Shown here: positions 1 through 64,000 of the stretch, one piece after another | Layout: every line of letters begins with the position of its first letter | How positions within the stretch are numbered: the stretch's first letter is position 1 | Assembly: GCA_963682005.1 (NCBI GenBank) | Contig: OY820914.1 | Span: 4,878,005 to 4,942,004, forward strand | DNA from: Bacteroidales bacterium | GTDB taxonomy: Bacteria; Bacteroidota; Bacteroidia; Bacteroidales; FEN-979 | Reading direction: 5' to 3' | DNA: 64,000 nucleotides | Made by a program: the position numbers and the translations under genes | The notes under the pieces: model-generated | Seen by the model: the letters and a program-made list of their open reading frames with translations, nothing else | What the model was told of the DNA's origin: nothing | Database searches by the model: none

Positions 1-2
1 CC

Positions 3-302
3 GTCATTGAATCAGAATTTACCCATGAGGAGAAAGAGATCAGTCTGGTCAAGGGCGAAAACTTCATGCATACAAAAGAGCAGCACAAGCAATCAGAATA
101 TTACCATAAGTTGGGTGACGTTATCCGGAATTACGAAGAAGTGATCCTTTTCGGACCTACTGAGGCGAAGTCAGAACTCCTGAACATTTTACGGGAACAG
201 CATTTGTTCGAAAAAATCAAGATCAATATCAGGCAAACGGATAAAATGACGGAACACCAGCAGCATTCGTTTGTTAAAGAATACTTTACACAAGCCGGGT
301 AA
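3..302 (+). CDS. hypothetical protein (5' end outside window)
   Basis: The frame is open from nt 3 (VIESEFTHEEKEISLVKGENF precedes the Met at 66), with the stop at 300-302. No family recognised by eye. Confidence 0.4.
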   Translation, partial: VIESEFTHEEKEISLVKGENFMHTKEQHKQSEYYHKLGDVIRNYEEVILFGPTEAKSELLNILREQHLFEKIKINIRQTDKMTEHQQHSFVKEYFTQAG

Positions 303-392
303 GATATCAGAATAGGCTTTTACCCTTTCTTCCATAAGGATATTTATTCTCTGATTTTCGTCCATTTTTCCCCACCATGCCTGTTGAAAAAT

Positions 393-423
393 GAAGAGGT
401 CGTCCTGTTTGGACGACCTCTTC
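393..423 (-). terminator. rho-independent terminator of the giant surface protein gene (may also serve the convergent + strand ORF)
   Basis: Perfect 13-bp stem gaagaggtcgtcc / ggacgacctcttc with loop tgttt. An A-run on the + strand at 387-391 gives the U-tract on the - strand. Confidence 0.75.
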
Positions 424-451
424 CCCATAAAATTCATATTCGCACGAAAGG

Positions 452-3400
452 TTACCTTGTAAATACGATCTTATTGGTCTTAATGTAGGAGGTAGTTACA
501 CCATCGACAATGATTCTGTACAGGTACGTGCCCGTAGTGAGAAAGATATTGGATGGATCGATTGCCACTTGATAATAACCAGCTTTCTGTTCTTCATCCA
601 CAAGAGTACGGACCGACTCCCCAAATAAATTGGCAAGCATCAGTTTTACATGTCCTCGCTCGGGTAACGTGTAAATGATTGTCGTGTTATTCTTGAATGG
701 ATTGGGATAGTTGGACAATGAGAACTTCAACGAACTGTTGGCAGTTCTAACCGAGCTCAACAAAAGGTTTGGGGTTTCAATGATGCGTGCATCCGGACCG
801 GCAAATTCGCTGCCCTCGTTGATGGAGAATAGTTGAACCGGATAATCGATGCCTGATTTGACCTTCAACCGGAGTGTAATGAGGGCATCATGGAACGATA
901 GTTTCATGGCATTGGGGTCAGACCACGCCAGGTTCAGTTTTCCATCCGTCATTGTATATTGGATTCCTTCCGGGGCACTGACAACCTCCTCAACATCCAG
1001 GAAATCCTGGTTGAACTTAAGAAAGAGAGTCATTGCTCCCATATTTATATCCCGTCCGGCTCTGAGAGAATAGAGGAAAGATTCGTTGGGATTAACGCTG
1101 ATTGTTCCATCTTCAACAATAGCAATACTATTCGCTTCCTTAAGACCTGCCGGGATGTTAGAATGGTTAACATCACCAATACTAAGGCCAAAAATCTGAT
1201 ATGTAGCACCTCCCGGCGGTACAACAACCGGTCCATCGGTAAACTTCCATGAGCCTGCCGGAAAATAGTTAATCATTCCAATGGCTCTCATCTTGATCCA
1301 CAATGCATCCGTCGGATTGATATAATTGTCAGCATTGACATTGCCGGCAATTGAATCAAAATGATCGAATGTGTACAATCCAAGAAAAACCAGTTGATCG
1401 ATGAGGGCATCTGTTGCATTTACGCCACCCCAGGCTAATGAATAACTTGAATTGATCGTATAAGTACCTGTGGCGATATTGGTAAATGCATAATAACCAT
1501 CGGCATCGATTCCCGGCCCGGATGTCGTTGTAGCGACTATTGTACCTGCCGAATTGACAAGTTGCAGGTCAACCCCGTTTAACGGTGTTTCGTATTGGTT
1601 TTTATAATTAACGGTTCCGCTCAGCATGGAATGTCCGGCATGCACGATGACAGTGAATTCAGTACATTTCGAACATCCTGTCGCCAGGTCTGTTTCACAA
1701 ACTGTAATGATATGTGAACCCGGGGTCAGCCAATGGATGCATGTTCTGTATCCGCAACCGCAGTCAAGGATTTCCCCCCCATCAATTGTCCAGTTCCAGA
1801 GATGTCCGGGCAGGTAAGCAACCTCATAACAGCAGGTATCGTCAGCCACTACCTCCGGACAGCCGGAAATTTCAGGATTTGGTAATGGATTGATGCCAAC
1901 AGGGAAAATAACGCAAGCTGCGCACTGCAAGGGTTCTCCGGCGGTTATGTCAGTCACTGTAACAGCAACCTGGCCGGCACTGCCATCACCCCAGTCAACA
2001 TTGATCGTTGGAGAATTCTGGCCTGTGAAAGACACAAGTCCGACTCCATTGTCAGTGACGATCCATTGATATGCATAAACATGTCCGGGTATCGGTGATG
2101 GTGTATCAAACACTGCAAAGTATACAGCGTTTTGCTCATATTCGCATACATTTGCGGGGCCTTCTATGTGGAATGACGGGCTCGGCAGCACGAAAACAGG
2201 AACATCGACCGGTACAAGTGCAGCACAAGTGCTGGCATCGGCATAATTGACACTCACATTTCCAACACCGGCAATGGTCCATTTCACGGTTACCGTATTA
2301 TCAAGAAGGCCGCCACCCGCAGTGATGATGCCTTGTGTCACTGACCAGACATAATTAGCCATCCCAGGATCCGTGGTATAGACATTTCCGTCATAGTTCA
2401 GGCAAACGGGTGTCGGGCCGGCAAGATGAATAACCGGCAACTGGTTAATAATGACAGCAATGGTTGTTTCTCCTGAACACCGGTAATGAACAGCGACAGT
2501 TCCGATACCTGAATAGCCCCAGTCAACATAGATACTGCTGGTTCCTTGTCCGGTGAATGAAACAGCCCCGGTAACAGTCCAGAAGTATTCAGTCATTCCT
2601 GGTTCCGTTGAATATATGGCACCGGATAATTCGCAAACATCCTGATCTCCATCGATGGACGGGACGAGCTGTAACGCTTCATCAATAATCACATGGCCAA
2701 GATCAATAATGCAGGTGATCTGTGAAGCATCTCTGATAAAGATATCATAACTACCGGGTGCAAGGCTGGTAAATATATTGCCTGCCTGCCATGGATAACC
2801 TGTGATCATGAATTCATATCCATCACCACCACCTGAAGTATTGCTGATAGTGATCGTACCTTCACTGGTACCAAAGCATGCAATATCAGAATGAGACACA
2901 TCCCCTGTCAGCAAGGGATTTACAATGATCGTCACAAGTTCCGTATAAATCGTACCACATTTGATATCATTCTGCTGCAACCTGTACCTGGTTGTCTGAA
3001 TAAGAGAACCCGGAGCATATGTCAGTGTAGTTTCACCGGGTAAGTCAAACCAGTTCACACCTTCATAGGAATACTGCCATAGATAATTGTAGATACCCTG
3101 CCCGCCTGTCGGTGGATCAGCATATACAGGATCCGGAACAGTGCTGTAACAGATGGCCTGGTTGGAATGAACAGCTCCCGGATTCAAATGATCAAATACA
3201 AAAATCTCAACCTCATTCGTGAGCACTGTCAAGATACACGTTTCATCGGTTTGCTGCAACCTGTACCATGAAGTGGTGGTCAGAGCGCCGGGAGAATGGA
3301 TAAGATCTGTCGCACCTGAAAGTTCATACCAATTACTGCGATCGGTTGTGTACTGCCATTGATAATGATTATCTCCGCTTCCTCCTGCGGGCATCGTTGC

Positions 3401-6400
3401 TGAAACCGGAAGGGGAATTGTATTGTAACAGATGGCCTGATCAGCGGATGCCGACCCCGCGCTGTACTCTGAAATGAATGTCAATACCATCGAATCATCT
3501 GCATTTGGGCATGGGGAGCATCCTGACGCATGGATGAATAGGGTAACATGGCCCAACAGGAGATCAGTTATGCCCGCAGTGTAAGTTGCATGCAAATAAT
3601 GACTATTATCCCACGTCCCGTCACCGGAAGATGACCAGGTGACGCTCGTGGCATCCTGAGCTGATGCATTAGTAAGTGTGAATGGAAGATTCCTGCAGAC
3701 TGTTGTGTCTGCTCCTGCATATACCTCCGGAATATGGCTTATGCAGAGTTTCATTGTGTCTGTGACTTCGGAACAGGGAGGATCACCGGTCAGATGCAGT
3801 ACAAGATATGTACAAGATCCGCAACTGGTTCCGATATCGCCCTCACCCGGGATATAGGATGGGTGAAGGATATTCGGATCGGTGAAATAACCGGTGCCAG
3901 TTGTTGTCCAGTATAGCGTTTTATAATTGTGTGCTGAGGCAAGGCACAGACAGTAGGTGGAATTTTCACAGATGATTGCATCCGGCCCTGCATTGGCTTT
4001 TGGTCCTGGCACAATATTTAATGTCACATAATCTACAGCACTAACACACAATCCATTGCTTAATGCTGTCAGATATAGGGTAACATGACCAAGAGAAATA
4101 TCTGACAATCCGGGATAGTAAACAGGATGAAGCAAAGCAGGATTATTAAAATAGCCGCTACCTGTTGTTGCCCAATACAGCGAAGTATAATTGGATGCCG
4201 ATGATGTTGAAAGATAATAAGGCGTTTCTTCGCAAATCGTGGTATCATGACCGGCATTGGCGAAAGCCGGGGAATTGATATTGATCACGACCTCATCAAC
4301 CGTTGAATCGCAAACACCATTTCCAATACTCCTGAAGAATGTATATGAACCTGCAACCAGGTTATTGACAAAGGTTGTCGGACTGCCAGGATTGATAATA
4401 CCAGCAGTCGATGGGCCATCATATTGAGACCACATCCCAGATCCGTAAAGCGGAATATTCCCCTGCAAAGTTGCTGAAATTGTCGGGTCTGAAGTGAGAC
4501 AAAGTTGTTGATCCTGGCCGGCATAAGCCGGTGAGGGGGAATGATAATTGATGATGGTTGTTTCATCAGAGGCTGAGCAGTAAATGCCATTGAAATATGT
4601 TGTTATGGTATACCTGAATATATAAGGTATAGTGCTTCCTATCATCCCGGAAACGATCGCAAAAGGTGAATTTGATGGACCGACAGACACGGGACCAGGG
4701 CCCGATACAAATGACCAGTTACCTGAACTTCCCTGTGGTGGCCAGTTCCCTGCCAGCATTGCAGTGTACTGGTCACAATACACCTGGTCAGGACCGGCAT
4801 CAATCGCTGGAACAGGGTTTACGGTCACGATTATGTGATTTGAGGTCACACTTCCGCAGGAATTTGTGTTTGTGACAGAATAATCGCCTCCTGTGAAAAC
4901 GGTAATTGATGGTGTTGAAGCTCCTGTACTCCAGGTCCCACCACTGTTTCCTGAAAGGATAACACTTTCCCCTTCACAAAATGTAGTCGCCCCGCCTGCC
5001 GATATGATCGATGCAACCGGCAGCACGTTCACGGTTACTATTATGTGGTTTGATGTCACACTTCCGCAGGAATTTGTATTTGTTACAGAATAATCGCCTC
5101 CCGTGGAAACCGTAATGGACGGTGTTGTTGCTCCTGTGCTCCAGGTCCCGCCTGTATTTCCTGAAAGGATAACACTTTCCTCTTCACAAAAGGTCGTCAC
5201 CCCATCTGCCGAAATGATCGATGCAACCGGCAGCGGATTTACCGTTACAATAATGTGATTTGAGGTCACACTTCCGCAGGAATTGGTGTTTGTTACAAAA
5301 TAGTCGCCACTTGTGAAAACGGTAATTGATGGTGTTGAAGCTCCTGTACTCCAGGTCCCGCCTGAATTTCCTGAAAGGATCACACTTTCCCCTTCACAAA
5401 ATGTAGTCGCCCCGCCTCCCGATATGATCGATGCAACCGGCATCGGATTGACCGTTACAATAATATGATTTGAGGTCGCACTTCCACAGGAATTTGTGTT
5501 TGTTACAGAATAATCACCGCTTGTGAAAACGGTAATTGATGGTGTTGTTGCTCCTGTACTCCAGGTCCCACCAGTATTTCCTGAAAGGATCACACTTTCC
5601 CCTTCACAAAATGTAGTCGCCCCGCCTGCCGTTATAATTGATGCAACCGGCAGCGTATTGACCGTTACGATTATGTGATTCGATGTTACACTTCCGCAGG
5701 AATTGGTATTTGTTACAGAATAATCGCCGTCTGTGAAAACGGTAATTGATGGTGTTGTAGCTCCTGTACTCCAGGCCCCACCTGTATTTCCTGAAAGGAT
5801 AACACTTTCCCCTTCACAAAAGGTCGTCGCCCCGCCTGCCGAAATGATCGATGCAACCGGTAGCGCGTTCACGGTTACTATCATGTGATTCGATGTCACA
5901 CTTCCACAGGAATTGGTGTTTGTTACAGAATAATCGCCGTCTGTGAAAACGGTAATTGATGGTGTTGTAGCTCCTGTACTCCAGGTCCCGCCTATGTTTC
6001 CTGAAAGGATAACACTTTCCCCTTCACAAAAGGTCGTCGCCCCGCCTGCCGAAATGATCGATGCAACCGGTAGCGCGTTCACGGTTACTATCATGTGATT
6101 CGATGTCACACTTCCACAGGAATTGGTGTTTGTTACAGAATAATCGCCATCTGTGAAAACGGTAATTGATGGTGTTGTAGCTCCTGTACTCCAGGTCCCG
6201 CCTATGTTTCCTGAAAGGATAACACTTTCCCCTTCACAAAAGGTCGTCGCCCCGCCTGCCGAAATGATCGATGCAACCGGTAGCGCGTTCACGGTTACTA
6301 TCATGTGATTCGATGTCACACTTCCACAGGAATTGGTGTTTGTTACAGAATAATCGCCATCTGTGAAAACGGTAATTGATGGTGTTGTAGCTCCTGTACT

Positions 6401-8218
6401 CCAGGTCCCGCCTATGTTTCCTGAAAGGATAACACTTTCCCCTTCACAAAAGGTCGTCGCCCCGCCTGCCGAAATGATCGATGCAACCGGTAGCGCGTTC
6501 ACGGTTACTATCATGTGATTCGATGTCACACTTCCGCAGGAATTTGTATTTGTGACAGAATAATCGCCTCCTGTTAACACGGTAATTGATGGTGTTGAAG
6601 CTCCTGTGCTCCAGGTTCCACCTGAATTTCCTGAAAGGATCACACTTTCCCCTTCACAAAAGGTCGTCGCCCCGCCTGCCGATATGATCGATGCAACCGG
6701 CAGCGCGTTCACGGTTACTATTATGTGATTCGATGTCACACTTCCGCAGGAATTTGTATTTGTGACGGAATAATCGCCTCCTGTTAAAACGGTAATGGAT
6801 GGTGTTGTTGCTCCTGTGCTCCAGGTTCCACCTGTATTTCCTGAAAGGATAACACTTTCCCCTTCACAAAAGGTCGTCGCCCCGCCTGCCGTTATAATTG
6901 ATGCAACCGGTAGCGCGTTCACGGTTACTATTATGTGATTCGATGTCACACTTCCACAGGAATTTGTGTTTGTAACAGAATAATCGCCTCCTGTGAAAAC
7001 GGTAATTGATGGTGTTGTAGCTCCTGTACTCCAGGTCCCGCCACTGTTTCCTGAAAGGATAACACTTTCCCCTTCACAAAATGTCGTCGCTCCTCCTGCC
7101 GTAATGATTGATGCAACCGGGAGCGGATCGACGGTCACGATAATGTGATTTGATGTCACACTTCCGCAGGAATTTGTGTTTGTAACAGAATAATCGCCTC
7201 CTGTGAAAACGGTAATTGATGGTGTTGTTGCTCCTGTACTCCAGGTTCCACCAGTATTTCCTGAAAGGATCACACTTTCCCCTTCACAAAATGTCGTCGC
7301 TCCTCCTGCCGTTATAATTGATGCAACCGGCATCGGATTGACCGTTACAATAATATGATTTGAGGTCACACTTCCACAGGAATTTGTGTTTGTAACAGAA
7401 TAATCGCCACCTGTGAAAACGGTAATGGATGGTGTTGTAGCTCCTGTACTCCAGGTTCCACCTGAATTTCCTGAAAGGATAACACTTTCCCCTTCACAAA
7501 AGGTCGTCGCCCCGCCAGCCGAAATGATTGACGGCAAAGGTGAAAGTTGTATCTCCACCATATTATTATGCAGAATAACAGCCCCTGCCGTTGTAAGTCC
7601 TCTGCCAAGAAGGGTTGACCCTTCTAATAATGAAATTGCACCTCCTGACACAACTGTACCCCTGAAAACAGAATAATCCCCCAACTCGAATGCTCCCGTT
7701 ATCTGCCAGTAGACATTGCAAATACAGGCTGAATTAGTCAGAAGCACATTTGAAAATGTACTTGTTGATAAAGCCCCATCTATCCGGATTATAAATAAGG
7801 CATCAGGATCTCCGCCTGCATCGAGGGTCAGATCACCTGTTAAGTTTGCAGCCGCTCCTGCGAAGTAAACTCCAGGAGTTAGTATCTGACCTCCCAATGA
7901 AGTCCCCAAAACAACCCCGCCCAGCGTGCTCAAATAGCCATAGGCAAGGCTCAAATCTGTTGAGGCCTGTGCTAAAACAGGATCTCCCACAGTATAGATT
8001 TGTCCTGTTATTGTACCCGGAGGAAATCCAGTCAAAGCACCTGCATAGGTGCCAATATCACCGGTTATTGATGATAGTCCGTTATTTGTAAATTCTCCGG
8101 CCGAAGTAAATAGTGCAAAACCGGAAGCAGCACCCAGGTCAGGAGCTTGCCCAAAATTCACATTTAGCATAACAAACAGAAAACCGATTGTGGATGCAAA
8201 GCGGAGATGTTTTTTCAT
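452..8218 (-). CDS. giant T9SS-secreted surface protein: signal peptide, DUF3494 (ice-binding-like) domain, 13 tandem 70-aa Ig-like repeats, further PKD/Ig-like and SprB-type repeats, CarboxypepD_reg-like, dockerin-like and cohesin-like modules, T9SS C-terminal sorting domain
   Basis: 2588-aa ORF. The N-terminus MKKHLRFASTIGFLFVMLNVNFGQAPDLGAASGFALFT...ITGDIGT is typical of DUF3494. The C-terminus NYPNPFKNNTTIIYTL...YLYRIIVDG...KIVFTR is typical of the Por_Secre_tail sorting domain. Confidence 0.9.
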   Translation of the reverse strand: MKKHLRFASTIGFLFVMLNVNFGQAPDLGAASGFALFTSAGEFTNNGLSSITGDIGTYAGALTGFPPGTITGQIYTVGDPVLAQASTDLSLAYGYLSTLGGVVLGTSLGGQILTPGVYFAGAAANLTGDLTLDAGGDPDALFIIRIDGALSTSTFSNVLLTNSACICNVYWQITGAFELGDYSVFRGTVVSGGAISLLEGSTLLGRGLTTAGAVILHNNMVEIQLSPLPSIISAGGATTFCEGESVILSGNSGGTWSTGATTPSITVFTGGDYSVTNTNSCGSVTSNHIIVTVNPMPVASIITAGGATTFCEGESVILSGNTGGTWSTGATTPSITVFTGGDYSVTNTNSCGSVTSNHIIVTVDPLPVASIITAGGATTFCEGESVILSGNSGGTWSTGATTPSITVFTGGDYSVTNTNSCGSVTSNHIIVTVNALPVASIITAGGATTFCEGESVILSGNTGGTWSTGATTPSITVLTGGDYSVTNTNSCGSVTSNHIIVTVNALPVASIISAGGATTFCEGESVILSGNSGGTWSTGASTPSITVLTGGDYSVTNTNSCGSVTSNHMIVTVNALPVASIISAGGATTFCEGESVILSGNIGGTWSTGATTPSITVFTDGDYSVTNTNSCGSVTSNHMIVTVNALPVASIISAGGATTFCEGESVILSGNIGGTWSTGATTPSITVFTDGDYSVTNTNSCGSVTSNHMIVTVNALPVASIISAGGATTFCEGESVILSGNIGGTWSTGATTPSITVFTDGDYSVTNTNSCGSVTSNHMIVTVNALPVASIISAGGATTFCEGESVILSGNTGGAWSTGATTPSITVFTDGDYSVTNTNSCGSVTSNHIIVTVNTLPVASIITAGGATTFCEGESVILSGNTGGTWSTGATTPSITVFTSGDYSVTNTNSCGSATSNHIIVTVNPMPVASIISGGGATTFCEGESVILSGNSGGTWSTGASTPSITVFTSGDYFVTNTNSCGSVTSNHIIVTVNPLPVASIISADGVTTFCEEESVILSGNTGGTWSTGATTPSITVSTGGDYSVTNTNSCGSVTSNHIIVTVNVLPVASIISAGGATTFCEGESVILSGNSGGTWSTGASTPSITVFTGGDYSVTNTNSCGSVTSNHIIVTVNPVPAIDAGPDQVYCDQYTAMLAGNWPPQGSSGNWSFVSGPGPVSVGPSNSPFAIVSGMIGSTIPYIFRYTITTYFNGIYCSASDETTIINYHSPSPAYAGQDQQLCLTSDPTISATLQGNIPLYGSGMWSQYDGPSTAGIINPGSPTTFVNNLVAGSYTFFRSIGNGVCDSTVDEVVININSPAFANAGHDTTICEETPYYLSTSSASNYTSLYWATTGSGYFNNPALLHPVYYPGLSDISLGHVTLYLTALSNGLCVSAVDYVTLNIVPGPKANAGPDAIICENSTYCLCLASAHNYKTLYWTTTGTGYFTDPNILHPSYIPGEGDIGTSCGSCTYLVLHLTGDPPCSEVTDTMKLCISHIPEVYAGADTTVCRNLPFTLTNASAQDATSVTWSSSGDGTWDNSHYLHATYTAGITDLLLGHVTLFIHASGCSPCPNADDSMVLTFISEYSAGSASADQAICYNTIPLPVSATMPAGGSGDNHYQWQYTTDRSNWYELSGATDLIHSPGALTTTSWYRLQQTDETCILTVLTNEVEIFVFDHLNPGAVHSNQAICYSTVPDPVYADPPTGGQGIYNYLWQYSYEGVNWFDLPGETTLTYAPGSLIQTTRYRLQQNDIKCGTIYTELVTIIVNPLLTGDVSHSDIACFGTSEGTITISNTSGGGDGYEFMITGYPWQAGNIFTSLAPGSYDIFIRDASQITCIIDLGHVIIDEALQLVPSIDGDQDVCELSGAIYSTEPGMTEYFWTVTGAVSFTGQGTSSIYVDWGYSGIGTVAVHYRCSGETTIAVIINQLPVIHLAGPTPVCLNYDGNVYTTDPGMANYVWSVTQGIITAGGGLLDNTVTVKWTIAGVGNVSVNYADASTCAALVPVDVPVFVLPSPSFHIEGPANVCEYEQNAVYFAVFDTPSPIPGHVYAYQWIVTDNGVGLVSFTGQNSPTINVDWGDGSAGQVAVTVTDITAGEPLQCAACVIFPVGINPLPNPEISGCPEVVADDTCCYEVAYLPGHLWNWTIDGGEILDCGCGYRTCIHWLTPGSHIITVCETDLATGCSKCTEFTVIVHAGHSMLSGTVNYKNQYETPLNGVDLQLVNSAGTIVATTTSGPGIDADGYYAFTNIATGTYTINSSYSLAWGGVNATDALIDQLVFLGLYTFDHFDSIAGNVNADNYINPTDALWIKMRAIGMINYFPAGSWKFTDGPVVVPPGGATYQIFGLSIGDVNHSNIPAGLKEANSIAIVEDGTISVNPNESFLYSLRAGRDINMGAMTLFLKFNQDFLDVEEVVSAPEGIQYTMTDGKLNLAWSDPNAMKLSFHDALITLRLKVKSGIDYPVQLFSINEGSEFAGPDARIIETPNLLLSSVRTANSSLKFSLSNYPNPFKNNTTIIYTLPERGHVKLMLANLFGESVRTLVDEEQKAGYYQVAIDPSNIFLTTGTYLYRIIVDGVTTSYIKTNKIVFTR
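4811..7540 (-). repeat. 13 tandem 210-bp (70-aa) coding repeats inside the giant surface protein gene
   Basis: The 210-nt period was checked at 4861/5071 and 5881/6091/6301. The protein unit is PVASIISAGGATTFCEGESVILSGN.GGTWSTGATTPSITVFTGGDYSVTNTNSCGSVTSNHIIVTVN.L, repeated 13 times. Confidence 0.95.
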
Positions 8219-8256
8219 TTTGTTGTGTTTTTGTTTTAGGTTTCTTATCTATTAAA

Positions 8257-8312
8257 TAAAGGTCGAAATCATTATTAAAAAAACTGTTACAGAATTTTAG
8301 TTATATGTTACA
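8257..8312 (-). promoter_or_regulatory. TGTAAC-pair promoter module P1 (drives the giant surface protein gene)
   Basis: Read toward the gene: TGTAAC-atataactaaaattc-TGTAAC-agtttttttaataatgatttc-GACCTTTA. Confidence 0.6.
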
Positions 8313-8644
8313 TAAAACACACATTATCAATTGGAAAAATAAAGCATTTCAAAGATGACATTTATCATTTTTTTATGTAAGATGGTTTTATTGTCATCTG
8401 CCATCCCGGTAAATTTCAATTGTTGCAGGAATTTCTGCAGACCTACTTAATCAATGTAAATCAGGAAAAAAATAATGCTTTGGAACAAAAGGAAAAGAAC
8501 TTAAAAAACCTGAGAAAATAAAAATTGTGCTGTAAATCAGGTTTGAAATTTTTAACAAATGGCATTTGAGATTTGGATATGAGATGAATTACTTTTTCAT
8601 ATGCGTGAATCATGGAATTTGTTGTAAGCATCTAAACAGGAAGC

Positions 8645-8673
8645 AAAAAAAAACCGGGAAGTTAATTCCCGGT
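8645..8673 (-). terminator. rho-independent terminator of the 962-aa surface protein gene
   Basis: 8-bp stem accgggaa / ttcccggt. A 9-nt A-run on the + strand gives the U-tract on the - strand. Confidence 0.75.
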
Positions 8674-8693
8674 CTTTCATGAAACAGAGGTAT

Positions 8694-11582
8694 TTATTGT
8701 TGTCCAACTATGATCTTTCTGACAACCTGTTTATTCCCATTAATAAATACAACTGTATAAAGTCCGGTCGGAGCAGGCCTGATATCGAGCTTCTGTACTG
8801 TTTGGTCATTCACAAGTATATTATTCTTTTCCAACATTTTAATACCGATGTAGTTGTACACCATTATTGTATATGTCTCCTGGATAGGTGAAGTAATGGC
8901 TACCGTGAACTGTCCGTTATTTGGAACAGGATAAACCTCAAACTTCAGATCAGCTATCGGTTGTTCAGTAACGTCGCTTTCAGTTACAGCGCCTGATTTC
9001 ACCGGAAGCACATTGATATTTTTGATCATTGGTGTTGCAGCGGTGCATCCAAAACTGTTTGTATAATCCAGGCTGACCATTTGGAGACCTGGCGTATCCC
9101 AGGTAACATGAATAATGTTGGTTCCCTGTCCGCTGGTGATCAAACCACCCGATGAAACCTCCCAGGTGTAGTTGAATTGGCCTGAAAGTGTGCTGTACGT
9201 TGTACTGCCCACATAGGTAACTGCATTTCCGGTTATGTAAATGGCGGGCAATTGTATAACCCTGATGATCTTTACGGTCGGGATAACAGGTCCGCAACCG
9301 ATCGGGGCCGTGTAGGTTACTTTAATTGATCTCAGGCTTACACCCGAATTATTCCATACCACATTGATCGAGTTTGTGCTTTGCCCGCTTATAATGCTAC
9401 CCCCTGACCCTGTCACTGTCCAGACATAGTTTAACATGTTCGCATCCGTAGTATATGTGTTCTCTGAGTTAAGACACACCGAGGAAGGGCCATTCAATAA
9501 TGGCATTGGCAATGGATTTACGGTAACCACATAGACGGTCGTTGTTGCATTGGCATAGGTAATTCCTACCCACCGGGCACCCGCGGCATTCCAGGTAACC
9601 AGAATGCTGTTTGTAGCAGCTCCTGAAGTGATTGTACCACCTGGAGATATGGTCCAGATATAACCGGTCATACCTGCCTCGGTGGTGTAACCAACACCTG
9701 TTGCCCCCTGGCAAATTGAATTGAGTCCGGTAATGGTTGGCACCAATGGCGGTGCGACTGTAACATTGTAAACAGCAGGTGTAACTGCCGTACAGTTGTT
9801 TAAGTTGAAATAATTGACGGTAACTGTTTCAACTCCGGCTATGGTCCAGCTTACGGTAATGGCATTTGTTAAATCACCGGCCGTAATGGTACCGCCGGCC
9901 GATACAGTCCAGGTATAGCCTGTCATACCGGGTTCCGTGGTATATATATTTCCGACAGAATTCACACCTACGGTTGCCGGACCCATAATTGTTGGCACTG
10001 GCAATGAATTAACGGTAACAGGATATACAACAGGGGCTGCATTGTCATATGTAACTCCAACGGACTGAATACCCGGGACGCTCCAGGTAACCAGAATTGT
10101 GTTTGTGCCGGTACCTGAAGTGATGGTCCCTCCTGAAGAAATGCTCCAGATATAACCAGTCATTTCAGCCTCGGTGGTGTAAACGATACCTGTTGAACCC
10201 TGGCATACTGAGTTAAGCCCGGTAATGGTCGGTACCAGTGAAGGAGTGTTGCACCCGGGAGGCATAGTTGCGGTTATTGCAGTGGTTCCTAATGCACCTG
10301 TCGTTGAAAACGCCCTGCCATTAAGTGTAACTCCTGTAGCCAAAAGGACCGCTCCATTATTGCAAACAATTGTTCCGTTGAAAATTGAATAGTCATTAAT
10401 GCTTACTGCACCATCAATCTTCCAGTACACATTTTTTGCCTGCGTTCCGTTAATTAAAACAACTTTTGCATAGGTGCTTGTTGTGAGAGCACCGTTTATC
10501 TGTATGACAAATACTGCATCCGGATAACCTCCTGCATTGAGGTAAAGCGTATCGGTGAGTGATGTAGCCGCGTTCAGTAGGTATGTGTGTGGAGTAAGTA
10601 CAAGGCTGTTCCCAAACTGTGCAGGATATAGCAGTTCTATATCAAAAGGCAGTGTGTTCAGATATGTATAAACAATACCCAGATCAGCTGCACACTGTGC
10701 GGTAGACACATCCGGAATGGGATGAATCATACCTGTAACAAACAACGGATTGAAACCGGTAGTTAAACCAACATTTGTTCCGACATCACCCGTGACGTAT
10801 GTAATACCAGCGTTTGAGACTGGCCCGTCAGAAGAAAAGATCGCGTAACATTCAGTGGTTCCAAGTGCCGGAGCCGCCGGACCTGTAAGAACGGGGCTTC
10901 CGCAACCGATGGGTGTGTAGGCCAGTACGCCCTGAACATTAACAGCCCCGGTTGTTGACAGAGCCCTTCCTTCAAGTGTATCACCTGTGTTCAAGTTAAT
11001 TGCCGCATTGTTAGCAATTACAGTGCCCCTCATTGTTGTTCCCGCAGCCATATCTACAAGGCCTTCCACTTTCCAGAAAACATTACATGCCAAAGCTCCA
11101 TTCAGCAGATGAACTTTTGACGAAGCGTTTGTTGAAAATGGTCCTTGAATCTGAAAAATAAATACCGCATTGGCATCTCCCTGTGCATTTAATGATAGAT
11201 CCAGGTTCAATGTTGCTGCACCGGATATGGAATATACGCCTGCATTCAGGATCTGTCCGTTTCCAAGCAACGGGGCCGGAAAGAAGGTTGGAACAGTACT
11301 GTTCAGCTGATTGTACGCTATCAGCAAATCTGCTGCGCATTGAGCACTTGCACCATCACTCGTATGCATAACACCGTTCACATTTCCGAAGCCGGTGATG
11401 GCACCGCTGTTCGTGCCTACATTTCCTGTAATTTGCGAAATACCCGTATTCCCCACAGCCCCGATGGAAGAAAAAAGTACAAAATCAGAGGCAGTTCCCA
11501 AAGGAGGTGCCTGTGCAAAATTCAGAATTGGAATTGAGAGCAGGATACCAACCCTTAATGCATTGAGTAGTTTTGTTTTCAT
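8694..11582 (-). CDS. T9SS-secreted surface protein with two tandem DUF3494 (ice-binding-like) domains, about five PKD/Ig-like modules and a T9SS C-terminal sorting domain
   Basis: 962-aa ORF with a signal peptide. It carries APPLGTASDFVLFSSIGAVGNTGISQITGNVGT and a second copy APALGTTECYAIFSSDGPVSNAGITYVTGDVGT. It has repeated ...YTTE.GMTGY.W.(I/V)S.GGTIT.G... modules. The C-terminus is VYPVPNNGQFTV...GLYTVVFINGNKQVVRKIIV. Confidence 0.88.
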   Translation of the reverse strand: MKTKLLNALRVGILLSIPILNFAQAPPLGTASDFVLFSSIGAVGNTGISQITGNVGTNSGAITGFGNVNGVMHTSDGASAQCAADLLIAYNQLNSTVPTFFPAPLLGNGQILNAGVYSISGAATLNLDLSLNAQGDANAVFIFQIQGPFSTNASSKVHLLNGALACNVFWKVEGLVDMAAGTTMRGTVIANNAAINLNTGDTLEGRALSTTGAVNVQGVLAYTPIGCGSPVLTGPAAPALGTTECYAIFSSDGPVSNAGITYVTGDVGTNVGLTTGFNPLFVTGMIHPIPDVSTAQCAADLGIVYTYLNTLPFDIELLYPAQFGNSLVLTPHTYLLNAATSLTDTLYLNAGGYPDAVFVIQINGALTTSTYAKVVLINGTQAKNVYWKIDGAVSINDYSIFNGTIVCNNGAVLLATGVTLNGRAFSTTGALGTTAITATMPPGCNTPSLVPTITGLNSVCQGSTGIVYTTEAEMTGYIWSISSGGTITSGTGTNTILVTWSVPGIQSVGVTYDNAAPVVYPVTVNSLPVPTIMGPATVGVNSVGNIYTTEPGMTGYTWTVSAGGTITAGDLTNAITVSWTIAGVETVTVNYFNLNNCTAVTPAVYNVTVAPPLVPTITGLNSICQGATGVGYTTEAGMTGYIWTISPGGTITSGAATNSILVTWNAAGARWVGITYANATTTVYVVTVNPLPMPLLNGPSSVCLNSENTYTTDANMLNYVWTVTGSGGSIISGQSTNSINVVWNNSGVSLRSIKVTYTAPIGCGPVIPTVKIIRVIQLPAIYITGNAVTYVGSTTYSTLSGQFNYTWEVSSGGLITSGQGTNIIHVTWDTPGLQMVSLDYTNSFGCTAATPMIKNINVLPVKSGAVTESDVTEQPIADLKFEVYPVPNNGQFTVAITSPIQETYTIMVYNYIGIKMLEKNNILVNDQTVQKLDIRPAPTGLYTVVFINGNKQVVRKIIVGQQ

Positions 11583-11620
11583 TTTTGTTTGATTTACTTT
11601 GTGAATGATTTTTCACAGTA

Positions 11621-11676
11621 CAAAGGTGATGTCAATAATTCCGAAAAGTGTTATACAACTATAGGATTATGTTATA
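11621..11676 (-). promoter_or_regulatory. TGTAAC-pair promoter module P2 (drives the 962-aa surface protein gene)
   Basis: TATAAC-ataatcctatagttg-TATAAC-acttttcggaattattgacat-CACCTTTG. Confidence 0.6.
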
Positions 11677-11730
11677 TCTTTCACAGATCAACTTTATGCA
11701 ACGAATATTCAGGCAGGAATGTTAGAATGA

Positions 11731-11786
11731 TGTAACATAATCCTATAGTTGTGTAATCATTTCATTTCGTGAGAGACTTACCTTTG
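11731..11786 (+). promoter_or_regulatory. TGTAAC-pair promoter module P3 (drives the FISUMP gene)
   Basis: TGTAAC-ataatcctatagttg-TGTAAT-catttcatttcgtgagagact-TACCTTTG. Confidence 0.65.
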
Positions 11787-11887
11787 TTGGCAAGGAAGAA
11801 TGATTGCTGATTCCCCTTAAAACAGTAAATAAAACCTTTAGAAATCCAGATTCCCTGGTTTTCCTCTCAATTTTTAACATCCCGATT

Positions 11888-13360
11888 ATGAAAAACCTGA
11901 TTACTTTAATTTTCCTTTTGGGACTATTTATCCCGGCCCTTTGGTCACAATCCCCAAATGGTATTAACTACCAGGCAATTGTCAGGAATACCAATGGAAA
12001 AGCAATCGTGAACAGATCAGTATCGTTGCGATTCTCGATCCTGCAGGATGCAGCGGCCGGCACCGTAGTTTACAAAGAAACGCATATTGCTGCGACCAAC
12101 CAGTTTGGACTGGTCAACCTGGCGATAGGAAGGGGAACAGTAGTAACCGGGATTTTTTCATCAATAGACTGGGGCGACCATCCCTATTTTCTTAAAACTG
12201 AACTGGACAGTACAGGTGGGAATAACTATATGTTTATGGGTACCAGCCAACTCCTGAGTGTGCCTTATTGCCTGTACTCAAATAATGGTGTTCCGACCGG
12301 TCAGGACCAGGGAGACATGCTTTACTGGACGGGGACAAAGTGGACGAAGGTTCCCGCAGGTGAGAACGGGCAGATCCTCACATTTGCCGATGGTATTCCC
12401 ACATGGGGACAATTGCCGGATCAGCTTCCTGAAGTCAGCACAACCCCGGTAACAAATATCACAGTCACCACGGCCACAAGCGGAGGTACCATTGCTGATG
12501 ATGGTGGGGCAGATGTAACTTCAAGAGGTGTCTGCTGGAATACATCACCCAACCCGACGACGACCAACAATAAAAGCGCCAATGGCGGTGGTTTAGGAGG
12601 GTTTACAAGCAATCTGACCGGATTGACGTCAAACACCTCCTATTATGTAAGGGCCTATGCAACCAGTGCAGCGGGAACGGGTTACGGAAATGAAGTCAAT
12701 TTTCTCACCCTGACGGCATTTGTTTGCGGACAGACTCTGATTTACGACGGGAAAGGCTATCCTACTGTTCAGATCGGTACACAGTGCTGGTTTAAGGAGA
12801 ATCTGAATATCGGAACCAGGATAAACGCTGTCCTGGCCCAGACAAATAATACCGTAATTGAAAAGTACTGTTACAACGACCTGGTGTCAAACTGTGACGT
12901 TTACGGAGGGTTGTATCAATGGGATGAAATGATGGATTATACATTATCAAGCAATGCAAACCCGAGCGGACGTCAGGGCATTTGTCCGGTTGGCTGGCAC
13001 CTGCCCTCTGATGCGGAGTGGTGTGTAGTGACAACGTTTCTCGATCCTACGGTGAATTGTTCGATAACGACATGGAGTGGCACCGATGCCGGAGGAAAAC
13101 TCAAAGAAACGGGAATCTCACATTGGGCCACCCCCAATTCCGGGGCGACAAATGCAAGCAGCTTTACTGCGGTTCCCGCCGGTTATCGAACCGGTAACGG
13201 GACATTTACCGCCATAAACAACAATAACTACATGTCATCTTCTACCGAGGTGGCCGCTACAACAGCCTATTACAGGAATTTATATTATAATTATGCGTCC
13301 GTGTCGAGAGGAAGCAATGCAAAAACCAGTGGTTATACCGTCAGGTGTCTGAAAGATTAG
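11888..13360 (+). CDS. FISUMP-domain protein (Fibrobacter succinogenes major paralogous domain), secreted
   Basis: The ATG at 11888 gives the signal peptide MKNLITLIFLLGLFIPALWSQ; the ORF track's TTG at 11804 adds a non-signal-like extension. The C-terminal half has CGQTLIYDGKGYPTVQIGTQCWFKENLN...YGGLYQW...CPVGWHLPSDAEW...GYTVRCLKD, the FISUMP signature. Confidence 0.8.
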   Translation: MKNLITLIFLLGLFIPALWSQSPNGINYQAIVRNTNGKAIVNRSVSLRFSILQDAAAGTVVYKETHIAATNQFGLVNLAIGRGTVVTGIFSSIDWGDHPYFLKTELDSTGGNNYMFMGTSQLLSVPYCLYSNNGVPTGQDQGDMLYWTGTKWTKVPAGENGQILTFADGIPTWGQLPDQLPEVSTTPVTNITVTTATSGGTIADDGGADVTSRGVCWNTSPNPTTTNNKSANGGGLGGFTSNLTGLTSNTSYYVRAYATSAAGTGYGNEVNFLTLTAFVCGQTLIYDGKGYPTVQIGTQCWFKENLNIGTRINAVLAQTNNTVIEKYCYNDLVSNCDVYGGLYQWDEMMDYTLSSNANPSGRQGICPVGWHLPSDAEWCVVTTFLDPTVNCSITTWSGTDAGGKLKETGISHWATPNSGATNASSFTAVPAGYRTGNGTFTAINNNNYMSSSTEVAATTAYYRNLYYNYASVSRGSNAKTSGYTVRCLKD

Positions 13361-13471
13361 AATGTTCTCTTGAAGGAACAGGTATTGCTTATCAGACGAT
13401 CATCTCCAATGAATAGCTGTTAACTGAGACAGATTGAATGACACACAGGGTCTGGTGAAATGTATAAATGA

Positions 13472-13527
13472 TGTAAATCTTTCCCGATATTGTGTAATGC
13501 CCTCCCCCAGTATTTGCCTCACCTTTG
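13472..13527 (+). promoter_or_regulatory. TGTAAC-pair promoter module P4 (drives the small ORF + mlaEFD + DUF3943-like genes)
   Basis: TGTAAA-tctttcccgatattg-TGTAAT-gccctcccccagtatttgcct-CACCTTTG. Confidence 0.6.
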
Positions 13528-13563
13528 TATTCTATAATTTCTTATTATAAAAGATTCAGAAAA

Positions 13564-13749
13564 ATGAGCCCATTGGAGATTAACGGAAACAGTGACATTA
13601 ATGAAAGCCGCCGTGAACAAAAATTATTGGTTCACCACGAGGATGATTCAGCAAATATCCAGGACTTTACAGAAGAAGATCCTGAAGGATTTCAAAACAG
13701 GCTGGATGTAACCAAAGAAACTAAGCATGCGATCAATCTGGCGATTTAG
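13564..13749 (+). CDS. small acidic hypothetical protein (61 aa)
   Basis: First ATG downstream of promoter module P4. The ORF-track TTG start at 13525 lies inside the -7 box. No family recognised. Confidence 0.35.
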   Translation: MSPLEINGNSDINESRREQKLLVHHEDDSANIQDFTEEDPEGFQNRLDVTKETKHAINLAI

Positions 13750-13839
13750 CGTATACTTTCATTGACATTTTCATTATTTTCTCCCTTCATCCAGCCTGGG
13801 TGGTGAAAATTAATATGGAAGAAAATCAACCGTTCTCTC

Positions 13840-14685
13840 ATGAAAAAAGGAATTCCTCTCATAAAAGCGATCCCGTACATCCGGGATGCATCGAAGCATG
13901 CCATCAGGCTCACTGAGAAAACGGTTGAAAAAAAGGAAATCGCAGCCGGTTTTTTTGTTGAGGTAGCAAGCATTTTCCTGTTTATATCGTGCACCATCCG
14001 GGAGACTTTTTCACGGGAATTCGAATTCCGTGAATTTATGCGGCAGTGTTTTCAGATCGGCTATAAATCATTGCCGCTGATTTCAGTCACCGGCATTATA
14101 ATGGGGCTCGTGCTCACAATCCAGTCACGGCCGGCGCTCGTGAATTTCGGTGCGGTTTCATTGCTCCCCGGAATGGTGGCCATCTCACTTATCCGGGAAA
14201 TGGGGCCTGTAATAACTGCATTGATCTGCGCAGGGAAGATCGGCTCAGGCATGGGTGCAGAACTGGGCTCAATGAAAGTGTCGGAGCAGATTGATTCCAT
14301 GGAGGTATCTTCTACCAATCCGATCAGGTACCTGGTTGTGACAAGAGTACTCGGCGCCACCCTGATGATCCCGTTGCTGGTAATTTATGCCGATGCACTT
14401 GGCATATTGGGAAGTTGGGTGGGTGCCAACATCAAAGGAGATGTATCATTTGTCTTGTTTTTCGCGCAGGCCTTCAGTCACGTCCACTTCATGGATTTTT
14501 TCCCCGCAGTCGTGAAAACATTCTTTTTCGGCGCTGTGATCGGTTTTGTGGGATGTTATAAAGGATATACAGCCGGACGCGGTACCGAGAGTGTGGGTAT
14601 TGCAGCAAATTCAGCTGTGGTGCTCTCTTCCCTGCTTGTTATCATTGTGGACCTGATCGCCGTGCAGATAACGGATATGCTATAA
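13840..14685 (+). CDS. mlaE: MlaE-family ABC transporter permease
   Basis: Polytopic membrane protein (IGYKSLPLISVTGIIMGLVLTIQS...ALICAGKIGSGMGAELGSMKVSEQIDSME) directly upstream of an ABC ATPase and an MCE protein. Confidence 0.8.
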   Translation: MKKGIPLIKAIPYIRDASKHAIRLTEKTVEKKEIAAGFFVEVASIFLFISCTIRETFSREFEFREFMRQCFQIGYKSLPLISVTGIIMGLVLTIQSRPALVNFGAVSLLPGMVAISLIREMGPVITALICAGKIGSGMGAELGSMKVSEQIDSMEVSSTNPIRYLVVTRVLGATLMIPLLVIYADALGILGSWVGANIKGDVSFVLFFAQAFSHVHFMDFFPAVVKTFFFGAVIGFVGCYKGYTAGRGTESVGIAANSAVVLSSLLVIIVDLIAVQITDML

Positions 14686-14689
14686 ACGA

Positions 14690-14724
14690 ATTATTAATTA
14701 TGAATTATGAATTATAAATTATGA
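14690..14724. repeat. heptamer array (attatga x5, two degenerate) between the mlaE stop and mlaF start
   Basis: attatta attatga attatga attataa attatga. The mlaF ATG (14721) lies inside the last unit. Confidence 0.8.
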
Positions 14725-15497
14725 ATGACCGTCAGCAATCACCGGCAATATTGTCAGAATCGGATAAGTCCGGGGAGATCATTGACATTGTTAACCTCAG
14801 GAAAGGATTCGTGAACCAGGAAGTATTGAAAAATGTTTCGTTGAAACTCTTCACCGGGGAAAACCTGGTGGTATTGGGGAAATCCGGATCGGGAAAGTCA
14901 GTTCTGATAAAATGCATTGTCCGGCTTCTGGATCCTGAAGATGGATCCATTACTGTGCTTGGTGAAGATGTAAATTCACTAAACACCACTGCATTGGGAG
15001 AATTGAGAAAAAAGGTCGGATTCCTGTTCCAGAGTGGAGCCCTCTATGATTCCATGACAGTCAGGCAGAACCTGGAATTCCCCCTGAAGAGAATAAAAAA
15101 GGATCTGTCACTAAAAGAAATGGATGAAAAAATTCTTGAAGTCCTCGAAAATGTGGGGTTACCGGATACCCTCGACAAAATGCCATCGCAGCTTTCAGGA
15201 GGAATGCGCAAACGGATCAGCCTGGCGCGGACCATTGTGGTGGACCCCAGAATCATGCTGTACGACGAGCCCACAACCGGGCTGGACCCTGTAACCTCAG
15301 ACGAAATAAGCTCACTTATCAATGATGTCAGGAAAAAGTACAAAACATCCTCCATCATCATCACCCATGATATTGAATGTGCCAGGGCTACGGCAAACAG
15401 GGTTATTATGCTGCATGAAGGGGAAGTTTACAAGGAAGGGGACCTGGATGAATTTGAAAAATCAACCGACCCGTTGATCAAATCATTCTTCAAATAA
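14721..15497 (+). CDS. mlaF: ABC transporter ATP-binding protein, MlaF-like
   Basis: Walker A GKSGSGKS, ABC signature LSGGMRKR, Walker B IMLYDEP. Confidence 0.9.
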   Translation: MNDRQQSPAILSESDKSGEIIDIVNLRKGFVNQEVLKNVSLKLFTGENLVVLGKSGSGKSVLIKCIVRLLDPEDGSITVLGEDVNSLNTTALGELRKKVGFLFQSGALYDSMTVRQNLEFPLKRIKKDLSLKEMDEKILEVLENVGLPDTLDKMPSQLSGGMRKRISLARTIVVDPRIMLYDEPTTGLDPVTSDEISSLINDVRKKYKTSSIIITHDIECARATANRVIMLHEGEVYKEGDLDEFEKSTDPLIKSFFK

Positions 15498-15531
15498 CCA
15501 TTATGAAGGGCCGGAATTAATTCAACATCAA

Positions 15532-16278
15532 ATGGAAACGCACACACAAAAATTCAAAATACGCCTGGGGCTTTTTATTGCAGGGGGAATGGCACTTTTT
15601 ATTATCGGCATTTTCATCATCGGCAAGCAGAAAAATCTTTTTAATCCTGTTTTCAAGCTAACCACCACCTTTTATAATGTCAGTGGACTGCAGGTCGGCA
15701 ATAATGTCCGGTTCTCCGGGATCAATGTCGGAACGGTTGATAACATTATGATCATCAATGATTCCACCGTACGCGTTGATATGCTTGTCAGGAAAAGTGT
15801 TCAGCAATTTATCAAAACGGATTGTGAAGCCGGCATCGGTTCCGCCGGGATCATCGGCGACCGGTTATTGGTCATCACCCAGGGTAGTAATGATGCTCCT
15901 CTGGCAAAAGACGGGCAGCATATCCCGTCGAAGGAACCGGTTGAAACGGATGCCATCATGGCCAGCCTTTATGGAACAGCATATAATGCAGAGATCATTA
16001 CCGATCAGCTTGCCGAGATCATGATCAGTGTAAACGGTGGAAAAGGTACGATCGGCCGGCTGATAAAGGATACCAGCATTGCTGAAAACTTCAGCCAGAC
16101 GATGGTGAATATTAAAAAAAGCAGCAAAGGGCTGGATGAAAACATGAAAGCTGCCAGTCACAATTTCCTGCTAAAAGGATATTTCAACAAAAAAGCAAAG
16201 GCAGCTCAAAAAACGAAGGATAGCATTGAAAAAATCAAGGTAAAAGAACAAAAAGCAATTGACAAAAAGAAAAAGTAA
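15532..16278 (+). CDS. mlaD: MlaD/MCE-domain protein
   Basis: N-terminal TM helix followed by an MCE-like segment (FNPVFKLTTTFYNVSGLQVGNNVRFSGINVGTV). It is third in the mlaE-mlaF-mlaD order. Confidence 0.75.
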   Translation: METHTQKFKIRLGLFIAGGMALFIIGIFIIGKQKNLFNPVFKLTTTFYNVSGLQVGNNVRFSGINVGTVDNIMIINDSTVRVDMLVRKSVQQFIKTDCEAGIGSAGIIGDRLLVITQGSNDAPLAKDGQHIPSKEPVETDAIMASLYGTAYNAEIITDQLAEIMISVNGGKGTIGRLIKDTSIAENFSQTMVNIKKSSKGLDENMKAASHNFLLKGYFNKKAKAAQKTKDSIEKIKVKEQKAIDKKKK

Positions 16279-17851
16279 ATATAAAGCAGTATTTATTGTA
16301 TTAGTTCTGCTTTCATTTTCCCTGTTTTTGAAGGGACAGGATGTAGCACCACAAAATCCCAAAAAGGTGGCGCCGAATGATACGATCGTACCCGGGAAAG
16401 GAACGCGGGAAATCCAGATCAAGAAGATCGACAGCGTAAAAGTTAAGAAACTTTCAGATTCAGCAGGCAACGAGCCCAGGAAAAGCGTTCTGGTCGATAC
16501 CACGAAGCAAAACAAGTACGGCGACCTGCTGGATGATGATACAGCCTATAACAAACGATACCCCTTTTGGATACCCGCGACAGAAGTCCTTGGCGCTGTT
16601 ACGCTGACCTGGGCGCTCGACCGGTATGTGTTGAATGCAGATTATGCACGGACCGGGTTCAAGTCGTGGAATGTAAACCTGACCCAGGGCTGGGAATGGG
16701 ATAATGACAGGTTCGGGGTTAATTTTATAGGCCATCCCTATTCAGGAACCCTATCGTACAATGCCGGCCGGTCAAATGGCTATAACTTTTATCAATCCTT
16801 TGGACTGGCGGTCGGAGGCAGCCTGTTGTGGGAATATTTCGGGGAAAATACCCGGCCTTCTTACAATGACATTATTTACACGCCTGTTAACGGTACATTT
16901 TTCGGAGAAATACTCTACCGCCTGAGCTCAAATGTTCTTGATGACCGGACACGGGGCGGTGAACGGGTATTCCGTGAAATAGCAGCGGCTTTGATAGATC
17001 CGATGAGAGGGTTTAACCGGCTTATCCAGGGCAAATCATTCCGGATAACCAACAAGGAAGTGTATGAGAAAGAACCTATAAATATTTCCCTTTACGGAGG
17101 AGTGCGAAAGATAGATGATGTTCCCTACAGCATTTTTGGAAAAGGAACTTACAGTGAGATGTTCAATTTTCAGTTTGATTACGGGAATCCATTTGAATTG
17201 AGGAAAAGAAAACCATTTGATTTTTTCAAGCTCCGGGTGGATCTGAATTTCGGCGTGGGAAGGAAATATCTTGATAATATTCTCGGGTACGGGATTTTGT
17301 TCGGCAGGAACAAGCAATTGGGGAAGCTTGCCCTTCTCATCGGCGGATACCAGTATTATGATTACTGGGATAATAAGAAATTTGAGCTAGGCACCATTGG
17401 GTTTGGAGGAGGAATAATCTCAAAGCTGGCATTAAGCAAGACAAGCAATGTATACACAAGCCTACACCTGGCCCTGGTTCCCTTCGGGGGGAACAGCACC
17501 AAGTTTGTGATCGATACCACACAGGTCAGGGATTATAATTTCGTCGGCGGGCTGGAGACAAAGTTTGAGACAACGGTAAATCTCGGCAAATACGCTACAG
17601 CTACACTTAGGTATTATTTCTATATGATGAGTTCCTATGTTGGTGCCGGTGGGATCAATTATATCCAGATCATCAAACCCAGGTTCACGGTTCGTATTTT
17701 TAAAAACTTCAGCATAGGGTGCGAGACCCAGTTATATTACAATGATCTCTATTTACATGGCTCCCATCCGGTGCATTCCATACAGACGGAAGAAAAGATC
17801 TTCCTCCTGCTCTTTCTGCAGGATTCACAACGGAGAGGGTATTATAATTAG
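16259..17851 (+). CDS. secreted/outer-membrane protein, DUF3943-like
   Basis: 530-aa ORF with a signal peptide (KYKAVFIVLVLLSFSLFLKGQD). The only plausible start is a TTG overlapping the mlaD end by 20 nt. The WEWDNDRFGVNFIGHPYSG motif is recalled from DUF3943, so the family name is tentative. Confidence 0.6.
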   Translation: MTKRKSKYKAVFIVLVLLSFSLFLKGQDVAPQNPKKVAPNDTIVPGKGTREIQIKKIDSVKVKKLSDSAGNEPRKSVLVDTTKQNKYGDLLDDDTAYNKRYPFWIPATEVLGAVTLTWALDRYVLNADYARTGFKSWNVNLTQGWEWDNDRFGVNFIGHPYSGTLSYNAGRSNGYNFYQSFGLAVGGSLLWEYFGENTRPSYNDIIYTPVNGTFFGEILYRLSSNVLDDRTRGGERVFREIAAALIDPMRGFNRLIQGKSFRITNKEVYEKEPINISLYGGVRKIDDVPYSIFGKGTYSEMFNFQFDYGNPFELRKRKPFDFFKLRVDLNFGVGRKYLDNILGYGILFGRNKQLGKLALLIGGYQYYDYWDNKKFELGTIGFGGGIISKLALSKTSNVYTSLHLALVPFGGNSTKFVIDTTQVRDYNFVGGLETKFETTVNLGKYATATLRYYFYMMSSYVGAGGINYIQIIKPRFTVRIFKNFSIGCETQLYYNDLYLHGSHPVHSIQTEEKIFLLLFLQDSQRRGYYN

Positions 17852-18807
17852 AAATGATAGATCAGGGTGGCACCCATCCCTGTCTCGCTCACCGGGATCA
17901 CCTGTAAAGTCTTGTTGGCATTAAAATACACCATACTGCCAATGGCCAATCCCAGGGCTGAACCGAAAAGCACATCGGAAGCCCAATGGTCATTAACCGC
18001 CAGCCGGTAAAAAGCGGTAGCCCCGGCCAGACTAAAGCTTACAAGAGGAACCCATTTTGTATTCCAGTATTCCAGGCCAATGACCGTTGCAATTGCAAAA
18101 ACTGTCGAAGAATGGCCGGAAGGAAAAGAATTATACCCGAAAGGACCGTAGTCACCATCCCAACTGAATGGCCCGTCCCATTGATGCGGATCTGGGGGGG
18201 TATCCTGATATGGACGATGCCGGTGTGTTACCTGTTTAATGACCTGGGTAAAAACAGCAGTGAGCACATAGGCTTCCAGGCCTTTTAAACCTGTCTCTTT
18301 TGCTTTTTTATTTTTCCATATCACACCACTGGCATAAAAAATGGCCAATGTGGGAATACCATAAAGACCGCTTCCCAACGGACTGAAAAAGTAATAGGAA
18401 GTATTGCTTATAAATTTGGAGCTGTGCGTGTAATAAAACTGCTCAATTGGCTTATCTCCCCATGCGATCAATACTATTGTTCCGGAAACTGCTGCAGCTA
18501 CGCTTATGAACTTAACTGTATTCCAGTGAAACGGATTGGCAAAAAGCGACTTTGTGTCTTTCCAGTAAGAACTTGCATAAGCACGTCCGAAAGAACTTGC
18601 AGGTGTAATATTCTGTGGTTCCTTCGTGATGATCACGGTATCCATTTTTTTAATAAGGGTATCTACCTGCTGAGGTGTCAGGCTGTCAATTTTCTGAGGG
18701 GTAAGTGTATCCTTTTTTTCCTGGGCGGCCAGGTTGCACTGAAGTATCAGCATTAGACCGGTCAGACAGAGTATCCTTATTTTTAAAATAATCGGCATTG
18801 CAGCCAT
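17848..18807 (-). CDS. PAP2-family phosphatase (membrane)
   Basis: Acid-phosphatase motifs KQVTHRHRP, PSGHSS and RLAVNDHWASD. Start chosen at the ATG giving MAAMPIILKIRILCLTGL; the ORF track extends to 18906. Confidence 0.8.
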   Translation of the reverse strand: MAAMPIILKIRILCLTGLMLILQCNLAAQEKKDTLTPQKIDSLTPQQVDTLIKKMDTVIITKEPQNITPASSFGRAYASSYWKDTKSLFANPFHWNTVKFISVAAAVSGTIVLIAWGDKPIEQFYYTHSSKFISNTSYYFFSPLGSGLYGIPTLAIFYASGVIWKNKKAKETGLKGLEAYVLTAVFTQVIKQVTHRHRPYQDTPPDPHQWDGPFSWDGDYGPFGYNSFPSGHSSTVFAIATVIGLEYWNTKWVPLVSFSLAGATAFYRLAVNDHWASDVLFGSALGLAIGSMVYFNANKTLQVIPVSETGMGATLIYHF

Positions 18808-18924
18808 GATCCTGATTATAATATGTTGATTCAAAAGTAAGAAATGATGGTTAGAAAGCCATACATAATTCTTGTCGTTGAGTGAATGTTGAATCTTAGA
18901 TTTCATTTCGGCCCATACTTCCCC

Positions 18925-19974
18925 TTAATTGGCAGCCCTGGCTTTTTTCTTTTTAAAGATATCGAACCGGGTTCCTCCCCAGATGCGAAATTGCGCCACA
19001 TCATAATAGAACCTCGCATTGCTGAGTTGGCTTGGAACCTCGTTGAATCCTGTTTGAACGGATCCACCGAGAAACCATTTGCTTGAATTATACCCCAGGG
19101 CGAAACGGCCGCTGAGCTGGAAAACAAATTCAGATTCAGATGTTCCTGTCATGTCATTCCCAAACGATGAAAACTGGGCGGCAACGCCCGGAAAAACAAC
19201 TGCCGTAAGATAAAAATTCTTTAGGAATACCAAGGTATAAGCATACCCCGGTGACAATCCGACCGAATATATTTCCCCTCTTTTGATCGAATTGGAAACG
19301 GGGATATGATAATCATAAGCCATTTCAGCCGGAATAAGCCCATTACTTGAAGAAATCTGGTAATACAAAAATGAAGGTCTGATCATGAAACTGCCGGCAC
19401 TCTTTTTCTGGCGTTCATTCTGGATGAAAGCAGCACGGATTGAGAACCGCTTTGAATTGTATACCCAATAACCGGAAATACCAAACGAGAATGTTTGCAT
19501 GTCAGGGATTATATAATGTGTTCCTTCCGGCTTTTCCGGAAAACTCAGGTAGTACCCTTTGTACCGTTGCAGGAATATTTCACCTGCAAGGGCCCGTCCA
19601 TATGCATTGATCCGGAAATCCAGCGTCGAGGTTTTTCCATATGCTGTCCGGTCAGTTTTATAGAATGGATTATCTATTGACAATCCAAGGCCAAACCACT
19701 TCCAGAAACCGGCAATCCCGATTCTGACATTGACATTTGGCCGGTAAACGATCTTTGAAACTTCATAATCAGAGGCCCTGATGAGCAGGGAAGCATTCTC
19801 AAAGAGAAGAAATATCCGGGCCGTAAACAAACCGGTGTAATCCTCCACATGCGTACTGTCAACATTCTGCGGTTGCATTAAACCAGTGTCAGGATTTGTC
19901 TGGGTTATTGCCACAGGACCTGCAAATAGCAAGAGAATTAAGAAAACTCCGGTGGCCTTTGTTCGGATTGACAA
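18925..19974 (-). CDS. predicted outer-membrane beta-barrel protein (DUF4421-like)
   Basis: Signal peptide, alternating beta-strand-like pattern and an aromatic-rich C-terminal region. The family name is tentative. Confidence 0.55.
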   Translation of the reverse strand: MSIRTKATGVFLILLLFAGPVAITQTNPDTGLMQPQNVDSTHVEDYTGLFTARIFLLFENASLLIRASDYEVSKIVYRPNVNVRIGIAGFWKWFGLGLSIDNPFYKTDRTAYGKTSTLDFRINAYGRALAGEIFLQRYKGYYLSFPEKPEGTHYIIPDMQTFSFGISGYWVYNSKRFSIRAAFIQNERQKKSAGSFMIRPSFLYYQISSSNGLIPAEMAYDYHIPVSNSIKRGEIYSVGLSPGYAYTLVFLKNFYLTAVVFPGVAAQFSSFGNDMTGTSESEFVFQLSGRFALGYNSSKWFLGGSVQTGFNEVPSQLSNARFYYDVAQFRIWGGTRFDIFKKKKARAAN

Positions 19975-19999
19975 TGTTTGATTAACTCAGGATGATTTA

Positions 20000-20185
20000 T
20001 TATACATGGATGTTCATCATGTAGCTGAAAAGACCAAATACCTTGAGAAGCCAGACACAGACAATGATCACGACCACAACGTTCAGAATGGTTTTGATCT
20101 TGTGGTCCATAGGAATGTATGTATTGACCAGCCATAGAACAACACCGGCAATGATCAGGACTATTAAAATGGTGAATAGTGGCAT
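20000..20185 (-). CDS. small two-TM membrane protein (61 aa)
   Basis: MPLFTILIVLIIAGVVLWLVNTYIPMD...ILNVVVVIIVCVWLLKVFGLF. It is the first gene behind promoter module P5. Confidence 0.6.
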   Translation of the reverse strand: MPLFTILIVLIIAGVVLWLVNTYIPMDHKIKTILNVVVVIIVCVWLLKVFGLFSYMMNIHV

Positions 20186-20209
20186 ATAATGCGTTTTAAA
20201 AGTGAATTA

Positions 20210-20265
20210 CAAAGTTACTCCTTACTTTCCCGGCATACCTTACAAAACTGTATGAATAAGTTACA
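20210..20265 (-). promoter_or_regulatory. TGTAAC-pair promoter module P5 (drives the small TM + DUF4421-like + PAP2 genes)
   Basis: TGTAAC-ttattcatacagttt-TGTAAG-gtatgccgggaaagtaaggag-TAACTTTG. Confidence 0.6.
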
Positions 20266-20356
20266 TCATTCTGATATTTACCAGATCGTGCCGGCCTTTA
20301 TTTCTCTCCTTTCTGCAGCCGGGAAACCTTTTTCATAACAGCAGATCAATCACGTA

Positions 20357-20593
20357 TTATGATTCATCCTTCGTCGTGCGGATAAGGCCAATACCTGCAA
20401 TGAAGAAAATCAACCCCAGAATGCTGTAAATTAAGATCGCTTTAATATTGCGGTCACCGCCTGATGCGGCGACAAATGCGATTGCAGCATAAATCAGGCC
20501 TCCTATTCCAAGAATTGTGAGTATTGCGCCAAAAATTCTTTTTACGTTCATTATTTCATTTTTTACGATTGATATAGAATTACCTGTTATCAA
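20357..20593 (-). CDS. small two-TM membrane protein (78 aa)
   Basis: Two hydrophobic helices (IFGAILTILGIGGLIYAAIAFVA, ILIYSILGLIFFIAGIGLI). It lies 26 nt downstream of the preceding gene. Confidence 0.55.
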   Translation of the reverse strand: MITGNSISIVKNEIMNVKRIFGAILTILGIGGLIYAAIAFVAASGGDRNIKAILIYSILGLIFFIAGIGLIRTTKDES

Positions 20594-20619
20594 TGTTTCG
20601 GGATTACTTCAGGATGATT

Positions 20620-22080
20620 TCATTGCCCCATATTCTTAGGGGGTTCACCCTGTTGAGATTCCTTATCCTTGCCGGTGCTTTTAGGCGGATTATTTTGCTG
20701 AGGCTGCTTATCCGGTTTGGCATCGTGTTGCGGCTGCGCTGGCTGCTTTGAAGGCGGGTTATTGTGCTGTTTCGGCGACTGCTGCTTTGGCGGCTGGGAC
20801 GGGGGCTGCTGCTTTTCCGACGGACTGTTGTGTTGTTGCGGGGCTGGCTGCTGCTTTGGCGGCTGTTGCTTTGAGGGCTGATCTTTCCCCTGCTGCGGTG
20901 ACGGTTGTTGCTTCGAAGGAGGATTATTGTGCTGTGACGGTGCTGGTTGCTGCCTTGGCGGCTGCTGCTTTGAAGGCTGATCTTTTCCCTGTTGCGGTGA
21001 CGGTTGTTGCTTTGGCGGCTGCTGCTTTGAAGGCTGATCTTTTCCCTGTTGCGGTGACGGTTGTTGCTTTGGCGGCTGCTGCCTTGAAGGCTGATCTTTT
21101 CCCTGCTGCGGTGATGGTTGTTGCTTCGCCGGTTGCTGCCTTGAAGGCTGATCTTTTCCCTGCTGCTGTGATGGTTGTTGCTTCGCCGGCTGACCTTTTT
21201 GTTCTGGTTGATTTGGCTGCTGCCTGCTGGGCTGGGCCGGTCTCTGAGACGGGGTTTCTACCTTCCTTTGTTGGGCCGGCTTCACATTATTCATATTTTC
21301 AACCCTTGACGGAGCAGGTTTTGGGCCTGATGAAACTACCCTCTGTACCTGAGGCCGGTATAACTGAACCTGGTCCTTGGTGACTTTCTGACCCGGTTGG
21401 CTTGATTCTCTTATTGTAACCGGGGTAATCGTCCGGCCTGCACGTTTTTCCACTTCATTCCTGGCAGGTCCTGCATTGTATGTCACATTCCTTGACCTGT
21501 CAACATGCGTATTATTAATAACTGTGGAATTATTGATGATCGTTACATTTGTTGATCTGTCAACATAATAGTTATTGATGTTCGTCCGGCCCAGGTACCC
21601 GCTTCTTACAAAGGTGTAACTATTGTGGGATTCATTGTAGCCAGATCCATATGCGACACTGACATTCACCCCTGGTCCGATCGGCGCCCAGCCATAATAT
21701 CCTTCTGACCGCCTCCAGGTAACCCATCCTGGACCCCATTCATTATCAGGAACCCAGATCGGTCCGTAAACGGGATCGGTATACCACCGCCCATAATGAA
21801 AAGGCGCCCATCCCCATGAATAATTGGAAACCCATGTCCAGCCCTGATCAGTCAATATCCAATAACCATTCGTGGCATAGGGAGTAAAGCCGGGGGAGAC
21901 ATCCGGTATCCAGACATATCCATATTCAGGATTGTCAACCCAGGTCCCGTATGGGCTTAAATCATCATAAAAAACCTGAAAACTTACAGATGCCCCCTGC
22001 GCAGGGGCATGTTGCGGCGTTATCCACCCGCCGACAGAAATGAGAAAAAGAAGTGCGACAAATTTGATCCTGGTTTTCAT
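20620..22080 (-). CDS. secreted protein with a W/Y/G-rich N-terminal domain and a P/Q-rich repetitive C-terminal tail
   Basis: Signal peptide, then GYVWIPDVSPGF...WGWAPFHYGRWY...WGPGWVTWRR, and a C-terminal tail of (QPSPQQGKDQPSKQQPPKQ)n repeats. Confidence 0.7.
   Translation of the reverse strand: MKTRIKFVALLFLISVGGWITPQHAPAQGASVSFQVFYDDLSPYGTWVDNPEYGYVWIPDVSPGFTPYATNGYWILTDQGWTWVSNYSWGWAPFHYGRWYTDPVYGPIWVPDNEWGPGWVTWRRSEGYYGWAPIGPGVNVSVAYGSGYNESHNSYTFVRSGYLGRTNINNYYVDRSTNVTIINNSTVINNTHVDRSRNVTYNAGPARNEVEKRAGRTITPVTIRESSQPGQKVTKDQVQLYRPQVQRVVSSGPKPAPSRVENMNNVKPAQQRKVETPSQRPAQPSRQQPNQPEQKGQPAKQQPSQQQGKDQPSRQQPAKQQPSPQQGKDQPSRQQPPKQQPSPQQGKDQPSKQQPPKQQPSPQQGKDQPSKQQPPRQQPAPSQHNNPPSKQQPSPQQGKDQPSKQQPPKQQPAPQQHNSPSEKQQPPSQPPKQQSPKQHNNPPSKQPAQPQHDAKPDKQPQQNNPPKSTGKDKESQQGEPPKNMGQ
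20860..21200 (-). repeat. 57-bp (19-aa) P/Q-rich coding tandem repeat
   Basis: gaaggctga recurs at 20972, 21029, 21086 and 21143 (period 57). The protein repeat is QPSPQQGKDQPSKQQPPKQ. Confidence 0.85.
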
Positions 22081-22116
22081 TGTTTCAATTTAATATGTGA
22101 TGAAATTATCACGATG

Positions 22117-22172
22117 CAAAGTTCCGTATCATCCATCCGATCGATGTTACACAACTTGGTGTTAATCTTACA
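22117..22172 (-). promoter_or_regulatory. TGTAAC-pair promoter module P6 (drives the W-rich/PQ-repeat protein + small TM genes)
   Basis: TGTAAG-attaacaccaagttg-TGTAAC-atcgatcggatggatgatacg-GAACTTTG. Confidence 0.6.
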
Positions 22173-22204
22173 TGATTCATCGAATTGAAAGCAATGATAA
22201 TCCT

Positions 22205-24574
22205 CTATTTGGAAATGCTTATGCTTTCCTTCCGTTCCTTCCTGAATTTTTTTCTCGGTTTTTCATTATTCAATTCATTCATCTTCCGGTAGGCTTTCAG
22301 CAAGGATTTAGGAAAATCACCCTTGTAGACTATTTTATAAAAGGAAAAACCGTTATAGGGGATGGTGTTTTCCGGGGAATGAAATTTTACCCGGTTTTCA
22401 ACACCTTTCTGTGTGAACGAGTGCAAAAAAGCAGTTTCCCTTTCCTTATTTAACAATCTGAATGTATTGCTAATAGTAATGATTCCAATATACCGGTTGC
22501 ATTTCTCCTGGATGGTAAACAACAAACTATCATCAAGATACTTGTTCAGATAACGGACAAACAACGAATCTTTCACTGACTTGTTATCAACATCAATGGA
22601 ATCTGCTTCACTGAATTGCAATGATTTCTTCTCCCGGTTCCGTAAAAAATATTTCTTCTTGGCTTCAAAAAAACCGATATATTCTTTTTCCTTTTCTGCA
22701 TAAACCATCGGATATACGGAAATTGAGGCATCCGGATTATCTTTCAGGAAATCAACCATTTCATCTATAAACTTTTCCTGCTGGGGCAACAGGGAATTCT
22801 GACGCATGTTCCACTTCAGCGTAAGGGATTGCTCAATTTCAGCTTCGAGATCCTTTACCTCCATTCTGTAAGGCCCCGTCGCGGGTTTTACAAAAATATT
22901 CTCAACAATATCGACTAAGACATCATGCAAATGAAATTTTGGATCCTTCAGGTTTCCGGTTATCGGTATCTCGTAGTCAATCACATTCCCCCGTTCCCGG
23001 ACAAGTGACATCATCAACCGCATGGGTAGCCATTTTGTATTTTTATTTGCTGAACGAATGCCGATCCGCGGGTCAATTACCACAAGGTGGTTTTTGCTTT
23101 GTATTATTCCATTCCTTACGTTCCATGAACCTTTGATCTCTATTGTTCCCCTGTCCAGCGGAAAAGAGGTGTAAGTTATCAGGTAGGGATTGAAAACGGA
23201 AGCGGGCACTCTTTTAAGGTCATATTGCAGATCAAAATCCGTACTGTCCGTTGGGTTAATGCGTAAAGTCACATTCAGATCACCATATGGTTTGATACCG
23301 GATTTAAATGCCACATTGACCCATTTGTGATTCTTGTCCACAGAATCTGCGACAATATACAACGGATATGCACTGGCAGAAAACTTCTCTTTAACGGAAT
23401 AGTCGTTGAATTGGAGATTACCATCGTAGATTGCAAGCCGGTCTATTTTGTATTCGCTCTGGAAAAAATTCCTTGCGAGCACTTTAACGTAACGTGCAAT
23501 TTCAATCACCAGGTTAAATTTGGCAGGATCTGCAGCCGCCGATGAAATGTTCGCACCATTTTTTCCGAACATCCTTTGCAGGTTATCCAGATAGTCATAA
23601 ATCTCATATATAAAATAAGGCTTAACGAGCGAAACAGAATCGAACAGGTATTGATGATTTTTCGGGCTGATTTCAATGATTGCCAGTGACAATTTTTTAA
23701 ATGAGGAGAGATCCTCTTTCGGATTCTTTCCAAAATGAAAATCATTGACTGCCAGTTGTCCTGACATCGTTATATTTTCCTCATCCTTAAAGTTGCCCTT
23801 TGCTTTCATGTCAGCGTCAATGTTGGCGGAAAAACTTCCATGGTTTGTGATTTCGCGCAGGTATTGTTCAATAATCGACAGATCGAATTTTTGAACGACT
23901 ACTGAATAGTGATAATCCAGGGTTTCATAATTGATGGTAAAGTTGCCTTTTGCCCTACCGGTTCCTGTTCCGGATGTGAATGAAAAATGCACACCCATGG
24001 TGTCGGCATTCCAACGTTTGCCGGCACTTTCAATATTTACCTCTTTGATGAAATAGTCTATGGGAGTAACATCTTCGCGGTACCGGAACACTCCGTTTTT
24101 CAGGCTGATCTTCAGGATTGAGAAATGCACGGATGATGGGGTCGTACTTGGTTTTTTGGGTGTAAATAGCTTTATCAGATCCGTAAAGTTCAGTACTTTT
24201 TTATTTTGAATTATTATTCCGTGTGGCTGATCCAATGTGGCTTCTGTGATCTCAACCGTTTTCGACAGGAGTTTGAGCAGTGCAAAGTTTACGCTGACTC
24301 CCCTGGCTGTAAAGAAAATACTGTCACCAGTCCGGTATCCGGGAAGGCTTTTGGATTCATAAATTTTGAGATTGCTTATGTGCACATATCCCGTGAAAGG
24401 GTTGATATAAATCCAACTCATTTTGACCTGCCTCCCGGTGTACTTCTCCGCATACTTCTCCAAAAGGTACTTTGCAATGGGTGAGATCAATAAAATGATC
24501 ACCACAGCTGCACTGAGGATTGCTCCAAAAACAATCAGGATTGTTTTTTTTAACGGGGTGTTTGCAATTTTCAT
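22205..24574 (-). CDS. large N-terminally anchored envelope protein, DUF748-like
   Basis: 789-aa ORF. The N-terminal TM and ISPIAKYLLEKYAEKYTGRQVKMSWIYINPFTGYVHISNLKIYE are recalled from DUF748 proteins; the family name is tentative. Confidence 0.6.
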   Translation of the reverse strand: MKIANTPLKKTILIVFGAILSAAVVIILLISPIAKYLLEKYAEKYTGRQVKMSWIYINPFTGYVHISNLKIYESKSLPGYRTGDSIFFTARGVSVNFALLKLLSKTVEITEATLDQPHGIIIQNKKVLNFTDLIKLFTPKKPSTTPSSVHFSILKISLKNGVFRYREDVTPIDYFIKEVNIESAGKRWNADTMGVHFSFTSGTGTGRAKGNFTINYETLDYHYSVVVQKFDLSIIEQYLREITNHGSFSANIDADMKAKGNFKDEENITMSGQLAVNDFHFGKNPKEDLSSFKKLSLAIIEISPKNHQYLFDSVSLVKPYFIYEIYDYLDNLQRMFGKNGANISSAAADPAKFNLVIEIARYVKVLARNFFQSEYKIDRLAIYDGNLQFNDYSVKEKFSASAYPLYIVADSVDKNHKWVNVAFKSGIKPYGDLNVTLRINPTDSTDFDLQYDLKRVPASVFNPYLITYTSFPLDRGTIEIKGSWNVRNGIIQSKNHLVVIDPRIGIRSANKNTKWLPMRLMMSLVRERGNVIDYEIPITGNLKDPKFHLHDVLVDIVENIFVKPATGPYRMEVKDLEAEIEQSLTLKWNMRQNSLLPQQEKFIDEMVDFLKDNPDASISVYPMVYAEKEKEYIGFFEAKKKYFLRNREKKSLQFSEADSIDVDNKSVKDSLFVRYLNKYLDDSLLFTIQEKCNRYIGIITISNTFRLLNKERETAFLHSFTQKGVENRVKFHSPENTIPYNGFSFYKIVYKGDFPKSLLKAYRKMNELNNEKPRKKFRKERKESISISK

Positions 24575-24703
24575 AATTCAATTTATCGGAAACTCTCCCT
24601 GCCAGGCAGAAAGAACAAGTGAAATTTGGCAGGAAAATGCCTCAGGCAATGTTGAGAACTATAAAATGGATCGCCACTCAACCTCATAACCAGGAATGGC
24701 TCG

Positions 24704-25699
24704 TCAATTGTTTACTATTTGCGGAATGAACTGATGCTTGTTCGATAATTTCCATGTAACACTCACCCCTACAGCATCCGGAGTTGTCGACAGGCCAAGT
24801 GCAAGATGCTTGCTGCAAGGAATCTTATGTAATGCAGGGACCACGATGCCGATAACAGCGCCAAGCCCGAACCCTACGGCGATGTCGGATGGAAAATGAT
24901 CCAATGAACGTATTCGGGCATATCCTATCACCAAAGGGGGAACCGACGCTGCAAGGTATAAAAGGTATTTCGCCGCCCCGATATTCGGATGATAGTCACA
25001 AAATACCTTGACCATGAAAAACGTACTGTAGGCGCAGGATGCCACATGCCCGCTGTAAAAAGAGTTACGGTTGTTGCTATTTTTTTGGGCATCGGCCCCG
25101 AGGGCCGGATAATAAACAGCTGGCCTGTAACGGTTCTGAAAGTACGGTCCAAGAGGACTGTAATTGTAGAATGTGAATGTCACCGTATGTCCTTCAACAT
25201 ACATAAACAAAAGGTGAAGCCAGTCCTTCCTTATATTTTTATCAATCATCAGTAAACTGGGCAGAAGGAATATGCCAATCTCCCCGTAATCGGAAACCTT
25301 CTTCCACATGGCCCGATCAGATGTTGGCTGGTGCAAAGACCACCGGTCTAATGTGTTATACAGATTTTTTTGCTGATCCGTATTCGCAAAAATAAGTTCC
25401 TCATCAGACAGGGATGCCTTGCTCTTTAAACGTGGAATCGCAAACAAGTCACCAACCATGCCAACCAATATGATCGACCCTTCAACAAAATAATTGATAT
25501 TGTAAACTTTCATTTTCACGGGTTTCAATGGCTTTGCCCCTGTGTCACTTATTTTTGCAATTGTGTCTGCAGACCCACATAATGCACTGACACTTATCAT
25601 CAGGCTTGCCATTAAACACGCCAAGGTTCTCATTCGGAACCATTTGCTTTTAAATTTGCCCAGGTAACTCCCTGCAAACCAATTTTTCATTCGTATCAT
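24704..25699 (-). CDS. PAP2-family phosphatase (membrane)
   Basis: Motifs YSGHVAS and RIRSLDHFPSD in a polytopic membrane protein. Confidence 0.75.
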   Translation of the reverse strand: MIRMKNWFAGSYLGKFKSKWFRMRTLACLMASLMISVSALCGSADTIAKISDTGAKPLKPVKMKVYNINYFVEGSIILVGMVGDLFAIPRLKSKASLSDEELIFANTDQQKNLYNTLDRWSLHQPTSDRAMWKKVSDYGEIGIFLLPSLLMIDKNIRKDWLHLLFMYVEGHTVTFTFYNYSPLGPYFQNRYRPAVYYPALGADAQKNSNNRNSFYSGHVASCAYSTFFMVKVFCDYHPNIGAAKYLLYLAASVPPLVIGYARIRSLDHFPSDIAVGFGLGAVIGIVVPALHKIPCSKHLALGLSTTPDAVGVSVTWKLSNKHQFIPQIVNN

Positions 25700-25702
25700 A
25701 AT

Positions 25703-26260
25703 TTATTTCTTCTTCCCTTTTCCACCGTCGTGACCCTGGTCTGACTTTGTGCCTTTTTCGTTCCCATGATAATTGCCCTTATCGTTGCTGTGTCCTGATT
25801 TATAGTCATTGCCATGTCCTTTATCTTTATTTTCGTGATTACCATCGTGTGTATTCTTTACGCCGTTGCCTTTGCCCGGTCTTTCCCCGATCGTTTTCTG
25901 GGCTCCGCCATGATAACCTTTCGCATATTTCTTTTTATACTCCTTAAAATTTTTATACGGAGTGGTACCGTGATAATCCCTCATCACAACTTTATACCCG
26001 CCATACAGATCGTAATTCCTGTACATCCCCGGCAGATATGCCCGGTGTACCCAGACGCCACCTGTGTAATAAATGAATACGGATGAGTGGACATCATAAT
26101 AGGCTTCAACATCGGGCAGGTAATAGTAACGGACATCCGTAAACCCTACCGGTCCCCACGGTGGAGGAACGCCGATATTTACGTTCACAGAAACCTGAGC
26201 TTGCATTGCACCTCCTGCTAACAACATCATTCCGGCCAGGATCAATCGAATTGTTTTCAT
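25703..26260 (-). CDS. secreted hypothetical protein with a Y-rich core and an H/G/K-rich tail
   Basis: Signal peptide MKTIRLILAGMMLLAGGAMQAQ, YYYLPDVEAYYDVHSSVFIYYTGGVWVHRAY, and the tail GHGNDYKSGHSNDKGNYHGNEKG. It is the first gene behind module P7. Confidence 0.6.
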   Translation of the reverse strand: MKTIRLILAGMMLLAGGAMQAQVSVNVNIGVPPPWGPVGFTDVRYYYLPDVEAYYDVHSSVFIYYTGGVWVHRAYLPGMYRNYDLYGGYKVVMRDYHGTTPYKNFKEYKKKYAKGYHGGAQKTIGERPGKGNGVKNTHDGNHENKDKGHGNDYKSGHSNDKGNYHGNEKGTKSDQGHDGGKGKKK

Positions 26261-26291
26261 CGCATCATTCTTTAGATCATTTTACAGACTG

Positions 26292-26347
26292 CAAAGTTGA
26301 GCCCTTTCCTGTCAGTAACTGTTACACAAATAGATAAAAGAGTTACA
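26292..26347 (-). promoter_or_regulatory. TGTAAC-pair promoter module P7 (drives the Y-rich protein + PAP2 + DUF748-like genes)
   Basis: TGTAAC-tcttttatctatttg-TGTAAC-agttactgacaggaaagggct-CAACTTTG. Confidence 0.65.
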
Positions 26348-26376
26348 ACATTAACACATGCGGAATATGTGAATGA

Positions 26377-26432
26377 TGTAAGATTATTCAAGTTTTATGT
26401 AACACGGATATTGGCAATGAACCTCAACTTTG
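26377..26432 (+). promoter_or_regulatory. TGTAAC-pair promoter module P8 (drives the OmpA-family gene)
   Basis: TGTAAG-attattcaagtttta-TGTAAC-acggatattggcaatgaacct-CAACTTTG. Confidence 0.65.
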
Positions 26433-26462
26433 TATTATAAATATTTACTTTAAAAACAAAAG

Positions 26463-27260
26463 ATGAAAACAGCATTCCGGCTCATTGCATGCTTGTTCCT
26501 TATGGTCAGCATGCTTTTTACGTCTTGCGTATCAAGCAAGAAATTTGCAGCTTCCGAAGCCCGGGTTGACCAGCTTCAGAAAGACAATGCCAGTTCACTT
26601 CGCCAGTTGAATGATTGTAACCTTCAGGTCAAAAATCTGAAGGATGAAAAATCAGCCCTGCAAAATGACAATGCATCGGTTCAAAATGATCTGAAAGTCC
26701 TGACAACCGAGTCAAAGATGACGATTGCCGACCAGGCAAAACGTTTAAAGAACCTTCAGGATATGATCCAGGCACAGAGAAACGTAATGACAAATCTCCA
26801 GAATTCAATTGCCAAGGCCTTAATGAATTATAAAACGGACGAATTAACCGTTTACATCAAAGACGGAAATGTTTATGTATCCCTTGAAGAAAAGCTATTG
26901 TTCAAATCAGGCAGTGATGTGGTCGATCCCAAGGGAAAGGAAGCGCTGAAAACGCTGGCCAATGTCCTGAATGGAACAAAAGACATCACGGTGATGATAG
27001 AAGGCCATACGGACAACGTGCCCATCAAGACCAGGCAATTTAAAGACAATTGGGATCTGAGCACATCAAGAGCAACTTCAATTGTGCGGATCTTATCTGA
27101 TGAGTATGCTTTTGATCCTACACGGATCACAGCATGCGGCCGGGGTCAATTTCACCCTGTTAAGCCAAATGATACGGATGCAGGACGCGCTGCCAATCGC
27201 AGAACAGAGATCATTCTATCACCGGATCTGAAGGAACTATACAAGCTGCTGTATCAGTAG
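26463..27260 (+). CDS. OmpA-family protein (coiled-coil N-terminus, OmpA_C-like peptidoglycan-binding domain)
   Basis: Lipoprotein-like signal (LFTSC). OmpA_C motifs GHTDNVPI, NWDLSTSRATSIVRIL and NRRTEIIL. Confidence 0.85.
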   Translation: MKTAFRLIACLFLMVSMLFTSCVSSKKFAASEARVDQLQKDNASSLRQLNDCNLQVKNLKDEKSALQNDNASVQNDLKVLTTESKMTIADQAKRLKNLQDMIQAQRNVMTNLQNSIAKALMNYKTDELTVYIKDGNVYVSLEEKLLFKSGSDVVDPKGKEALKTLANVLNGTKDITVMIEGHTDNVPIKTRQFKDNWDLSTSRATSIVRILSDEYAFDPTRITACGRGQFHPVKPNDTDAGRAANRRTEIILSPDLKELYKLLYQ

Positions 27261-27339
27261 AATTCGGGCTGAAGGGCAGGTGGGGAACATGTGCCTGATC
27301 CCCGGTTTTGGCCGACAAATGGCAGTAAAATGAAAATCA

Positions 27340-27395
27340 TGTAATAATTATGAACAATTGTGTAACAGTCAAAATCTCAATCGGGCGTAAATTTT
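27340..27395 (+). promoter_or_regulatory. TGTAAC-pair promoter module P9 (drives the small TM gene, possibly also radical SAM)
   Basis: TGTAAT-aattatgaacaattg-TGTAAC-agtcaaaatctcaatcgggcg-TAAATTTT(G). This is the weakest -7 box of the nine. Confidence 0.5.
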
Positions 27396-27423
27396 GGCCG
27401 TTATTTACCTTTAGATAATTGAA

Positions 27424-27636
27424 ATGAAAAAGACCGGATTATTAATCTTATTGATCGGATTTGGCCTGATGGTATTTTCAGCATTTACTTTTTTCACGAA
27501 AGAAAAGGTTGTAGATATTGGAAGCATAGAGATCACCAGGGATAAACCGCACCACCTGTTCTGGACTCCACTGATCGGTATTGCTGTAATGGGGATTGGC
27601 GGAGTTGTATTATGGCAATATTCCAGGAAATACTAA
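27424..27636 (+). CDS. small two-TM membrane protein (70 aa)
   Basis: MKKTGLLILLIGFGLMVFSAFTFF...LIGIAVMGIGGVVLWQY. It sits behind promoter module P9. Confidence 0.55.
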   Translation: MKKTGLLILLIGFGLMVFSAFTFFTKEKVVDIGSIEITRDKPHHLFWTPLIGIAVMGIGGVVLWQYSRKY

Positions 27637-27696
27637 TCCGAAATCTCCAATCCACGAAAATTTCCTCTAACGAAAACCTCACGAAGCTATCAACCA

Positions 27697-29181
27697 ATGA
27701 ATGTTTTATTGCTATTTCCCCATTACCCTGATTCCTTCTGGAGTTTCAGGCATGCTTTGCGGTTTATTTCCAAGAAAGCGGCACTTCCACCCCTCGGTTT
27801 GATCACTGTATCTGCGATGCTGCCCGGTTCGTGGCAGAAAAGACTGGTTGACATGAATGTTTCAGAACTTCGGACAAGCGATATCCAATGGGCCGATTAT
27901 GTTTTTATCAGTGCCATGTACATTCAGAAGGAATCGGTAACACACATCATTGAAGAGTGTTTGAAAAACAACACCAGGATCGTTGCAGGGGGACCTCTGT
28001 TTACCCAGGAGTTCAACAACTATCCGGATATTGACCACTTCATACTGAACGAGGCAGAGATCACATTACCACCTTTTCTGAAGGACCTGGAGGAAGGAAA
28101 GGTCCCGCAAAGGATCTACAAAACCGATGAATATGCGGATGTAACCCTGACCCCGGTGCCGGATTACCATCTCCTGTCGAGGAAGGACTATGCTTCCATG
28201 AATATCCAGGTTTCACGAGGATGCCCGTTTTCCTGCGATTTTTGCGAAATTACAGCACTTCTGGGTCACAAGGTCAGGATGAAAAACACGAGCCAGATCC
28301 TGCATGAACTTGACAGGCTTTATGAGCTTAACTGGAGGGGACCTGTTGTAATCGTTGACGATAATTTTATCGGCAACAAAAACAAGATAAAGAAACACCT
28401 GCTTCCGGCCTTGAAAACCTGGATGCAATTGCACAAATTCCCGTTTGTCTTTAACTCTGAAACCACGATCAATCTTGCAGATGATCCGGAACTGATGTCG
28501 CTGATGGTTGAAACAGGATTTTCTTCGACGTTTATTGGAATTGAAACCACCGATGAAAATTCGCTCAATGAATGCAATAAAAGCCAGAATAAAAACAGGG
28601 ATCTGCTCAAGAGTGTAAAGAAGATTCAACATGCGGGAATCCAGGTATCGGGCGGTTTTATTGTTGGTTTCGACAGTGATACGCCAACCGTTTTTCAACA
28701 GCAGATCGATTTTATCCAGAAAAGCGGGATTGTTTCTGCCATGGTCGGGTTGCTGAATGCACCAAAAAATACCAGGTTGTATAAAAGGCTTGAGGCAGAA
28801 AACAGGCTTACGACTGAGGCAACCGGGAACAACACTGATTATTCCATGAATTTTGTTCCCAGGATGAATTCCCATGAATTAATGACCGGGTATAAAAAGA
28901 TCCTTAACGACATTTATACCACAAAACCCTATTATAAACGAATCCGGGAATTACTTTTAAATTACAGACCTGTCAAACAAAAATCAGGGCAATTCAGTTT
29001 CGTGGCATTGAGCGGCTTTCTAAAATCCGTTATCATTATCGGGATGCTGAACAAAGGAAGGAGGGGTTATTGGAAATTATTGATATGGACATTATTCATG
29101 CGCCCGGGTCTGGTCGTTGATGCAATTACTTATTCCATTTACGGCTATCATTTCAGAAAAGTATTCGGGTTGTCGAGGTAA
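27697..29181 (+). CDS. B12-binding-domain radical SAM protein (DUF4070-type C-terminus)
   Basis: The N-terminus LLLFPHYPDSFWSF...PPLGLITVSAMLP is typical of the B12-binding class. The radical SAM cluster motif is SRGCPFSCDFCEI. Confidence 0.85.
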   Translation: MNVLLLFPHYPDSFWSFRHALRFISKKAALPPLGLITVSAMLPGSWQKRLVDMNVSELRTSDIQWADYVFISAMYIQKESVTHIIEECLKNNTRIVAGGPLFTQEFNNYPDIDHFILNEAEITLPPFLKDLEEGKVPQRIYKTDEYADVTLTPVPDYHLLSRKDYASMNIQVSRGCPFSCDFCEITALLGHKVRMKNTSQILHELDRLYELNWRGPVVIVDDNFIGNKNKIKKHLLPALKTWMQLHKFPFVFNSETTINLADDPELMSLMVETGFSSTFIGIETTDENSLNECNKSQNKNRDLLKSVKKIQHAGIQVSGGFIVGFDSDTPTVFQQQIDFIQKSGIVSAMVGLLNAPKNTRLYKRLEAENRLTTEATGNNTDYSMNFVPRMNSHELMTGYKKILNDIYTTKPYYKRIRELLLNYRPVKQKSGQFSFVALSGFLKSVIIIGMLNKGRRGYWKLLIWTLFMRPGLVVDAITYSIYGYHFRKVFGLSR

Positions 29182-29342
29182 CCTATTCAGAAATACAGGA
29201 TATTCAACAACTAAATGATCAAAACCATTCCCAGGCATAGCAACAGGTGGTTTTCCAGACGGAAAGTACCATAGTAATCCCTGTTAACTGCATGAAAACT
29301 TAAGTATTTGAAAATAAATATTTTTTGTATTACAATAAACCG

Positions 29343-29350
29343 TATCTTTG
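29343..29350 (+). promoter_or_regulatory. canonical Bacteroidota -7 box (TATCTTTG) of csp, without a TGTAAC pair
   Basis: TAnnTTTG lies 22 nt upstream of the csp ATG. It serves as a control showing that the TGTAAC pair is not generic. Confidence 0.5.
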
Positions 29351-29371
29351 CGGTAACTTAATTTTAAAATA

Positions 29372-29563
29372 ATGAATAAAGGAACAGTAAAATTTTTTAA
29401 TGATTCAAAAGGATTTGGATTTATTAAGGACGAAGCATCAAACAAGGAGTACTTTGTACACGTATCAGGTTTGACTGACGAAATCAGGGAAAATGATGAA
29501 GTTACGTTTGATCTTCAGGAAGGGAAAAAAGGATTAAATGCTGTAAATGTAAAACTCGTGTAG
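29372..29563 (+). CDS. cspA: cold-shock protein (CspA family)
   Basis: MNKGTVKFFNDSKGFGFI...FVHVSGL carries the RNP1/RNP2 motifs. It is followed by a strong terminator. Confidence 0.95.
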   Translation: MNKGTVKFFNDSKGFGFIKDEASNKEYFVHVSGLTDEIRENDEVTFDLQEGKKGLNAVNVKLV

Positions 29564-29594
29564 TTTATATTTTATTTAAGACATTTTTTGCCGG

Positions 29595-29624
29595 AGCCTT
29601 ACATTTTGTAAGGCTTTTTTTTTG
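29595..29624 (+). terminator. rho-independent terminator of csp
   Basis: Stem agccttac / gtaaggct with loop atttt, followed by a T9 run. Confidence 0.85.
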
Positions 29625-29660
29625 TTTGTCCGGATAGAACCTTGCTCCCCCGGCGGGGAC

Positions 29661-30557
29661 TCATCTGATGGAGAATTTCATTTTTTTGGTTATCCGGCTT
29701 TTTACATACAGGTCGCTGTTTTCCGCTGCAGGAGCAGGTCGGTGGTCGAATCCGCCGCCTGTCATATTGCCTCCTCCCCTGCCGTTCCCGGCACCTCCGG
29801 GATTTTCCCCTCCTGTTCCTCCACCTTCAAAGCCACCACCGACGCCGCCACCTCCAGGCCGTCCTCCCTCCATACTTTCGTTTTCCTTAGGGCCCCTCTC
29901 CTTTGCCGGAGGTTCAGAAAGCGGGTTTACCAGGATTTCATAACTGAAGGATCGTCCTGTATCAGCAATCGCTAATTCATTTTTAAAAAACGTGCTGAAA
30001 GGGAGGATCGCTTCGTAATACAATATTCCCAGGCTGTCAATAATTATTGAGGCGGATATCCCATATGTATTGCCGCCAAAATCCATCTTCCCATTGATGG
30101 CAGATTTGAAACCCGACAACCGGGCCGTTTTCGCCTGGTTGAGTAATTTCTGGTTCATTGTTGACCGGCCAGGCGTTCCACCGGGAATCCGTTCGGGCAA
30201 AGATGCACCTCCACGTTGACGTGTCATCATGATCTGACCGGGAATCGGGAAACCAAATGCGATCGGAAAGGTTTTTTTTCCTGATGTATCAATCCTGAAT
30301 TCCATTCCTGACCGGAGGATCTTCATCTGCATGGATTCATCCGTCACTTTCATCACAAGGTATAAATTCCGGCGGTCATTGGCAATGGTGTAATTGATCC
30401 TGCTTTTTTCATCGTAGAAACGCAAGGGATTTGACCATTCAGTGATCTTCCCGTCTGCAGTTACCTTGTTCTTCTGCCAGTCCATTGAATCATACACTTT
30501 TTTTGAGCAGGAAGATAAAAGTAAAATTGCAGCAAATACCAGAGTAGCGGTTCTCAT
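29661..30557 (-). CDS. hypothetical lipoprotein with a Gly-rich C-terminal tail
   Basis: The ATG at 30557 gives MRTATLVFAAILLLSSCSKK (lipobox). The tail is GGRPGGGGVGGGFEGGGTGGENPGGAGNGRGGGN. Confidence 0.6.
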   Translation of the reverse strand: MRTATLVFAAILLLSSCSKKVYDSMDWQKNKVTADGKITEWSNPLRFYDEKSRINYTIANDRRNLYLVMKVTDESMQMKILRSGMEFRIDTSGKKTFPIAFGFPIPGQIMMTRQRGGASLPERIPGGTPGRSTMNQKLLNQAKTARLSGFKSAINGKMDFGGNTYGISASIIIDSLGILYYEAILPFSTFFKNELAIADTGRSFSYEILVNPLSEPPAKERGPKENESMEGGRPGGGGVGGGFEGGGTGGENPGGAGNGRGGGNMTGGGFDHRPAPAAENSDLYVKSRITKKMKFSIR

Positions 30558-30770
30558 TTCTTTTAATTTATATCTGGCGTGATTGGTGAATGAACCCCTG
30601 GTCAGATAAAGTTGGTTGCCATAATAACGGCTGGATCGATACAATATTTTCAGCTGAGGTCTACCCCACTACAATGTTTTTCTATATTATCATTACCTTT
30701 GGCCGGACTATTTGAAGATACCGATTTGAATCCGAAACACATCCCTTCAGTATTCTTTTTTCTGTCGCTG

Positions 30771-33071
30771 ATGATCTTCATCATGGGGTGCAATGTTACA
30801 AAAAAACTTCCGCCCAATGAATATCTCCTGATAAAGAACAAATTCAAGATCAATACGCCTAAGATAGAATCCGATGCACTCTCGGGGTACCTGCAGCAAA
30901 CACCAAACACCAGGTTATTCGGGATGTTCAGAGCAAATATCGCCTTCTATAACTGGGGCAGCAGCGGAAAGGATTCCAAGTTTAAAAAATGGCTGCGAAC
31001 GAAAGTCGGCACCGCCCCCGTCCTCCTCGACACCAGCATGATAAGCATCTCCCTTAAACAAATGAGGCTGTATCTCAACAATAAAGGGTATTTCGGGTCA
31101 AAGTTATATGATTCCGTCATTTACAAAAAGAGAAAAGCTGAAATAGTCTATTATATTGTAGCCTCAGTCCCCTATACTTTTAATTGTATAACTTATCTTA
31201 TTTCGGATTCAGTCCTGGCGGGATACGTATACATGGACACTGCCAAATGCCTCATTAAGAAAGGGCAGAACTATGACTCATACCTTCTCGACAATGAACG
31301 ATCACGGATCACCAACAAGCTGATGGATCACGGGTTCTTCAAATTCTCAAATACATATATTACATTCAGGATCGACAGTGCATTAAACAAAAGGAAGGTC
31401 GATCTTACCATTGAAATAACGAACCCTGTGATGCCTTCACTCTTGAATTTCGGCACCCTTGTTGAGACTCATCATAAAAGATATTTTATCAACAAAATCT
31501 TCATTTACCCCCAATTCAGCCTCCTGCAAGCTGATTCTATTCATTATGATACACTGGTCAAAACATATAAAGGATACCGGCACGACACCACCCTCAGCAC
31601 CTATTCATTCCTCCATGCCGAGAAGATGAAAATCCGACCCGGAACCATTGCCCAGTCCATATTTGTCAAGAATGGCGTAAACTATAACCTTTCGGATGTC
31701 AGTCAGACATATTCACAGCTGTCAAGCCTCAATGTGTTCAAGTACATCAATATTCAATTCCAGGAATCGACCGAGACCGGCAAGGAAAATCAGAATCTGC
31801 TTGATTGTAAGATTCAACTGGCCCAGTCATCCGTCAATTCATTTTCAGTAAGCCCCGACATTACGAACTCTGCCGGAGCCCCCGGATTACAAGGAAACAT
31901 TACCTATGGAAATAAGAATATTTTTAATGGAGCACAGTTCCTGAAGCTGGGCTTTAATGCCTCCGCCCAGGCACAGGGATCGATTAACTCGTCGTCAAAC
32001 TCCGTTTTTTTCAATACGATTGAGTTCGGGGTAAATGCCAGCCTGACCTTCCCGCAATTCCTTATCCCCATAAAACAGGAAAAACTACCGAAAACGTTCA
32101 AACCCCGAACCACGATCAACATCGGGTATGATTTTCAGCAACAGCCGGACTATAACAGGCACATCTCGAACATTACCTTCGGATATACTTGGAACCAGAA
32201 TGAGCAGATCCGGCATGTGCTGAACCCGGCAGAGATCCTTTTTGTCAAGGCAATCCTGGATTCATCTTTCTCTGCCAGCCTGGATAACATGACGGATAAA
32301 CGTTATAAGAATCAATACAGTAACCACATTGTTGCAGGATTGAAATACAGCCTGACATTCAATAACCAGGTGGTCAATAAAATACAGGACTTCATCTACC
32401 TTCGTTCCAATTTTGAAACGGGTGGGAATTTACTATATGTACTTGATGCCATATTCAACGGACCCAAGAATTCAAATGGAAACTATACCCTTTTCAATAT
32501 TGCTTACGCTCAATATATCAGGCCTGATCTCGACATCCGGTTTTATCATCTTTTATCACGCACACAATCGCTTGTCCTTCGCTTCTATGGCGGGATCGGC
32601 ATTCCATATGGCAATGCAAACGTCCTGCCTTTTGAGAAGGCATTTTTTGCAGGAGGTGCAAATGACCTCAGGGGTTGGAAATTGGGTACACTGGGACCAG
32701 GTTCGTATCATAATGACACAGTGACCTCTTATGACCAGTCAGGTGATATTCAGCTTCAGGCAAACTTTGAATACAGATTTCCTGTATATAAATGGTTCAA
32801 AACAGCATTTTTCGTGGATGCAGGAAACATCTGGCTGAGGCAGGAAGCTGCGGATTTTCCGGGTGGGAAATTTACCTGGGGATCCGTGATCAACGAAGTG
32901 GCTATCGATGCGGGGATCGGGCTTCGGTTTGATTTCGATTATTTCATTTTCAGGCTCGATCCTGCAATACCTGTCCGTGTTCCGTATTACCCAAAGAATG
33001 ACAGATGGTACGTTGGGAAATTGCAAATATCCGACATCATATGGAACTTCGGGATCGGTTATCCCTTCTAA
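30771..33071 (+). CDS. BamA/TamA-family outer-membrane protein, TamL-like lipoprotein
   Basis: The ATG at 30771 gives MIFIMGCNVTKK (lipobox Cys). The barrel has FFAGGANDLRGW and the protein ends in the aromatic NFGIGYPF. Confidence 0.7.
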   Translation: MIFIMGCNVTKKLPPNEYLLIKNKFKINTPKIESDALSGYLQQTPNTRLFGMFRANIAFYNWGSSGKDSKFKKWLRTKVGTAPVLLDTSMISISLKQMRLYLNNKGYFGSKLYDSVIYKKRKAEIVYYIVASVPYTFNCITYLISDSVLAGYVYMDTAKCLIKKGQNYDSYLLDNERSRITNKLMDHGFFKFSNTYITFRIDSALNKRKVDLTIEITNPVMPSLLNFGTLVETHHKRYFINKIFIYPQFSLLQADSIHYDTLVKTYKGYRHDTTLSTYSFLHAEKMKIRPGTIAQSIFVKNGVNYNLSDVSQTYSQLSSLNVFKYINIQFQESTETGKENQNLLDCKIQLAQSSVNSFSVSPDITNSAGAPGLQGNITYGNKNIFNGAQFLKLGFNASAQAQGSINSSSNSVFFNTIEFGVNASLTFPQFLIPIKQEKLPKTFKPRTTINIGYDFQQQPDYNRHISNITFGYTWNQNEQIRHVLNPAEILFVKAILDSSFSASLDNMTDKRYKNQYSNHIVAGLKYSLTFNNQVVNKIQDFIYLRSNFETGGNLLYVLDAIFNGPKNSNGNYTLFNIAYAQYIRPDLDIRFYHLLSRTQSLVLRFYGGIGIPYGNANVLPFEKAFFAGGANDLRGWKLGTLGPGSYHNDTVTSYDQSGDIQLQANFEYRFPVYKWFKTAFFVDAGNIWLRQEAADFPGGKFTWGSVINEVAIDAGIGLRFDFDYFIFRLDPAIPVRVPYYPKNDRWYVGKLQISDIIWNFGIGYPF

Positions 33072-34378
33072 GGCTTTTTTACCGAGTTGACATTCTGCAT
33101 AGCAACTAGACGATCATAAAGCGAACCGGTCTCATGGTAATACACCCAGATCGTGTATTCATTCTCGGTTTCCCAATGGCTTCCCTCGATCGGCCTTTCA
33201 TCTGCTTTTCCGCTCCGTAAATCTTTTACCACGTAAATATAGTTATAGTAACCCTGTTTAAGGAACAGGTTGATCTCATACCCTTTCCTGGAAGTGTTGT
33301 ACCGCATTTCGCTTTTCTCATCCAGTCGCCAATCCGTCAAAGCCCCCAGGATATATACTTTCCCTGAGGCAAAGGCCGGGTTCGACAAAAGGAAAAAATG
33401 CACCCAAGTGTAATCCGCTTCTATGTCGCTGTTCTCGGCATGTTCCTCATTCTTGACAAGCCTTCTCCCGTTGATGTCCGTTTCCGAGGCATAATTTTTC
33501 GTGGGCCGCTTCAGATCATCCAGCAGGTACACTTCATTACCGGCGGAATCATACTCCATCCTGCGTATCCTTTCTGTTTGATAAATGAGGCTTTTCGTAT
33601 CGAACGACCTGAATTCATTGACCCCGTTAAAATCATTTTCACCGTCATAATTGTAATCCAGGTCATTCCCTGTCAGGAATTTTGGTTTCAGGTTCCGGAT
33701 GGCATTATCCCACCGGTCATTCTGTGTAATAACCACCCTGATCTCCCTGAAAGGATCGGAAACATGCATCCCATTGAGGTGAACAGAGAAATCAATTTCC
33801 TGCATGGACAAACGCTCCGCCATGGGTGATGCCTGGTGTACCTCCGCCGTAATCCCGACAGGAGTTGTTTCAGCGACCATAAACCTTCGAGTAAATGCCA
33901 CATTCTCGGGGTCATTTATAAAAACGACAAGGAGGTAATTCCCCGACACCCGGGGTCGCATGTTTTCATTCGGAAAAAGAAGGGAAAAATGGGTGTAATG
34001 TGTGGTTGTATTGTAGGAGTAACTGAAATCCCTGATATCATCCTCCCTGTATCCATCGATAAAGTCATTGATCATCAGCTCCCCTGATGTTTTCCAGTCG
34101 GCTTCACAATGGATGATCGTGTACTTGTATCGTTTGAGGTCAGAATCAAGGTCGTCAAAAGACAGCTTCAATTTGTCACCTGAATTCAACGAAATGACCG
34201 GGGATGACATTTCAAATCCATCCTTGTACAAAAGCACCGTCCTGATAAAATCCTTGTATATGACATCCTCGTTCGGTAGTTTTTCCGCAGGTTGCACTCC
34301 TTTTGCTGCAATGGAAAACAATAGGATGAGGCTGATAATTCCAGGGAAACAGGCTTTGATCTTTTTGATTTGTTTCAT
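33068..34378 (-). CDS. DUF5103-like protein (family now described as a T9SS plug protein)
   Basis: Signal peptide plus IRTVLLYKDGFEMSSPVISLNSGDKLKLSFDDLDSDLKRYKYTIIHCEADW, which is recalled from DUF5103. The family name is tentative. Confidence 0.6.
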   Translation of the reverse strand: MKQIKKIKACFPGIISLILLFSIAAKGVQPAEKLPNEDVIYKDFIRTVLLYKDGFEMSSPVISLNSGDKLKLSFDDLDSDLKRYKYTIIHCEADWKTSGELMINDFIDGYREDDIRDFSYSYNTTTHYTHFSLLFPNENMRPRVSGNYLLVVFINDPENVAFTRRFMVAETTPVGITAEVHQASPMAERLSMQEIDFSVHLNGMHVSDPFREIRVVITQNDRWDNAIRNLKPKFLTGNDLDYNYDGENDFNGVNEFRSFDTKSLIYQTERIRRMEYDSAGNEVYLLDDLKRPTKNYASETDINGRRLVKNEEHAENSDIEADYTWVHFFLLSNPAFASGKVYILGALTDWRLDEKSEMRYNTSRKGYEINLFLKQGYYNYIYVVKDLRSGKADERPIEGSHWETENEYTIWVYYHETGSLYDRLVAMQNVNSVKKP

Positions 34379-34458
34379 CTTTAAATGTCAGATTTTTAAT
34401 TTTGAAGCCCCAGTATTCTATATTTCTTTTGTGAATGCATTCGCTATATATTTTTAAC

Positions 34459-34497
34459 ACAGAGGGCACGGAGAAGGCACGAAGGACACAGAGGTGA
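34459..34497. repeat. degenerate purine-rich 8-10 nt repeats (gaaggcac-like) just 3' of trmH
   Basis: cagagggcacggagaaggcacgaaggacacagagg. The segment acgaaggac (34479-34487) pairs with gtccttcgt (34508-34516) inside the trmH 3' end. Confidence 0.6.
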
Positions 34498-35259
34498 TCA
34501 AACCAGCGTCCTTCGTTTAAATTCTGAACATACAATCCCGGTGGCGACAGCGGCGTTCAACGACTCGACAGCTGTATTTCCGAAACCGGGAATAAACAAA
34601 CGGTGGGTGATCAGGCGGGCCACATCCCCGGAGATGCCATGTGATTCGCTCCCAATTATAATTACCCCGTTTTGTTCAAGTTTTTCCGTATAAATATTTT
34701 CTCCGTCCAGGAAAGTTCCGTAAATGTTTTTTTCCTTTACGGAGCTTCTCAGATAGTCGGTAAGGGATGTATAAAACACATGAACCCTGGCGATCGATCC
34801 CATGGTGGATTGCACCACTTTAGGATTATAAAGGTCGACAGAGGTTTCAGAACAACCTACCTGTGTAATCCCAAACCAATCAGCGATCCGGATGATCGTC
34901 CCCAGGTTACCGGGATCCCTGATATCATCAAGGAGAAGTACAAGGTCATCCGCTTTCGGAAGTACCGGAGTGTTGTCGGGGATATCGACAACTGCAAGGA
35001 CAGGACCTGGCGAGGAGAGGGTTGTGATAACCTCCATGGATGACTCATCCACCTCTGTCAACTCAATATGTTTACTGCTGACAACCTGGCCATGTTTCCT
35101 GATCCATGATTCTACTGCATAAATACGATTGACATAGTAATGGCTGCCGGTCAGTTCAAGCACAAGTTTTGTACCCTCAGCAATGAATTGCCGGTTTTCC
35201 TCCCTGAATTTCTTAAGGGCAAGCGAGCGGATAAATTTTACCTGATTTTTTGAAAGCAT
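34498..35259 (-). CDS. TrmH/SpoU-family RNA 2'-O-methyltransferase
   Basis: LLLDDIRDPGNLGTIIRIADWFG and IIIGSESHGIS motifs. Confidence 0.85.
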   Translation of the reverse strand: MLSKNQVKFIRSLALKKFREENRQFIAEGTKLVLELTGSHYYVNRIYAVESWIRKHGQVVSSKHIELTEVDESSMEVITTLSSPGPVLAVVDIPDNTPVLPKADDLVLLLDDIRDPGNLGTIIRIADWFGITQVGCSETSVDLYNPKVVQSTMGSIARVHVFYTSLTDYLRSSVKEKNIYGTFLDGENIYTEKLEQNGVIIIGSESHGISGDVARLITHRLFIPGFGNTAVESLNAAVATGIVCSEFKRRTLV

Positions 35260-35287
35260 AAAAAAATCCCGGGAGTGTATCCCGGGA
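35260..35287 (-). terminator. rho-independent terminator after rplI, abutting the trmH start codon
   Basis: Stem tcccggg / cccggga. The U-tract (A7 on + at 35260-35266) ends directly at the trmH ATG (35257-35259). Confidence 0.65.
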
Positions 35288-35364
35288 CAAATTTACAAAT
35301 CATTCAATATGTCCTGTCGTAAGAAAAAGCAAAACGCCTTAATTCCTTACAACGGCCAGGTTCA

Positions 35365-35814
35365 TTATTCAGCAAAGACCTCAAAATTGATCTCAACATT
35401 GATATCCTTGTGCAGGTTGATCTTCGCTTTGTAGTTACCCAGTTCTTTGATGTGTTCCTGGTCAACGATGATCCTTTTGCGGTCGATGTCGAAGTTGAAC
35501 TGGTCCTTGATTGCCTGTGCGATCTGGATGGCATTCACCGATCCGAAGATCTTTCCGGATTCTGCAGCTTTCGCGCCGATCTTGACATTCAGGTTTTTAA
35601 GGGCTTTTGCAAGTTCTTCAGCCTGATGCCGTATTTTATCTTCCTTGAAAGCTTTTTGTTTGAGGTCCTCGGCGAGGATCTTCTTATTGGTTTCAGTTGC
35701 AAGGATCGCCATTCCTTTCGGGATCAGAAAATTCCGTGCATAACCCGGTTTTACGGTAACTTTTTCGTTGGTATATCCCAGATTGGGAACATCCTGTTTT
35801 AATATAACTTCCAT
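35365..35814 (-). CDS. rplI: 50S ribosomal protein L9
   Basis: MEVILKQDVPNLGYTNEKVTVKPGYARNFLIP, and its position after rpsF-rpsR. Confidence 0.95.
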   Translation of the reverse strand: MEVILKQDVPNLGYTNEKVTVKPGYARNFLIPKGMAILATETNKKILAEDLKQKAFKEDKIRHQAEELAKALKNLNVKIGAKAAESGKIFGSVNAIQIAQAIKDQFNFDIDRKRIIVDQEHIKELGNYKAKINLHKDINVEINFEVFAE

Positions 35815-35824
35815 TGTTGCCTCC

Positions 35825-36094
35825 CTATTTTAATAAATCTGCTACATAGGGCATCAATGCTAAATGTCTAGCCCGTTTAACTGCCTGTGCTACTTTCCGC
35901 TGGTATTTTGTGGAGGTACCGGTGATTCTCCTGGGGAGGATCTTTCCCTGTTCGTTCACGAATTTCAAAAGGAAATCAGCGTCTTTGTAATCGATGTATT
36001 TGATACCACTTTTCTTGAAGCGGCAGTATTTTTTCTTTTTGGTATCGACCGCAATCGGGGTCAGATACTTTATTTCACCTTGTTGTTGTGCCAT
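35825..36094 (-). CDS. rpsR: 30S ribosomal protein S18
   Basis: [29 protein letters not shown]. Confidence 0.95.
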
Positions 36095-36122
36095 GATCTT
36101 TCTGTGTTAAATTAAAATCGGG

Positions 36123-36476
36123 TTATTCTTCTTTTACTTTTTCCGCCTTGGCTTTATTACGCTTCTTGGTATTATAGGCAATGGCGTGTTTATCCAGGGC
36201 AACCGTCAGAAAACGGAGGATCTTTTCATCCCTTTTAAACATGATTTCCCAATCCTTAACCACGGTGGGTTCGGCTTTGAATTCAACAAGGTGATAAAAA
36301 CCGGTCGATTTTTTCTGGATGGGGTAAGTCAGCTTTCGCAATCCCCAGTTATCCTCCAAAATGATCTCGGCACCTTTGCTCACAAGGTATTTCGAATACC
36401 TTTCTACCGTTTCCTTCATCTGTTCATCAGACAAAACGGGAGTCATAATGAAAACGGTTTCATACTGTCGCAACAT
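36123..36476 (-). CDS. rpsF: 30S ribosomal protein S6
   Basis: [19 protein letters not shown]. It is the first gene of the rpsF-rpsR-rplI operon. Confidence 0.95.
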
Positions 36477-36573
36477 GTGTTTGATTTTTAAGGTTTAAAA
36501 TTACTGTTATGTGTTTTTTTAATGGACGGCAAAATTAAGAAGAATAATTGGAAATACCAAGAGTTTTGATTTG

Positions 36574-36608
36574 CTGTTGGCTATTGGCTTTTAGCTATTG
36601 GCTTTTTA
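36574..36608. repeat. inverted, degenerate heptamer array (ctgttgg-type x5) overlapping the four-helix-bundle gene stop codon
   Basis: ctgttgg ctattgg cttttag ctattgg cttttta, the reverse complement of the ccaacag array at 36989-37058. Confidence 0.8.
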
Positions 36609-36963
36609 TTGATGCAGACAATGTTGAAATTAACCTATTGATTTGTTTTTCTTCTTTATCAAGGCATGTTGAGACTTTGTTGAGTGATTCTTTTGATAAA
36701 ATTTCCAGATTTTGAATGACTAAAAGATGTGTTTCGAGTTCGAAAGCAGAACCTAAAGCTATTTCGAGAAATCTTTTGTACTCTGTTTCACTGGTTCTGC
36801 TACAACCTTCTGCAATATTGGCGGGAATTGAAACTGCTGCCCTTGTAAGTTGGCTCTTCAAACCAAACTTTTCATCATTCGGCAACATTTTCGCAATTTT
36901 ATATATTTCAGTGACAAGCAATATTCCATCCTTCCAAATCTCTAAGTTCCGAAAATTTCTCAT
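36595..36963 (-). CDS. four-helix-bundle protein (23S rRNA intervening-sequence protein / Avd-like family)
   Basis: The ATG at 36963 gives MRNFRNLEIWKDG...GLKSQLTRAAVSIPANIAEGCSR...FLEIALGSAFELETHL, the family signature. The ORF-track extension to 37041 only translates the heptamer array. Confidence 0.85.
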   Translation of the reverse strand: MRNFRNLEIWKDGILLVTEIYKIAKMLPNDEKFGLKSQLTRAAVSIPANIAEGCSRTSETEYKRFLEIALGSAFELETHLLVIQNLEILSKESLNKVSTCLDKEEKQINRLISTLSASIKSQ

Positions 36964-36988
36964 TTTAACTAAATTTACAAATTTAGCG

Positions 36989-37058
36989 CCAACAGCCAAC
37001 AGCCAACAGCCAACAGCCAACAGCCAACAGCCAACAGCCAACAGCCAATAGCCAACAG
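36989..37058. repeat. heptamer array ccaacag x10 (one ccaatag), between the ispF stop and the four-helix-bundle gene start
   Basis: Ten contiguous 7-nt units. The array ends at 37058 and the ispF stop codon occupies 37059-37061. Confidence 0.95.
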
Positions 37059-37538
37059 CTAAAAGCCTTCAGCCAACAGCACTACGGCATAAGCCGAAAT
37101 CCCTTCTTCCCTGCCGATGAACCCGAGGTTCTCGCTGGTTTTTGCCTTGATGGAAAGCTGGCTTTCGCTGATCCCCATGACCTCGGAGAGGACCCGGATC
37201 ATTTCTGGAACGTACTGGTTTATTTTTGGAGACTGTAAAACGATGGTTGAATCGATATTCTGGATAGCATATGATCTGGAGCTTATCAATTCGATGGTTC
37301 TGGAAAGGAGATTCTTGCTGTCGATCCCTTTGAATTGTGGATCTGTATCGGGAAATTGGTTTCCTATATCACGGAATCCTGCCGCACCGAGCAATGCATC
37401 GCAAATGGCATGGATAAGGGCATCAGCGTCTGAATGTCCTGTGGCTCCTTTTGAATGGGGTAAGAGAATCCCCCCCAGCCAGAATTCCCGTCCGGGTTCC
37501 AGTTTATGGGTGTCGAAGCCGAAGCCGATTCTTAACAT
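37059..37538 (-). CDS. ispF: 2-C-methyl-D-erythritol 2,4-cyclodiphosphate synthase
   Basis: RIGFGFDTHKL and GHSDADALIHAICDALLGA. Confidence 0.95.
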   Translation of the reverse strand: MLRIGFGFDTHKLEPGREFWLGGILLPHSKGATGHSDADALIHAICDALLGAAGFRDIGNQFPDTDPQFKGIDSKNLLSRTIELISSRSYAIQNIDSTIVLQSPKINQYVPEMIRVLSEVMGISESQLSIKAKTSENLGFIGREEGISAYAVVLLAEGF

Positions 37539-37602
37539 AGTAGCGAAGTAGCGAAGTAGCGAAGTAGCGAAGTAGCGAAGTAGCGAAATGGTGAAGTAGC
37601 GA
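37539..37602. repeat. octamer array agtagcga x8 (one degenerate), starting at the first nucleotide upstream of the ispF ATG
   Basis: Six perfect units at 37539-37586, then aatggtga, then agtagcga. The ispF start codon occupies 37536-37538. Confidence 0.95.
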
Positions 37603-37656
37603 AATTACTAATATTACGCAGAAGGCAATTGTTCCGAAATAGTTTCAATGACAATT

Positions 37657-37688
37657 TTCGCTTTTTCGCTACTTCACTACTTCGCTAT
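37657..37688. repeat. inverted partner of the agtagcga array, abutting the porV stop codon
   Basis: ttcgctttttcgctacttcactacttcgctat. ttcgctacttca is complementary to tgaagtagcgaa in the array. The porV stop occupies 37689-37691. Confidence 0.8.
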
Positions 37689-38882
37689 TTACTTTGTTTT
37701 TGACTCCTTGTCTGCCTTTGATGGTGCATCAAAGTTGAACAGCAGGGTGAACTGCATGGTGTTCTGGAGCGGGTTGTTGCTTTTAACGGGGATCAGGTAA
37801 GAAAAGTCAAGACCGAACACATTGTACCTTAAACCGGCACCCAGCGTGAAGAACTGACGGGCTCCCTTGTACTTTGATTCCCAGAAATAGCCGGCACGAA
37901 TTGCAAACAGTTTGTTATACCAGTATTCTGCAGATGCAACCACATTGATCTCCTGCATCTCTTCCTTAAAACCATAAGGTGCATCATAGAATGACTGTAT
38001 GATCCCCTGAGGTACGGAAACATTGTTATCCATCCCTTTAACAATCACATAGTCCTGGGCTGTTGAATCATATTCCCTGATGGGAGGTGTCGGGACCAGC
38101 AGTTTATTCAGGTCAAGCGCAAATGAAAGCCGGTTGTAATCATCGATATCCATTGTAAATGACGGCCCGATTCGAAGATTGGTCGGAATAAAATCTTTCA
38201 TCACCGTCGTGCTGCTATATGAAATTTTGGTCCCGATATTGGAGATATCAACACCGAAATTGATTGAAGATCCGGCAAGGCCGGAAATCTCAAGTTCCTT
38301 ATGATAATAAAGAGCGATATCGGCAGCCACTGAAATGCCAGGCCGGGTTTCCACGGTTGAATTTAACCCCGGTGTAAGGTTTGAATAGATGAACCGGGCT
38401 GCCACGGCCGCAGAGATAACAGGACTGAATTTCCGTGAGTAGGCGGCATCGACTGCAAATTCATTGGGTTTGTAATTCCCAAGGGACTGACCAAGGTCAT
38501 TCGTGTATTCTACAGATCCCAGCGAGAAAAAACGCAGTGACATGGCAATCGCCTGTTTGTCATTGATTTTCCAGTAACCTGAGAGCGAGGAAAGACCGAT
38601 ATCATTTACGAGTCCGTGAAGCCAGGGAACATACCCGATGCCGATTCCGAATTGTTTTTCTGCAAATGCATACTTTGCCGGATTCCAGAACATCGAATAG
38701 GCATCCGGTGTTGTGGAAACCCCGATATTACCCAATCCTCCACCTCTGGCATCCGGAGCGATAAGCAGGAACGGGACAGCTGTGGTTATGGGATTTGCTT
38801 CTTCCTGGCCAAAACTTTTTGTGGTAATAATTACGCATGTCAGCAATAACATTAAGTAGATCTTCATTTTTTGCATTCTCAT
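37689..38882 (-). CDS. porV: T9SS outer-membrane shuttle/channel protein PorV
   Basis: PFLLIAPDARGGGLGNIGVSTTPDAYSMFWNPAKYAF. It is about 390 aa and lies immediately downstream of porU-family genes, as in model organisms. Confidence 0.85.
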   Translation of the reverse strand: MRMQKMKIYLMLLLTCVIITTKSFGQEEANPITTAVPFLLIAPDARGGGLGNIGVSTTPDAYSMFWNPAKYAFAEKQFGIGIGYVPWLHGLVNDIGLSSLSGYWKINDKQAIAMSLRFFSLGSVEYTNDLGQSLGNYKPNEFAVDAAYSRKFSPVISAAVAARFIYSNLTPGLNSTVETRPGISVAADIALYYHKELEISGLAGSSINFGVDISNIGTKISYSSTTVMKDFIPTNLRIGPSFTMDIDDYNRLSFALDLNKLLVPTPPIREYDSTAQDYVIVKGMDNNVSVPQGIIQSFYDAPYGFKEEMQEINVVASAEYWYNKLFAIRAGYFWESKYKGARQFFTLGAGLRYNVFGLDFSYLIPVKSNNPLQNTMQFTLLFNFDAPSKADKESKTK

Positions 38883-38974
38883 AGATTATTTGGTCAAACA
38901 ATATGCATCAGAAAAAACTAACGCACTTTTTATAGTTATATTGCCTGCATAAAAAACGAAGTGCAGGTTCTCTG

Positions 38975-41900
38975 TCAGTTTAAAATGATAAGCTTTTGTG
39001 ATGTCTGTGAGGAAGCACCATTCCCTCCCTTCACGATCAGGTTATAAATGTATATTCCACTTGCCGCCTTATTTCCGCTATCGGTTTTCCCGTCCCAGGG
39101 AATAAAAACAGGCTGGGATCCATATTCCGTTACCTCTTTCTCTATTGTTTTAATAATATTCCCCGTTACAGAAGAAATCCGGATCTGTATCTTGAGTGTT
39201 CCTGCATTCTGCATCGGGCTTAGCTGAAACGTTGTTGATCCCGAGAACGGATTTGGGAAATTCATGACCTTCTGAACACTTAACTGAGGCTGATCCATAA
39301 CGAAAAAGCTGATCTCCGCCTCAGACGAATTATTATAAAGGTCCCATGCTTTCAGGCTGATGGTATGATAACCCGTCGACAGGTTCATGAGCTGATACTT
39401 CAGGCTTCCCGAACGGTAATTATCAAGTTCCGGTTCAAAATAGTCGTTCAGTACAACGGGAGAAGAGGAATTATGATCCAGGACGGCAAGAAGTTCATGT
39501 CCGATACCAAGCCCGACACTGTTGACCCCGTCATTGTCATTAATATCAGCCAGGAAATATGGATCTGAGGATGTCCTCCCTCCGGATGTGAAATCCCTGT
39601 CCTCCATAAAAAGTTTTATCTCAGGTCCCGGATCCTCTGTATTGACGGACGGATCATTTCCACCGATGATTATATTGCTGAAATATCCGTTTGCATCTGA
39701 TGTACCGTCCTGGCAATAATAGCTCAGTTTTCCCTTCCCGAACCTCAGGTTGATCTCTTTGGGAATGACGCAGGAAAACTCGAAGGAGCCATCCTTCACC
39801 GTTGTTTTACTGTAGGTCAGCAGGCTGTTCTGAAGCTGGAAGTTCTGAGGATAGCTTCCATTGGATCCCGGCTTGTTCCCAAGGGTCCTGAACGTTGCTG
39901 TCTTATCGAACAGCCTGGTAAATAGAGTCCCGTTGTATGATGACAGCTTGTTTCCCAACTGGTCTTCAATCTGACCTTTGACTTTAAGGATTGACAATCC
40001 AAGGATCGTATCAGCCGCGCCGGAATAGGGTGTTTCATTGATTTCGGTTGTCACAACCCTGTTTTTCGGAAATGCGATTTCCTGGGCGGGATCACCAAGC
40101 AGCACGAAATTCCTGATATTGCTGTTATTGTTGTTATTATTTTTCGATATCCGGATCAGATCACCCATGGTTAAAAGGGGTTGCCCGGCCGGAGGAATAA
40201 GATGAGAAAAGAAACTGGTATCAAGCTTGAAATTCGATGTTGCCATGGCTTGCCTTGTCGTTGAATAGAGGGCGATGGCACCACCGGTGGGATGATTGAT
40301 GACCATTTCTCCTGCCGAGAAACGTTCAGGATTATCAAAACGGCTGAATTCACAGGTTGCCGTGATAAAAACCGGGAGTTTATCTGCGTTTGTCCAGCCC
40401 TCAATATCCCCGACCGTCAGGCATTTCTCGCCCGACCACCCGTCTTCTCCGCCATGGCCGGTATAATTGATGATCAGGGAACCGTCTGCAACGACTTTGT
40501 TTATGGTTTTATTCACTTCAGGGAACCGCTCTCCGGCCGGAGTGGAGATCAACGGATAGGCATCAAAATATATTTTATTGACATTGTATCCCGGGTACCG
40601 CTCACCTACGATCTTGGCCAGTTGTTCAGCCTGCTGTAAATGAAGGTTGCTGTTTTCATCATCCGCCACGAATGTCATCCTGTTCCTCCAGTCTGACAGG
40701 ATGGTATCAGAAACAGATGAGTAGTGAATGATCTTGTCGACCATGATCGTTGCCTGTTCGACTGTTGTCACCGGGAAGCGTCCAATCCCCACGTCAATGG
40801 ATCCATTGGCTGCCAGACCTTCATTATCCTCCATGATCCCGAAGTAATCTTCCGTAACATATGACTGGATCTGGCTCATCGATTCCATTGACTGGAAAGT
40901 AGGGATCATGTTATTATTGCCGGGTATCCGGTTTTTCGGATCGTACGACCCGTCGCCAAAAAGAAGAAGATATTTGGGTGCGTTTGAAGGAGCCCCCCTG
41001 TCGAACAGCATTTTCACGAAATCCCTGACAGCTGTCAGATCATGATTTCCGCTTGCAAATTCATTATAGACCTGGGTCGTGGTTGCAACTGCCACACTAA
41101 GGTTATTGCTCTGTTTGTGGAATTCTGCAAGCCGGTTTGCCTGGTCAAGAAACAATGGATGTGTAACGATCACCAGGTTTTTTGGTTCAAAACCATGAAG
41201 GTTTTGATTCGCAACCGGTTCTGTCAGAATGACCGGGTAATATGAGCCTCCGTCAAAGGCAAAAAATTCTTTAAGGGTATCAGTATTGATGATAAAGGAA
41301 AGCGTGTCATGCGACAATAACCCTTCCATTTGCCTGATGTTGGAGCGATCCGATATGTCGAGAACTTTTACATTTTGGTTGGCTCCTGAAAGTATGAATT
41401 GAGAAATGCTGTTCTTGCCGATTGACCCTGCATCCCGGAAACCAAGTTGTGATTCAGACCAGTGAAGATTCCTGCGACAATTGATTTCAATGAAATTGAG
41501 CCACCCGATGGAATTGGAAGATGGCAGCCTGTACGCCAGGTTCAGATGAACCGGGGAACCCTGTCCATGGAAAAAAGTGACTTTCTGCTTCACCTGGCCG
41601 AAATTCTGATTATTCTGAAGGTCGGTATAATCAACCGAAATGGAATCAACTGTCTTATTGCCGGAAGAGAGGAAAAACTTGCTGACCACACCTGCACGGG
41701 CGGCAACATTTGTAATGACCCGGATTACTGAAGATGTATCGATATCAGGAAAAGAAAAAATAAAATCATAGGCATTGTTTGCATTGTTGAATTCTTCTCC
41801 ATACCATGTTCTTCCCGATCTGATAAGGTTGCGTTCATCAATTTCATGAAATTGAAAATCATCAAATTTCGTTACTATATGATTGGGGATGGTATCCAAT

Positions 41901-42379
41901 GACGCTTCAGGCTGTATCCGCTTTCCTTTTACAAGACCGGCATTGATAAAATAGTAGGAAGAATCGGAGTAAAGGTTTTTCGTGTGGGAGAACAGATGCG
42001 TCGCAGCATAGTCATAGGTCCATTTATCAGGTGCTTCCCCATAAAAAAGGATATAATCACCCGGATCGAGTTTTCCATCATTGCCATCATTCACGAAACA
42101 GGCTGTTTCCTGCAGGTCGTCGATCCTGGAAGCAGAATTTGCTTCAGGGAGCATCCCCGCCCCGTTCCCGAAGACCCTGATGGTAGAATCAGCTATGCTG
42201 GCCATGTCGAACCCCATAGCCACAAAATCGTCATATGTGATCTTGTGTATCCCGGTTTCCTGGATGGCGATTTTATACCATTTCCCTGCACTCAGAACTG
42301 AAGAATCCTTGTGTGGTCTTCCCCCGAATGTCAGGAAAGAAATTGAAAATAAAATAGTTGATAATAAATATCTCATCAA
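38975..42379 (-). CDS. PorU-family C25 peptidase (T9SS sortase paralogue 1, short N-terminus)
   Basis: 1134 aa, with YTGHGGEDGW, ITATCEFSRFD and the C-terminal sorting domain NFPNPFSGSTTFQ. It is collinear with the two upstream paralogues. Confidence 0.8.
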   Translation of the reverse strand: MMRYLLSTILFSISFLTFGGRPHKDSSVLSAGKWYKIAIQETGIHKITYDDFVAMGFDMASIADSTIRVFGNGAGMLPEANSASRIDDLQETACFVNDGNDGKLDPGDYILFYGEAPDKWTYDYAATHLFSHTKNLYSDSSYYFINAGLVKGKRIQPEASLDTIPNHIVTKFDDFQFHEIDERNLIRSGRTWYGEEFNNANNAYDFIFSFPDIDTSSVIRVITNVAARAGVVSKFFLSSGNKTVDSISVDYTDLQNNQNFGQVKQKVTFFHGQGSPVHLNLAYRLPSSNSIGWLNFIEINCRRNLHWSESQLGFRDAGSIGKNSISQFILSGANQNVKVLDISDRSNIRQMEGLLSHDTLSFIINTDTLKEFFAFDGGSYYPVILTEPVANQNLHGFEPKNLVIVTHPLFLDQANRLAEFHKQSNNLSVAVATTTQVYNEFASGNHDLTAVRDFVKMLFDRGAPSNAPKYLLLFGDGSYDPKNRIPGNNNMIPTFQSMESMSQIQSYVTEDYFGIMEDNEGLAANGSIDVGIGRFPVTTVEQATIMVDKIIHYSSVSDTILSDWRNRMTFVADDENSNLHLQQAEQLAKIVGERYPGYNVNKIYFDAYPLISTPAGERFPEVNKTINKVVADGSLIINYTGHGGEDGWSGEKCLTVGDIEGWTNADKLPVFITATCEFSRFDNPERFSAGEMVINHPTGGAIALYSTTRQAMATSNFKLDTSFFSHLIPPAGQPLLTMGDLIRISKNNNNNNSNIRNFVLLGDPAQEIAFPKNRVVTTEINETPYSGAADTILGLSILKVKGQIEDQLGNKLSSYNGTLFTRLFDKTATFRTLGNKPGSNGSYPQNFQLQNSLLTYSKTTVKDGSFEFSCVIPKEINLRFGKGKLSYYCQDGTSDANGYFSNIIIGGNDPSVNTEDPGPEIKLFMEDRDFTSGGRTSSDPYFLADINDNDGVNSVGLGIGHELLAVLDHNSSSPVVLNDYFEPELDNYRSGSLKYQLMNLSTGYHTISLKAWDLYNNSSEAEISFFVMDQPQLSVQKVMNFPNPFSGSTTFQLSPMQNAGTLKIQIRISSVTGNIIKTIEKEVTEYGSQPVFIPWDGKTDSGNKAASGIYIYNLIVKGGNGASSQTSQKLIILN

Positions 42380-42411
42380 ATGTTTTTGTTCAAATGCAAA
42401 GATACGAATAT

Positions 42412-45400
42412 TTAAAATATAACCATTTTGCCGGCCGTTTGCATAAAGGCATTGTTTTCATCCCGGATGACCACCTGGTAGATGTAAAATCCGGCTGAAA
42501 CTTTGCTCCCGTTGTCATCACGTCCGTCCCAGCCTATTGTTACGGGGGTGTTACCGTATTCACTAATGTGAGATTCAATGGTTTTAAGGCTCCTTCCCTG
42601 AGCCGCGAAGATGCGGATCACAACATCAAGATCACCGGTATTCGCGACCGGGGTAAACCGGAAAGTCGTCTGATCATGGAAAGGATTCGGAAAATTCCCG
42701 ACCTCCTGAACAGTGATCACCGGAGGATCGGACACAAAAAACCGGATCTCCGATGAATATGAATTGTTATAATAGTCCCAGGCTTTGACATTCAGAACAT
42801 GTAACCCTGTTGAAAGTCCTGAAAACGGGAAAGCAACAGTGCCTCTGTCGAACCGGTCCATCTCAGGCGTATAATATTCATTCAGGACAATCGAATGAGA
42901 CTGGTCTTCATCGAGTACGGCCAGGATTTCATGACCGATACCAAGCCCTGTAGCATTAATCCCATTATCATCTCTTAGGAAAGCAAGTAATTCAGGATTG
43001 GGGGATGTAACTCCCCCACTTACAAAATCTGTATGATCCATAAACAACTTTATCTCGGGGCCCGGATTTTCAGGAACAATACCGGGAACAGACCCTCCGA
43101 TCAAAACAGAGTCACAGAATCCGTTCCCATCTTGCTGAGGATCGGCTGCATAAAAACTGATCCTGCCAGCGCCAACCTGCAGGGCGATATCTTTCGGAAC
43201 AACAAATGAAACCTGGAATTCCCCATTGGTAACTGTACTCTTCTGTTCAGAGATCACACAATCCCTGAGGTTGAAATTCTCAGGGTAACTGCCTTCCTGC
43301 TCAGGTTTGTTCCCGATGGTTCTGTAGGTTCGTATTTTATCAAAAACCTTCGTTGAAACAACACCATTGAAATTATGAAGCTTGTTTCCTGCCGGGTCCT
43401 GGATTTCTCCTTGAACAGTAACAGTTGATAATCCCCGTAAAGTATCCAGTATGCCGTTCATGCTGTGACCATTTATTTCCGTGGCAGCAATTCTGTATGT
43501 TGGAAAAGCAACATGCTGAGCTGGATCTCCAAGGAGAACAAAATTCCTGAGAATAGCAAGGTTGTGCGTATTGTTCTTGGCCATCCGGATCATATCACCA
43601 AAGGATGGAACCGGGGAACCGTCAGAAGGGATAAGATTTCTGAATATGCTGGTGTCCAGTTTTATATTGGAAGAAGCAATAGCCTGCCGGGTTGTTGTAA
43701 AAAGCGCAACGGCGCCTCCCTCGCTACGGTTGATGACCATTTCCCCGGCCGAATACCGCTCCGGATTGTCAAAACGGCTGAATTCGCATGTGGCCGTGAT
43801 AACAACCGGCAACCTGTCGGGGTTTCTCCATCCCGCGATATCTGAAGTTGTTACAACCTTTTCAAGGGCCAGGCCATCCTCGCCGCCATGCCCCGTATAA
43901 GTCAGCATCAGGGTCCCTTTGTTGATCGCGTTGTTGATCGCCTTATTGACTTCCGGAAAACGGTCTCCCGACGGCGTATGAACAAGCGGGTATGAATCCA
44001 GGTAGATCTTATTCACATTATAAACCGGATATTTTTGTTCGGTAATTTCATCCAGTTCCTCCGTCTGGTGCATATGCAGGTTGTTGTTTTCGTCATCTGC
44101 CACGAAGGTCATGATGTTCTTCCACCCGCTCATGGCTGTATCGGCAACCATTTCATAATGAATGACCTTGTCAACAAGTGATTTCGCCTGGTCGGCGGTT
44201 GTCACTGGAAAACGTCCGATCCCGATGTCAATGGTCCCGTCTGAATTTCCACCTTCACCGTCCTCCAGTATTCCGAAATAGTCGTCAGTAACATAGGATT
44301 GGAATGAATTCAGCGATTCGGGGCTCTGAAAGGTCGGTATCATATTATTATTGCCGGGAATCCTGTTCTTCGGATCATAGGATCCATCGCCGAAAAGCAA
44401 CATATAGCGGAGTCCGTTACTTCCCATAGTTTCTTTGTCGTAGATCATCTTTGCAAAATCCCGGATCGCGGTGAGGTCCGGCTGCCCGGAGGAAAATTCA
44501 TTGTAAACCTGAAATACATCTGCAACCTCAACTGATATACCATCATGCTGAACATGAAAGTCAGCAAGCCGTTTTGCCTGCTCCTTAAACATCGGATGAG
44601 TGACAATAACCATCGTAACGGAATCGATGGCATGAAGATCCTGGTTTTGTACTCTTTCAATGACTTCAACCGGAAAAAGGTAAGAATTGTCGAAGGCGAT
44701 AAATTCTTTCAGGGAATCCGTACGGATATTGAACCTGGTAGTATCATTCGAATTTAGCCCCTGAATATTCCTGATATCACCCCTGTCAGTTATATCCCAG
44801 ATAAATACATCATTGGGTACATTGGCGAGAATGAATTGCGTTATATTTTTTTTCCCGACAGAAGCAGCATCTCTGAAACTCATCTGGGGGCCCATCCATC
44901 TCAGGGCCCTTCGACAGTTAACCTCGATGAAATTAAGCCATCCCATGGCGTTTTGTGATGGCATACGGTATGAAAGATCAATATCCAGCCGTGATTCTTC
45001 AGGGGTGTATAAAGTCGTCCTTTGAGCACCCCTGGCAAAATCAGCAACGGATGATTGAATAATATGATCAACCACCACTGAATCTTCGATCTGGCCATTT
45101 ATGGTAAGAATAAATTTGCTGTCTGCAACCGACCGTGCTGCAACATTTGTAATTATCCGCACGTCCGATAAAGGATCAAGGCCGGAAAAATTAAATGCAA
45201 ATGAATATGTATCCTTTGTATGGTCGAATACTTCACCATACCAGGTCCTTCCTGAACTTATCAGGTTTCGTTCGTCGGCCTCATGAAAAGCGAAATCATC
45301 CGTAAATGCTGAAACCATGTTTGGTATTGTATCAAGGGATGCCAATGATTGTACCCGTTTCCCCTTTTCCTGGTCTGCATTGATATAATAATAGGAATAA

Positions 45401-45813
45401 TCAGAAAACAAGTTCTTAGTATGAACAAATGTGTGGGTGGTAGCATTGTTGAACGTCCAGCTATCGGGTGAATCTCCGAAAAAAAGAATATAATCGCCCG
45501 GGTCCATCCGGCCATCATTACCATCAACGACTAAAACCGGGGTTTCGTTGAGGTCGTCATGCATCCGGGCACCATTGACTTCAGGAAGCATGCTTCCACC
45601 ATTGCCAAACAGCCTGATATTGGAATCATTCAGCTGGGATAAATTGAATCCCATGGCAACCAGGTCATCATAGGTAATTTTGTAAATACCTGACTGTTTA
45701 ACGCCGATCTTATACCAATATCCCGCTGACAGCACTGAGTGTTTCCTGTAATTTTCACCGCCAAATGCTACAATTGAGATAAGTGTCAGCCAAAGGAAAA
45801 TGACCGGTTTCAT
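42412..45813 (-). CDS. PorU-family C25 peptidase (T9SS sortase paralogue 2, short N-terminus)
   Basis: 1133 aa, with YTGHGGEDGL, ITATCEFSRFD and the C-terminal domain NFPNPFHDQTTFRF. It looks closest to paralogue 1 when aligned by eye. Confidence 0.8.
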   Translation of the reverse strand: MKPVIFLWLTLISIVAFGGENYRKHSVLSAGYWYKIGVKQSGIYKITYDDLVAMGFNLSQLNDSNIRLFGNGGSMLPEVNGARMHDDLNETPVLVVDGNDGRMDPGDYILFFGDSPDSWTFNNATTHTFVHTKNLFSDYSYYYINADQEKGKRVQSLASLDTIPNMVSAFTDDFAFHEADERNLISSGRTWYGEVFDHTKDTYSFAFNFSGLDPLSDVRIITNVAARSVADSKFILTINGQIEDSVVVDHIIQSSVADFARGAQRTTLYTPEESRLDIDLSYRMPSQNAMGWLNFIEVNCRRALRWMGPQMSFRDAASVGKKNITQFILANVPNDVFIWDITDRGDIRNIQGLNSNDTTRFNIRTDSLKEFIAFDNSYLFPVEVIERVQNQDLHAIDSVTMVIVTHPMFKEQAKRLADFHVQHDGISVEVADVFQVYNEFSSGQPDLTAIRDFAKMIYDKETMGSNGLRYMLLFGDGSYDPKNRIPGNNNMIPTFQSPESLNSFQSYVTDDYFGILEDGEGGNSDGTIDIGIGRFPVTTADQAKSLVDKVIHYEMVADTAMSGWKNIMTFVADDENNNLHMHQTEELDEITEQKYPVYNVNKIYLDSYPLVHTPSGDRFPEVNKAINNAINKGTLMLTYTGHGGEDGLALEKVVTTSDIAGWRNPDRLPVVITATCEFSRFDNPERYSAGEMVINRSEGGAVALFTTTRQAIASSNIKLDTSIFRNLIPSDGSPVPSFGDMIRMAKNNTHNLAILRNFVLLGDPAQHVAFPTYRIAATEINGHSMNGILDTLRGLSTVTVQGEIQDPAGNKLHNFNGVVSTKVFDKIRTYRTIGNKPEQEGSYPENFNLRDCVISEQKSTVTNGEFQVSFVVPKDIALQVGAGRISFYAADPQQDGNGFCDSVLIGGSVPGIVPENPGPEIKLFMDHTDFVSGGVTSPNPELLAFLRDDNGINATGLGIGHEILAVLDEDQSHSIVLNEYYTPEMDRFDRGTVAFPFSGLSTGLHVLNVKAWDYYNNSYSSEIRFFVSDPPVITVQEVGNFPNPFHDQTTFRFTPVANTGDLDVVIRIFAAQGRSLKTIESHISEYGNTPVTIGWDGRDDNGSKVSAGFYIYQVVIRDENNAFMQTAGKMVIF

Positions 45814-45870
45814 TGAATGTCGGTTTTCATAGGATGAAAATTCCGTTTCAGGTGAATAGAATCATTTACA

Positions 45871-55525: not shown

Positions 55526-56838
55526 CCTATCCTGAAGCCCTTCAATTCCTTTATTCCCAGCTTCCGATTTTCCAGCGCATCGGCGGTGCCGCTTACAAAG
55601 CCGATCTCAAGAATACAATAGCGTTATGTGATCTGATCGGTAATCCCCAGGATCACCTGAAAATGATCCATGTTGCCGGTACCAACGGAAAAGGCTCCAC
55701 TTCGCACATGATCGCATCCATATTGCAGGAACACGGCCTCAACGTAGGATTATACACCTCGCCGCACCTGAAGGATTTCAGGGAACGAATCCGGATTAAT
55801 GGCAAAAAGATCCGTAAAAAATTCGTGACTTCTTTTGTGGAAGAGCACAAGTCCGATTTTGAAACGATCCAGCCTTCATTCTTTGAGATGACTGTTGCCC
55901 TCGCATTTCTCTACTTTTTCAGGGAAAAGGTTGATGTCGCCGTGATCGAAGTCGGTCTTGGAGGACGGCTGGATTCAACGAACATCATAACCCCCCTCCT
56001 TTCCGTGATCACAAACATCAGTTACGATCACATGCAGTTCCTCGGTGATTCGCTGGTGAAGATCGCCTGGGAAAAAGCGGGGATCATCAAACCCGGGATT
56101 CCCGTAGTGATCGGTGAAACGCAGGAAGAGATCCGGAAGGTCTTCCTGGACAAAGCCCATTCTGAAGGATCGGACATCCTATTTGCAGATTCTGTTTATT
56201 CCGGCAGGGAAATCAAGGTCACGGGCCATCGAAAAAAATCCGGCCCTGTTTTTAATAATTCCCTGACGCTGGATATTTTCAGGAACCATGAACCTTTCAT
56301 TAGAAAACTAAAGTCTCCTTTGGCGGGTGAGTACCAGAAGAAGAATATACTGACAACGATCGCATCCGTGAAAACCCTTGCAAAATGTGGTCTTGATATT
56401 CCGGATGAAACCATTCAGAAAGGTATCCGTAATGTAACAAGGAACACGCACCTGCAAGGACGCTGGCAGATAATTTCCCGCGCTCCGCTGACGATCTGCG
56501 ATACCGGCCACAATGAAGCAGGTCTGAAAGAGGTCCTTCACCAGTTACGAACAATCCCGTTTGAACATCTTCATTTCGTTTTCGGAGCTGTGAATGATAA
56601 GGAAATTGATAAGATCCTCAGAATGCTCCCTCCTGACGCAACCTATTATTTTTGCAAGGCTGATATCCCCCGCGGACTTGACCAGGAACTCCTTAAACAG
56701 CAGGCCGCCAGAATCGGGTTAATGGGAAATTCATATCCTTCAGTAAGGGATGCACTGAAGGCAGCACAGAGGATCTCAGGGAAGAATGATCTTGTATTCG
56801 TAGGGGGAAGTACCTTCGTGGTGGCAGAGGTTGTATGA
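55522..56838 (+). CDS. folC: bifunctional folylpolyglutamate synthase/dihydrofolate synthase
   Basis: HVAGTNGKGST in the Mur-ligase fold; 438 aa. Confidence 0.9.
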   Translation: MTYPEALQFLYSQLPIFQRIGGAAYKADLKNTIALCDLIGNPQDHLKMIHVAGTNGKGSTSHMIASILQEHGLNVGLYTSPHLKDFRERIRINGKKIRKKFVTSFVEEHKSDFETIQPSFFEMTVALAFLYFFREKVDVAVIEVGLGGRLDSTNIITPLLSVITNISYDHMQFLGDSLVKIAWEKAGIIKPGIPVVIGETQEEIRKVFLDKAHSEGSDILFADSVYSGREIKVTGHRKKSGPVFNNSLTLDIFRNHEPFIRKLKSPLAGEYQKKNILTTIASVKTLAKCGLDIPDETIQKGIRNVTRNTHLQGRWQIISRAPLTICDTGHNEAGLKEVLHQLRTIPFEHLHFVFGAVNDKEIDKILRMLPPDATYYFCKADIPRGLDQELLKQQAARIGLMGNSYPSVRDALKAAQRISGKNDLVFVGGSTFVVAEVV

Positions 56839-56840
56839 TC

Positions 56841-57050
56841 TCATCCTCCACTGATCAGGTGGAGCACATTTACATCGTCGCCATCTGCGATGGTTGCGGT
56901 TTCGTAATCTGATTTCTTCACAAGCGTGCCATTAATTTTCACGATCAGCATCTTGAATGTAAAATTCTTCACTTTCAACAGCTCACTGATCGTCATGCTC
57001 TCGCTTTCAAAATGCTCATTATTGTTATTTAAAAGGATCTTCATTCCCAT
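56841..57050 (-). CDS. thiS: sulfur-carrier protein, ThiS/MoaD-like (C-terminal GG)
   Basis: 69 aa, with IVKINGTLVKKSDYETATIADGDDVNVLHLISGG. Confidence 0.8.
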   Translation of the reverse strand: MGMKILLNNNNEHFESESMTISELLKVKNFTFKMLIVKINGTLVKKSDYETATIADGDDVNVLHLISGG

Positions 57051-57085
57051 TTTGACTTTTGACTGTTAACCTTTGACTTTTGACT
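57051..57085. repeat. heptamer array tttgact x2 - gttaacc - tttgact x2 filling the thiF-thiS intergenic gap
   Basis: It starts at the nucleotide next to the thiS ATG (57048-57050) and ends 5 nt from the thiF stop (57091-57093). Confidence 0.85.
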
Positions 57086-57090
57086 TCCTC

Positions 57091-57681
57091 TTATCTTCTA
57101 TAATCCTCCAACAGAATCTCAGTCACCACATTCGCCTGCATATTCGCAACAATCCCAACCCTCGGTGCAATAGGCGGCAGATCTGGTCCGATTTCCGAAA
57201 TTTCGTCCCCGCAAATGTACATATTATCGATCTTGCGCACATGGATCTTATCATTCATACCCCAACCGGCCATCCCAAGACCGGCAACCAGAGGTTTACC
57301 AGGAAAATGAGTGAGCAAAGTCTCAATAAGCATTTCCTTCTGGTCTGCAAGGTCAAATGCTTCCACGATCACATCACAATCAGCGAAGATCCCTGGAATG
57401 TTGTCCCTGTCAAGCATTACCTGGTATGTTTCTACCGTTACTTCAGGATTTATCTTCAGGATGTTTTCCTTTAAAGCCAGGGTTTTTGGCCGGCCGATCT
57501 GATCGTAGAAAAAGTACTGACGGTTCAGATTGCTTTCGCTCACCACATCAAAATCAGCGATCACAATTGTACCGACCCCAATTCTTGCCAAGGTCACAGC
57601 ACAGTTGGATCCAAGACCCCCTGCACCCGCAATTCCAACTTTCTTCGTTTGCAAGACTGCTTTTATCTCTTCAAATGTCAT
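57091..57681 (-). CDS. thiF: ThiF-family (short form) sulfur-carrier adenylyltransferase
   Basis: 196 aa, with the VGIAGAGGLGSN nucleotide loop. It is directly upstream of the thiS-like gene. Confidence 0.8.
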   Translation of the reverse strand: MTFEEIKAVLQTKKVGIAGAGGLGSNCAVTLARIGVGTIVIADFDVVSESNLNRQYFFYDQIGRPKTLALKENILKINPEVTVETYQVMLDRDNIPGIFADCDVIVEAFDLADQKEMLIETLLTHFPGKPLVAGLGMAGWGMNDKIHVRKIDNMYICGDEISEIGPDLPPIAPRVGIVANMQANVVTEILLEDYRR

Positions 57682-57742
57682 TTGCAGTTGGCTATTTGTT
57701 GACAGCTCTTGATTGAAAATTTTTATAGAACCTGTAACTCAA

Positions 57743-57782
57743 TGATTCGTTGACTTGATGACTTGATGACCCGATGACTTTT
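57743..57782. repeat. octamer array tgacttga x5 (two degenerate) in the thiF / carboxyltransferase divergent region
   Basis: tgattcgt tgacttga tgacttga tgacccga tgactttt. Confidence 0.8.
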
Positions 57783-57877
57783 TACAAAAGTAACAAAATC
57801 ATTTCTATTAAAATCATTAACTTTGCTTCTGATTCCGAACGATTAAAACGGCTTACCTTTTATTTTTACATCTACAT

Positions 57878-59611
57878 ATGTCCAGAAAAAAAATACTGAT
57901 CAGGGATCTGACACTCAGGGACGGACAGCAATCTTTATTTGCGACCCGAATGACCCAGGACCAAGTTGACCGCGTACTCCCCTTTTACAAGGATGCAAAT
58001 TTTTATGCCATGGAAGTCTGGGGAGGGGCTGTTCCTGATTCCATAATGCGTTACCTTGGAGAGAACCCCTGGTCAAGACTGGAGAAGATCAAAAAGTCGG
58101 TAGGTGACGTTTCATTGCTGACGGCGCTTTCCAGAGGCCGTAACCTATTCGGGTACAATCCCTATCCTGAGGATGTGATAGAAGGATTCAACCGGAATGC
58201 GATCAAATCGGGTATCGGGATCATGCGGATCTTCGACGCCCTGAATGATGTGGATAATATGAAATCCACGATCAAATTCGTTACGGAAAATGGAGGGATC
58301 GCTGATTGCGCCATAAGTTATACGGTCGATCCCAAATTTTCGACCAAGCAGAAATTCCGCTCCTGGATCCACCTGAAGTCACTTCCTCACAACATATTTA
58401 CGATCGAGTATTTTGTCGGAAAGGCGAAGGAAATGGAAACACTTGGCGCCAATATGATCAGTATTAAGGATATGGCCGGGCTTATAACCCCGATCAAATC
58501 CGGGAAGCTTATCCGGAGCCTCAAGGAAGAAGTGAAAGTCCCTATTGATTTTCACACGCACTGTACGCCTGGATTTGGTCTTGCTTCTGCACTGATGGCA
58601 ATGATCAACGGTGTTGATATTGTCGATACTTCCATATTGAACTTTGCGGGAGGTCCGGCAGCACCGGCATTCGAGATCATCCAGATCTTCGCCAACAGGC
58701 TTGGTCTTGACACAGGTGTCAATCTTGAAGCCGTTTCAAAGATCAATAAAGAACTTAAAAGCATCCGTGATGAATTGAAAGAATTCGATACTGGTGATTC
58801 TCTTCCGATCGAATTTGATATCTCTGATTTTAAATTACCGAGGGAAGTTAACCGGCAATTCACAAAAGCCATTTACATGGCCACCCATGAAAAAGAGGAG
58901 GAACTGCTTGAGGCATGCCGTGAAATCGAACGGTATTTCAACCTCCCTGAACCGGATGAAACAGTCAAAAGAGCTGAGATCCCGGGAGGAATGTACACAA
59001 ATATGCTGGCCCAGCTTAAGCAGCTCAAGCTTGATCACCTTCTCCCCCGCGTTCTTGAGCTTGTACCCCTTGTGAGGATAAAATCAGGATGCCCGCCCCT
59101 TGTTACCCCGACCAGCCAGATCGTTGGAGTTCAGGCCGTGAATTGCGTGATTGATGAGAACAAGGATCAGCCTTTCTTTACAACAAAATCAATCCAATTT
59201 GTGAACCTGGTGAAAGGGATCTATGGTAAAACCCCCATCCCTGTTGATCCCGATTTCCGTGAACAATTGACCGGTGTCAGGGAAGAGACTCCTTATGACA
59301 CGAAAAATTATAAGAAACAGGAAAATACCGTTTTTGAAGATTACGGCGACATGAAGCTGGCATCCAATGAAAAAGACGAATTGCTTCTTGAACTCTTCCC
59401 CACTGTAGCCCGTGATTTCCTCACTAAATGCGTTGAAGAGAATTACCTTGAAAATATCTATAAGATCGAGGAGGAAAAGAAGAGAAAACAGGAAGAAGCC
59501 CGTGCCGCATACGACCGTCTTTCACCCGATGAAAAACGCAAACGATTGATGGAAGGTTTGTACAACTATCAGTACCTCTCATTCCCTGATGAAAACTTAG
59601 GACGATCATGA
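57878..59611 (+). CDS. carboxyltransferase subunit (oxaloacetate decarboxylase alpha / pyruvate carboxylase B-like) lacking a biotinyl domain
   Basis: IRDLTLRDGQQS (HMGL-like TIM barrel) and EIPGGMYTNMLAQLKQ (conserved carboxylase domain). There is no AMKM biotinylation motif; the C-terminus is a charged tail. Confidence 0.8.
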   Translation: MSRKKILIRDLTLRDGQQSLFATRMTQDQVDRVLPFYKDANFYAMEVWGGAVPDSIMRYLGENPWSRLEKIKKSVGDVSLLTALSRGRNLFGYNPYPEDVIEGFNRNAIKSGIGIMRIFDALNDVDNMKSTIKFVTENGGIADCAISYTVDPKFSTKQKFRSWIHLKSLPHNIFTIEYFVGKAKEMETLGANMISIKDMAGLITPIKSGKLIRSLKEEVKVPIDFHTHCTPGFGLASALMAMINGVDIVDTSILNFAGGPAAPAFEIIQIFANRLGLDTGVNLEAVSKINKELKSIRDELKEFDTGDSLPIEFDISDFKLPREVNRQFTKAIYMATHEKEEELLEACREIERYFNLPEPDETVKRAEIPGGMYTNMLAQLKQLKLDHLLPRVLELVPLVRIKSGCPPLVTPTSQIVGVQAVNCVIDENKDQPFFTTKSIQFVNLVKGIYGKTPIPVDPDFREQLTGVREETPYDTKNYKKQENTVFEDYGDMKLASNEKDELLLELFPTVARDFLTKCVEENYLENIYKIEEEKKRKQEEARAAYDRLSPDEKRKRLMEGLYNYQYLSFPDENLGRS

Positions 59612-59725
59612 GGTATGACGGTCCGTTATGCATGAATTAACATATCGAACTTTTTGAAAATCCATCTTTTAGGTATAAATTATTTCGGTAATTTTGCTGT
59701 GAAATAAATCACAAAATCAATCATT

Positions 59726-61888
59726 ATGAACTTCGAAGAATTCAGGCAAAAGCACAAGCTCATTACTTCTTACAAATACAACTGGGCACCCATTGACAAA
59801 GGTTATAATAACCGGACCCTGTATGTAAATATTTCCGATAATGTGATCCGGGAAAAACCTGTTCCCCAGGTGATGAAAGAGAAATTCATCGGTGGAAAAG
59901 GATTTGATCTCCGGCTCTTATGGGATGCAACCAAACCCGATACAAAATGGGATGATCCCGAAAATGAGATCGTCATTTCTGGCGGCCCCTGCTGCGGGAT
60001 CACACAGTATTCCGGCGCCGGAAAAGCCATTTGCTGCGCCATCAGCCCTCAAACTGATATTGTTGTAGATTCGAATGTGGGCGGTTTCTTCGGACCATTC
60101 CTCAAGTTCTGCGGGTTTGATGCTATCGAGATACAAGGCAAATCCGATCAGGAAATTCTGATCCTCCTCGATGAGGAACGTGAAATGGTCGAGATCTATG
60201 AAGCGGATGATCTTCCGTCCGACAGCCATGTCCTTGGCGAAATCCTTCATGAAACATTTGCAAAAGAAGGCAATGAGAAAGATAAAATAAATGTAGCCGT
60301 TGTTGCGGCCGGAACTGCCGCAGAGCATTCCCTGATCGGAATGCTGAATTTTACGTTCTATGATTCCAAGCGAAAGCTGGTGCGTCTGAAACAGGCAGGA
60401 CGCGGCGGGATCGGTACTGTTCTCCGAGATAAAAAAGTGAAGGCCATGGTCGCCAAAGTAAAAAATATTGGAGGAAACAGGAATAACGTAGTGAACCTCG
60501 AAGCGATCCAGGAACGCGGGCGGCGGTTCAACAAGGAAATGCGCGAGCTTGACGACAAGCAATGCGAAATGCGGTCGAAAGGCACGGCCCATCTCACCCT
60601 CATCATGAATGACTATGACCTTCTTCCGGTCAATAACTTTAAATTCGGTAGTCATCCCGATGCGTTCAAGATCCGGGGTGATGTATGGAAATCCTTTTTC
60701 ACCCAGAATGTTCCCGACGGTTGCTGGATCGGCTGCAACATGTCGTGCGCAAAAGGGGTCGACAATTATAAACTACGCACCGGCCCCTATGCCGGGGATT
60801 CAGTGATCGTTGATGGTCCGGAATATGAAACCACTTCTTCCCTTGGCTCAATCGCCGGCATTTTCAACCCGGATTTTACCATTGAAGCAAACTTCTACTG
60901 CGACACTTACGGAATCTGCACGATCAGCTGGGGCACGATCCTCGGGTTTGTTATGGAATGTTATGAGAATGGCATTATCAATGAAGAACGGACCGGCGGC
61001 CTTAAACTTAATTTCGGTAATGCGGATGCTGCCATGGACCTGCTTCACCAGGTTTCACGCGGTGAGGGCTTTGGTCTTATCGCCGGACAGGGTGTTCGTA
61101 AAATGAAAGGGATCTTTGCAAAGAATGGCTGGGGCGATCCCGGGTTCATGCAGGACATTGGCATGGAAAACAAAGGACTTGAATATTCACAATATGTATC
61201 CAAGGAATCGCTGGCACAGCAGGGTGGTTATGCAATGACCAACAAAGGTCCGCAGCATGATGAAGCATGGCTGATCTTCATGGATATGGTCAACAACCAG
61301 ATCCCGACTTTTGAGAAAAAAGCGGAAGCTTTGCATTATTTCCCGATGTTCCGTACCTGGTTCGGCCTTGCCGGATTCTGCAAATTGCCATGGAATGACG
61401 TGGAGCCTGAAAATAATTCTCAAAGCGAAGAACCTGCAAAAGTTCCTGAACATGTTGATAATTATGTAACGATCTTCAATTCCGTGACCGGTTTGAATAT
61501 TGATAAGAAAGAACTCGTCAGGCAATCGGAAAGAGTGTACAATTTCCAACGCATCTTCAACCTGCGTCGCGGATACGGTATGCGCAAGCATGATGCCCAG
61601 CCGTATCGTGCATGCGGCCCGGTTACAGCGGAAGAATATGAATCACGCGCTGAACGATACGACAAACAGCTGATCGATAAAATAGGCTTCGATCCGTCCG
61701 GTAAATCTACAGTGGAAAAGATGGGTGTTCTCAGAAAATTCAGGGAAGATCAGTACGAAAAGCTTCTGGATGCTGTATATGAACGCCGCGGCTGGACGAA
61801 GAATGGTGTTCCGAAGATCGAGCACCTGAAAAACATAGGGATGGATCTTCCGGAACTTATTGAAACCGTCAGGCCCTACCAGGATTAA
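59726..61888 (+). CDS. aldehyde:ferredoxin oxidoreductase-family (tungsto/molybdopterin) enzyme
   Basis: 720 aa. The AFOR_N-like N-terminus has NRTLYVNISD...GGKGFDLRLLW, and the C-terminal domain has PEYETTSSLGS and YCDTYGIC. Confidence 0.85.
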   Translation: MNFEEFRQKHKLITSYKYNWAPIDKGYNNRTLYVNISDNVIREKPVPQVMKEKFIGGKGFDLRLLWDATKPDTKWDDPENEIVISGGPCCGITQYSGAGKAICCAISPQTDIVVDSNVGGFFGPFLKFCGFDAIEIQGKSDQEILILLDEEREMVEIYEADDLPSDSHVLGEILHETFAKEGNEKDKINVAVVAAGTAAEHSLIGMLNFTFYDSKRKLVRLKQAGRGGIGTVLRDKKVKAMVAKVKNIGGNRNNVVNLEAIQERGRRFNKEMRELDDKQCEMRSKGTAHLTLIMNDYDLLPVNNFKFGSHPDAFKIRGDVWKSFFTQNVPDGCWIGCNMSCAKGVDNYKLRTGPYAGDSVIVDGPEYETTSSLGSIAGIFNPDFTIEANFYCDTYGICTISWGTILGFVMECYENGIINEERTGGLKLNFGNADAAMDLLHQVSRGEGFGLIAGQGVRKMKGIFAKNGWGDPGFMQDIGMENKGLEYSQYVSKESLAQQGGYAMTNKGPQHDEAWLIFMDMVNNQIPTFEKKAEALHYFPMFRTWFGLAGFCKLPWNDVEPENNSQSEEPAKVPEHVDNYVTIFNSVTGLNIDKKELVRQSERVYNFQRIFNLRRGYGMRKHDAQPYRACGPVTAEEYESRAERYDKQLIDKIGFDPSGKSTVEKMGVLRKFREDQYEKLLDAVYERRGWTKNGVPKIEHLKNIGMDLPELIETVRPYQD

Positions 61889-61915
61889 AGGCTTCAGGCT
61901 TTCAACATGCCGTCA

Positions 61916-61933
61916 TTCCCGCGAAAGCGGGAA
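61916..61933. repeat. REP-like GNRA hairpin ttcccgc-gaaa-gcgggaa downstream of AOR
   Basis: 7-bp GC-rich stem with a gaaa tetraloop, within cgtcattcccgcgaaagcgggaacagg. Confidence 0.6.
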
Positions 61934-61975
61934 CAGGATTCAGACTGCGGGCCATACGGCTCATCCAGTTAAGTT

Positions 61976-62037
61976 GTGAATGGAGAAAAGGTATAGTCGA
62001 CAATCTCTTTATCTATCCTCCATTCTCAATTCTCCAT
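61976..62037. repeat. inverted short repeats (gaatggaga / ctccattc, ttctcca duplicated) downstream of AOR
   Basis: gtgaatggagaaaagg ... cctccattctcaattctccat. An 8-9 bp stem is possible with a ~27-nt loop. Confidence 0.55.
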
Positions 62038-62083
62038 CTTCGGATTCTTAAATAAATTTAACAAGGTAAAGCCGAAATCTGGT

Positions 62084-62383
62084 ATGCACTATCTCCTTTT
62101 TTACGAAGTCGGTTCCGATTATGTGGAACGGCGGGCTGAGTACCGGTCCGAACACCTCAGGCTGGCCTGGGAATCTCACGACAGGGGGGAGATGATCCTC
62201 GGCGGTGCCCTGGCTGACCCGGTTGACGGGGCCATCCTGTTTTTCAACGGTGAAACACCTGAAATTGCGGAGCAGTTTGCCCGGAACGATCCTTATGTGA
62301 AAAATGGGCTGGTTAAAAGATGGTATGTGAGAGCCTGGACAACAGTCATCGGGAAAGATGCGACTTCACAGGTGAAACCTTAA
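62084..62383 (+). CDS. YciI-family protein
   Basis: 99 aa, with MHYLLFYE...EHLRLAWESHDRGEMILGGAL...DPYVKNGLV. Confidence 0.75.
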   Translation: MHYLLFYEVGSDYVERRAEYRSEHLRLAWESHDRGEMILGGALADPVDGAILFFNGETPEIAEQFARNDPYVKNGLVKRWYVRAWTTVIGKDATSQVKP

Positions 62384-62499
62384 TGAACTAGTTTTACACA
62401 TCCATTTCAGAAATTTTTCAACAACCATCCTTTTGTACCTTTTTTATATATACATTGGCAGTCAATTCTTTGCTTAAAATTTAATCAAATCGTTCATAT

Positions 62500-62850
62500 A
62501 TGAAACCTGTTGTTACCGATACAAACCTGATCGCATATTGCGGCCTATATTGCGGAGCCTGTAAATCCTATTTAAAAGAAAAATGCCCGGGTTGCCAAGG
62601 CAACGAGAAAGCATCCTGGTGCCAGGTGAGAAAATGCAACATTGAACATGCGTATGGCAGTTGCGCCGATTGCAAAGAATTCGCGGATATCATGGAATGC
62701 CCGCGATTCAACAATTTCTTCTCGAAATTTTTTGCACTTCTCTTCCGTTCTGACCGGAAAGCCTGTATCATGAAAATCCGGGAATCCGGGTATGAGGGAT
62801 TTGCTGCATTCATGGCGGAAAATAATCTTCAATCGATCAAACGGAAATAA
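62500..62850 (+). CDS. DUF3795-domain Cys-rich protein
   Basis: IAYCGLYCGACKSYLKEKCPGCQG...C..RKC. Confidence 0.7.
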   Translation: MKPVVTDTNLIAYCGLYCGACKSYLKEKCPGCQGNEKASWCQVRKCNIEHAYGSCADCKEFADIMECPRFNNFFSKFFALLFRSDRKACIMKIRESGYEGFAAFMAENNLQSIKRK

Positions 62851-62865
62851 GGAAGGGTTCTACTT

Positions 62866-64000
62866 TTACTTGTGGCACTTGTCCTCCTTCATAAAGGGAT
62901 AAGTGAATTCAGTAGGAGGAATCAGTGTTTCCTTGATGGTTCGCGGATTTGTCCAACGCAGCAGGTTCAGATAGCTTCCCGATTTGTCATTGGTTCCGGA
63001 ACCCCTGGCTCCCCCGAAGGGTTGTTGTCCCACAACAGCACCTGTAGGCTTGTCATTAAAGTAGATATTTCCTGCAGCATATCTCAGGATCCTGCATGCT
63101 TTATTCAGCGCTTCACGATCTTTTGAGAAAACAGAACCTGTCAGGGCATAGGGAGAAGTCTGGTCGCAGATTTTCAAAGTCTCTTCAAAATCCTTGTCTT
63201 TGTAAAAATAAATTGACATTACCGGCCCGAAGATCTCTTCTTCCATCGTTTTAAAGTGCGGATCTTTTGCAAGAATAACAGTTGGTTCAATAAAATACCC
63301 TGTTGATTTATCGCCATTGCCGCCAAATACCACTTCAGCATCCTTCGATTTCTTAGCAAAATCAATGTATCCCATGATATTATCAAATGATTTCTCATCG
63401 ATCACAGCATTCATGAAATTGCTGAACTCCCGCACATCACCAACAGTAATCTTCGAGATCATTTCCCCCATCCTCGTCCGGATGTCATTCCATAAAGACT
63501 CCGGAATATAGGCTCTGGATGCAGCTGAGCATTTCTGGCCCTGGAATTCGAATGCACCCCGAACAATGGCTACCGCCACCTCCTGCGGATCAGCTGAAGG
63601 ATGGACAAAAATGAAATCCTTACCCCCGGTTTCCCCGACAATTCTTGGATATGACCTGTACACCCGGATATTCTCCGTGATATTCTTCCATATCCCGTTA
63701 AAGGTTTCTGTTGATCCTGTAAAATGGATCCCTGCAAAGTCACGGTGATTCAAAACCCCTTTCCCGATAAGGCTTCCCGGTCCGGGAAGGAAATTGATCA
63801 CCCCATCCGGGACACCAGCTTCCCGGTAGATCTTCATCAGGAAATGATTTGACAATAATGCGGTGGATGAAGGTTTCCAGATAACCGTATTGCCCATCAA
63901 TACCGGCGCCATGTTCAGGTTAGATCCTATTGCCGTGAAATTGAAAGGCGAAACAGTGAAGACAAATCCTTCAAGCGGCCGGTACTCGAACCGGTTGATG
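62866..64000 (-). CDS. pruA: L-glutamate gamma-semialdehyde (1-pyrroline-5-carboxylate) dehydrogenase, N-terminus outside window
   Basis: The frame stays open upstream of the Met at 63912 to the window edge (INRFEYRPLEGFVFTVSPFNFTAIGSNLNMAPVLMGNTVIWKPS). Motifs EEIFGPV and GGARGSGTNDKSG. Confidence 0.85.
   Translation of the reverse strand, partial: INRFEYRPLEGFVFTVSPFNFTAIGSNLNMAPVLMGNTVIWKPSSTALLSNHFLMKIYREAGVPDGVINFLPGPGSLIGKGVLNHRDFAGIHFTGSTETFNGIWKNITENIRVYRSYPRIVGETGGKDFIFVHPSADPQEVAVAIVRGAFEFQGQKCSAASRAYIPESLWNDIRTRMGEMISKITVGDVREFSNFMNAVIDEKSFDNIMGYIDFAKKSKDAEVVFGGNGDKSTGYFIEPTVILAKDPHFKTMEEEIFGPVMSIYFYKDKDFEETLKICDQTSPYALTGSVFSKDREALNKACRILRYAAGNIYFNDKPTGAVVGQQPFGGARGSGTNDKSGSYLNLLRWTNPRTIKETLIPPTEFTYPFMKEDKCHK

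Follow-up and report, generated by a model that had tools for sequence, protein, structure and literature searches.

The window, a 64-kb stretch of DNA, contains exactly nine sites of the form box1(6 bp)-N15-box2(6 bp)-N21-(-7 box, 8 bp), all of them intergenic and each aimed at a gene; the positions and strands assigned to them in the first-pass annotation were all borne out. Each site is given below as a 70-bp module that includes a 14-bp upstream extension, and with its score against a 70-bp PWM trained on 30 sites taken only from other genomes. P1 (8257–8326, minus strand; 43.7 bits) drives the gene at 452–8218, which encodes a 2588-aa adhesin with a Pfam Ice_binding domain and has its ATG 38 nt past the -7 box. 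P2 (11621–11690, minus; 50.1 bits) drives 8694–11582, whose product combines Ice_binding and PKD domains with a T9SS C-terminal sorting domain, and the divergent P3 (11717–11786, plus; 47.7 bits) drives a FISUMP protein gene at about 11804–13360. P4 (13458–13527, plus; 50.7 bits) precedes a small ORF, with an ATG at 13564 as read from the ORF listing, followed by mlaE-mlaF-mlaD-DUF3943 (13840–17851); mlaE is also module-driven in 10 metagenome loci. P5 (20210–20279, minus; 41.3 bits) drives an operon of THIVI_2564 (61 aa, 20000–20185), DUF4421 (18925–19974) and PAP2 (17848–18906) genes that is likewise module-driven in loci L005, L130 and L131.

P6 (22117–22186, minus), the weakest of the nine at 24.6 bits, drives a DUF6600 gene (20620–22080) and a small membrane protein gene (20357–20593), and all six DUF6600 homologs in the fetched loci are module-driven. 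P7 (26292–26361, minus; 49.7 bits) drives hyp185 (25703–26260), PAP2 (24704–25699) and a DUF748/AsmA-like gene (22205–24574); a module also drives the PAP2-DUF748 operon in L005, L130, L131 and L133, with an AraC gene standing where the window has hyp185. Back-to-back with P7, P8 (26363–26432, plus; 46.2 bits) drives an OmpA-family lipoprotein gene (26463–27260), homologs of which are the first gene past a module in 15 cases among the fetched loci. P9 (27326–27395, plus; 34.3 bits) drives a gene for a 70-aa membrane protein (27424–27636), and genes of the same family follow a module in L026, L050 and L057; the P9 transcription unit may extend to the B12-radical-SAM/DUF4070 gene at 27697–29181.

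Same-strand TGTAAN pairs in the window showed a sharp peak at a 21-bp period, with nine pairs against 0–3 at the other spacings between 6 and 79. In a leave-one-out scan with a 41-bp PWM the nine sites scored 24–45 bits, compared to 6.6 bits for the window's runner-up and a mean best score of 7.5 bits in dinucleotide shuffles; the 70-bp non-window PWM regained the same nine sites at 24.6–50.7 bits, the runner-up scoring -8.9. A further count, 43 matches against 3.7 expected, is unusable because a 210-bp tandem repeat within the adhesin gene inflates it. PWM scanning revealed no module in the 35-kb core half of the window, where four housekeeping promoters are plain TAnnTTTG elements devoid of the boxes, and the proposal of a fixed-geometry module distinct from a generic -33 region was thereby upheld. 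The spacers had been described as otherwise unrelated, which holds for most of the sites but not for P2 and P3; these share 20 identical bases across box1, spacer and box2, pointing to a local inverted duplication. That such duplication does happen is the one observation in favor of reading the pattern as a chance likeness, a generic upstream region of the lineage's promoters or a small promoter-bearing mobile element. This reading is refuted by the window scans, with scores far above those of the shuffles and the remaining window and with housekeeping promoters that lack the module; moreover, spacers and flanks are unrelated apart from P2/P3, and the module is kept at orthologous positions across orders. 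The nine promoter modules are hence confirmed as real and specific.

The full motif, AATGTGTGAATnATGTAAC-N15-TGTAAC-N21-nAnCTTTG, is longer than first noted, with a conserved block (AATrTGTGAATnA) that reaches 14 bp upstream of box1, and the TTG thought to precede box2 proved to be TT followed by a variable base. Numbered from the predicted transcription start, the motif resolves into two sites. The distal one, AATGTGTGAATnATGTAAC, is strongly conserved and spans 19 bp from about -75 to -57; the proximal one, a.AaTT.TGTAACa.tT, is weaker, spans 17 bp from about -48 to -32 and abuts the -33 position. Both sites are asymmetric, and they form a direct repeat with a 21-bp offset, i.e., two helical turns. 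Relative to box1, ATGT-type sub-elements occur at -12, -1 and +20. Within the distal site, the two strongest sub-elements begin 9 bp apart, while the textbook spacing of MarA-type recognition elements is 10–11 bp, an offset that counts against assigning the site to an AraC-type protein. Among 237 sites the -33 TTTG is missing, only TT remaining at about -33/-32; the -7 box nAnCTTTG is kept, with a degenerate first base that is more commonly C than T across relatives.

The motif is present in genomes of Bacteroidales, Prolixibacteraceae and Chitinophagaceae and in many metagenomes. When metagenomes were matched to the pattern without its -7 box, TTT[GA] was found exactly at N21 in 114 of 138 matches and at N20 in another 12 (126/138 in total), against a background rate of 1.8% per position, and an ORF start lay 15–60 nt downstream of 57% of the sites compared to 17% of random positions. 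In genomes whose DUF748 proteins are 54–66% identical to that of the window, the module precedes orthologous genes. The downstream genes encode CsbD, YtxH, Usp, DUF5670, YceI, BON, HPF, SOD, cupin, OmpA, Mla, DUF748 and PAP2 proteins and ice-binding-like adhesins, in agreement with the idea that the module marks a coherent regulon. The designation "envelope regulon" was correct in that envelope genes are included, but it is too narrow, since the genes most commonly driven by the module in relatives are general-stress genes (CsbD, YtxH, Usp, DUF5670, cupin, YceI and BON). The module is thus a real, phylum-wide Bacteroidota element situated before stress and cell-envelope genes; the regulon spans general stress, outer-membrane lipids, the envelope and adhesins, and the window is one island of it. 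We found no earlier description.

Regulon content of this kind resembles that of the sigma-B, sigma-S and EcfG regulons, and the C-biased first base of the -7 box, which differs from housekeeping TAnnTTTG, leaves room for a specialized sigma factor. Module-driven regulators include several kinases, one full-length sigma-70 paralog and two ECF sigma genes. A promoter of the RpoS or SigB style, in which CAnCTTTG would be the -7/-10 element and the upstream boxes an extended -35 or UP-like region, nevertheless appears improbable. Sigma factors do not read some 40 bp of specific upstream sequence such as that between -75 and -36, and the 21 bp from TGTAAC to the -7 box is too long when compared with the 16–17-bp spacing of ECF promoters. 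Nor are sigma genes enriched: 0.8 Mb contained 7, none of which had a fixed arrangement. The modules also keep the TTTG core that housekeeping promoters have in their -7 box.

Annotation of genes and domains agreed with the first-pass annotation that the 64-kb window contains no regulator gene. An AraC gene is also absent from it, which counts against the AraC reading; a copy would have to lie elsewhere in this genome. The loci examined, fetched by the motif, by the DUF748 protein or by the AraC protein, amount to 934 kb. Linked to the module in these loci is an uncharacterized family of AraC/XylS proteins of 179–186 aa with an HMA-like N-terminal domain: 20 close homologs (E<1e-43) were found in loci fetched by motif or DUF748 protein and 26 in all when AraC-anchored loci are included, alongside about four other AraC-type proteins. 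The proteins are 77–87% identical between Bacteroidales MAGs and Chitinophagaceae. Two paralogs can be distinguished. Genes of the first, A1, have ordinary TAnnTTT[GA] boxes and no module upstream, and a module always lies immediately downstream, beginning 9 bp ahead of the A1 stop codon (L005, L030, L104, L111, L117, L124 and L129–L134). In L129 and L030 the second, A2, has a module upstream and genes for a PAS-HisKA-REC kinase and a REC protein downstream; L002 has the upstream module and the downstream kinase, and L133 has the A2-kinase-REC operon, with the region upstream of A2 falling outside the locus. All distinct loci that were fetched by the AraC protein alone have a module at the AraC stop codon. 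In L129 (from the cultured Ferruginibacter lapsinanis), L130, L131 and L133 it is accompanied by one to three further modules, which precede Ice_binding, Mla-DUF748/TamB, BON, THIVI_2564-DUF4421, DUF6600 and Usp genes, and the 2.9-kb L134 carries the stop-codon module only.

In a predicted structure of the AraC protein (pLDDT 85), the N-terminal domain is ferredoxin-like, of the HMA type, with beta-alpha-beta-beta-alpha-beta topology, and the two-HTH AraC DNA-binding domain has seven helices. The latter matched MarA, SoxS, AdpA and AraC; the former matched Atx1/CopZ-type folds with weak E-values of 0.08–0.22 (TM 0.65–0.74, normalized to the target).

The first-pass annotation had pointed to a LytTR-domain response regulator, a dimer of which would activate the promoter from the two repeats. 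The sites of such regulators (AgrA P2/P3, ComE and PlnC) are, like the module, imperfect direct repeats with a 21-bp period directly upstream of the core promoter, and GTTACA, the reverse complement of the box, holds the GTT core of the LytTR consensus. That assignment was based solely on a geometry common to AraC/XylS sites, and it is the 26 AraC family members that are linked instead. The fit to the LytTR consensus, taken as [TA][AC][CA]GTTN[AG][TG], is a poor 7 of 9 positions, and the conserved distal block of 19 bp is about twice a 9-bp LytTR half-site. Two LytTR response regulators, in L034 and L003, were Pfam-confirmed among the eight response-regulator-sized REC candidates examined from the 934 kb; we judged this to be about background, the count being a lower bound because local LytTR searches are insensitive. 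Neither gene occupies a recurring position relative to a module or is module-driven. A LytTR regulator therefore seems very unlikely, and the small AraC protein is the most likely binder of the module.

A small number of conserved gene pairs, AraC with cupin and AraC with PAP2-DUF748, account for much of this linkage, so the AraC protein could be a regulon member or neighbor and not the binder. Another transcription factor encoded elsewhere, e.g., of the OmpR type, could then bind the module, with the AraC proteins as regulon members or a lower tier of the cascade. The linkage is one of gene neighborhood; A2, several kinases and sigma factors are module-driven, as expected of regulon members, and the ATGT-type sub-elements could suit other families. 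However, no other family recurs near modules (two OmpR-type, two LuxR-type, one CRP-type and seven sigma-factor hits), and A1 is always directly upstream of a module without being driven by one. We regard such a factor as unlikely, though less so than a specialized sigma factor.

Each site is probably a class II, AraC-type activator-dependent sigma-A promoter, with the small AraC/XylS-family protein as its predicted binder. AraC/XylS activators recognize asymmetric sites of 17–20 bp that form direct repeats of 21-bp period, and the site nearer the promoter overlaps the -35 region. By analogy, the module would be a promoter for the Bacteroidota housekeeping sigma in which the -33 TTTG has been replaced by two activator sites; two AraC protomers would occupy these sites head-to-tail, like AraC at araI1-I2 or XylS at Pm, and would recruit RNA polymerase by the class II mode, presumably activating rather than repressing transcription. 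A1 would be read from an ordinary promoter, its stop codon embedded in the module, and A2 would be module-driven and co-transcribed with the PAS hybrid histidine kinase and the single-domain receiver, an arrangement that could provide signal input and positive feedback. A role of the kinase and receiver in the circuit is conjecture, since the AraC protein has no receiver domain.

Among described regulators, AraC at araI1-I2, XylS at Pm, RhaS/RhaR and MelR share with the module two asymmetric 17–20-bp direct-repeat sites of 21-bp period, a promoter whose -35 element is poor and whose -35 region is abutted or overlapped by the weaker proximal site, and a regulator gene beside its target with one autoregulated paralog. 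The module differs in that its promoter is of the Bacteroidota -33/-7 type and its binding is predicted; its regulator has only 179–186 aa, with an HMA-like N-terminal domain in place of a cupin/sugar-binding domain, and exists in two paralogous forms, of which one shares its operon with a PAS hybrid kinase and a receiver; and its regulon covers stress and envelope functions broadly instead of being a catabolic operon. The general stress responses governed by SigB in Bacillus, RpoS in enterics and PhyR-NepR-EcfG in Alphaproteobacteria overlap with the regulon in CsbD, YtxH, Usp, BON/OsmY-like, HPF, SOD, GlsB/Transgly_assoc and YceI; there too the circuit seems to receive input from PAS-type kinases, and regulatory genes induce their own expression. 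Unlike these responses, the module resembles an activator site on a housekeeping-type promoter and not an alternative-sigma promoter, and its regulon adds T9SS adhesins and a large outer-membrane lipid block (Mla, DUF748/AsmA-like and PAP2). The hybrid two-component systems of Bacteroides use the same three parts in the same phylum, an AraC-type HTH output, a histidine kinase and a receiver, but join them in one protein and serve polysaccharide utilization loci; in the module system they are separate proteins directed at stress and envelope genes, and the AraC protein is without a receiver. Finally, the marbox of MarA/SoxS/Rob is likewise an asymmetric site of roughly 20 bp that is bound by a two-HTH AraC DNA-binding domain and controls stress and envelope regulons, although MarA, SoxS and Rob each work from a single site as a monomer, whereas the modules always have two sites at a fixed spacing.

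The nine modules (P1 to P9) that the first-pass annotation had read as promoter elements were confirmed in place, each with the layout box1(6)-N15-box2(6)-N21-8 bp, in which the boxes are TGTAAC or close to it and the last 8 bp are the -7 box. All nine are intergenic and each is aimed at an ORF, the start codon of which typically lies 30-40 nt past the -7 box. When TGTAAN pairs were counted on either strand of the window, nine were found at the 21-bp period versus 0-3 at the other spacings from 6 to 79. With a 41-bp position weight matrix (PWM) that runs from 14 bp before box1 to the end of box2, the nine sites scored 24-45 bits in leave-one-out tests; no other position in the 64 kb exceeded 6.6 bits, and the top scores of dinucleotide shuffles averaged 7.5 bits. 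Likewise, a 70-bp PWM trained on 30 sites, all from other genomes, picked out these nine again (24.6-50.7 bits), and no other position scored above -8.9. A count of 43 matches versus 3.7 expected is an unsuitable statistic for module enrichment and is not relevant here, because most of it comes from a tandem repeat of 210 bp within an adhesin gene. This gene (452-8218, minus strand) encodes an Ice_binding adhesin of 2588 aa, in which a unit of 210 bp (70 aa) recurs in tandem about twelve times, nearly unchanged, at 4900-7420; these units account for the majority of spurious TGTAAC-N15-TGTAAC matches at two mismatches. The boxes were said to be missing from promoters of the core half, and indeed no module occurs in the 35-kb housekeeping half, where the four promoters named are plain TAnnTTTG. 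Chance, a generic promoter region and a mobile element were each refuted as explanations of the module.

Two details of the original description required amendment. The 56-bp geometry stands, but the conserved block also reaches 14 bp upstream of box1. The spacers, described as unrelated, are not so in P2 and P3: P2 (11650-11676, minus strand) and P3 (11731-11757, plus strand) are divergent modules that have 20 identical bases over box1-spacer-box2 in common (AACATAATCCTATAGTTGT), and this identity is a local inverted duplication or a gene conversion. A preferred spacing for divergent module pairs was considered and rejected; the distances scatter (30-32, 53-62, 98-102 bp and others) with no single value. 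The search of the window against Rfam returned no RNA family.

Conservation of the 21-bp spacing was evident in relatives. A search with the DUF748 protein yielded seven loci at 54-66% identity from Bacteroidota MAGs labelled Bacteroidales, Bacteroidia, Cytophagales and Chitinophaga, and in these loci the PWM detected modules, scoring 17-46 bits and identical in geometry, ahead of DUF748, Mla and other genes. A metagenome scan was then made with the pattern TGTGAATNATGTAA-N13-TNNTGTAAY, from which the -7 box had been left out; at least 120 contigs matched (646 kb, GC 29-49%). Among the metagenome matches listed, TTT[GA] occurred exactly at N21 in 114 of 138 exact matches and at N20 in 12 of 138, where the background is 1.8% per position, and 57% of sites, versus 17% of random positions, had an ORF starting 15-60 nt downstream. 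At least 210 sites exceeded 20 bits in the contigs listed. The position of the -7 box together with the downstream ORF starts indicates that the fixed geometry is a conserved property and that the element behaves as a promoter.

The consensus derived from 237 sites in all non-window loci (L001-L133) reads AATGTGTGAATnATGTAAc-TttTTt..a.AaTT.-TGTAAca.tT-(N)-nAnCTTTG, and an early consensus of 32 sites from the window and the DUF748-fetched loci was already near this profile. It resolves into two asymmetric direct-repeat blocks, 19 bp distal and 17 bp proximal, with a box-to-box distance fixed at 21 bp over the 237 sites and 21 bp from the end of box2 to the -7 box. Assuming that the last G of the -7 box lies at about -7 from a putative transcription start, the distal block occupies -75 to -57 and ends with box1 (-62 to -57), and the proximal block occupies -48 to -32 and contains box2 (-41 to -36). 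The -7 box has A at position 2 in 215/237 sites, T at each of its three T positions in 199-233/237, and G or A at its last position in 209/237; its first base is C in 96 sites and T in 71, and position 4 favours C. Otherwise it fits the Bacteroidota housekeeping TAnnTTTG. Neither TTTG nor TTG was present about 19 bp upstream of it, where a -33 element would be located, in the 237-site profile; just TT is left at about -33/-32, with the following G in 28/237 sites. A weak A-A at about -22/-21 is also conserved.

A LytTR response regulator binding the direct repeats had been proposed, and the 21-bp period is compatible with such a protein. However, LytTR sites are 9-bp imperfect repeats 12-13 bp apart, and the blocks of 19 and 17 bp observed here appear too long. 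Nor was a LytTR gene linked to the modules: of eight REC candidates of response-regulator size from 934 kb, Pfam confirmed two as LytTR regulators (an AgrA-seeded search was too insensitive), and neither was module-driven or recurrently placed relative to a module. The LytTR assignment was thus not borne out, a specific AraC-family candidate having emerged instead, and we regard it as extremely improbable. We also rejected a CRP/FNR-like palindrome in the distal block (TGTGA-N6-TAACA): past TAA its right half is poorly conserved, a left half is missing from the proximal site, and all loci together contain one CRP-family gene.

First genes after modules in at least 120 metagenome loci and the relatives were clustered and annotated with Pfam. 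Among the loci listed, these encoded CsbD (26 sites), Ice_binding adhesins and OmpA-family proteins (15 each), MlaE (10), DUF5670 (lmo0937-like; 9), cupin proteins and PAS histidine kinases (8 each), the small AraC protein (7), DUF6600 (6), DUF748 and THIVI_2564 (4 each), and YtxH, Usp and YceI (3 each). BON, Fe/Mn SOD, HPF, Transgly_assoc (GlsB), SPFH, YkuD, M48 peptidase and sigma factor genes came first at one or two sites, and genes for P-type ATPases, BrkB and AI-2E transporters recur further downstream, up to 3 kb from a module. Judged by these families, the putative regulon is a general-stress gene set joined by an outer-membrane lipid/envelope block and adhesins. The idea of an envelope regulon therefore survives with its scope broadened to general stress (CsbD, YtxH, Usp, BON, HPF, SOD and small membrane proteins of the stress type).

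The window holds mostly the envelope and adhesin part of the regulon, and its downstream genes are as first described: two Ice_binding (DUF3494) T9SS adhesins; FISUMP; MlaE, MlaF, MlaD and DUF3943; THIVI_2564, DUF4421 and PAP2; DUF6600; a secreted protein of 185 aa with PAP2 and DUF748/AsmA-like; OmpA; and a 70-aa membrane protein. The DUF6600 protein (20620-22080, minus strand) has a long Pro/Gln-rich repeat as its C-terminal half (QQPSPQQGKDQPSKQQPPKQ...). A gene for a B12-binding radical SAM protein with DUF4070 (27697-29181, plus strand) begins 60 nt after the small membrane protein gene driven by P9, and may be a member of the regulon. Elsewhere in the window, a gene of the 23S rRNA intervening-sequence protein family (36595-37041, minus strand) has ispF (YgbB) on one side and the rpsF operon on the other. 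A T9SS cluster that contains no modules extends from 37689-49824 (minus strand) onward, with PorV followed by three large tandem paralogs; Pfam assigned Peptidase_C25/PorU-like domains to the first and third of these (1134 and 1317 aa), and the middle one (42412-45813, 1133 aa) is putatively PorU-like by size and position. PorP/SprF and a GldJ-like FGE-sulfatase protein come next at 50072-52561.

Sigma factor genes were themselves among those adjoining modules. A full-length sigma-70 gene of 287 aa (regions 1.2-4; L067:408-1271, minus strand) has a 34-bit module before it and a 45-bit module after it, and two ECF sigma genes are module-driven (L119:4356-4868 and L083:2396-2863). That an alternative sigma factor reads the module is suggested by the gene content, by the C bias at the first base of the -7 box and by the one module-driven full-length sigma-70 paralog, but it is very unlikely in view of the 40 bp of upstream specificity, the 21-bp spacer and the retained TTTG core of the -7 box. 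For an ECF-type promoter (-35 AAC and -10 CGT, 16-17 bp apart), no CGT-type element was conserved in the spacer over the 237 sites, and TGTAAC sits 21 bp from a housekeeping-type -7 box, unlike the 16-17 bp of ECF promoters.

As the first-pass annotation stated, no regulator gene lies within the window. The regulator family that stood out in the fetched loci is an HTH_18/HTH_AraC protein of 179-186 aa. Twenty close homologues (E<1e-43) were present in loci fetched by motif or DUF748, and the family has 26 members in 934 kb, AraC-anchored loci included, versus about four other AraC-type proteins; other regulators comprised two LytTR, two OmpR-type and two LuxR-type response regulators, one CRP-type protein and seven sigma-factor hits. 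There are two paralogs, and their placement relative to modules follows a set pattern. A1 ends ...LENV*, and 9 bp ahead of its stop codon (AAT GTG TGA AT) begins a module that drives PAP2-DUF748, cupin, CsbD or other genes. The last two codons and stop (...N V *) fall inside the distal block in L005:5466-5475, L129-L133:10552-10561, L104, L111, L117, L124 and L030, so that the coding sequence runs into the regulatory site, and does so at a conserved position. Upstream of A1 are ordinary TAnnTTT[GA] boxes and no module. A2 ends ...IEDI and has a module before it. Behind it, L129 and L030 carry genes for a hybrid kinase (PAS-HisKA-HATPase-REC) and a single-domain receiver, and L002 carries a kinase gene. 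The same A2-kinase-receiver operon occurs in L133, where its upstream region is beyond the locus end.

An independent test used loci fetched by the AraC protein alone: L129 from the cultured Ferruginibacter lapsinanis (Chitinophagaceae), L130 from a Bacteroidetes MAG, and L131 and L133 from two ENA assemblies. In all four, a module of 44-50 bits lies at the stop codon of the AraC gene, and there are one to three further modules, which precede Ice_binding, OMP-Mla-DUF748/TamB, BON, old-yellow-enzyme, THIVI_2564-DUF4421, DUF6600 and Usp genes. These loci repeat the gene set of the window (PAP2, DUF748, DUF6600, OmpA, THIVI_2564, DUF4421, PAP2 and DUF3943). L129 corresponds to 1186518-1207078 of CP086063.1, and its three modules, with positions converted from those within the locus, map to about 1191889-1191958, 1197069-1197138 and 1200690-1200759. 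The slot of the AraC gene upstream of PAP2-DUF748 is occupied in the window by the P7-driven gene of the secreted 185-aa protein (25703-26260, minus strand). We rejected this protein as a degenerate AraC; it is Tyr/Gly/Lys-rich, with no Pfam or NCBIfam hit.

Between Bacteroidales MAGs and Chitinophagaceae, the small AraC protein keeps 77-87% identity, and a second subfamily occurs in Prolixibacteraceae. It reached no NCBIfam cut-off, and a PDB search returned generic AraC DNA-binding-domain matches, with no close solved structure. According to the AlphaFold model (pLDDT 85), it comprises, from the N-terminus on, a beta-alpha-beta-beta-alpha-beta domain, a long helix and an AraC DNA-binding domain of seven helices. 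Foldseek matched the C-terminal half to MarA, SoxS, AdpA, AraC, Rns and ToxT, and the N-terminal half, at weak E-values of 0.08-0.22 (TM 0.65-0.74 normalised to target), to metal chaperones of the Atx1/CopZ type. The protein with this HMA-like domain is called HMA-AraC here. The CxxC metal site is not conserved in the family, which has one invariant Cys only.

From these data we infer binding and activation by HMA-AraC, the start sites and the signalling link. Two HMA-AraC protomers, as an A1 homodimer, an A2 homodimer or a heterodimer, would bind the module head-to-tail and activate a housekeeping-sigma promoter, and the A2-kinase-receiver operon could provide signal input and positive feedback. 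Class II activation of this kind is probably the best explanation of the module. That another, unseen transcription factor binds it, the AraC protein being a fellow member of the regulon, would fit a linkage that consists of gene neighbourhood, but we consider it unlikely. More tentatively, with the odds somewhat against it, the module, the HMA-AraC pair and the PAS hybrid kinase/receiver may form a master general stress circuit of Bacteroidota. We know of no general stress regulator described in this phylum, which to our knowledge lacks RpoS, SigB and EcfG. If the proposal is correct, an activator-based circuit takes the place that alternative sigma factors (SigB, RpoS, EcfG) have in other phyla, and stress proteins are coupled to outer-membrane lipid remodelling and T9SS adhesins.

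The question is directly testable, since there are now a precise cis-element of about 70 bp, a candidate regulator family without a curated family model, and a cultured carrier, F. lapsinanis CP086063, with all parts side by side. The module also offers a regulon marker for metagenomes, gives DUF748, DUF4421, DUF3943, DUF6600, DUF5670 and THIVI_2564 a physiological context, and ties the lipid functions of Mla, AsmA-like and PAP2 proteins to stress adaptation. In the openly accessible literature we found neither the motif nor the small AraC family described, nor any general stress regulon of Bacteroidota; the regulator variant, the split kinase/receiver partners and, above all, the regulon appear to be undescribed.

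AraC at araI1-I2 and XylS at Pm occupy two asymmetric direct-repeat sites two helical turns apart, the weaker of which touches the -35 region. It was the resemblance to this geometry that led us to propose HMA-AraC protomers as the binders. The module likewise has two asymmetric sites of the 17-20-bp type in direct repeat with a 21-bp period, the weaker of its sites, the proximal one, abuts the -33 region of a promoter without a good -35 element, and an AraC-family gene, absent from the window, is linked to the sites in the fetched loci. By this analogy, the architecture belongs to a type already known, the class II activation site of AraC-type regulators.

Follow-up and report, generated by a model that had tools for sequence, protein, structure and literature searches.

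To our knowledge, PF05635 (also TIGR02436) is among the commonest protein families of unknown function, and rRNA intervening sequences (IVSs) and intergenic heptamer arrays have both gone unexplained for decades. IVSs of 23S rRNA sit in helix 9, 25 or 45, are transcribed within the precursor and are excised by RNase III without religation. XCC0516 (2GSC) and BT_0352 (2RLD) are S23p-family homopentamers (toroids) with determined structures and no known function, and Avd forms basic pentamers with affinity for nucleic acid and for a partner enzyme. The STRR heptamers of heterocystous cyanobacteria were reportedly described by Mazel et al. in 1990, and ORF-bearing 23S IVSs occur also in Leptospira and Xanthomonas. 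The 23S IVS of Coxiella burnetii contains an S23p ORF and a 28-bp terminal stem cleaved by RNase III, and two or three tandem GACAGAT heptamers, their number varying between strains, lie ahead of the ORF (PMC4990558). A full-text search of the literature found no description of such cassettes outside rRNA.

The window analysed here was a 64,000-nucleotide stretch of a Bacteroidales genome (G000). On its minus strand, ispF (2-C-methyl-D-erythritol 2,4-cyclodiphosphate synthase; 37059-37538; PF02542, E = 2e-64) was followed by a PF05635 (S23p-type four-helix-bundle) gene of 122 aa (36595-36963) and by rpsF (ribosomal protein S6; 36123-36476; PF01250, E = 6e-29), which leads the rpsF operon. The PF05635 gene lay in a unit of about 510 bp (37079-36573) comprising an upstream heptamer arm, the gene and a reverse-complementary downstream arm. 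The initial annotation had described a four-helix-bundle ORF between heptamer arrays, and every element of it was found in its place. The upstream arm (36989-37079; TRF, period 7, 13.3 copies) consisted of 13 tandem heptamers: CTGTTGG, CTGAAGG and CTTTTAG within ispF, then CTGTTGG, CTATTGG and eight copies of CTGTTGG past the stop codon. Ten CTGTTGG units had been annotated after the stop; ten units were present, one of them being the variant CTATTGG. The 3′ end of ispF read ...GTG CTG TTG GCT GAA GGC TTT TAG, the last 21 nt being three heptamer units, and its final block, GCTGAAGGCTTTTAG (37059-37073), coded for AEGF and the stop codon. The downstream arm, AAAAGCCAATAGCTAAAAGCCAATAGCCAACAGC (36573-36606; AAAAGCC AATAGCT AAAAGCC AATAGCC AACAGC, 34 nt), was recognized by inverted-repeat pairing and covered the final three codons of the PF05635 ORF and its TAG stop (36597-36595). 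It had been called the reverse complement of the upstream array, and the arms were indeed 84-86% complementary; the agreement between 36573-36594 and reverse-complemented 37059-37080 at 19 of 22 positions was recomputed and proved exact.

The upstream arm stopped 25 nt short of the PF05635 ORF. An AT palindrome found there by inspection, CTAAATTTGTAAATTTAG (CTAAATTT-GT-AAATTTAG; 36969-36986), was 18 nt long and not 25 nt as annotated. Inside it, 15 nt before the ATG, was a candidate -7 box, TAAATTTG (36985-36978), matching TAnnTTTG, which we take to be the consensus of the Bacteroidota -7 promoter box. Judged from this match, the loop may contain a promoter of the gene's own, and a transcript started there would be without the upstream arm. 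A candidate rpsF -7 box, TAATTTTG (36530-36537), lay 3′ of the cassette, and its motif cttaattttgcactcc was conserved upstream of rpsF in the spacers of relatives. No terminator-like site was found between ispF and rpsF. Rfam at gathering thresholds gave no family in the window, and near the locus just a chance snoRNA match.

The 122-aa product matched PF05635 over profile positions 1-105 of 106 (E = 1.1e-34, 119.2 bits, cut-off 33.8). This was its sole Pfam match, with no Y1 (HUH) transposase or other transposase domain, and no nuclease or recombinase motif was found in the protein. An AF2 monomer model predicted four helices with a pLDDT of only 63. Foldseek matched the model to 2GSC, to 2RLD and to Avd (4DWL, TM 0.72/0.79; also 8UB7), in agreement, at the level of a predicted model, with the earlier claim of a fold common to Avd. 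The pI was 7.7, armed copies of the family being basic (7.7-9.9). Relatives at E ≤ 1e-20 numbered 2952, the closest protein among 5.8 billion was 66% identical, and exact-sequence look-ups of the 122-aa and a 148-aa product found them on no other contig.

An ispF read-through transcript had been proposed to fold into a long stem with the ORF in its loop, and a stable stem was predicted. The 536-nt minus-strand RNA had an MFE of -156.5 kcal/mol (z = -4.7, equalled by 0 of 100 shuffles), its outer stem being built from both arms. In isolation the arms formed a 35-bp duplex (17 AU, 15 GC, 3 GU) of -57.3 kcal/mol, compared with -22 ± 4.6 kcal/mol for shuffled arms. Of 2000 placements drawn at random with this geometry, 4 had flanking inverted repeats of equal strength, and a chance origin was excluded. 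The stem could belong to a non-mobile RNA element owned by the host, the gene being an ordinary resident and the arms pairing over a long range in the ispF-PF05635 transcript; such a stem would control or process expression, whether by release through RNase III, by stabilising the mRNA or by insulating ispF from rpsF. Besides the folding energy, the lack of a terminator-like site between ispF and the cassette argues for such an element, as does the Coxiella stem, which RNase III cleaves (PMC4990558). Homologous cassettes of a Polaribacter type, lying between hemL and hemE, point the same way: their spacers of 24 and 44 nt are entirely arm sequence, so that these copies must be co-transcribed with hemL and hemE. 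The whole RNA of a Polaribacter-type cassette was no more stable than its shuffles (z = -0.95); its MFE structure still paired the arms.

A sign of an RNA-level stem and a sign of read-through dependence were sought and rejected. Arm mismatches in this genome seemed to favour G-U wobble (31 vs 17), but on the sense strand of 81 cassettes G-U-compatible changes were not in excess (122 vs 139). Armed cassettes were co-oriented with their neighbours in about 60% of cases (42:27 upstream, 44:29 downstream), which was not significant and was below the 80% of unarmed copies, making a strict need for read-through transcription unlikely. With neither a G-U bias nor an orientation bias, arm complementarity looks as if it is kept at the DNA level.

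The ispF-rpsF junction was then compared among relatives. The gene order porV-ispF-rpsF was conserved, and none of 30 relatives had a PF05635 gene at ispF|rpsF; the gene without repeats at this site, which the initial annotation had named as evidence against its reading, was thus seen in none. In the relatives, the conserved end of ispF was ...AYAVVLL, after which came 2-10 aa of variable tail, and the ispF-rpsF spacer held solo arrays unrelated to those of this cassette. Within the genus, a 470-nt armed cassette was present at nuoJ|nuoK in one genome (G001) where G000 had a 20-nt spacer, and a second cassette, in G002, faced 26 nt in G000; the 38 same-genus copies were mostly at non-syntenic sites. 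These comparisons showed that, within a genus, a tight operon has either the complete unit of gene and arms or none of it. No target-site duplication was visible at the clean filled/empty pairs (L051, L053). Word-guided integration, or seeding from the target, was rejected as a mode of entry, since arm 7-mers shared with the empty G000 sites beat controls in one of six pairs. The closest known protein being only 66% identical, the direction of the event at ispF is put forward as a probable gain, loss of the cassette from all the relatives being less likely. Absence of the gene at this site in 30 relatives, presence or absence of the unit at many loci of one genus, the missing wobble and co-orientation biases and an arm sequence common to three unrelated loci all speak against a resident RNA element of the host, which we regard as unlikely.

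The origin of the ispF tail was shown by homologous cassettes. Those of the Polaribacter type between hemL and hemE (L149, L151 and L153) encoded a protein 65-66% identical to this one, and the ordered arm units were shared also by a homologue of 63% identity at another, third locus. The units common to these homologues were CTGAWRG/CTATTAG, CTTTTAG, CCTTTTG/CTGTTGG and CTATTRG. Beside the Polaribacter-type cassettes hemL terminated in the CTTTTAG unit, as ispF does here, and its end, GCTGATAGCTTTTAG, was identical to GCTGAAGGCTTTTAG of ispF at 13 of 15 nt. Because outer-arm sequence also ends hemL, this comparison of sequences shows the arm to be cassette DNA that now finishes ispF. The initial annotation had allowed that the arm either extends into ispF or was seeded from it: the extension stands, as cassette DNA, and the seeding is contradicted by the hemL tail. 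In a seeding event, the Leu-Leu heptamer (CTG TTG G) at the 3′ end of ispF would have slipped and then been copied in inverted form past the gene. The first CTGTTGG unit does overlap the conserved VLL codons, the (CTGTTGG)x8 is clearly a local slippage expansion, and other arrays occur at the same spot in relatives. Against this, ordered homologues of GCTGAAGG-CTTTTAG-CTGTTGG-CTATTGG lie next to proteins 63-66% identical, both at hemL|hemE and at the third locus, the word type TYRGCNN recurs around homologues of many phyla, and the 7-mer comparison of arms with empty sites was negative in five of six pairs. Seeding from ispF is thus very improbable.

When the four-helix-bundle genes of this genome were catalogued, as the initial annotation had suggested, 17 of the 20 PF05635 genes were bracketed by inverted arrays, each with a specific word of 7-8 nt. 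Words of cassettes other than the one at ispF include GTAACAGA and GGGATGC. Among 8274 ORFs of 70-450 aa, 42 scored as bracketed, 17 of them PF05635. A single-protein scan of genome contigs yielded 76 homologous loci, spread over at least 10 phyla; period-7 arms were found at 24-32 of these, compared with 0-2 of 144 shifted controls, and at 25 of the 76 the upstream host ORF terminated within the arm. In a Mantel test of arm word against protein, the observed correlation was reached in 0 of 2000 permutations, and arm 6-mers were shared by 2% of pairs when protein identity was below 45% and by 79% when it exceeded 65%, showing that arm word and protein are co-inherited. Some other genes had related flanks and were kept apart from the cassette class: GxxExxY genes also had array-like inverted arms, and DUF559, GIY-YIG and Y1-transposase-like genes had GC-rich palindromes at their flanks and no tandem arrays. 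True RAYT-like genes with GC-rich REP hairpins were also present in this genome.

Most arrays of the genome had no gene. In total, 1083 arrays had a period of 6-9, and they were built from 222 different units. The word CNNTTRG occurred in 42 arrays, of which the present one alone held a gene and four were gene-less hairpins. The largest families, AATTACG (84 arrays) and AGCATCC (40 arrays), had no resident gene. One gene-less octamer-array hairpin, detected by inverted repeat and fold, lay next to the cassette's host gene in the porV-ispF spacer (37539-37690, minus strand). Its 5′ arm (37690-37655) and its 3′ arm, (GCTACTTC)n (37603-37539), which abuts the ispF ATG, enclosed a loop of about 50 nt; the arms were 35 nt long and 89% complementary, and the fold had an energy of -58 kcal/mol (z = -6.6). 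Its word, AGTAGCGA/AATAGCGA, was the arm word of the PF05635 cassette at G000:3460434. A specificity of resident proteins for such satellites was considered and rejected: the largest families lack a resident gene, and the gene-less arrays of G000 matched the arms of same-genus cassettes as well as resident ones (median 35 vs 31), giving no evidence of trans-mobilisation by resident proteins.

So many arrays and units in one genome, and the unrelated solo arrays in the relatives' spacer, might suggest a coincidence in which an ordinary small gene came to lie between two slippage-born STRR-like microsatellites. Matching inverted words at 17 of 20 PF05635 genes vs 0.2% of controls, bracketing that holds across phyla and empty sites without both arms and gene make this still more improbable than seeding. 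Least credible of all is an Avd accessory protein of a diversity-generating retroelement: the fold match to 4DWL and 8UB7 and a weak PF22296 (bAvd) match in close homologues favour it, but the nearest reverse-transcriptase gene is about 250 kb away, the six such genes of the genome are multi-copy ORFs of 413-417 aa (taken to be of group-II-intron type from their size and copy number), no template/variable repeat pair lies nearby, and 20 copies per genome do not fit.

Of the two possibilities first proposed, a mobile or an RNA-processed cassette, the mobile one is better supported, and RNA processing is a prediction by analogy. We consider the locus to be a mobile IVS-type cassette, with a probability of about 0.6. 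The cassette would have arrived whole at the very 3′ terminus of ispF, replacing a short variable tail, so that the outer arm (GCTGAAGG-CTTTTAG) would thereafter code for the final residues and the stop codon; the inner (CTGTTGG)x8 would be a later, one-sided expansion through slippage. It belongs to a large family in which gene and both arms are gained or lost jointly and arm word and protein diverge in step; within a given cassette the arms remain complementary, presumably maintained in DNA through conversion or hairpin templating. This family would also leave many gene-less arrays and hairpins of its own words in spacers. The basic, Avd-like protein, probably pentameric, may bind its own repeat word and aid maintenance or spread. 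If ispF is read through, there being no terminator-like site, the arms could form about 35 bp of duplex, which by analogy with the homologous 23S rRNA IVS would be the type of substrate cut by RNase III, and cleavage would free the cassette RNA from the host transcript.

A broader reading, tentative and rather doubtful at present, is that PF05635 oligomers read short nucleic-acid words, each maintaining and spreading its own heptamer-armed cassette. If so, the logic would be REPIN-RAYT-like, with host functions (replication, repair or RNase III) recruited by an Avd-like scaffold that is not itself an enzyme; the 23S IVSs, the thousands of STRR-like arrays and such cassettes would form one element class, and the outer arm GCTGAWRG-CTTTTAG would be shaped to land on the end of any gene and close its frame. 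The cassette at ispF shows that an IVS design can exist apart from rRNA, with a gene-plus-arms unit occupying ordinary operons. This unit comes and goes between species of one genus, its ordered arm is kept across Bacteroidota classes, and an essential gene (ispF) can apparently have its 3′ end rewritten by it without harm. Three loose puzzles (PF05635, rRNA IVSs and heptamer arrays) thereby become one testable system. For annotation, a cassette can be the source of the C-terminal residues and stop codon of a housekeeping gene, and cassettes can likewise underlie many small- or long-ORF calls made by reading through arrays.

Compared with known systems, the cassette resembles an insertion sequence or MITE in its inverted arms, but is without target-site duplication (L051, L053) and transposase. 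Its protein is most like XCC0516 of Xanthomonas campestris (2GSC; 39% identity, E = 7e-21, TM 0.76-0.81); the homopentamer is a feature of XCC0516 and BT_0352, the cassette protein having been modelled as a monomer only. With Avd (4DWL, 8UB7) it shares the predicted four-helix-bundle fold, but the identity is 9-11% and neither a reverse transcriptase nor a TR/VR pair is near. As with STRR, tandem heptamers lie in intergenic DNA, fall into several word families within one genome and have been assigned no function; unlike STRR, the host is a member of the Bacteroidota and the arrays at this locus are the paired arms of gene cassettes. As in REPIN-RAYT systems, a gene lies between inverted short repeats that are also dispersed as gene-less hairpins, and the repeat is lineage-specific; here, however, a non-enzymatic four-helix bundle replaces the HUH nuclease as cargo, tandem 7-8-mers form the arms where REPIN-RAYT systems have single palindromes, and the gene is not vertically stable. 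The IVS-like topology noted in the initial annotation has a closer counterpart than was then known in the Coxiella IVS, with its heptamers and 28-bp stem (PMC4990558). In both, heptamers separate the 5′ arm from the ORF, 13 here vs two or three GACAGAT units; RNase III excision is a feature of the Coxiella IVS and is predicted by analogy for the cassette. The 23S gene found in this genome (G000:2762049-2764947) fitted the full model with no insertion. Like ORF-bearing 23S IVSs, the cassette is a sporadic, apparently horizontally acquired unit of 430-510 nt, with complementary ends, a stem of about 28-35 bp and an S23p/PF05635 ORF in the loop. Unlike them, it lies between the protein-coding genes ispF and rpsF and not inside an rRNA helix, is one of 17 such units in this genome, and supplies the stop codon of its upstream gene.

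The locus lay on the - strand of the window in the order porV (38882-37689, PF19572), a gene-less octamer hairpin (37690-37539), ispF (37538-37059, PF02542), the ~510-bp cassette and rpsF (36476-36123, PF01250). The 3′ end of ispF was GTG CTG TTG GCT GAA GGC TTT TAG, and the upstream arm, read in heptamers from 37079 to 36989, was CTGTTGG, CTGAAGG, CTTTTAG, CTGTTGG, CTATTGG and 8 × CTGTTGG, with the ispF stop codon inside the third heptamer, CTTTTAG. The Bacteroidota -7 box has the consensus TAnnTTTG; an 18-nt AT palindrome 3′ of the heptamer arm included TAAATTTG, a match to it. A 122-codon ORF (start 36963, - strand) matched PF05635 end-to-end (E 1e-34), and the downstream arm AAAAGCCAATAGCTAAAAGCCAATAGCCAACAGC (36606-36573, - strand), reverse-complementary to the upstream arm, included the final ORF codons and TAG. 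The conserved TAATTTTG box of rpsF was retained 3′ of the cassette. All elements described in the initial annotation were confirmed, and its match of 19/22 positions between the downstream arm and the ispF 3′ end was reproduced exactly. With an ORF finder, the four-helix-bundle ORF began further upstream, at the TTG at 37041 (36595-37041, - strand; 148 aa), and was read across the heptamer array (MAVGCWLLAVGCWLLAVG...); such read-through calls across arms are a likely source of mis-annotated N-termini in the PF05635 family.

The genome of the window (G000; 5.27 Mb, one contig) contained 20 PF05635 genes. Its tandem arrays of period 6-9 numbered 1083 and were built from 222 distinct units. To score bracketing, 230 nt of upstream sequence were locally aligned with the reverse complement of an equal length downstream. 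Scores of at least 35 were obtained for 17/20 PF05635 genes, so that inverted arrays also flank other copies of the family, and for 4/2000 random placements; a score of at least 36 was reached by 42 of the genome's 8274 ORFs of 70-450 aa, 17 of them the PF05635 genes. The arm word differed per cassette (e.g. AATAGGC, GGTGGTTA, GTAACAGA, GGGATGC, GAAGAGT and TAGCGAAA). Armed copies were basic (pI 7.7-9.9) and two of the three armless copies, G000:4121113 and G000:3058921, acidic (pI 5.4-5.5); the former had syntenic orthologues, 77-81% identical, in both same-genus genomes, and these two acidic copies may be domesticated. The closest sister-genome homologues of G000:3058921 (69-82% identical) carried strong arms. 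A 21st PF05635 gene (G000:3955477-3955611) was broken off after 44 codons and followed directly 3′ by a REP-like hairpin (TGAATTACCCCGGCCTTCAGGCCGGGG) and a RAYT-like Y1-transposase gene; here one selfish unit appears to have inserted into another.

Non-PF05635 small genes were also bracketed by inverted repeats (G000:1276999, 3540496, 2228401, 5159508; 536399, 2568179, 5207517; 2899260, 2899764; 2211275, 2342542, 3277750). Small multi-copy RAYT-like Y1_Tnp, DUF559 and GIY-YIG genes had GC-rich palindromes on both sides, and GxxExxY (PDDEXK_3) genes had array-like inverted arms beginning 0-1 nt past the stop. An A/T-rich tract followed by GTATTACCTTTT-N10-11-CCGATTAATG, in a fixed 22-23-nt geometry, occurred in 52 copies genome-wide, mostly 5-20 nt upstream of an ATG. 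This conserved promoter-like motif lay between the upstream arm and the ATG of 13/20 PF05635 genes, the ispF cassette not among them, and likewise preceded GIY-YIG, GxxExxY, DUF559 and Y1-transposase-like genes. The window copy (~55202-55233, +) preceded a 91-aa ORF, after which came a Mur-ligase-like gene. It had no match in Rfam and looks like an alternative-sigma promoter or operator.

A set of 134 cassettes was compiled, 20 from G000, 38 from the genus and 76 obtained by scanning named genomes (Bacteroidota, Chloroflexota, Acidobacteriota, Nitrospirota, Planctomycetota, Verrucomicrobiota, Actinomycetota and several proteobacterial classes). Arms scored at least 30 in 81/134. At the 76 distant loci, 24 scored at least 35 and 32 at least 30; of 144 shifted controls, 0 and 2 did so. 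Nearly all of the arms so detected had period 7, many with the TYRGCNN word type seen at ispF. Arm 6-mers were shared by 2% of pairs below 45% protein identity, 35% at 55-65% and 79% above 65%, and 0/2000 permutations in a Mantel test of arm sharing against protein identity attained the observed value. The cassettes have a polarity; 56 had an upstream arm rich in G on the sense strand, and 22 one rich in C. A co-oriented ORF ended at or in the arm in 50/76 armed cassettes, with the stop codon within the arm in 25/76.

The gene order porV-ispF-rpsF was conserved across the family, and 0/30 relatives had a PF05635 gene in the ispF-rpsF interval, so that none carried the gene, with or without repeats, at this site. 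In three of them (L003, L004 and L009) the cassette-free ispF-rpsF spacer had solo arrays directly 3′ of ispF (GGTCATTA x6, AATTCAG/TCCCGACTG and GGTAACAG x16), of which GGTAACAG is the word of the cassette at G000:4577302; arrays recur at this spacer. The two same-genus genomes, G001 and G002, had 22 and 16 PF05635 genes, the majority at positions for which G000 has the neighbouring genes but lacks a cassette. At nuoJ-nuoK, G001 had a 470-nt cassette with GAATATT-type arms and G000 a spacer of ~20 nt; in a second clean pair, a cassette in G002 corresponded to 26 nt in G000. No target duplication was visible in either pair, and in both the arms were missing from the empty site together with the gene, indicating that gene and arms are gained or lost as one unit, tight operons included. 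Mobility of the cassette as a unit is well supported.

The nearest proteins to the cassette product (among 5.8 billion) were only 65-66% identical. Three of these (Polaribacter type) were encoded between hemL and hemE, with 24- and 44-nt spacers made entirely of arms. Beside these cassettes hemL ended in GTA GCT GAT AGC TTT TAG; the hemL block GCTGATAGCTTTTAG and the ispF block GCTGAAGGCTTTTAG were identical at 13/15 positions, and the next hemL-side units, CCTTTTG and CTATTAG, were in-order counterparts of CTGTTGG and CTATTGG at ispF. At a third locus, the arm of a 63% homologue read CTATTAG CTTTTAG CCTTTTG CTATTGG. Seeding of the arm from ispF, one option of the initial annotation, is therefore rejected. 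Judging from the ordered units common to these loci, 28 nt at the outer end of the arm, the frame-closing unit among them, are inherited cassette sequence; the (CTGTTGG)x8 run is its only locally expanded part. In relatives, IspF ended in ...AYAVVLL followed by 2-10 variable residues (SS, EKA, EKKES and others); in G000 the corresponding tail was AEGF, coded by arm units. A second array-supplied host stop codon occurred in the window at 53936-54043 (+), where a solo array of 13.5 octamers (GGTGAGGT / GGTGAAGT) began with the TGA of a Mur ligase gene (52646-53938), followed by anmK.

CNNTTRG arrays of at least 3 units numbered 42 in G000, the ispF cassette being the single gene-bearing one and 4/42 tight gene-less hairpins. 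Gene-less arrays shared a unit with the arms of a resident cassette in 521/998 cases (letter-shuffled null 243, maximum 269). They fitted sister-species cassettes as well as resident ones, and the largest families had no resident gene; thus, the array vocabulary is lineage-wide and not bound to resident proteins. The hairpin between porV and ispF had octamer arrays AGTAGCGA / GCTACTTC, a ~50-nt loop and a fold z of -6.6; its 3′ arm abutted the ispF start codon, and its word was the arm word of the PF05635 cassette at G000:3460434. Another repeat in the window (4817-7528; 210-bp unit x 12.9, 91% identity) is probably a repeated protein domain.

A stable stem was predicted, in line with the initial reading: in the fold of the 536-nt RNA the two arms formed the outer stem (z = -4.7), and folded by themselves they gave 35 bp and -57.3 kcal/mol, versus -22 for shuffled arms. 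No terminator-like site was found between ispF and the cassette or between the cassette and rpsF. Both arms must be co-transcribed at hemL-hemE, and the same is plausible for the ispF cassette. G-U-compatible transition mismatches between arms numbered 122 on the sense versus 139 on the antisense strand, co-orientation with neighbours was ~60% for armed cassettes versus ~80% for unarmed copies, and copies with their own promoter-like motif 3′ of the upstream arm would be transcribed without that arm. These results favour maintenance of arm complementarity at the DNA level, with which RNase III cleavage would be compatible wherever both arms share one transcript.

The cassette protein was a relative of S23p, the PF05635-type protein of 23S rRNA intervening sequences (IVS) (2GSC, E 7e-21), and its low-confidence predicted structure (pLDDT 63) superposed on 2GSC, 2RLD and Avd, the accessory protein of diversity-generating retroelements. 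Identity with Avd was rejected, no RT being found within ~250 kb, as was identity with an rRNA IVS, the 23S gene found being intact. A full-text literature search found no description of non-rRNA cassettes with the IVS design, and the class is apparently undescribed. The Coxiella IVS (428 nt) has an S23p ORF, a 28-bp terminal stem with a mid-stem RNase III cut, and 2-3 strain-variable tandem GACAGAT heptamers before the ATG (PMC4990558), the same anatomy as the ispF cassette. The proposed IVS-like nature is supported; the agent of mobility, the protein role and RNA processing are what we infer. The ispF cassette is a well-defined member of a cross-phylum class of IVS-type four-helix-bundle cassettes, to which this locus adds a conserved outer arm that provides the host gene with its C-terminus and stop.
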